The notes under the pieces: generated by a model
The model's database searches: none
What the model saw: the letters and a program-made list of their open reading frames with translations, nothing else
What the model was told of the DNA's origin: nothing
Shown here: piece after piece, positions 1 through 64,000 of the stretch
How positions within the stretch are numbered: the stretch's first letter is position 1
Layout of the letters: each line of letters starts with the position of its first letter
Assembly (NCBI RefSeq): GCF_022045235.1
Contig: NW_027266266.1
Location: 37,014,001 to 37,078,000, forward strand
DNA: 64,000 nt
Reading direction: 5' to 3'
From: Haliotis cracherodii
Taxonomy: Eukaryota
Program-made: the position numbers and the translations under genes

Positions 1-46
1 TTGGGAAATTTTTAATTACAATTTGGAAATTATTAATGACATTTGC

Positions 47-1297
47 GGGGTATCTACTGTAACCTTGGTCCCCACAGAGACCCAGGGTATCTACTGTAAC
101 CTTGGTCCCCACACGGACCTGGGGTATCTACTGTAACCTTGGTCCCTACAGGGACCCGGGGTATCTACTGTAACCTTGATCCCCACAGAGACCCGGGGTA
201 TCTACTGTAACCTTGATCCCCACAGGGACCTGGGGTATCTACTGTAACCTTGGTCCCTACAGGGACCCGGGGTATCTACTGTAACCTTGATCCCCACAGA
301 GACCCGGGGTATCTACTGTAACCTTGATCCCCACAGAGACCCGGGGTATCTACTGTAACCTTAGTCCCCACAGAGACCCAGGGTATCTACTGTAACCTTG
401 GTCCCCACACGGACCCGGGGTATCTACTGTAACCTTGGTACCCACAGGGACCCGGAGTATCTACTGTAACCTTGGTACCCACAGGGACCCGGGGTATCTA
501 CTGTAACCTTAGTCCCCACAGAGACCCAGGGTATCTACTGTAACCTTGATCCCCACACGGACCCGGAGTATCTACTGTAACCTTGGTACCCACAGGGACC
601 CGGGGTATCTACTGTAACCTTGATCCCCACAGAGACCCGGGGTATCTACTGTAACCTTGATCCCCACAGGGACCTGGGGTATCTACTGTAACCTTGGTCC
701 CTACAGGGACCCGGGGTATCTACTGTAACCTTGATCCCCACAGAGACCCGGGGTATCTACTGTAACCTTGATCCCCACAGAGACCCGGGGTATCTACTGT
801 AACCTTAGTCCCCACAGAGACCCAGGGTATCTACTGTAACCTTGGTCCCCACACGGACCCGGAGTATCTACTGTAACCTTGGTACCCACAGGGACCCGGA
901 GTATCTACTGTAACCTTGGTACCCACAGGGACCCGGGGTATCTACTGTAACCTTAGTCCCCACAGAGACCCAGGGTATCTACTGTAACCTTGATCCCCAC
1001 ACGGACCCGGAGTATCTACTGTAACCTTGGTACCCACAGGGACCCGGGGTATCTACTGTAACCTTGGTCCCCACACGGACACGGGGTATCTACTGTAACC
1101 TTGGTCCCCACAGAGACCCGGGGTATCTACTGTAACCTTGGTCCCCACAGAGACCCGGGGTATCTACTGTAACCTTGGTCCCCACAGAGACCCAGGGTAT
1201 TTACTGTAACCTTGGTCCCCACACGGACCCGGAGTATCTACTGTAACCTTGGTACCCACAGGGACCCGGGGTATAGACTGTAACCTTGGTCCCCGCA
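47..1297. repeat. 37-bp minisatellite (~34 copies) in CHFR intron
   Basis: Unit ggggtatctactgtaaccttggtccccacagagaccc recurs with period 37 (aacc at 61, 98, 135...). Confidence 0.97.
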
Positions 1298-1321
1298 GGG
1301 GCTGGTGAGGGGGTAGTGTAC

Positions 1322-3228
1322 CTGCTGTCATACAGCCAGACTTTTCCTGATGCATCCCTCTCAATATAGCAGTGGACTCCAGACACAAGCTTGTTGCCGG
1401 CCAGGAATATGTCGTTACCTGGGAATTAAATGCATAACCAAAGATAAATTAAATTTTGGACAAATTCAACAATATGTTATTTTCATTTTAACAAAGTATT
1501 ACACCTAAATGTGTACGGTGACCACAATTGTGAATTTGCAATACTTGAAAGTATGTGCTAAAAAAATAAAACTAGGGCAATCTGTCTTCAACTATGTCAA
1601 CCCACATTTAGCAAAGTTTATAAAAATATGATCGTTTTGTTGAGTATTAATTCTCAAAAGATATGATAATGAGAATACTTTATTTCAACATTTTTCACAA
1701 CAGACAATTTCTCGTCCTCCTTTTATATTGGTCATGAGTAGTAGGAAGTAATTGCAGGCCTGTAAGTTTGTGCTATAAGGTGGATAGGTGTGAGTGAGTG
1801 TTTGTTGTTTAACGCTGCACTCAGCAATATTCCAGCTATATGACGGCAGTTTGTAAACAATCAAGTCTGGACCAGACAATCCAGTGATAGACATCATGAG
1901 CATCAATCCACCCATTGCGATGACATGCATCAACCAAGTCAGCGAGTCTGACAACCCGATCCCGTTAGATGTCTCTCATGACAAGCATGGGTATATTTCA
2001 GGTATATCACAGCATGCCAGGTTATTGAGGGAAGAAAACCCTAAGTGATGTATGCCAGCGACATGTTATATTAATTAGACCTGCAGGCTTGATGCAGACT
2101 GTAGTCAAAACGTCCTCAAAACTCAAAACGGCCACAAAAAGACAAAATGGCCACAACAAAAAAGGCATAAAGGCCACACCGAAAATAAATAATTAAAAAA
2201 ATGAATATTCAAGTGAGCAGGATGTGTACACAGTTTACCCTTTATCTTACAGATGTGTACACAGTGATAAGGATGTGTGAAGTGTGATCTGTAGCGCTGA
2301 GGTAGTGCTGAATTAAGATCTGTGTGCATGTGGTGTTATGAGTGTGAGTGAGTGAGTTGGGTTTAACGCCGCTTTTAACAGTATTCCAGTTATATCACGG
2401 CGTGTCAGCTTAATGTGGGAGGAAAGCCCGAAGTGATGCAGGTCTCAGATGTTTACCACTTCGGTGAAACCCACGAGCACGGGTATGGTGCTGACAAACC
2501 TAGAAACATAATCGGGGCGAACCGGGATTCGAACCCACAATCATAGGTTTCTGGCGTGCCCAAGGGACGCAACTCTGCACAGCGAATCGCGGCACCTTAG
2601 ACCACTGGGCCACCCGTGCCCCTGTGGTGTTATGAACTGTCATACAATGTATATAATACAATTAATGTGACACAATACTTGAGTTTGTCTTCTTTATTTT
2701 CTGTTATGACTTTTTTGTTGTGACCGTTATGGCATTTTTTGAGCTGGAATATTGCTGAGCGCAGCGGTAAATATAAACAACAAACAAACAAAACTTTGTC
2801 CCGAGACACAGATGTCAAAAAATGTATTTTGATTTAGTCCGACGTATAATGCACTGAACCCATAGCTAAATGTTATATTTTATCACATTTTTCTAATATG
2901 ATTTACTGTTAGGACTGAGGACAATATCATGTGTTTACGTCGAGAAGTTTATTGTGATCGAGAACCTATGTCCTTTCTTCAACAAAATCAATTTCAGGCA
3001 ATAATGGTCTTTCTCCTTGGGAAAGTGCACGTCACTTTGAATCACATCTATCAACATGACAGACAGTCACAAGCATAGTTTTTCATGTTAATAACCTAAA
3101 TATCAGTCAAATTTTCCAAGATAAAAATCGCCACCTCCTGCTCGTCCAATGGTGAACTTGTCCTTGTTGAGTTCAGTGGGCGGTGTCTCCGTGTCAGTCG
3201 TACATACAAGCTGAGCCCAGGCCTCCAT
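1322..3228 (-). CDS. CHFR: E3 ubiquitin ligase CHFR, N-terminal FHA domain, first two coding exons (gene continues off the window start)
   Basis: Exon 3228-3135 (Kozak ccgccATGG; MEAWAQLVCTTDTETPPTELNKDKFTIGRAG, phase-1 GT donor) joins exon 1418-1322 (AG acceptor; GNDIFLAGNKLVSGVHCYIERDASGKVWLYDS, GT donor). Matches the CHFR FHA signature W..L / TIGR..CD....NKLVSG.HC.I..D.SG.V.L.D.S. Confidence 0.9.
1795..1992 (-). mobile_element. SINE-like family B copy (non-tRNA head family), 5' truncated
   Basis: Matches the family body ...cgggatcgggtggtcaggctcgctgacttggttgatgcatgtc...gctggaatattgctgagtgcggcgttaaacaacaaac. Confidence 0.85.
2340..2621 (-). mobile_element. tRNA-derived SINE family A (V-SINE-like core), full length
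   Basis: Minus strand starts GGGGCACGGGTGGCCCAGTGGTCTAAGG (A box), has GGTTCGAATCC (B box), core GTGGGTTT...TTTCCTCCCACA and (CTCA)n tail; near-identical copies at 25046 and 38311. Confidence 0.9.
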
Positions 3229-3375
3229 GGCGGTGGAAGTACTTCTGACTAGGGCGACTGGTGCTACAACGTGCTGCAACACCGATATTTAGTTATGAGG
3301 CAATCGCCGATTTACATCTCCCTCGCCTGCTTGTCGCAACAAGTCACGCACTTCCGGGTGTGGTTATCTCCCTTT
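3229..3375 (-). promoter_or_regulatory. Likely CHFR 5'UTR/proximal promoter
   Basis: CpG-richer stretch directly upstream of the ATG, with ETS-type CCGGAAGT motif (acttccgg ~3350). Confidence 0.45.
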
Positions 3376-4236
3376 AATCTATCTTCGTGAATGTGTGTAC
3401 TTGCAGTTAAATGAGATTATAATTCTTGTTTTGCGGATTACTTAAATTGTGATGGCGTTCCAAGAAGTGAATATGTATAGTCATTTTTAGACTATTAATT
3501 TGACCACACGCCTGATGCTGATATATTCTACGAGTCGTCACTTTACAATTTATTCTATATTTTAAGACATCTAAAAATAATAATTATTCATATAGAGATT
3601 TATATATAGATAGAAATTGGATTTTTGATATCAATAATTCATTCCCTCCACTCAAAAACGTATTTACGTCTTTGCTCCACTGTACAAATTAGCAGAATGT
3701 TGTCCTTAGATTATTAAATGGAATGAAATAGTTACTCAATCATGATCGGGACACTCCCGCATTCTCTGGCAATCAAATTCGTTCATTGAGTGTCAAACTT
3801 CGAATTGGCATCCACACCGATCATTTCAAGCTACGCGAATAAAAAAAAGGTGTTTTAACTCTCTGGCTTCCACATAAAAATAGCCTGTGCACTATCGCTG
3901 TTCCGAGTTTATTTGCGAGTGACATTGTAAAAACTTCAAAACTTCAAAAACGAAGTAACGTAACAACGGTAAAACCCACAATTTTCAAATTTCACACTAT
4001 AAAAGTTCAACCATTTCCCTAACTGGCTATGTAAATATTGTAAAGTATTAACGTGAATATCAGTTGTTTATAGCTAGGCAAACGTATTGAATATGCGTTT
4101 TGTGTAGGGACATATATGTCCAAATATCATCCAGGGGGTTAACGGAGTTGTCCTTATGTTGAGTGTATATACCAGTTTCTGAGATGATTGTGTCATTATT
4201 CAACAACGCTGAACCTGACTGACCGAAAATAAGTAT

Positions 4237-4398
4237 TGTTTGTTTGTTGTGTAACGCCACACTAAGCAATATTCCGGCAATATCACGAAGGTGAACACCA
4301 GAAATGGGCTTCACACATTGTGCCCATGTCGGGAATCGAGCCCGGGTCTTCGGCGTGACGAGCGAACGCTTCAAGTACTAGGCTAACCGACCGCCCCT
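4237..4398 (-). mobile_element. tRNA-Asp-like SINE family C
   Basis: Head ...gcgttcgctcGTCacgccgaagacccgggctcgattcccgac resembles tRNA-Asp; shared SINE tail. Confidence 0.85.
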
Positions 4399-4441
4399 CA
4401 ATCTATATGACGTGGCCCAAATGATCGATATTATGAGCTCT

Positions 4442-4445
<4 letters not shown>

Positions 4446-4485
<40 letters not shown>
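4446..4485. repeat. (GT)n microsatellite
   Basis: Direct. Confidence 0.95.
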
Positions 4486-4488
<3 letters not shown>

Positions 4489-4965
4489 TTCTTTCATGTA
4501 CTCGGTACCGTTTAGAAATTAAACATTTACTGTTTAATACACATATAAAGCAAATATTAAAAGGAAGTCTTAAAGAACTTATTTCAAATTAACAAAATAT
4601 TAATAATAGAGGAAATACTATGGATATAGTTGTCGGAAATATAACCTCTTCACTGAACTCGTTACGATTTTACTCTTTCTTCCTTTCGACGCGTCCTATT
4701 ACCCTTGACGGATACGCCATCTTACACCACAGTGAGGATCTTCCAGGTGATTTTTTCTATTTTCTATTTTGGCAGTTAAAAACATATATTTGGTCAACAT
4801 CTAAGGCAATACATTGAATCAGTACGATGTAGGGATATGTAGAATGAAGATTTACATAATTTTTTTTGTAAATACAATGCATTTGACGTTGATTAAGAAA
4901 GCAGCGGTGTTGCTACTTGTGGAATTTATTCTTCTCTTGTGGGGTGCATGGTCTTGTAGGTCTAT

Positions 4966-6065
4966 CACAGAAAAAACTTGTTTTTGATGTCCTAATTGTT
5001 ATGTTATGGAAAGAATGGATAATTTTACTTGTTCAATGTGTTTCTACGCCACAAGTAATCCTTTGAACTATGAACAACACCTTGTCCGATATCACAACAT
5101 GACCGAAATTTTGTTGTGACATGCACTGCAGCATCTTGCTCGTATTCTACAAAAAGTTTGTTGGCTTTCAAAAAACATATGAATAAAAAACATGCAAAAT
5201 CCCAAATTGATAATCAGGAAGGCGAGGAAACAATAGATGATGAAAACGGTTTGAACAAAACAGATCTTTTTGTGCATGAAAATGAGCAAGATGTACAATA
5301 CGCCTTTTCTTTGAGAGAGTTCACTGAGATAAATTATGTTCTCGCACTGCAAACGAAACACAAGCTTTCAGAAAACGCTGTGAACTGTGTTATGGCTGAA
5401 ACACAGCATTTACTTTCCCCAAATTTACAAAATGCTCAAACGACAACTGATACAATGTTCTTTGACAATCTCACCACACAGCATTCACGGGAAAAGCAAT
5501 ACAAAAACATAGGTATGTGTGTGGGACCACAAAAGGTATATCTTGGTCATAAAACGGAATATGTCGGTACATCATCAAAGAGAAGGCCCCGATATGGAAT
5601 GTATATTGCATTTGAGCAACAACTCGAGTCATTGCTCTCAATGCCCGAAATTTGGAACTGGGTTAATAATGCTCACTCTTCATCTTCTGGAATAAAGAGA
5701 GATATCTGTGATGGCGCTTACGCCAAATCTCATCCAATTATATCCGTTCACAAAAACGCCCTACAAGTCATACTTCATACGGACGATATAGAAATAATGA
5801 ATCCTCTGGGGACACATGTGAAGAAACACAAGCTCTGCATGTTATATTTTACTCTGGCAAACAACAATGCCCACCCTGACCACTTCACTCAATTCAATGC
5901 TGATATATTTATGTACCATAAGCTCAGGAACCTAAACATACATCTATTATTTCATATATTGCAGATTTTCATGGAGATCAAATTAATGAAAGGTGGGGAA
6001 ATTTGGAGGTCAGTGGAAAAATCAACAAATGATTTATTGAACGCCGTGAAGGAAGTCATGCCCCC

Positions 6066-6096
<31 letters not shown>

Positions 6097-7356
6097 ACAC
6101 ACTGACGAAGCTGATGTAAGACTAAAACACATTATTTTAGATTAGCAAAATAACTAAAACTTTATATAGGAAATGATCACTATTCATTTTAATTATTGAA
6201 CTGGCGTATTAAAGTCCATTTAGAAAATAATTTCATCCTTTGACTTTTGCTGGAACTAATTGAAGATATTGAGGCGTTTCGCTATATGGAGAGGGAAATA
6301 GGATATGACAGGGGCCGAGGCGCGAACAGCACCTCAATATTGGAAATATCAAAGGTGTCTTTTACTCTTTCACCGTCTTTTGTCTATTCTATTCCATTTT
6401 ACAAAGATTAGACATTTTCGGCATGTAATGAGTTATTTGTAAGACGTGATTAAAGGTAACTGCTGGGGGCGGTAGTAACTTTTTTTTAGATCAATGCGTG
6501 TATTGATTAAGGTTATTCTTTTCTTTATTATACTGATTTATAAATGTCATGACAAAAATAATAGAAATAATAAGTATGATATTATTATTATTATTATTAT
6601 TATATTTTATCACGCATGTATGTTGGTTGCAGGCGTTGTCTCATAAACAAATTGACGAGGAAGCCGAGAAAACAAAGTTGCCAGTAGGGACAATGCTTCA
6701 GATCTTTGTAAAGGACAACCGGATAACTGAGGAAATCATACACGCCAACGGGGAAAACCTTCCTGTCATAAGGAACTTCAGGAAGGCAGTGGTCCAGCTG
6801 CTGGCCATATACTATGTAGCTTGGCTGGATTACCCGAGGCAGTATGCACAGATGTTAGGCGTTATGCAAGAACTCTTTTTCAAGGAAACCTGTGGTTTAA
6901 AACCCCCAAAACGTGTTCACTTCTAGAAGAAAGTTGAAGCATGTATGATTGACTAGACTAGATTGACACGTTTCCTAATGGCAAAATAAAATGTTTAATT
7001 CTACTTTTCTTTTGTTAAAAATGTGTATATCCCAGTTATGTACTTTTTACAGATATGAAGACATCATATGATATTGATTCTAGCTTAATTCAGTTAAAAA
7101 GGCGACGTTTAGGCACTAAACGGGCCTAAACGCTAAACGCGTTATAAAAGTGGAGACATTTCAGCGTTTAGTTTTCTAAACGCATGGTGTTTAATACAAG
7201 GTGTTTAGTATTTATTTGCATATTTAGAAAACTAAACGTTGGTGTTTAGAAACTAACAAGTGGTGTTCAGAAACAAAACGCTAAACGCGTTTTAAAATTT
7301 GAGACATTTTGCCGTTTAGTTTACCGTTTAATCGCTAAACGATCGTTTTTTCTGTG
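4966..7356 (+). mobile_element. Internally deleted EnSpm/CACTA (CMC)-type DNA transposon
   Basis: 12-bp inverted termini cacagaaaaaac (4966) / gttttttctgtg (7356); ctaaacg subterminal repeats 7110-7340; C2H2 fingers from ATG 5015 (frameshifted); transposase motif DICDG...LHTDDIEIMNPLGTHVKKHKLCMLYFTLAN; accessory-ORF motif LLAIYYVAWLDYP...MLGVMQ at 6549-6926. No TSD seen. Confidence 0.75.
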
Positions 7357-8265
7357 TACTCACTCACTTAGCCACCATCAAACATGAGTGTATACTTTCT
7401 TTTGCCCGGCAGTATATTATGTGTTCTATTACTGAATACGAATATTTTACATATTTTATATCTATCATATCTTGAACAAGATTTGAAGGATTTGAACTTT
7501 TAATAAAAACAGTGTCGCTTGATATAATTTTTCTGTGAGTGGCCGCAATATTCTCGAAACATTGTTGAATGCATTCAGTCTAGTTAAATCGTTGTAAAGG
7601 CATTTGTCAGATTTGGGAGTTAAATATCTTGCTTTCATTTTTTTCATAAATAGTTGAACCTTTGATGATAGAGATAAAGATCAAAAGCATTTCTAACATA
7701 ATCATCACCAAATCTAGAACAATATGTACAAAATCAACATCCTTGACAAACACAAGCTCCACGTCATAAGTATTTCAAATAGTTTTATGGAATCAATCAG
7801 TCTGTGCTACCAACTATAATATTATGTAGTAAATTTCACTAAATACACGCAATTTTCTCACAACAAAAAGAGTATTTTTCTCAATCTGTCAATACATTTC
7901 GGCAATGGATTATATTTCTAACATAATGTTCCTCTTTTCTTGTTGTCTTACGGAAATAAGGTCAGGGTATTTATCACTGCCTTCTGTCTCTTCATTGTTT
8001 TTTTCCTGGACGTTGATATTTGCGAATGTCAAGGGGCCTGACATGACACGTGTTAGTAACTGTTAAAGCACTTCCAGCACTGTTGAAGTTACTAAAATAC
8101 AAATGAAAACGAAATGTGCATTCTTAAAAGTGACTATAGGGAGAACATGTTTTCACCATAATACTAAAGTGTCTACATACTCACAATGCTAGCATGTGTT
8201 TAAAGATAACCCACTAAAGAGAAAAGGAGAATTCAGTCGAGTTTATAAAATGCTACAGAGGAGTA

Positions 8266-9902
8266 CAAGGCTCCAGATAAATCCTTGAACCATTGATTTA
8301 CTCACATGGTCTCATTCAAATATGGTATTTGATAGTTTTCTTTGGGTATTCAATAAATGTCTACTCTCTTGGGTATTTTTAAACCATTGAGTAAATATAT
8401 ATTTCTGCTTATAATGGTGTTTCAGATGACGCCTATTTTGTTTCTGCCCATGTTCAGTCGCAAGTGTTATTACATGTCGCAGAAACTCCCATCAGCGACA
8501 TACATGTATATCTAAGTTACACATTATTCACTTCATTAGAGTGCTAAATTAAATGCTATGTTCGATCCGTGAATAATAATCTGTATAAAAGACATGCAGG
8601 TACGAGGGCTGGTCAAAAGGTTCTGAGCCTTTATTTCAAATATGGTCCATAATAAAGTGAACTAGTCACTGCAAGTGTATTTGGTCTGTTGAGGTCGTGT
8701 GAAAATTGGTGACAGCCAGTTGAACATGATAGGGGTCCAAATGGACACAGACATGGAAAAGAACGGGTACCGAGCAGCCATCAAGTTTTTTACTTTAGAG
8801 AAGAGTACTCCAAAAGAAATTCATGACCACGTGTCACAAGTGTATGGGATAAGTGAAGATTCAATCAAGGAGATAGGAAAACTTATACTGTCAGATAGAC
8901 GTATTACATTTCTTAACTTGAGGAAGACACAGGTCTAGGCAATGGATCCATTTAAACTATTATTCATGAACATTTACAAATGAATACGATAATATCTGCG
9001 CGTTGGGTGCCAAAGTTTCTAAATTCTGATCTTAAGGAAAATGGCATTGCCAGAGAAGATTTAGAGCTATTTGAGGAGGATTTCGTCAAATTTAAAAATA
9101 GATTAGTAACGGGTGATAAAACATGGGTCTACCACTATGATCCTGTGTCAAAACCTCAATCCATGTAATGGCACCATTCCACTTCTCCGGCACCAAAGAA
9201 ATACCAGTCTTCAAGATCAGTGAAGAAGTTACGGCTTATGTATTCTGGCTTGCAAAGGTTGTGATCCTTGTTGATTACTTAGAAAGTCGATAAACGGTGA
9301 TTAGAAGGCGATTGCCGGTGCCTCTTATGCTGATTTGAAACGCGGCGAGGAATGCTGACTGATGGAGTTCTACGACTTCATGACAATGCTTCTTCTCACA
9401 CCTATCGACTTGCAAAGGCTGTTGTGCGACAATGTAGGTTCGAGGAGCTTCCTCACCCTCCATACTTGCCAGGCCTGGCACCAAGTGATTTCCACCTGTT
9501 TCCTAAACTGAAAGAACACCTTCGTGGGAAGCGCTATGATGACAACGATGACCTCAAAGCTGTCGTGAATGTGGTTTAAACGGTGACTTCAGAAAACTTC
9601 TTCCTGATTGGAATTGAAAAGCTTCACCGTCGATATGAGAGGGGTATTGAAAAGCAGGGACAGTATGTTGGAAAATCAAATCAAAAACACTTTCACAATT
9701 GTTGGTTTGTTTGTTAGGCTTAGAATGTTTTGACCAGCCCTCATACGCATCACAAAGGTCATTACGCACAGTGTCCTCATACTAATGTTTAAGTTTATTT
9801 TAAAATTAATGGGTATTTTTACGCAAGCAATTGAAAATTAATCTGGTAACGATGTATCAATGTACGTATTTTACGCAAATACGCAGCTTATCTGGAGCTC
9901 TG
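8266..9902. mobile_element. Non-autonomous TIR element hosting a mariner insertion
   Basis: TIRs caaggctccagataa / ttatctggagctctg; flanking direct repeat ggagta (8260-8265, 9903-9908). Confidence 0.65.
8603..9743 (+). mobile_element. Decayed mariner (DD34D) transposon
   Basis: TA-flanked TIRs cgagggctggtcaaaaggttctgagcct / aggcttagaatgttttgaccagccctca; motifs ARWVP, VTGDKTWVYHYDP, HDNASSH, HPPYLPGLAPSDFHLF; stops and frameshifts. Confidence 0.93.
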
Positions 9903-9912
9903 GGAGTAGCCA

Positions 9913-10063
9913 GGGGCGGTATTCATAAACATTCTTAGAGTGCTAAAGAGGTCTTTAGTATGAGAAAATTCTAAGAAATACCAAAAGTTACTCTTAAATC
10001 TACGAATTTTCTTAGCGAGTTGAGAGTTATCTGGAATTCTAAGAATGTTTATGAATACCACCC
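9913..10063. mobile_element. MITE (Harbinger-like ends)
   Basis: TIRs gggcggtattcataaacattcttaga / tctaagaatgtttatgaataccaccc. Confidence 0.7.
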
Positions 10064-10324
10064 AGATCACGTTTTCGCTTGTTTCAACAAGGCCCCACTT
10101 CAACTGTTAAAGTGAGTTCTTGGCTGATTGCCCGTCAAGGAACACCAATGGCGTGGTACAATAGTATTAACAATGGCATCAATCACTGGATTGTCTGATA
10201 CATAATCGATTGTTTACAGGCGATCATATACCTTTAATATTGTTGGGTGCGGCGTTGAACCAGGAACCAACGGCATGATCCTAAATAGATAACAGCATAT
10301 TACATCAAGCAAATTTCGTCACTA

Positions 10325-10648
10325 GAGGTGAGGTGAAATTGGGTTTAACGCCGCGTCCAAGATTATTGCACTTATATAGCGACGTGCATGTATGTGTATG
10401 TGTTTGTGTGGCTGCTTGTACTAGTCCGAACTGATGCCGATTTATAGTTTTAGCACACAGAGATACCATGACACAGTTTAACATGAATACCCCACTCAGA
10501 CACAGTATACTGACTCCGAGCCGACCAGTCCTTGTTTTAGCCCCTTATTGCCGAGCGCCAGACAGGGTAAAAAGAAGACTTAGTACCATATTTTAACGTC
10601 TTTTGGTATGACGCGGCCGGGGATCGAACCCCGGACCTTCCACTCTCG
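10325..10648 (-). mobile_element. Meta-SINE-like family D
   Basis: Reverse complement of the element at 60034-60402 (ggttcgatccccggccgcgtcatacc...ctggcgctcggca core). Confidence 0.85.
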
Positions 10649-12219
10649 TCACAAGAGAGTGAAGCAGGTCAACAACACTAAAACGTCGTTAAATATCAAA
10701 ATATGTTAATTTTGCAGCAGCAACAGGATCAAGGACGAAGTCCGCTTCTTGGCCAGTTGCTTAGCTGTTCTGAGATACAATTTGATGAGTGATGTTGCAT
10801 TGATTGTATTCTTTTGTTTGTTTATTAACTAACCCCGTACTCATCCATATCCTAGCTGACCCGTGAAGATTCAGCAGCCCATTGGCCTACATTTATCGAA
10901 ATAAAATATATATTCTAACCCCGTTTGTTTTCGTGTACCTCTCCTTCAAGAGTCCTCAACGGACTAAGCTATATATACCTGCTGGGGAACTGCCTGCACC
11001 ATAAGCCCCTGGCCCCATTGATGGCCAGGCGGTGTAAACGTGCTACAGCACTAAGGCACAATCCACAAATGACACGTCCCATATAACTTATTCTGTGCCA
11101 TGTCACATGTGGTGCAATATGTATTTGAACCCGGGCTATTTGATGTTTGTAATGCTGCCAGGTGAATGTGTTTATGCATACAACTTGTAACAATTTGTTA
11201 TTTCCTCTCTTTCTTTGATGTGTTTTCGAATCCGAGATCCGCCCTCTTTGTTTGACAGCTCAATTTCGGTGACTGAGAAAATAGAATGTTTCAGAAATCT
11301 TATCAGACTTAAATCTATGCAGCAAGAGCCCCTGCTAATATTATTCGCCGATGGTCTGGATGTTTTACCACATAATGTGGTAGTAAAATAATAAACCTTT
11401 TGAACCAGTATAATTGTACTCACTTACTGGAAATCAGATGGGGCGTTAAACGCTGTGTTGGGTATATTAAAACGTTTTATTTCACGGTCGATGGCACAGG
11501 TAATTGGCACCCTTCGCTTTGGAATGATACGGGAAAATGTAAATGTAAATAATGTACATACTTACAGAAAATATAAGTGTACACCTTCTATTGATTTCTA
11601 TATTAAAAAATATTTTGTATAGACACTACCGCCGTATTTTAGCCAAGTTTAGATGTGGAAGTTTACCTTTGTTTGTTGAGACAGGTAGATATTCCAGGCC
11701 TCCTATACCACTATCGGAGAGGTGATGTAAATATTGCGATTGTGATTTGGTGATGAATGTAACTTTTGACTACAAAGCAGTTTTTATGAAGATTTAGGGT
11801 ATGATTTATATTGTGCAGCTGAAGAAAACAACAGTAATGGTAATGTGATATGCGAAGGAGAGAAATTATTTAGTAAATGAATTCAAACGTTTTACAAAAG
11901 TTGCTAGCAGCAACGCTTTTCTAAAATGTTTAAGGGACGACAGTTGCCTCCCTGGTTATTGAATTACTCCTATTTCTAGCTATCTTTTCTTTTTCTAACG
12001 TCGTTGAGTTGAGGGGTTTGTTATTGTTTCCTGTGAGTCTTCTGATTTCGTAGCTAAATTTTCCACTTCTCACATTATATGTATGTACATGTTTCGTTTA
12101 TATTGTAGATAGTGTCTCATAAGCCAATGTCTGGCTGGAAGCACTCCAGACACCTTTTGTCTCATGTGCATCAATTTTATATTGTGCATGTTGTGCGTGT
12201 GACACTTTAATATTCATTT

Positions 12220-12236
12220 TACTACTACTTCTACCA

Positions 12237-12298
<62 letters not shown>
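12220..12298. repeat. (CTA)n microsatellite
   Basis: Direct. Confidence 0.95.
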
Positions 12299-12299
<1 letters not shown>

Positions 12300-13004
12300 T
12301 ATGATCGTGTTTTCGAATCCCAGATTCGCTCTGATTCTCCTTCTTTGTCAGCACCATACCTGTGCTCGTGGGTTTCACCAAATTGGTATACGTTTAAATG
12401 AGTGAATGTGATTGTACGCCGCTTTTAGTAAAATTCCTGCTATATAACGGTTTGGGACACCAGAAACCCATTATAAACTTTGGGCGCTCCTCCCACACGA
12501 AGCTGAAATACTTTTGAAAGCGGTTTTAAACCAAATTCGCTCACTCTTCCTCTTCTTTTTCTTGTATATTAACTCCCCGCAATATATTGCCCTGTAGCAG
12601 ACGATGTGCACCGTCAGTCACCAGGAAGTACGTCAAACCGTTCCACCCGATGCTCATCACGGGCCGGTGTATGCAGCCCTCTCGTTGTTTCAGCGAACAG
12701 ACGCGAGATCGCGGAACAGATTGCTGGCTTGTATCCTTGATCGGTTGTCCTTGTCCTATACCTTAGAGGGAAACTGTCTTGTGACTAATCGAATATTATC
12801 TCATTTTATAAAATATGCCAGAAAATAGATACCATCTTAAATCAAAATCGAAAAACAAACGCTGCGAACTTTCTCTTGCATAGAAGGAAATCAGCGGAGC
12901 CTGCTGCCTTTAAATTGGCATACATTCAATACGTTTCATCAAGCAGAAACAATCCTACACCCAAAGGATGTTCGCTCAGCCCTGTATTCACTGCGGGTAT
13001 TTTA

Positions 13005-13262
13005 TGCATGTCATCGTATCCATATTGCATGGATCGATGCTCATGATGTCAATCGCTAGATTGTCTGGCCCTGACTCGATCATGTTCAGGCCGAGGCGCT
13101 ACAGCTGGAATATTGCTGGGTGCGGCTCACTCACTCTTCGGGTAGCTTATTTGTTTATTTGTTGTTTGACGCCGCACTCAGCAACATTCCAGCTATATGA
13201 CGACGGTCTGCATCGACCCACACAATTTAGATACGATGTCTTGCATCAACCAAGTCAGCGAG
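13005..13262. mobile_element. Two tail-to-tail family B SINE fragments
   Basis: Plus fragment ~13005-13135, minus fragment ~13145-13262. Confidence 0.7.
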
Positions 13263-13505
13263 CACATGCTTACGATATAGTTGGAATCGTACAATGGACT
13301 TTTGACAGATTTTATATGATTATGGAAATGTTTGTGTCGCTTGTTTTATTACTAGATTATTTACAGGCCGCCGTGAAATAGCTGGAATATTACTGAATGC
13401 AACATAATCATTCATTGAATTTATAAGTATTTAGAGGAAATGAAGTCACAATGGCCACCTTCAACTTAATTCGCATAAACAATTTGTAATGACATGGTCT
13501 CGCAC

Positions 13506-14324
13506 GGGGTATTCTCAGGACGACGACCCCTCGAATTTTAGCATTGAGAGTAAATAAGTTTCTTAATGTTTCTTATGGCAATATATATTATTATTACAAT
13601 CCAATTATGATAATAATATATATCTACAATATTCTTTCTGTAATTACAGGTTGATGATGTATGGCTCCAGACAATTGCTGACATACCGAACGACCAACGC
13701 TGTGTCCAGCTCGGCGACTACGTCACCACAACCTGGGTTGAGACAGAGAAGGAGCCTTGGAACCATTTCAACAACGACGGCCATCGCATCAATAACCACC
13801 TGGAGGGATGGCATCGACGCTTAAAGAAAGTCATCGGCAAAGCCCATCCCAACATCTTTGAGCTAATAAGATTTCTAGGAGCTGAACAGCAGAAGACAGA
13901 GTGTAATCTGCTACAGTACCTGGCCGGCCAGCGTCTCCCACCAAAAAAGAAGAAGTTCTGTGATATACAACGCAGAATCGATCAACTGAAGACCAGACTG
14001 ATCCAGAATGAAGCCAGCGTAATTTTCTTTGCTGACTTAGTGTCTCATCTTCTCAAACTGTCTTAATTGCCCATGACTTTTACGTCATCTTGTACATATA
14101 CATTCTAATTATTTGTAAATATATCAATATTCCACCCTTATTGTCTTTCTTTCGTTCGTTTCAAATCCATTTCCACTTTTTTACTTGCTCCCAGTTGTTA
14201 AAATAACACTCGATACCCATTGTTTAACTAGATTGGCGGAATAAAATATTCGCAGGACGACGACCTCACTTTTTGCTAGTTTGTTTTCATACGACACAGG
14301 GGGCCGTCGTCCTGAGAATGAACC
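13506..14324 (+). mobile_element. Non-autonomous MULE (Mutator-like) element retaining the transposase C-terminal exon
   Basis: TIRs ..attctcaggacgacg / cgtcgtcctgagaat..; 9-bp TSD gtctcgcac / gtctcacac; after acceptor at 13649 an open frame DYVTTTWV..WNHF..HRINNHLEGWHRRLKK..HPNIFELI to stop ~14067. Confidence 0.88.
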
Positions 14325-14339
14325 GTCTCACACCACGAC

Positions 14340-14626
14340 ACTGTCACGCATGACGAAACATGACGTCAAGGTTCGGGCAAGGGCACTCCACGTGCACAAC
14401 ATTTCCTCTAAATTTACACCCGTCTCAACTGATAAAACACTGGACGCTGATTGGTTAACTCCCGAGCGTGTCAGGTTTTGATTGGTCCGCATTTGGTTGT
14501 CATAACTATATACAGTTTTTGAAACGCTTGATTAAGACCAAAGTTCAATCATAAAGTTGGCTGGTTGTTTGTCAGAAAAGTTGAAGTCCATCGTCACGTC
14601 AGATTAACTGCACCACAGCTATTAAG
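14340..14626 (+). promoter_or_regulatory. Candidate promoter and non-coding first exon of the plus-strand secreted-protein gene
   Basis: TGACGTCA (14361-14368), CACGTG, two ATTGG boxes (~14450, ~14483), TATA-like ctatatac (~14507), strong donor AAG|gtaagc after 14626; the next coding exon starts cag|ATG, which implies an upstream UTR exon. Confidence 0.5.
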
Positions 14627-14709
14627 GTAAGCGTTATAACCTGTGTTAATCTCAACAGGGATTGCCTGAAAGTCCTGGTGGGCAGGGTTGGGCTACCGGG
14701 TTGAAGAAT

Positions 14710-16105
14710 AATAAACGAAATGCGTGTATCTAACAATTTAATAAAGTGATAACTATTGACACAAACCGAGATTTAACGAGCGCTTTTGGATACCTAGAAA
14801 CATATTTAATTTGCCAAAACTTTCCACGAAGGGGCTGAAGGGTGAATAAGAGAAGTAAAGAAATTTGACAAGAGTAATGTGGATGTTTTCCAATGGGAAT
14901 TGATGTGACGGCCATTGGGAAGTCTGTAGACGTTGTGTTTTAGGGTTCAGGGAGTGGGATTCCAAAGCCTATTGACCACTAGAGTATTTTAGGGAACCAT
15001 CCGTGTAGGTTGGGTGCCATAAGCGCCTCCCCCCATGTTTGGTTTATGTATTTAGAGGTGGAAGCCCATCTTTGCTGGTGTTGTAGTTTACCTTTGTATT
15101 TATGATTGGAAATGGTAGTTGAGGTATAAAGAGCTGTGAGTGGGGATTACCACTTTGATGTGTCTAAGCCTCAGTTTTTCTTGTAGTGTAGCTAATACTT
15201 GGTTTATGGCATTTGCGTACTTGGATGTCTATATGCGGTTTTAGTTTTTTTAACATTATTGAGTAGTTTTTGCAATAGTTTATTTAGAACGGCGCCGGAC
15301 GAGTAATTAGAGAGAGTTGGTCCCTTCGGAGATCGAGGGGAGCTCTGCCGTTAGTGTCAGCAGGGCCCCCAGGGAGTGCCCGTGATTTAGTGTGTAGTTT
15401 AGTGTTTGGCTTAGCTTGTTTTGAAAGATTGTGGAAGACCTGTGATCCATACTGGAGTTTTGACTGATAAGTGTTTGGTAGATACTTAAGAGTTTTTATA
15501 TTTTGTTTTCAAGTTGAGCCACTTATTACTATCATTTGCTTTAATTGCCTTCAACATGAACTTTCCAGATGAGATACAGGTTGAAGATTAGCCCAAGGAA
15601 TCTGGCTTCTGATTATAATTGTATATTTTGACCATTTCGAGTTATGATTGGGCTTCTTGCTGTATTTTAGATATTTAGATAGAAGCCCCATTTGGCTGAC
15701 CAATTAACAACAGTATGTATAACAATTTGGAGTAGTTTAGTTGCTACTGAGCCCCGTCGTCTGTTTATGCCCTGAAGAGATAGATCAACCATCATTATAT
15801 TGAATAGAGTCGGGCTATGTGTGCTACCTTGAGGTGTATCGTTTTCGAGTTTGTAGGGATCGGATGCGGCGCCATGTTATGTCTGTCTTTTAGAAAGCTG
15901 TGGATTATGTTTGCTATCATATCAAGTTTTTGAATTATACCATAGTGCCAGACCATGTCAAATGCGTTAGAGAACCCAAGGAAGATTGCTATTGTATATT
16001 GATGTTTGGCAATGCCCGTAGCGGCATTCTGTTGGAGCCTGGAGAGGTAGTCTATGGACGAACGGCCTCCTCGGAAGCCCATTTGGTCCTGTGAGAAACT
16101 ATCGT
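14710..16105 (-). mobile_element. Decayed I-clade LINE fragment (RT, start of RNase H)
   Basis: GFRGGRSSIDYL...IFLGFSNAFDMVWHYGIIQKL (RT); YTDGS-like motif near 15000; many stops. Confidence 0.75.
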
Positions 16106-16112
16106 TTTGATT

Positions 16113-19100
16113 TAGTGAGTGAGTGAGTTAAAGTTTTACGTCCCATCGGCAATATTTCAGCCATATCGCGACGAGACAAAAGTATACATTAATCAGAAAT
16201 ATATTTAGAGTGTATAAAAAACTGTCATCGAAGGACCGCACAATAACCAGATTGTCACAAATCGCTCTTAAAACTTGTTTGAGTGAATGTAAAAGAATAA
16301 ACTATCAATTAACAGCACAATATGAAAAAGAATCTAGATCGCCAGCAACCAATGTTAGGCCACCTTACTAGGGACAGTGGGAACTTACAATACTTCTGCT
16401 TCATGCACGGTTCCCCACCAGCATAAATACCATTCTGGCGATTGTATGCAACTTTAGCCATCAAAGTGACAAGTATACTACTTTTGAAATTATGGCATGC
16501 ATAAAAATATTTTGAATGACACGGAACTTACATACCTTCTGAGGGGCAATACTTCAACACCAACTAAACCCCTCGTGTGTAGCACTACCAATGTGTTAAA
16601 TAACAGTATGAACATCAAAACTTATCAATTGATCAATTTCTTTTAAACACCCAAGAATTAAGCAAGAGTTGATATTGTCAAAAAGATCTTTCACGGTTGA
16701 AATTTTGATATAGTTATCCCTTGTGATGGAAAAATGTCCACAGTCAAGCAGGACATGCTTGACCTTGGTTCTTACATTATAAGGGATACAGAACAGTGAA
16801 TCATCTTTCAATAAATATTCATGTGTATATCTGCTGTGGCCAATGCGTCGTATAATGAACTCTTCAAATCTGGACTGACAACCCAAGGAGGTGTCACCAA
16901 CAGTTGGTTTTATTGAATGCAGTTTGCTTATATCTTCACTTCTGTTGCATCATATCTTTAATGTGACATCTAATTACAGGTATAATCACTGGATGGGATA
17001 AGAAGGGGTGTCACAGATTTGTTGGGCGCTGCCTTTACAGCAGCAACGGCTATTGTGTTAACAATGATTCCGACATGGCTTGGTAACCAACTAAAGACGA
17101 TGTCATATTGGCCAGTGGCAGAATCATTAAATAATTCAACAATTTCAAGTAAAAGAGGATGTTTACATGGCATATTGTTAATAGCCTGCAGGCACGAAAG
17201 AGAAAATATGATGAACTGTTTATGTTTCGATTGGTTCTTGATATATTCTAGAGCTGTTAAAATGACATTTACTTCTGCTGTGAATATGAAGCTAGTATCT
17301 GGTAATCGTGAAGATATTGTTCTGGATCCGATGACAGTGGCACAAGCAACCGTGCCACCATCCTCGCATCCATCGGTAGATAAAGATTTTTAAGTGTCAC
17401 ATGTGTTTCTTAATTGATTGTATTCTTGTGTTGGAAAATTAGTTGGGTTGTTTCTGATTTCTTAAGTTTCGTTAGTGTTAGGTCTACCCCTGACTTAACC
17501 ATTTGAGAAGGAGGCGATGACAAAAGATCGGTAGAATCTATATCTTGAAGTTTAATATTAGCAGTAGAAATGACAGATTTGATTCTTATTCCCAGTGGTG
17601 AAATAAGAGATGATTTTTGAGTGTAAATATATTCGTAGAAAGGATGAAATAGGCAATGAAAAGCTGGATTAGTCTGTTTAGAATATAATTTATTGATGTA
17701 CATGTATTGTAAGGATAATTTTACACGGCGTTGCCCAAGGGAAGGCTCATCCGCCTCCTAGTACAGACTATGTATAGGAGAAATTCGAAAGGCTCCAAGG
17801 CAAAACCCCAGGCTTGATGAAGGATAGTAGATAATGTTTAAAAATAATTTTACATGCTCTACCATAGATGATGGAACCGTAATCAAGTTTTGAACGGATC
17901 AGGGACCTGTACAAGTGCAAGAGGGCTGTCTGATCCCCTCCAATATTAGAATTAGAAACGACTTTCAACACATCGAGTGCCTTCAGTTATATGGTTGGTT
18001 GGTTGGTTGTTTTACGCCGCACTCAGCAATATTCCAGCCATATGACGGCGGTCTGTAAATAATCGAATCTGGACCAGACAATCCAGTGCTTAATATCATG
18101 AGCGTCGATCCGCGCAATTGGGATCGATGACATGCATCAACCAAGTCAGCAAGCCTGACCCCCCGATCCCGTTAGTCGCCTTTTACGACAAGCATAGTCA
18201 CCTTTTACAGCAAGCATGGGTTGCTGAAGACCTATTCTACCCCGGAATCTTCACGGGTCTTCAGTCATATGGCTTAAAGTTAAATGGCTATCAAAAATAA
18301 GTCCCAAGAACTTGAACTCCTTTACGACTTCGATATGGGTGCCATTCAAAAACAATAGTTCAGGGTCCTTATGTGGCTTATATGTAAACAGTTGGTTATT
18401 TATTTAGAAAATTTAAACCTGTCTTCAAGGGGCCACTTCTGACTTTTATTGAGACAGATTTGTCACAGCCATTTGTATGTATATTTATTATCACAACAAG
18501 AAACAAGAAAGGTGATCCATCAAGTGAATCACTTAAAACCTATTTATTTTAATTCTAAATAATGTGACAGACAAACTACTGGCCTGAGGGATACCCTGAC
18601 CCTGATTATAATGACGAGACAAAGTTGAATCCACTTGGACTTGAAATTGCTTGTCTGTTAAAAACTGTCATATAGAATGAGGTATACGACCACTCAAGCC
18701 TCAAACATGTAAATCCTTTTGAATGCCATGCTTCCAGGTGGTATTGTATGCTTTCTCAAGATCACACAAATTGATGCCATGTGTTGTTTATTTTCTGTAA
18801 CATTTTAAAGACAGATTTTCTTCGTACTAAATGATGAAAAGTACTAATATGTTTCAGGAAACCACATTGAATATCTGTAATAAGATTATTGGTTTCCAAA
18901 TACCAAACTAATGTCTTATTTACCATTCATTCCATGGTTTTGTAAACACAACTGGTTAAAGATACAGGGCGGATTCTTTAGAGAATGTACGATCCCGGAC
19001 AGGCTATGGTTTGGGGACTACAATGGCATTATGCCACGAAGGAAGACAATGTCCTGAAGTCCATATTTGGTCAAATATATCTAAAAGTGTCTCAAGACAT

Positions 19101-19970
19101 GATTCAGACAAATACTTCCGTATAAGTTTTGGTTAGAGTTGTGCCAAGTTTATTTGCGCTCTAAGATTTATCAGTTATTAATTTGTCACCGTCTTTAAGA
19201 TGGTGTACAGACGATTTTGAACTTTTGACTTTTATTTTTTAACCACGTTCCTCATCTTTGACATAGGTGTGCGTGAATTAGTTTTGGAGACATAGTTCCT
19301 CCAAGATTGCCTCATATTTTGTTTATAAGCACGCCGTGCCTTGGCACAAGTAATTTTATTCAAAATTATTCACGTTATGAAATGTAGGATGTTGGCGGTA
19401 ATATTTTCCCGCTTTCTTCCTTCACTTTCTTGCTTGTTTGCAGTCGTTATCAAACAATGGTTTAATATGAGGATTTGTAGAGTACTTGTTTGGTCAGTAA
19501 TTTCTTTTATTTGAGTTGAAAACAACTGGATGGGATCTGGTACATTAAAGAAATTGTCAACTTTAAAGTTTTCAGCACGTAACATTTCATACAGGGACCA
19601 TTTGGCCTTCGTAAAATGTCACCGTGATGAAGGGGGGCATCATTCAGTTTTACAGCTTTTAGGATAGTTTGGAACTAAGGGAAGTGATGTCATGTACTGA
19701 CCATTCAAATTCATTGTAAACACCTGAATCTGTGAGGGACAGATCAAGGGCAGAATATGTTCTAATGGCAGGATGTAAATAAGTACTTGAATCGTCATTG
19801 AAAACACATAAATTATTATCAGAAATGAAATCTTCAAAAGCGTTCCCCTTATTGTTTGTATTCGCACTTCCCCATAGAGGGTTACGCAAATTTAAAGTAC
19901 TGTGGTGTGCGAAGTCGATGAATATATATTTTAGTTCAAGGTTTTGGTGTGCAAATTCGACAAAAAACAT
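16113..19970 (-). mobile_element. Decayed I/Nimb-clade LINE (APE endonuclease, RT, RNase H, CCHC, 3' tail)
   Basis: NPLWGS..TNNKGN..EDFI...TYLHP...YSALDLSL (EN); LLHLYRSLIRSKLDYGSIIYG; WLPSHVGI (RNase H); RRIGHSRYTHEYLL..C..VKHVLLDC; tail ..gatatggctgaaatattgccgatgggacgtaaaac..(ctca)n. Confidence 0.9.
17996..18259 (-). mobile_element. Full-length family B SINE inserted in the LINE
   Basis: Starts GACCCGTGAAG; TSD cttcagt(t/c)atatgg on both sides. Confidence 0.9.
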
Positions 19971-20084
19971 ACGTATCTTTACACATCTTAGATTTGGTCA
20001 TTTGATAAGCATTGCTTCATATTTAGGTATTTGAACTGAACAACATATCGTTTTACATGTGTTTGTATGTATGTTTTATCCCAG

Positions 20085-23000
20085 ATGGAGAGAGGTCTCG
20101 TGTTTGGTCTGATCGTCATGGTGGGTGTCCTCTCTGTCGAGGGTGAGTAAGTCCATCTTACAGTGGAACCCTGTTATTCCGGTTCTCATTCTTCTGGACA
20201 CCATCATCGTCAAAGATACAGTTATTACGTGTCTTGATGAGAAGTAACTTTTCTAAATGGTTCGAGATTTCAGTAAGTTGACTAAATATGGCAATTAGAA
20301 CTTGAAAAAGTATGTTTCCAATAAAAATTAACATTTTAATTGGTGTTTTTTGTCTTGTCTTTTTAGTGGGTTATGTTTGCGTGAAGAGTACAATATTTGC
20401 ATCTTTTACTTTTTATACTTTTGAGGTTCTGCCAGAAATTGTCCAGATTTCATTTTACTAACATCAAGTCAGTTTCTTTAATTTCATCACACATATGAAT
20501 ATCGAGGGGATATATCCCCTCGATATTCACACATGTGAATAAGTGTCTTGATGTTAGTAAAATGAAATCTGGAAAATTTCTGGCAGAACCTAAAAAGGAT
20601 AAAAAGTAAAAGATGCAAATATTGTACTCTTCACGCAAACATAAACCACTAAAAATATATAAAGTGGTTTATGTTTGCGTGAAGAGTACAATATTGGCAT
20701 CATGTCCACAACCACAACGCAGATTTTCGAACGCAGCTTTCCAAATCATGCATTGTTGAAAACGTGCAAAACGTGATTTTGAGACATTTGTCCAAATGCA
20801 CGTGCGTGATTGTGGCATAAATACCGACGTTGGACAGAGCAGGCAGTCAGTAAACAAAAAAACCACCAAGAATATGCCCAAACCTACACAGCGATCGGTA
20901 TGGCCAATATGTGGGCTACTCAACGTCAGATAGCCGGAACCTTCAACTGCTCCCAGACCACCATCAGCAAGTTGATAATCCGCTACCAGCAGACAGGACA
21001 GACAAGACTGGCCAAGATCGGGAAGACCGAGAGTGACAACACCGACCGAAGACCGCTACATCCGAAAGATTCACCTCCGAAACAGATGTGTGACGGCGAC
21101 GTCAACGGCGGCAACAGCACTAGGGAATGCCTTCAGCAGACGTACAGTCCTTCGGCGACTTCGGACGGCTGGTATACGAGCCTACCGATCTTTCCGTGGA
21201 ATGGCCTTGACCCGTCTACACACGTCAACGCAGACTGCAATGGGCACGAACTGTACGTCGGTGGCAGCGACGTGACTGGGCGAGAGTGCTCTTTACAGAT
21301 GAATGTCGGTCCTGTCTGTTCAGGAACGATGGCAGAGTTCGAGTTTTTCGACGAAGGGGAGAGCGACTGCGCCAAACTGCATCAGAGAAGTTCTCCTGTT
21401 TGGAGGTGGGGGCGTCATGGTATGGGGTGGCATTTGTGGCCAGATTACAACACGACTGGTTATCATCCGAAGAAACCTGAATGCTCAGCGATACAGGGAT
21501 GAAGTGTTGAGACCTGTTGTGGTGCCCTTTATTCAACATCAGCCAAGAGGATTAATTTTGCAACAAGACAACGTAAGGCCTCATACCGCCCGAATTGTTC
21601 AAGGAGATTGGAATTGATATAGGAGAGCACTGACCCTAGCCTGCGGTGTTCTATTGTATGATAAACGGCAACCACTCGTCGTTTATTTCTTAGATAATGA
21701 ACTACAGTCATCATATCAAAAGGGCAAGGTCATTTGCACACGTCCCTCGGATCACGTGTACTATTTTTTGTCCGTTGCAGCTTTAAACTATTTTTGATAT
21801 TATAAATGCATTTTTGGTTCGAGAACATGCATATTCTGTATTGTGTAGACATTGTTTATTTGTTTTTCGAATATCTTTTTTCAAGGTGCAGTTTTCATAG
21901 ACCTGTGTAATTCGACTTCTGGCGAGTCTGATGGAAGTCACAGTAACACCCAGGAATCTACGACTGTTGTTGATTATACGTTTGGGCCGTTCAATGAAAA
22001 CTCGTATGAGCTTGACTACTTTGGGAACGATCCGTTTGTAGTCCGAAGTCGAATTGTTCCAGGTGGACCGGATGTGCGACTGGGTGGCGCCACTGGTAAG
22101 TTTAGAACTTCAAAATTGTGTGAGGTGTGTTGGGGTGTGTCAGGTGGAATTGGGTGGTGTTGCGTGTGTGGGTTGTGTGAGGTGGGTTGGGCACTGTCAG
22201 GTGGAATTGGGTGGTGTTGCGTGTGTAGGTTGTGTGAGGTGGGTTGGGCTGTGTCAGGTGGAGTTGGGTGGTGTTGCGTGTGTAGGTTGTGTGAGGTGGG
22301 GTGGGGTGCTGATGTTGCGTGTGTAGGTTGTGTGAGGTGGGTTGGGCTGTGTCAGGTGGAGTTGGGTGGTGTTGCGTGTGTAGGTTGTGTGAGGTGGGGT
22401 GGGGTGCTGATGTTGCGTGTGTAGGTTGTGTGAGGTGGGTTGGGGTGTGTCAGGTGGAATTGGGTGGTGTTGCGTGTGTAGGTTGTGTGAGGTTGGTTGG
22501 GGTGTTTCAGGTGGAGTTGGGTGGTGTTGCGTGTGTAGGTTGTGTGAGGTGGGGTGGGGTGCTGATGTTGCGTGTGTAGGTTGTGTGAGGTGGGTTGGGG
22601 TGTGTCAGGTGGAATTGGGTGGTGTTGCGTGTGTAGGTTGTGTGAGGTTGGTTGGGGTGTTTCAGGTGGAGTTGGGTGGTGTTGCGTGTGTAGGTTGTGT
22701 GAGGTGGGTTGGGGTGTTTCAGGTGGAATTGGGTGGTGTCGCGTGTGTAGGTTGTGTGAGGTGGGTTGGGCTGTGTCAGGTGGAATTTGGTGGTGTCGCG
22801 TGTGTAGGTTGTGTGAGGTGGGTTGGGCTGTGTCAGGTGGAATTTGGTGGTGTTGCGTGTGTAGGTTGTGTGAGGTGGGTTGGGCTGTGTCAGGTGGAAT
22901 TTGGTGGTGTTGCGTGTGTAGGTTGTGTGAGGTGGGTTAGGGTGTGTCAGGTGGAGTTTGGTGGTGTTGCGTGTGTAGGTTGTGTGAGGTGGGTTAGGGT

Positions 23001-24390
23001 GTGTCAGGTGGAATTTGGTGGTGTTGCGTGTGTAGGTTGTGTGAGGTGGGGTGGGGTGCTGATGTTGCGTGTGTAAGTTGTGTGAGGTGGGTTGGGTTGT
23101 ATCAGGTGGAATTTGGTGGTGTCGCGTGTGTAGGTTGTGTGAGGTGGGGTGGGGTGCTGATGTTGCGTGTGTAGGTTGTGTGAGGTGGGGTGGGGTGCTG
23201 ATGTTGCGTGTGTAGGTTGTGTGAGGTGGGTTGGGCTCTGTCAGGTGGAATTGGGTGGTGTTGCGTGTGTAGGTTGTGTGAGGTGGGTTGGGGTGTGTCA
23301 GGTGGAGTTGGGTGGTGTTGCGTGTGTAGGTTGTGTGAGGTTGGTTGGGGTGCTGATGTTGAGTTCGTTGCAATATATCATTGTCTCTTGGGTCTTACCT
23401 TCAATGATATTAAAAATTAATGAGTTAACTTTATACTGTAGCTTCCAACAACAATAATTTGTGACTTGTCGCCATCTTTATCAACAGTCCAGCAATATCA
23501 CGACGGGGGACACTAGAAACGACACATTGTATTCATATCGGCGCAACGAGCAAATAGTTTAACCACGAACCTACCTAACCGCACCGCACTGTTTTGAAAC
23601 CAAATAAATTTTGTCTCCTTTGTATATAGCGAGTGCATGACATGTAACAGGTCTGTACGTTTTTGTTGACAGATGCACCATTAACAGCGTCAGCTGTTGG
23701 AACTGGCATTGTTTACTTTGAGCCAACGAATGAAGTGTATGTCGCCATTACATTTGACGACGCCTCACTGAATGGGGTTTATGCCTTCAAAAGGACCGGC
23801 TTTCCGGATATCAGGCTGGTCTTCCCGTATGATGGCCCCACTGGACAGCTCTACCTATCTGGAGAGTATGTAGATAACGTACATTAGGAAATGATCCTTG
23901 ATTCCGAGAACTGATTCTCACAATCACTTTTATCTTTGAATGTATGTTGAGAAAGATGAGGTTTCCATGGCAACTAGTTTGACATGTGCTTTCTTATCGT
24001 TTCCGCATGATGTCAGCCTCACACAAGACCTCACATGGAGCCGTTGTGGGACATTTATATACTATTTACGACAGGCAGGAAGGCGCCTCAGATATTTGCT
24101 CTTGGTTCGACCTTCTACTGAAAATGTACAAATGAACGTTATAGAACATGGGTAGATATATATCTAGCGTCCTCATTTAAATAAGCATAACTGCCAATTT
24201 GTTTTTCTCAGGCCTCCGTCCTAAGCGTCTACAAACCCAATTCAAGTACTCTTTTCTTCTTGCAGTTTCCTGTATATGGTTGATGGTCAGAAAATTCTCA
24301 GGATCGCTGATGGCGACAGTTCATGGACTCTAGTAACTGCATGGCCTTTAGTTCCCATTGGGTTTGCAGTTCAAGATGATGGTTAGTATG

Positions 24391-24427
<37 letters not shown>

Positions 24428-26397
24428 AAACAAACTGCACTACCAAGGTGTATAAGTATATTCAGCTCTGCAGCCGAATGACAGTCCCATCTGATTGGAG
24501 ATTATTATACCACCTCACATTTTCCAATATTACATTGGTCGGACAATACGCAGCTGAGTCTGAACCTGAGGAAAGCTACAACCAGAACTAACATCCCCAC
24601 AACCAGAACATTGTGACCACTTATTTCTAGTTGTATTTCTTGAGTAAATCACCGAGTTCATTCAATAATGGCTGCCCTATGTGTCCATGCTACAGGTACA
24701 ATGGCGTTTTGCGAGTCATCGGGTGCCCTGTGGCTGTTCAATCCAGGAACATTTTTCTTCAGACAGTTGAAACAGCCAAATCCTGTGTCCTGTGCATCCC
24801 TCGAACTGCACAACGGCCTTATCTACGTCGCAAACGAGGGCTCGTCGTAAGTTTGTTTTTTGTTTAACGCCGCAATATTCCAGACGGCGGTCTGTTAATA
24901 AACGAGTCTGGACCAGACATTCCAGTGATTGACATCATGAGCATCGATCCACGTCATTGGGATACGATGACATGCATCAACCAAGTCAGCGAGCCTTACC
25001 ACCCATGCCCGAATTGATTCAATTTGTATTTCTTATTGGCAAGTTAGGGGGCACGGGTGGCCCAGTCGTCTAAGGCGCCGCGATTTGCAGTGCAGAGTTG
25101 CGTCCCTTGGGCACGCCAGAAACCTATGATTGTGGGTTGGAATCCCGGTTCGCCCCGATTATGTTTCTAGGTTTGTCAGCACCATACCCGTGCTCGTGGG
25201 TTTCACCGAAGTGGTAAACGTCTAAGACCTGCATCACTTCGGACTTTCCTCCCACATTAAGCTGACACGCCGTGATATGACTGGAATAATGTCAAAAGCG
25301 GCGTTAAACCCAACTCACTCACTATTGGCAAGTTAAACATTTGAAACGGAAGCGACTTTCCATGGCCGGTCTACTTGTTTTGGCCGGTCAAAGTTCTCGA
25401 AAGATTGTCCTGACGTGACTTGGAATGGGATGTTCTTTGTTTCGCGAGAACTAAAATGTGATTTTAATGAGATTGAAATATTACCTTGCCTCAATCATTT
25501 GTTTTTCAAAACCTGGACTATGTAGCTGTATTAACTTTTTTTTGTTTCAGAGTGATTGAGGCTTTCAACTCTTCTGCTCTTGGAACTGATGGCGCCATGC
25601 CAGTAACTTTCAACTCGTCAACAACATGTCCATTACTTGTGATAGACCCTCGGTTCTGGTATGAAGTGTTTTAATATGGGTAGTAAAAAGTTTGGCTTAT
25701 AATTATAATGAACCCATTACTAATCTTTCGACAATTTGATTTATATTTAATCAAGAATAGGTTTGGTTTTGCAATTACAATCAATATCTCCCAAATCATA
25801 ATTTATTGTTTCTGCTGTGACGTTCAATTACACATCAAAACAGCTCACATGGTGTACAATTGATACCAATATCGTATATTGTCAATACTTCACCGTTAGT
25901 ATACACCATGTGCCTCTATCATCGGTGAATACGTTCGGCCGCCATGCGATCTAATAGTCGCGCGTCAGATAATCAAATGTCCCCTTTGTCAAACAATGGA
26001 GTATAGTAGGGATTAAAAAGGTCAACGCCCATATCCAAATGGGACTGTCCCAAACTGGATATATTAATTTGAATAAATTTGGTATCGGCGGGAAGTTTTT
26101 GATTATTAATAGATCTATGTATGGCAACATCAATGTTTGAGTAAAATATTTTCATACCAACAGCGATATTTTTAGTTAATACTGGATTAATGCAAGGGGT
26201 CTTTTTATCGCATCTGTTATTTCGTTTTTATTGAGGTAATACCGTCAGTATGACAACCATACGCTAATCTATAGATATACAGATACTGCTGTTGGTTAGC
26301 AAACAATTTCAAATAGTAATAGATTAAGATTGTGCGTGTGTGCCTGCGTGCGTGCTTGTGCGTTTTTAACTTCAAATCTGCATTCGTTTTTTTCAGA
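20085..26397 (+). CDS. Secreted beta-propeller-like protein, copy 1 (~278 aa, short N-terminus)
   Basis: Phase-compatible GT-AG exons 20085-20142 (signal MERGLVFGLIVMVGVLSVEG), 21886-22095, 23673-23865, 24266-24381, 24696-24846, 25551-25658; stop probably split TG|A into exon starting 26397; AATAAA 26459-26464. Blade-like strands VYFEPTNEVYVA, LYLSGDFLYMVD, PIGFAVQDDGTMAF, LELHNGLIYVANEGSSVIEAFN. Fold is inferred. Confidence 0.75.
20362..20690. repeat. Inverted repeat with perfect 32-bp palindromic centre and Tc1-like termini
   Basis: Arms ~20362-20468 and ~20546-20652; centre gaatatcgaggggatatatcccctcgatattc (20497-20528); third copy of the end motif at 20663-20690. Confidence 0.9.
20700..21616 (+). 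mobile_element. Decayed, 3'-truncated Tc1 transposon
   Basis: GRPRVTTPTEDRYI, LFTDECR, GGGGVMVWGGI, LNAQRYRDEVL, QQDNVRPHTA; sequence stops before the third catalytic residue, at the duplication breakpoint. Confidence 0.9.
22117..23362. repeat. Intronic GT-rich minisatellite (57-bp unit with 41-bp variant)
   Basis: caggtggaat at 22141, 22198...; shorter counterpart at ~40250-40560. Confidence 0.95.
24852..25323. mobile_element. Family B fragment (minus) followed by full-length family A SINE (plus, 25046-25323)
   Basis: Family A copy flanked by TSD tattggcaagtta. Confidence 0.9.
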
Positions 26398-39215: not shown

Positions 39216-42200
39216 CTACTAACCATCATCTTGAACTGCAAACCCAATGGGAACTAAAGGCCACGCAGTTACTAGACTCCATGAACTGTCGCCATCAGCG
39301 ATCCTGAGGATTATCTGACCATCAACCATATACAGGAAACTGCAAGAAGAAAAGAGTACTTGAATTGGGTTTGTAGACGCTTAGGACGGAGGCCTGAGAA
39401 AAACAAATTGGCAGTTATGCTTATTTAAATGAGGACGCTAGGTATTCTATAACGTTCATTTGTACATTTACAGTAGAAGGTCGAACCAAGAGCAAATATC
39501 TGAGGCTCCTTCCTGCCTGTCGTAAATAGTATATAAATGTCCCACCACGGCTCCGTGTGAGGTCTTGTGTGAGGCTGACATCATGCGGAAACGATAAGAA
39601 AGCACATGTCAAACTAGTTGCCATGGAAACACACATTCAAAGATAAAAGTGATTGTGAGAATCAGTTCTTGGATTCAAGGATAATTTCCTAATGTACGTT
39701 ATCTACATACCCTCCAGATAGGTAGAGCTGTCCAGTGGTACCACCATACGGGAAGACCAGCCTGATATCCGGAAAGCCGGTCCTGTTGAAGGCATAAACC
39801 CCATTCAGTGAGGCGTTGGTAAATGTAATGGCGACATACACTTCATCCGTTGGCTCAAAGTAAGCAATGCCAGTTCCAACAGCTGACGCTGTTAATGGCG
39901 CATCTGTCAACAAAAACGTACAGACCTGTTACATGTCATGCACTCGCTATATACAAAGGAGACAAAATTTATTTGGTTTCAAAACAGCGTCGGTGCGGTT
40001 AAGTAGGTTCCTGGTTAAACTATTTACTCCTCGTGATATTGCTAGACTGTTGATAAAGATGGCGACAAGTCACACTACACTCAGGAAGAAGGAGAACATT
40101 ATTGTTGTTGGAAGCTACAGTATAAAGTTAACTCATTACTTATTCAATATCATTGAAGGTAGGACCCAGGAGACAATGATATATTGCAACGAACTGTCGT
40201 ATATAAATATACGACACCTACAAGCATCCCAACATTCAACAACACTCAACATCAGCACCCCACCCCATCTTACATAACTTACACACGCAACACCACCCAA
40301 ATCCACCCGACACAGCCCAAACCACCTCACACAACCTACACACGCAACACCACCCAATTCCACCTGACACACCCCAACCCACCTCACACAACCTTCACAC
40401 GGAACACCACCAAACTCCACCTGACACACCCCAACCCACCTTACACAACCTACACACGCAACACCACCCAATTCCACCTGACACAGCCCAACCCACCTTA
40501 CCACACCACACCACCCTACACGTCCCGTCACCACCCTAAACCACCTACACACCACCACACCCCAGTCTACACATTATTACGCAATCAATGGTTAGATGAA
40601 TTGGGTTTTAAGGTCGCGATCAAGATCATTGCACTTTTCCAGCGACGTACATGCATGTATGTTTTGGGGTGCTTGTACTAGTGCTAACCACTGAAATACA
40701 TCGACGCAGTTTATCATAAATACCCCACTCAGTCTTCTGACGCCTAGCCGACCAGTATTGGTTTTATTTCCTTAAAGTTAGGCAGGGCCACACGTATTAT
40801 CTTTTAATGTCTTATGATATGATGTGACCAGGGATCAAACGACAAACCTTCCGCTCTCCGGACAGGAGCTATAACCACTAAATCTAGGAGGCGAACGACA
40901 ATCATTGTGATTATGGACTGAATAGAGACATGTTCACACATTGATATCAGAGGCTGAAAAAATTGGAAGTTGTTCTAAACTTACCAGTGGCGCCACCCAG
41001 TCGAACATCCGGCCCACCGGGAACAATTCGACATCCGACTACAAACGGATCGTTCCCAAAATAGTCAAGCTCATACGAGCTTTCATTGAACGGCCCAAAC
41101 GTATAATCAACAATAGTCGTAGATTCCTGGGTGTTATTTTGACTTCCACCAGACTCGACGACAGTCGAATTACACAGGTCTATCAACACTGCACCTTGAA
41201 AAAAGAAATTGGAAAAACAAATAAACAATGTGTACACAATATAGAATTTGCATGTTCTCGAACCAAAAATGCATTTATCATATAAAAAAAGTACACGTGA
41301 TCCGAGGGACGTGTGCAAATGACCTTGTCCTTTGATATGCTGACTGTAGTTCATTATCTAAGAAATAAACGACGAGTGGTTGCTGTTTATCGTACAATAA
41401 AACACTGCAGACTAGGGTCAGTGCTTTCCTATACTCAGGGTAAAGCCTACACATTGCCTCTCCGTACTCAAGTGTGAGTGAGTGAGTGAGTGAGTGAGTA
41501 TGGTTTTACGCCGCTTTAGCAATATTCCAGCAATATCACGGCGGGGGACACCACAAATGGGCTTCACACATTGTACCCGTCGGGAATCGAACCCGGGTCT
41601 TCGGCGTGACGAGCGAACGCTTTAACCACTAGGCTACCCGACCGCCCCCCGTACTCAAGATGATCAGGTCCTGCCAATTATATTTAGATGGGAGCACAGA
41701 TGCCCGAGAGGTTTACGTACGGCGACGCAATTTACTCTTTTCGATTCCCGACATTGGTACAATGTGTGAAGCCCCTTTGTGGTGTCCCTCCGCCGTGATA
41801 TGGCTGGAATATTGCGGGGTAAAAGCTCACTCACTCACTCCAGCTGATAGTCATGGATTTGGTCAAATCAACATTTGGTGAGTGGTTTTATCTTGTCTTT
41901 CTGACTATATGGTAGAAAGTGTTATTGACCTGAAAATACATACCTCCTAAGGGGCATCCTGTTGTGGCGTCGAGGGATTGGGCAGAGGCGAGTAAGGCAT
42001 TCAAGCCATTTCGTAGGACTGCAATCTTCGTTTGAAAGCATTCCACATCTTGAATTGTTTCGGTTCCATTCAGCGCTACATCATCTGCAAGAATATTGAT
42101 AATTATGAGTGAGTGAGTCTGGACCCGACAAACCTGCGTTTGATATCATGATCAGCGATCCCCGACGTCGGATTACGTTGACGTGCAATAAACAAAATGT

Positions 42201-45200
42201 TTTTCTTAAACAAATACATAAAGGTATATCGACAAGCATCATGACACATGATTCAACACATCTTAACTTATTTCAACTAATTTGTGGCGTTACTAAAATA
42301 TTTCGCATATGGGCGAGAATATTTTCCTTTGCTCAAAACTCATGTTATTCTTTGGCAAATACATAAAGGTTTATCTACAAGCATCATGATACATAATTCA
42401 ACTCAGTTAAACTTAATTCAACTAATTTGTGGCGTTATCAAAATATTTCGCCCATGTTTTGGTCAGTCCCTTTGAAGCATCAACTAATTGTGTGCAAAGT
42501 ATATTATATCATGTGAAATATACTTTATATAATATCATCACATTACTATTTAAAATGGGCCTTTGGTTAAAGTTTGGTTGAAGGTTTTTTATAGAAGTTT
42601 TACAAATAAGATCTTTGGTACATATTGTAACGATCTTTAATGAACCTCACCTCTCAAAAAATAATGTTATAGTTTATCATACGTATTTATGGGACTGTAC
42701 TCCAATTCATTGGCGTTATTTTCTACAACATTCAAGTTTAGTTAGTTTCTTATTTTTCGTTACGTTTCCCATATCATATCTCGTAGTTACATTTCTTTTT
42801 GTTTTTAATGGGGAAAAAAACCCGATTTGTCTTTCATTGCATAACGTCTGGCTGAATATCTCACATTCTAACGAAATCTCGAAATAATTATTTTATTTTA
42901 TGCGGTATCGAACCGACCAATGGGAATTATGTTTGAAGCCGATCGAGGAAAACTTGAGTGAATATTGTGACACGAAAGCAACTTTTTAATGCGTTACCAC
43001 TTTGGTATGAAAAAAATGGGAACAGTCCAAAAAAAAACCCCAGCCTTCTTATGATAATTTCCATATTCTCATTAGTACATTGTATCTAATTACAGTGTCG
43101 GCCTTATTTACAGGTGAGTCTACAATACCTGCTCTCGTTCAATTACAATCTGCCACACCACGCTTGAATAAACAGTTATGTAGGTGTTGCTGTGGGCAAA
43201 TACCTGTATATGTATATTTTTTCGTGTATACATGTATTACATATTTTCGTTAATTGTGGATGTGTTAAGCACAAAGACAAAAAATAATAATGAAAGATGA
43301 ATTGGTGCCTTGATATATTCAACATAAACAAATACTGCATTTTCTTCGCGATCCTGGTGTGTAGCATCGTTTAATAGGCCATTCAATAAAAGTATGTTTG
43401 GAGGCGATATCATAGGCGCGCCTAATAGACACAGTGTCGTCCGTTTCGCGTGAACTACCACCCCACCCTGTCAGTAAGAGTTTTGTAATCGGTACACAAA
43501 TATTTTTTAGGCGATGTCAGCGTGGAAGGAGTCTCAATTACGTCCGCCACTGGCCACAGAAATCTTCAAAATATAGTAACAGTCAACAAGGCCAATGCCG
43601 TTCCAATAATAACAGTAAGTAAGTTAACTGGAAAATGAACTGGATGTTGCCGAGTGCGGCGTTAAACAACAAACCAACCAACCAACTCTACTCTTTTATG
43701 CGTGTTTATGTTGCTCAATCATTTTGCTTACTGCTCATCTAATACACAAGAGATAACACCAAGACATGTTTTATTCGGTTATATTGTCTATACGGTCTTA
43801 AAATTGATTTTATTAGTCTCCAAATCGTATGTCCAGTGCATAGTTTCACAAACAGGATATAAGGAATTAAACATCCAGTTCATTTTCCAATTAACTTACT
43901 GTTATTTTAATCAAATAAGAATACTGTTTTCGATATACGTCAGTCTGTTAACGATGTTTTAACAATCAATATTTTGAAAAAGCCAATTATACGCCAGGTG
44001 TGACAGGGATGATGGTATGGTAGCTGTAGCAGACATATTGACAGCCGTTGTTACGTGCGTCACTCGGTTATTTGAACGGCATAGGCCTTGTTGATTGCTA
44101 CTGATTTCTGTGGCCAGAAACTACTTCCAAACTGACACCGCATCACAGTTATTTGTGTCGCGATAACATAACTCTTACTGACAGGGCTGGGTGGTAGTTC
44201 ACGCGAAACGTACGGCACTGTGTCCAGTGGGCGGCGCTTTTGATATCGCCTCCAAACAAACTTTTATAGAATGGCCCATTAAACGATGATACACATCAGG
44301 ATCGCGGAGAAAATACAAGATTCGCTCATGTTGAATATACGATAAACCTTTTGTGTTTTTGTGCTTAATAAATCCACAATTAACGAAAATATGTAATACA
44401 TCTATAAAAATATATATACAGGCTAGGTTTTTGGGGACACCAACACATACATAACTGTTTATTGAAGCGTGGTGTGGCAGATTGTAATTGAACGAGAGCA
44501 GGTATTGTAGACGCAAGTGTAAATAAGGCCGACACCTTTAATTAGATACAACATTCTAATGAGAATATTTGAATTATCAGAATATGAGATATTCAGCCAG
44601 ACGTTATGCAATAAAAGACGAATCGGTTTTTTTCCCCCATTAAAATATGCGCACGTGTACCTGTATATCGTACACCCAGTGTCACTTAATTGCCCAGTTT
44701 CATTAATGGAACGTATATTGAACGCAAAATCCACTAGCGTAGGCCGTTAACATTTTACTACAATACACAAGACCCAATATGCAGCTTGCCGGGTTCTTCC
44801 GCTCTGTGGACTCGTCTTTGTAAGTCATCATATAGTAACACATTGATATGTAACAACGAGACATACAATGGGAAATGAGAAAGAAAACTAACTTAACTTT
44901 AGTGTTATGGAAAATAACGCAAACGTTGAGTACACACGTATGATAAACTATAAATATTTATATTTATAAATATAGAGGTGAGGCCAGGTTCATTAAAGAT
45001 CGTTACAATATGTACTAAAGATCTAATCTGAAAATCTTCTATAAAGGTAACACCCAACCAAAGGCCCATTTTAAATAGTAATATAATGATAAAAGTATGA
45101 TATTTCACATCATACAATATACTTTGCACACAATTAGTTAATGCTTGAAAGGGACTGACCAAAACATGGGCGAAATTTTAATAACGCCATAAATTAGTTG

Positions 45201-48200
45201 AATTAATTTAGAATGAGTTGAATCATGTGTAATGATGCTTGTAGACGAACCCTTATGTATTTATTAAAAGAAAAACATGAGTTTTGAGCAAAGGAAAACA
45301 TTCTGGGTTTCCAGAATTAAAATGGGACGTGTTATAGGTATATAGGCAATTAATATTTTTTTATGAACACATTCAGATGCAATTTCATGTTTAGGTTTAT
45401 GATCAATTTACATGAACTAAAACAAAACAAATATATTTTATGTGGCAGAAGGGATTGTTGCAAGTATATTTGTAATGATGGGGAGTGGCAGCAAATGATG
45501 GAAGAGCTGAGAAAACGTCGAGTGCTGTCGGCGGCAGCTGTGAGTGGAAATTAGAGTTACTTGCCCTAGTTGTTGACAACAACGTCTACCTGTATTTCCG
45601 TTTCTCACTGAGTGAGTGAGTATGGTTTTACGCCGCTTTTAGAAACATTCCAACAAAATCACGACGGGGGACAACAGAAATGGGCTTCACACATTGTACC
45701 CATGTCGGGAATCGAACCCGGGTTTCGACGTGAAGAGCGAACGCTTTAACCACTAGGCTACCCGACCGCCCCTCTGTTTCTCAGCTTTCACCGGTCAGCA
45801 TCCGCGTGTTTAATTACAGGACGGAGTCTGACGCGGTGCTCGTGGCTCCTACCAGAAGCTGAATTCTACCGTTCTGCGCATGCGCATGCCTTGCTCAAAT
45901 TTGTCGTGCACGCGATTGTGCGGATTGTTTTCAGCACGAACTTGTTCTAACACATCGCAAATGCTGCAAGCTGGCACACGCATTTCTCATTGAACAACGC
46001 AAAGATAACGGGGATAATTTTAGTAAAATGAATAGGAAAAGGGCAAGACTTAGGTAAGGCTAATGTATAGAAAAAGGATATTACTTTCGGAGTCAATTAT
46101 AACCAAAACATACGCAAACTAATATCAAACTGCCACTGAATAACTTGCCGGCTTTCACGACTTATCTTTGTAGAAGGTGGCCACATGGTATATAATGACA
46201 GAGAACTTATACATATATTACTTTGTGATATTACCTACAAATGAGAAAACTACGTTTTTTTATATTATTTAGTTTCTTCCGCTCTCGTTTTGATGTGACC
46301 TGAGTACATTTACTCGGGATTCCCCTTCCTCAAGTGTACACGACGCTTACATAACATCGTATACATTGATATGTGTAATATTATAATGTTGTCTACTATG
46401 TTCTGTTATTGTAAACAGATTCTTTGCCACACTCGACCCGTGAAGATCCGGGGTAGAATAGGTCTTCAGATCAGCAACCCATGCTTACCGTAAAAGGCGA
46501 TTATGCTTGTCGTAAGGGGCGACTAACGGGATCGGGTGATCAGGCTCGCAGACTTGGTTGATGCATGTTCGGCAAGGGACTTTTATAGTCAGTTAACGCC
46601 CATGCCCAGGAAAATGGAATAATACACAAACATTAATCTGACTGCGGCGTATTGGACAATAATATACAGTCCCCGGTGCTCAGGTCTGTTGTATATATGT
46701 TCTATATTATTGATAGTGAGGAACACGCTACTCTACAGAGCTAAGAAACTTTGTGGATATATAGAGGATATTTCATGTGTCGAGTGAAATATCATGTTTC
46801 TCTCACCGAGTGACGGGGGGAAAGGAGATATTTTCACGAGTGGCGTAGCCGTCATGAAATATCCTATTTATTATTTACTTTTGGTGTAGTTGTCTGCAGG
46901 AAGATTAAAATATTTCATTACAAATGTAAAACCTTCAGGCGTAAATTCTCCCTACATAACACACATGGACGGTTTACGACAAAAAATGTAGTTCCGTCTT
47001 TGCTAAATCTTAAAAAATATAAACAAAAGTAACCAAATATATTTGATATCACTAACATTCTTTAGTATACATTTGGATATGATTATATACAAAATCAACT
47101 TCATCAAAAAATAAATTTCAAATCAATGAGACGGTTGTTCGAAGCGAAAGAATACACGCAATTCAAGTAACAAAATGGCGCTTTGCGAAACGTAAAGTAT
47201 CGACTGACAAATCAGAACAGAAATTCACAGTTTAATACAAATCATTTTCAACACAATATCAAACGGTAAGAATCGGTATTAACTACATAAATGACCATCT
47301 GTCATTATAAGACTTGTCAACGTTAAACTGACGTAAATCAACAGTTTGTGTACGAGCTGTCTCGTGTAGGCCAACATAGTTCCGTCAACGTGTTATGTTC
47401 ACTGCAGTGAAATATCAAGTGTTATGTTCACTGCAATGAAAATATCACTTTTCTCAACTTCAGAAAACTCAGTCTTTCACACTTAAGTATATAATAAATG
47501 TTAAGCGCCAAGACATCTGAAAACTGTAACTGTTTTAAATGGTTTAATAAGTACAAATGTATGAGTTTATTGTACGTTTTGATTTTCATATCATTTCAAG
47601 AGACACAAGCTCACATAAAGCTGTAGTTATCATGTCACTGTTTTTTTAATTTTTTTATTTAACATATTTTATTGTCCCAAAAGACAAAGGGATTGGACTG
47701 TTTTCTTTACAAATATATTATGTATTCATCAATGACAATTGAAATGAACATTCAATTCCCCATACAAGCAAGTGAGTGAGATAGTTTTACAACACAATCA
47801 ACCAAAGACCAACGCTTTCCTGTTTGATGACACACAGTCTACCTGGTCGAACTGTTGTTCATCCGATGGTCGCTATTAATAGATAAGGTGTGACTTACAA
47901 GCCACATTCGTGACTATGGCCCAATGTACAACGTGTATAGCAGATACAAGTATTTAATTTTGTGGCCCATACCACCCCTATTATGCCTCAAAGTGAGACT
48001 GACCAATCAGAGAGCAGAACTACTGATCCCACATGAGCCCGTATACCGTCAGTAAAAGTCCAAGGGGGCTGTTACTGACCTAATATGAGACCGTATACCG
48101 TCAGTAACAGCCATTTTGGATTTTCCAACACCCACCTCACATATTTCACATAAAAAATCTGGAACAGAAATTCGTTATTCGACACTGTTTAAGTGTTTAA

Positions 48201-50276
48201 TATCATTAATTTTGATGTGCAAGGACGTAATATTTTTTGGGATCACGTTTGTAACTTTAATAAAGATTATATAAAGTTACAATTATCAACAAGGTTTGGC
48301 CTCTGAGGTTTGAAGAGTAGTCTCCCTTTGACCCTTAACGTCGTAGGTTGTAAGTGTTAAGTTTTCATTTTGACATGACATGTGCGACAAAGATACCAAA
48401 TATTTCGTTATGGTGTCTTTAGTTGCCGTATACGGTGTCATATTAGGTTAGCAGAAAAATATGACACCGTATACGTCAACTAAAGACACCATAACTTATA
48501 CTCTCGCATCAAAACTACACGCAAAGCAGTTAAATGCAACTTTTTGTACCCAAAATGTGACTCGGAAAGTGCTTCAACAATATCTGAACAAACACTTAAC
48601 ATCCGACAGAGTAAAGAACAAAGAATTAAATCTTGAGCAAATCGTATTTTAATATTACAAACCGCAAGCAACGTAGACACGAATCATGGAATGTTTACTG
48701 TTATAACATACACCGTCACTGAGGAAATATTTCATATCATTTAACATGAAGAGCTAAAACTTCAGTATGAATATGTTTTCTTCCTTGAAGTCGAAGAATG
48801 CTTGATTCTGATTGGTTAAAAAGAGGTTTCCATTTTCCTTTAGGTATTAAGCCTTTTCACACACAAAAAAACGTGCGTATGAATACATCCATTGGCTACA
48901 TATCGTCCATAAGAAAATGGCTGCATTCGGTAGGGTGGTGTGTTGCCACCGTGCAATCATTAACAGAATAGACGCCGGGCCTCTAATAGACGGTGGGTGA
49001 ATAGCTCACGCGAAATTAATAGATGACCGGGCGTCTAATAGAGGAAACACGCAACATTTGATACGTGTTTTGGGCGACTACTCTGGCTGAATGATGAAAT
49101 GACAACACTTAACGCAGGCGCCTCCGGTAGAAAAAATAGCCAAAAACACGAATATAGGTCACGGAGAAACGAACTGAGCATAAATTCTTAAAAACATTGA
49201 CATTTTTCAAATTTTCCTGAAAATAATCGGCCTAGCAAGAACAAATTCGCAAATTTAAAAACAAAATTAATTGAAATAACGAGAAATTAATCGACATTAC
49301 GAGATAGAACTCGAAATTTCGATAACTGTTTATTGATATTCGAAATTCCTGGAAAAGTTGAAACATGAATACCATATGAAAATTTTGAATTTAACAACCA
49401 GAAAAGTACTCGAAATTTCGATTAAAAATGAAATTATGCTACCAAGGTGGCAACATCAGGCCTTACTAGTAAAGCGCTATTTCAATTGAGGTACATGTTG
49501 ATAGAGCGTTTATATGTAGCTCCTATTAGAAACAGACAATTATGTAATGTTTGGGCGATCAATATCAGCACGGGTAGTAAGAAATTAGAGTTACGCGCAG
49601 CTACCTTTCCCGTGGCAATGACTTCCAAACAAGGTTTTACATTTTCAAACCCCGATCGCCAAGGGTTTACATCTCCAAGCATAACCCACAAGAAGTTTTT
49701 TATCTACCACGTAAAAACATGGGGAAACGGACAATTATTGTATTGGAGTCTGTATTGAACAGAACCAGAGCGAAGTAAATTTCGCACGTACAAAAGCTAT
49801 TTCATTTATAAACATAGAAACCAATTACTATTTTATGAAATCATTGATATGCGATTCATAATTTAAGTTTATGATCAAGTTCCATGAACCAAAAAACATA
49901 TTTTATTGCATGTTCAAAATATTAATGAATAAAGTTTCCAAAACATTACTTCCGAAAATCGTCCTTCTGTGCACAAGGCCTCAGCGGCCGAATTGTTACA
50001 GGAGAAAAAAATATGTTTGTAAGGAACTTTGTCAGCGGAGGTACAGGTTAACAAACTGCCTTATAAAACCTTTAAAGAAACGATTCAATGAAATGGGTGG
50101 TCAGGCTTGATGATTTGGTGTATAGCGTATCATCTCTGCCCGACGGCCTGCATAGATGCTCAAAATATCAATCAATGGATTGTCTGTTACAGACTCGGTT
50201 ATTTAAGGCCGCCGTCACGTAGCCGGAATACTGTTCAGTGGGGTGTTAAAGAAACACACAAACACAAACACAAAAA

Positions 50277-50317
<41 letters not shown>

Positions 50318-50506
50318 ACGTATATTATATTCCTTACCAAAACAGGGACACTGATCGCCGACGACGTTCGATATGCTGCTAACTTCGGATTGAACGTTTT
50401 CGAGAACTTCAAGGAAAGCTGCAAATTTGTCTTCTAGGGTTTCTGATGCTGACGGAACGATGATGGCTAGTAAGAGACACGGGAACAATTTGGAGACGAA
50501 CATCAT
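37244..50506 (-). CDS. Secreted coiled-coil + beta-propeller-like protein, copy 2 (~362 aa)
   Basis: Phase-compatible GT-AG exons 50506-50338 (signal + amphipathic helix + CPC), 42084-41944 (DDVALNGTETIQDVECFQTKIAVLRNGLNALLASAQSLDATTGCPLG), 41194-40985, 39903-39711, 39339-39224, 38909-38759, 38112-38005, split stop into exon at 37244; polyA signal 37177-37182; no in-frame stops. Confidence 0.78.
40590..40895 (-). mobile_element. Old family D (Meta-like) SINE, absent from the left arm
   Basis: Degenerate match to 60034-60402. Confidence 0.65.
41473..41648 (-). mobile_element. Young tRNA-Asp-like SINE family C with TSD
   Basis: TSD ccgtactcaag on both sides; intact A/B boxes; (ctca)n tail. 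Confidence 0.92.
42190..45300. repeat. ~3.1-kb degenerate fold-back (long inverted arms)
   Basis: ~42190-43620 is colinear reverse complement of ~44040-45300 (e.g. 42450/45170, 42830/44620, 43100/44530, 43440/44210). Confidence 0.85.
45609..45772 (-). mobile_element. Family C SINE
   Basis: Same consensus as 41473. Confidence 0.9.
46435..46568 (+). mobile_element. Family B SINE 5' half
   Basis: gacccgtgaagatccggggtagaataggtcttcag... Confidence 0.85.
46757..47497. mobile_element. Possible non-autonomous Crypton-like element
   Basis: Start tatatagaggatatttcatg..., internal ttttcacgagtggcgtagcc, end ..tatataataaa; resembles invertebrate non-autonomous Crypton-type repeats from memory, not verified. 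Confidence 0.4.
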
Positions 50507-50699
50507 CTTGATTCTTGAAACTGCTACTGACAAGAAACAGACAGTTACCCGAATTTATACTGATGATCGATAACCTTCGTTAGATTTCTCGGTCGCTCAA
50601 TGGATTTCGTGAAACAGACGTTTCAAGTATTTTTTTTCATTTACTCTGTTCTTTTTTTTTGATGGATGTCATGTACATGATTCAATAACTGTGGCTTAA

Positions 50700-51060
50700 C
50701 ATATATATAACGGACCATCTCTGTGAGGAATTGACCTTTTTCATTGAAAGTTTAACGTCATTAGGACAAAAACATTAACTCAAGTATGCAATGATTTTTA
50801 TTATGTAGAAAAGCGAATTACACAATTACAAATAAATAAAAGCGACAAAACCTTTTGTACGATTCCGACTATATCATGAGCGTATGTGTATAATTCACTA
50901 CCAAAAAGTGATGACACTGGTGTTCTTGAAAGGTGAGCGTATCCTGCCCCATCGGTGGTACCCATCACAAACACACGCAAAGGCAGGTCAATTGTTCCTG
51001 AAGAAAAAACATGGGAAATATCGGGGTCGGGGTCAGTTTTAAAGAAATATGCCGGAGCCA
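50700..51060 (-). mobile_element. 3' end of a retroposon (CR1-like) with structured motif; partial second copy ~54255-54390
   Basis: gggtaccaccgatggggcaggatacgctcacct..gaacacc motif also at 31489-31548; shared atgtagaaaagcgaattaca block. Confidence 0.5.
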
Positions 51061-51219
51061 CAAATACTGTAGTGTTACCTGGTCAATTTGAGTTATGTCA
51101 TGACCGGTTGTCCATCCGTTCAAACATAAATTTATATAAAAAACACTTATTCAGACTATTCATATCTACTGTTTGTTATTTTTATTCCCATCCCTGGAAA
51201 AAGTTGTTTAAGAAAGTAT

Positions 51220-51720
51220 GATGTTGTTATGTGTACAAGTTGACATCTAGAATAGACGCGGGGCACAACGGTAGGAGGAACAGCATAGACATTGTAACGA
51301 ATGTTGTATTTGGGATAAAAACTTTCTCCGTAAAGTACAGATTCATTTTGGGTTGAGTCCCATGCAGGATTCGAACCCACACTGCCAGTTTGAGGCACCA
51401 AATCGCCAGCACACAAAGTCAGCGATCTAACCCACTCAGCCACTGAGGCTTCCACAATAATGGAAGTCTGACAACTGGTAATCTAGATCACATACTTTGT
51501 GTACCCCTCTTACAAGTGTAAAGTGGCATGGTGCCTCACTCTGGCAGTGTGGGTTCGAATCCTTCATGGGACTCGACTCAAAATGTATATTATGAATGAA
51601 ATAACATTAATGTTAGAAGTGTAAGAACATATTCCTACACCGTTATCAAGCTTGACAATGGTATAAGAATCTTCATCAAAACGTCGCTATATGCAAAATA
51701 GAAGAAGTGGTTATCCAGAA
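51220..51720. mobile_element. Two divergent copies of a tRNA-headed element (family E)
   Basis: Minus copy from ~51452 (A box AGTGGCTGAGTGGGT, B box GGGTTCGAATCC); plus copy from ~51528 shares tggtgcctca..ctggcagtgtgggttcgaatcct.catgggactc.ac.caaaatg. Confidence 0.7.
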
Positions 51721-53279
51721 ACTTCTAGAAGGCCTAACGAGATCGGGTGGTCAGTCTCATTGACTTGGTTGATGCATGTCATCAATCCCAATTGCATGGA
51801 TCGATGCTCATGATGTCATTCACTGGATTGTCAGACTCGACTATTTACAGACCGGCGTCATTTAGCTTGAATATTGCTGAGAGCGGAGTTAAACAACAAA
51901 CCAACAGAACCAATCAAACAGTCTCATACTTTATTAATTTCTATTACATTGAATCATACAATCATAAATTTTCAATCCATTGTCCTCTGCCACGAAGTTC
52001 GACGGGATATTGGAATGGGTGCTGTCTGTCCGTCCATCTGTTCGTTCATCCTTCACATTTTGTTCCTGGGGCATGACTCGGAAACCATTCCATATGTTAT
52101 TATGAAACCTTGCATAGGAAGCAAACACATACTGAACTGGTGCCTTTTGCTTTTTCCCTTGGCAACAAGTTGCTCTGACCCAAATACATCTTACTTTCAG
52201 TATCAGAGCATAATTTACAATAGGGTTTCTTGATCACATGTCAATGATATTTTTCAAATATCATCCTTGAAACTTTATACCCATATTAACAGAGTACTGA
52301 AATTGTCAAGTGGTCCCCGAACCACCTACTTCCTCGGGGTGGGTTTCATAATTGTTTTAGTGTTTGCAATTGGGCCATTCACATGTGCGTCGTTTCACAC
52401 AACGTACCAGTGTGTTCATTTGTGCATCGGGCCATGATTATGTTATACTTAATAGATACCGTTATGAGTGCAACCGGATTTCATCTGGTGCAGCAATGAT
52501 TTTTTGTCAACCTGCACATAGTGCATACTATATATATATATACACACAAACACACACCGCCAATAGAAACGTGAACCAGAGAAGTATGTACACTAAGAAG
52601 AGATGTTTCCAATGTGTTCCAATTAATGAGAAAACTAACAGTCATGTGTCAACACAGCGTCTTTATTCTTCTCACGATATGCTGCAGGTGATGTCCAAAT
52701 TTAACAGGCTTATCCTGCACTAGACAAACGTGTATCTCGAGTCATGGATCTATGACGTTTCATGTGATGCGTTCATGTGCGTCGTTTCACACAGCATACA
52801 AGTGTGCATCGGACCAATGTAAAAACATGAAACTTGTAAGAACATCTGTATGTATTTGCGAAACAAAAACACGAGTTTTGAGCAAAGGAAAATATTCTCG
52901 CCCATGGGCGAAATTTTTCAATATCGCTATAAAATCGTTGAATTAAGTTAATATGTCTTAAATTTTGTGTAATGATACTTGAAAGAAATACATTTATGTA
53001 TTTGTGAAACAAAAACATGAGTTTTAAGTAAAAGGTAGTGTAGTGTAAATATTGAGTTTTTGAACAATTTTTTTTTTCATTTTTTTCTTTCTTAGTATGT
53101 TGCCATGAAAACAGCATGTTTAATTTGGTAAAAACCTTTGACCGAGACCGGGCAAAGACGGTAGAGTTTCTGGACTATTGGGTTTCCAGAATTTAAATGG
53201 GACGTGTTGTATAATGATCCGCCTAGACAAAACATAGACCTTAAAAGGCTGTTAACAGATGCAACGGTTGATCATAATA

Positions 53280-53450
53280 TGAGTGAGTGAGTGAGTTGGG
53301 CTTAACGCCGCCTTTAACAGTATTCCAGTTATTTCACGGTGTGTCAGCTTAATGTGGGAGGAAAGCCCGAAGTGATGCAGGTCTCAGACGTTTACCAGTT
53401 GGGTGAAACCCACGAGCAGGGGTATGGTGCTGACAAACCTAGACACATAA
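53280..53450 (-). mobile_element. Family A SINE, 5' truncated
   Basis: Match to 2340-2510. Confidence 0.88.

Positions 53451-64000: not shown

What the first reader, a model, noticed from the sequence alone, without database searches (positions are those of the whole stretch)
14340..50530. Inverted paralog pair with swapped N-termini: a long coiled-coil form and a short chimeric form of an unannotated secreted beta-propeller protein
Seen: both copies share five phase-compatible propeller exons plus a terminal exon, and homology stops abruptly at 21617/41433, upstream of the first shared exon. Copy 2 (minus) is preceded by two phase-1 exons encoding a signal peptide and two amphipathic helices flanked by Cys (CPC, C, C). 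Copy 1 (plus) is preceded by a different, unrelated phase-1 exon encoding only a signal peptide, with its own candidate promoter at ~14.5 kb. Both models are stop-free. Inference: exon shuffling created a new gene by placing the propeller under another gene's promoter and signal exon. This would yield an oligomerising form and a monomeric form of the same domain, an architecture recalling coiled-coil + globular-head secreted recognition or matrix proteins. I recognise no named family.
Basis: partly seen in the sequence, partly recalled or inferred. Interest (0 to 1): 0.8.

Follow-up and report, generated by a model that had tools for sequence, protein, structure and literature searches.

The report
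Abalone propeller gene pair, long and short
Two neighbouring, oppositely oriented copies of an abalone-only gene for a secreted six-bladed propeller protein are real; one has a coiled-coil stalk and the other only a new signal exon, but use of that exon in black abalone is not shown.

Summary
The window is Haliotis cracherodii chromosome DNA. It carries an inverted repeat, 21618-28547 (+) against 41433-34451 (-). Both arms contain the same five coding exons.

- **Copy 2:** it equals RefSeq XP_071092740.1 (367 aa): signal peptide, two heptad helices with conserved Cys (QCPC, ECF, CP), then a six-bladed beta-propeller. The AF2 model matches YWTD/NHL propellers at Z about 21. No Pfam family matches.
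- **Family range:** it was detected only in abalones.
- **Copy 1:** The pair therefore predates that species split and is not a haplotype artefact.
- **Gene conversion:** it homogenises the 3' exons within each species.

Three caveats apply.

- In black abalone a Tc1-like repeat sits in the intron before exon C. The RefSeq model starts inside that repeat and has no signal peptide. The only copy-1 RNA contig reads straight through the 21886 acceptor.
- No donor gene for the signal exon was found.
- A third, orphan copy of exon A abuts the assembly gap.

The idea of an oligomeric versus a monomeric form remains inference. The genes are annotated, as "uncharacterized protein".

The parts
14443..14626 (+). 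Promoter-like block (two ATTGG/CCAAT boxes and a TATATA) plus exon 1 of the short gene; the donor is AAG|GTAAGC at 14626/14627. In this species the codon that is ATG in H. rufescens reads ATT, so exon 1 is probably non-coding here.
   Evidence: Sequence. 14603-14626 translates INCTTAIK against MNCTTAIK in P0024. The block is conserved in the local duplicate.
20085..20142 (+). Exon 2' of the short gene: MERGLVFGLIVMVGVLSVE(G), a signal-peptide-like exon in phase 1, with acceptor cccAG| and donor |GTGAGT.
   Evidence: It is 17/19 identical to P0024 and unique in the genome. RNA depth was zero in the two RNA runs laid.
20600..21617 (+). High-copy Tc1/mariner-like fragment in the intron between exon 2' and exon C. 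It ends exactly where homology to copy 2 begins.
   Evidence: DNA word depth is 1400-4300 against about 30 in the flanks. The ORF 21303-21617 is 57% identical to the DDE_3 ORF at 30270-30791.
20909..21397 (+). First coding exon of the RefSeq model of copy 1 (XP_071092737.1). It is derived from the transposon, carries no signal peptide, and is spliced to an acceptor at 21848/21849.
   Evidence: tblastn of P0026: residues 1-163 match 20909-21397 at 100% and residues 164-245 match 21849-22094. Best Kyte-Doolittle 12-residue mean is 0.49.
21618..28547 (+). Left arm of the inverted duplication: 268 nt of the old intron, exons C-G, the 3' flank and the 30-nt minisatellite.
21886..22095 (+). Copy 1 exon C (first propeller strand, a loop, and blade 1).
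   Evidence: RNA contig record 11 covers 21767-22094 and then jumps to 23672.
23673..23865 (+). Copy 1 exon D.
   Evidence: RNA contig record 11 covers 23672-23865 with 0 differences.
24266..24381 (+). Copy 1 exon E.
   Evidence: RNA contig record 11 covers 24266-24380.
24696..24846 (+). Copy 1 exon F.
   Evidence: RNA contig record 12 covers 24739-24846 and joins to 25551.
25551..25674 (+). Copy 1 exon G with the stop codon (WYEVF*). A possible alternative donor lies after ...DPRF (TG|GTATGA, exon ending at 25658), which would explain why some RefSeq models end at DPRF.
31617..31844 (-). Inverted 83%-identical duplicate of the promoter and exon 1 block of the short gene, with the donor site kept. 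It is the only other copy in the genome.
34042..34322 (+). Orphan third copy of exon A (coding 34148-34316, MMFVSKMFPC...DQCPCF) with 106 nt upstream. It is 99.3% identical to 50612-50332 and runs into the gap 6 nt after its donor.
34323..34450 (.). Assembly gap. It lies in the spacer between the two genes and is not crossed by any exon of either model.
34451..41433 (-). Right arm of the inverted duplication. It starts in the 30-nt minisatellite at the gap edge.
37989..41194 (-). Copy 2 exons C (41194-40985), D (39903-39711), E (39339-39224), F (38909-38759) and G (38112-37989).
   Evidence: They are identical to P0023.
41944..42084 (-). Copy 2 exon B: the second heptad helix, with ECF and GCP cysteines.
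50338..50506 (-). Copy 2 exon A: signal peptide, first heptad helix and the QCPC motif.
   Evidence: Homology to the paralog's upstream region continues to 50827.

Best explanation
**What it is.** This is a real inverted segmental duplication, shared by at least two abalone species, inside an abalone-restricted gene family.

**The ancestral (long) gene.** Its exons A-G encode a secreted glycoprotein. It has a signal peptide, two heptad-repeat helices bracketed by conserved cysteines (QCPC, ECF, CP), and a C-terminal six-bladed beta-propeller made entirely from exons C-G.

**The short gene.** A partial copy began 268 nt upstream of exon C and ran through the 3' minisatellite. It was placed in inverted orientation about 6 kb away. 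It sits downstream of a two-exon 5' unit: a CCAAT/TATA promoter with a short exon 1, then a 58-nt signal-like exon. In H. rufescens this is annotated as a 286-aa stalk-less protein.

**Evolution after the duplication.** Gene conversion between the arms keeps the 3' exons identical within each species. The 5' propeller exons diverge, and the short forms of both species share the loss of two N-glycosylation sequons.

**Inferred mechanism.** The stalk makes disulfide-linked oligomers that present several propeller heads for multivalent extracellular binding. The short form would be a single head.

**Black abalone specifically.** The signal exon and all splice sites are intact. However, a Tc1-like fragment lies in the intron. 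The transcript evidence at hand starts in or after that fragment. Production of the secreted short protein in this species is therefore unproven.
For: **Species and family.**
- Protein names, and contig lengths equal to C3 and C51, identify the species.
- Only 8 representatives reach E<=1e-10 among 1.84 billion, and all eight are Haliotis proteins.

**Ancestral exon order.**
- The paralog 1 Mb away has the same A-G exon order. Its DNA is colinear with copy 2 over exons A-G, into exon A's upstream region.
- Copy 2 equals P0023 exactly.

**Fold.**
- The AF2 model has pLDDT 74-93 over about residues 130-340.
- Foldseek gives E about 1e-8 to six-bladed propellers.
- VIA gives Z 21.6, rmsd 3.1-3.5 over 237-245 residues, spanning 103-365, to LRP6/LDLR/megalin. 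NHL, TolB and Pizza6 score Z about 19.

**Stalk.** Strong hydrophobic residues fill 8/9 and 7/9 of the heptad a/d positions, against 3/20 elsewhere. The pattern and the cysteines are conserved across the family.

**Short form.**
- It is conserved across species: P0024 against exon 2' is 17/19, and exon 1 is 7/8.
- Both short forms lack the NNT and NRT sequons.

**Concerted evolution.** In exon G the two copies differ by 0 residues in black abalone and 1 in H. rufescens, and by 10-11 of 35 between species.

**Copy 1 is a separate, transcribed locus.**
- A spliced RNA contig is specific to copy 1.
- DNA contigs from two other studies carry copy-1-specific sequence at about half the depth of the shared part.
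Against: - No read or contig joins 20142 to 21886. The copy-1 RNA contig is colinear through the acceptor back to 21767, and RNA depth over exon 2' is zero.
- RefSeq's black-abalone model of copy 1 (P0026) uses a transposon-derived first exon and has no signal peptide.
- dN/dS between the copies is 0.67 overall, from 10 synonymous and 21 nonsynonymous changes. It is about 1.4 in exon D. This does not show constraint.
- Gene conversion could keep the 3' exons open without selection on copy 1.
- The H. rufescens short model is a computational RefSeq prediction.
- Oligomerisation, secretion and ligand binding are untested.
- The stalk has low pLDDT (33-50) in the monomer model.
Confidence: 0.75

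Rival explanations
1. In black abalone the short copy is a decaying, transposon-driven transcript rather than a gene for a secreted protein. The Tc1-like insertion took over the 5' end, and the reading frame of exons E-G survives only because gene conversion from copy 2 keeps repairing it.
For: - The RefSeq model P0026 starts at 20909 inside the repeat and uses a non-canonical-position acceptor at 21849.
- The RNA contig is colinear from 21767 through 21886. In that reading there is no in-frame ATG before exon E.
- RNA depth on exon 2' is zero.
- dN/dS is about 0.6-1.4 in exons C and D.
- Copy 1 has lost Cys at propeller position 55 and four sequons.
Against: - All 283 codons of the exon 2' + C-G model are open, and every splice site is intact.
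- Exon 2' and exon 1 are conserved with H. rufescens.
- Exons C and D, which are not homogenised, carry no stops or frameshifts.
- Only two small RNA-type contig sets of unknown tissue were laid, and contigs drop rare forms.
Confidence: 0.35
2. The pair is an assembly artefact. The two arms are haplotypes or collapsed or misjoined copies of one locus, brought together across the gap.
For: - A gap lies between the arms.
- A 2-kb stretch is 99-100% identical between them.
- An orphan exon A sits at the contig end, and a minisatellite sits at the other edge of the gap.
- The copy-1 type of exon D was not seen in the DNA contigs of two other individuals.
Against: - H. rufescens has separate short and long loci, LOC124110404 and LOC124110405, on one contig, with the same distinct 5' exons.
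- The arms have different unique flanks.
- Copy-1-specific sequence (20001-20525 and 21733-21996) is present in DNA contigs of two other studies, at roughly half the depth of the shared exons. This is as expected for two copies.
- A copy-1-specific spliced RNA exists.
- Short-specific residues are shared across species.
Confidence: 0.05
3. There are really three copies. The orphan exon A at 34042-34322 is the start of a second long gene on the + strand, whose body is hidden in the gap. That gene would form a near-perfect palindrome with copy 2.
For: - Exon A' with 106 nt of upstream sequence is 99.3% identical to copy 2's exon A. The contig stops 6 nt into its intron.
- Near-perfect palindromes centred on minisatellites are hard to assemble (general knowledge).
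Against: - Exon B and its flanking intron occur only once in the assembly.
- DNA word depth over the shared exons E-G is about 2x the unique flank in two individuals, not 3x. Word depth of contigs is a rough measure.
Confidence: 0.15

Closest known systems
Olfactomedin-domain proteins (Olfm1/noelin, myocilin)
   Same: Both are secreted and share the same layout: signal peptide, cysteine-containing N-terminal region, coiled coil, then a C-terminal beta-propeller head. Olfm1 forms disulfide-linked tetramers that present propellers at the tips, and it has isoforms with different N-termini (abstracts of PMC4463452 and PMC6857237, seen).
   Different: There is no match to the OLF domain or to any Pfam family. 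By general knowledge the OLF propeller is five-bladed, whereas this model matches six-bladed propellers. Here the two forms are separate paralogous genes, not isoforms.
YWTD (LDL-receptor class B) six-bladed propellers of LRP6, LDLR, megalin, LRP4 and nidogen
   Same: They give the best structural matches: Z 20-21.6, rmsd 3.1-3.6 over about 240 residues, covering the whole domain 103-365. They are also extracellular.
   Different: Sequence identity is 9-13% and there is no Pfam Ldl_recept_b hit. No EGF module follows the propeller, because the protein ends a few residues after the last strand.
NHL-repeat and TolB-type six-bladed propellers (PknD sensor, Mei-P26 NHL, designed Pizza6)
   Same: They share the fold at Z about 19. 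The exon D profile weakly hits one NHL-repeat protein in six stretches (P0014, E 6.8e-5).
   Different: No family member reaches even E=1 against the Pfam NHL model.
Chimeric young genes made by partial duplication plus recruited 5' exons, and palindrome arms homogenised by gene conversion (general knowledge; no paper read here)
   Same: The duplication breaks inside an intron. Unrelated upstream exons supply the promoter and the start codon. The inverted arms evolve in concert.
   Different: The source of the recruited exons was not found. Use of the recruited exon is unproven in this species.

Membership tests
Abalone-restricted 'uncharacterized protein' family (RefSeq LOC124110405-like) | Significant sequence match to other members | tested here: met
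   The exon D profile gives E 1.6e-30 to 9e-20 against Haliotis proteins. P0001 against P0023 is 87% identical over 100% of the length.
Abalone-restricted 'uncharacterized protein' family (RefSeq LOC124110405-like) | Exon order A-B-C-D-E-F-G with a signal peptide, QCPC, ECF and CP cysteines, and the propeller | tested here: met
   Copy 2 and the paralog at C3:38.04 Mb share all seven exons. The cysteines are conserved in alignment A2. Copy 1 has only C-G.
Olfactomedin family (Pfam PF02191) | Sequence match to the OLF domain | tested here: not met
   No Pfam hit at E<=1 for the single exons or for five full-length members.
Olfactomedin family (Pfam PF02191) | Five-bladed propeller | tested here: not met
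   The model has about 24-25 strands. All top matches are six-bladed propellers.
Olfactomedin family (Pfam PF02191) | Signal peptide, N-terminal cysteines and a coiled coil before the propeller | tested here: inconclusive
   The heptad pattern and cysteines are present and the N-terminus is hydrophobic. However, no coiled-coil or signal-peptide predictor was available, and pLDDT is low in this region.
YWTD / LDL-receptor class B propeller (Pfam PF00058) | Sequence match to the class B repeat | tested here: not met
   No hit at E<=1.
YWTD / LDL-receptor class B propeller (Pfam PF00058) | Six-bladed propeller fold | tested here: met
   Z 21.6, rmsd 3.1-3.5, 237-245 residues aligned.
YWTD / LDL-receptor class B propeller (Pfam PF00058) | C-terminal EGF module packed on the propeller | tested here: not met
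   P0023 ends at residue 367, just after the last strand (354-358).
NHL repeat (Pfam PF01436) | Sequence match to the NHL repeat | tested here: not met
   No hit in family members. There is only a weak profile hit to one NHL protein.
Chimeric gene by partial duplication with recruited 5' exons | The duplicate is truncated inside an intron and preceded by exons unrelated to the parent | tested here: met
   Homology ends at 21617/41433. Exon 2' has no similarity to the long forms.
Chimeric gene by partial duplication with recruited 5' exons | A transcript joining the recruited exon to the duplicated exons | tested here: inconclusive
   Not seen in black abalone, where the contig reads through 21886. 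It is present in the H. rufescens RefSeq model P0024, whose evidence I could not inspect.
Chimeric gene by partial duplication with recruited 5' exons | An identifiable donor of the recruited exons | tested here: not met
   Exon 2' is unique in the genome. The exon 1 block has only a local inverted 233-nt copy.

The most novel reading that the evidence does not exclude
The stalk-less paralog is a secreted single-head antagonist or modulator of the oligomeric long form. Gene conversion keeps the 3' half of both propellers identical, while the 5' blades and their glycans diverge. This would be a lineage-specific, self-tuning recognition pair in abalone, for example in immunity, fertilisation or shell matrix.
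Probability: 0.1. Interest if true: 0.65.

Novelty: new member of a known kind. Interest (0 to 1): 0.4.

Why it matters
**What it documents.** This is a taxonomically restricted secreted protein family that no Pfam model covers. I found it only in Haliotis. It has a fold assignment: a six-bladed propeller on a cysteine-bracketed heptad stalk.

**Why the locus is useful.** Three processes are visible in one place:
- partial duplication,
- recruitment of a new promoter and signal exon,
- segment-wise gene conversion.

For abalone biology, black abalone being critically endangered, it offers a candidate extracellular recognition or matrix family to test.

**Practical point for annotation.** The RefSeq model of the short copy in black abalone has a transposon-derived N-terminus. 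That differs from the H. rufescens ortholog and needs transcript evidence.

**Limits.** The kind of event is well known and the function is unknown, so the general interest is moderate.

Tried and rejected
- **Pfam.** Scans of each exon alone and of full-length family members found no family.
- **PDB by sequence profile.** Only weak hits appeared: an S-layer YVTN protein at E 0.002, plus Kelch/WD and GCN4-like coils at E>0.04.
- **Olfactomedin membership.** This was my first guess from the architecture. I rejected it on Pfam and on blade number.
- **Donor gene for the signal exon.** A whole-genome DNA search and a sensitive tblastn in the window found nothing.
- **Missing third gene body.** Exon B and its intron are single-copy apart from a SINE-like repeat.
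- **Literature.** There were no hits for the LOC or XP identifiers and no paper on the family.
- **Reads.** Copy 2's junctions A>B>C were therefore not checked with reads. They rest on RefSeq P0023 and on paralog conservation.
- **Joined models.** Exons were searched one by one, and full-length work used database proteins returned by the tools.
- **Bacterial promoter scan.** The scan on 14300-14700 is irrelevant for an animal gene.

Full report
**What the window is.** The window is G000:C3:37014001-37078000 of a 1.18-Gb, 80-contig assembly. Family proteins returned by the searches are named Haliotis cracherodii. They sit on contigs of 49,011,830 and 242,103 bases, the lengths of C3 and C51. 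The genome is therefore black abalone. I never joined the window's exons into a spliced sequence for a search. Exons were searched singly, and all full-length work used database proteins that the tools returned.

**Checking the observation: the repeat.**
- An inverted repeat joins 21618-28547 (+) to 41433-34451 (-).
- Identity is uneven: 83% in the first 268 nt, about 92% around exon C, 94% in exon D, 96.5% in exon E, and 99-100% over 24160-26137.
- Each arm ends in a 30-nt minisatellite.
- The intron between exons C and D carries a 57-nt minisatellite, with about 21 units in copy 1 and about 4 in copy 2.

**Checking the observation: the exons.**
- Five exons are shared and open in both arms. 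In copy 1 they are C 21886-22095, D 23673-23865, E 24266-24381, F 24696-24846 and G 25551-25674.
- Copy 2 adds exon B (42084-41944) and exon A (50506-50338).
- Copy 1 is preceded by the 58-nt exon 20085-20142 (MERGLVFGLIVMVGVLSVE) and by an exon ending at 14626. Both have good splice sites.

**The gap.**
- The N run 34323-34450 lies in the spacer between the genes, and no exon of either model crosses it.
- Its left edge is 6 nt into the intron that follows a third, + strand copy of exon A (34042-34322, 99.3% identical to 50612-50332).
- Its right edge is copy 2's 3' minisatellite.
- The two sides are not continuous in any gene sense, and the true spacer length is unknown.
- Exon A has no further copies in the assembly beyond diverged paralogs. 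Exon B with its intron is single-copy.

**What the protein is.**
- Single exons and full-length relatives match no Pfam family.
- A profile of exon D from seven paralogs was scored against 1.84 billion representatives. It found only 8 proteins at E<=1e-10.
- All eight are 'uncharacterized protein' entries of H. rufescens, H. asinina, H. rubra and H. cracherodii.
- The genome holds further paralogs: one 1 Mb away on C3, two on C78, a 3.8-kb-period tandem array on C51, and others on C80 and C18.
- The paralog 1 Mb away has all seven exons A-G and is colinear with copy 2 into the region upstream of exon A. The long architecture is therefore ancestral.

**Fold.**
- An AF2 model of P0023, built with 13 family sequences, is confident over about residues 130-340 (pLDDT 74-93) and is all-beta there.
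- Foldseek matches six-bladed propellers at E about 1e-8.
- VIA-align gives Z 21.6, rmsd 3.1-3.5 over 237-245 residues spanning 103-365, to the YWTD propellers of LRP6, LDLR, megalin, LRP4 and nidogen. NHL, TolB and Pizza6 follow at about Z 19.
- The propeller begins with the first residues of exon C, so both long and short forms contain a complete propeller.

**Stalk.**
- Residues 24-51 and 67-92 are modelled as helices with low confidence.
- Strong hydrophobic residues occupy 8/9 and 7/9 of the a/d heptad positions, against 3/20 elsewhere.
- The heptad pattern and the QCPC, ECF and CP cysteines are conserved across the family.
- The PDB profile search gives only insignificant GCN4-type hits there.
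- A coiled-coil or helical-hairpin stalk with intermolecular disulfides is a reasonable inference. It has not been shown.

**The short form is old and shared.**
- H. rufescens has a 286-aa protein (P0024, LOC124110404) on the same 35.9-Mb contig as the long form (P0001, LOC124110405), with consecutive gene numbers.
- Its N-terminus is MNCTTAIK-MERCLVFGLIVMAGVLSVE-GAVFIDLC.
- Window 14603-14626 reads INCTTAIK, and exon 2' matches 17/19.
- In black abalone the upstream ATG is ATT, so translation would start at MERGLVFG.
- Both species' short forms lack the NNT and NRT sequons that both long forms keep. This is a shared derived state.

**Concerted evolution.**
- By exon, paralogs group by species at the 3' end. 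In exon G the two copies differ by 0 residues in black abalone and 1 in H. rufescens, against 10-11 of 35 between species. Exon F is identical between the two black-abalone copies.
- Exon C is not homogenised in black abalone (10 differences between the copies).
- That is segment-wise gene conversion between the inverted arms.
- Exon D of copy 2 is closer to the paralog 1 Mb away (6 differences) than that paralog is to its own H. rufescens ortholog (8 differences). This suggests ectopic conversion as well.
- dN/dS between the two copies is 0.67, from 10 synonymous and 21 nonsynonymous changes. That is too few changes to separate relaxed from diversifying evolution.

**Is it an artefact?**
- DNA contigs from two other studies contain copy-1-specific sequence (20001-20525, and 21733-21996 with 1-3 differences). 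Its word depth is 21-29, while the shared exons D-G lie at 37-60. This fits two copies.
- The copy-1 type of exon D was not seen in those two individuals. Their contigs carry copy 2's six letters there. That looks like polymorphic conversion.
- Together with the H. rufescens loci and a copy-1-specific RNA, a haplotype artefact is unlikely.
- The orphan exon A' at the contig end leaves open a hidden third copy. Depth near 2x, and the single exon B, argue against it.

**Expression of copy 1 in black abalone.**
- One RNA-type run (X15) gives a 680-nt contig laid as 21767-22094 | 23672-23865 | 24266-24380. It has 0 differences in exon D.
- A second contig joins 24846 to 25551.
- Copy 1 is therefore transcribed and spliced C>D>E. 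The F>G junction is also seen, but exons F and G are identical in the two copies, so that contig may come from either.
- The first contig runs colinearly through the proposed acceptor 21886 for 119 nt upstream.
- RNA depth on 20001-20600 is zero, and no joint 20142>21886 appears.
- In the read-through form a stop lies at 21846-21848, and there is no in-frame ATG before exon E.

**RefSeq's model of copy 1.**
- RefSeq's own model here (P0026, XP_071092737.1, 434 aa) takes its first 163 residues from 20909-21397. It splices to an acceptor at 21849 and has no hydrophobic N-terminus.
- The stretch 20600-21617 is a high-copy repeat (depth 1400-4300 against about 30).
- That repeat is related to the DDE_3 transposase ORF at 30270-30791.
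- Three different 5' structures are now on the table. The signal-exon form is the only one without direct support in this species.
- Contigs drop rare forms, and the tissues are unknown, so this does not show absence.

**Origin of the recruited exons.**
- Exon 2' with its flanks is unique in the genome, and tblastn in the window finds nothing similar.
- The promoter and exon 1 block (14443-14673) has one other copy: an inverted, 83%-identical 233-nt duplicate at 31617-31844 in the spacer.
- That duplicate keeps the two ATTGG boxes, the TATA-like element and the donor site.
- No independent donor gene is identified. 'Another gene's promoter and signal exon' therefore remains unproven.

**Comparison with known systems.**
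- In architecture the long form works like olfactomedins: signal peptide, cysteines, coiled coil and propeller. Olfm1 is a disulfide-linked tetramer (PMC4463452 and PMC6857237, abstracts).
- It is not a member of that family. There is no OLF match, and the propeller has six blades.
- The fold is closest to YWTD, NHL and TolB propellers, but without sequence membership and without a following EGF module.
- The evolutionary event, a partial duplication with recruited 5' exons and conversion between inverted arms, is a known kind (general knowledge).

**Verdict.**
- This is a new, uncharacterised member of known kinds, of moderate interest.
- The function is inferred, not shown: a multivalent extracellular binder and its single-head paralog.

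Noticed in passing
window 31617-31844 (-): An inverted, 83%-identical duplicate of the short gene's promoter and exon 1 block lies in the spacer between the arms. It keeps the CCAAT-type boxes, the TATA-like element and the splice donor. It is the only other copy in the genome. On its strand it points into the antisense of copy 1.
   Followed up: partly
window 34042-34322 (+): An orphan near-identical copy of exon A, with 106 nt upstream, ends at the assembly gap. It may be a partial duplicate or the start of an unassembled third gene.
   Followed up: partly
G000:C3:38045940-38049176 (L003) and window 39711-39903: Exon D of copy 2 is about 90% identical in protein to the paralog 1 Mb away, while the other exons are 36-55% identical. 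That paralog is closer to copy 2 in exon D than to its own H. rufescens ortholog. This suggests ectopic gene conversion.
   Followed up: partly
G000:C51:181789-200340 (L007-L011): A tandem array of family paralogs with a 3828-bp period sits on a 242-kb unplaced contig. Four of the five exon D copies score identically.
   Followed up: no
window 22116-23352 vs 40256-40501: The 57-nt G/T-rich minisatellite in the intron between exons C and D has about 21 units in copy 1 but only about 4 in copy 2.
   Followed up: no
window 24801-25400: A repeat in the intron between exons F and G has word depth in the millions in DNA runs. It is also very abundant in the RNA-type runs, with many internal joints.
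   Followed up: no
window 41473-41650: A SINE-like element of about 170 nt lies in copy 2's intron. The genome holds at least 40 copies at 94-98% identity, so it appears young. It sits just beyond the homology break.
   Followed up: no
window 23695-23844: DNA contigs of two other individuals carry copy 2's six variant letters in exon D, at double depth, and none carry the reference copy-1 type. The RNA contig carries the copy-1 type exactly. The extent of gene conversion therefore seems polymorphic.
   Followed up: partly
window 5116-6105 (+): A 329-aa open frame with no Pfam match.
   Followed up: no
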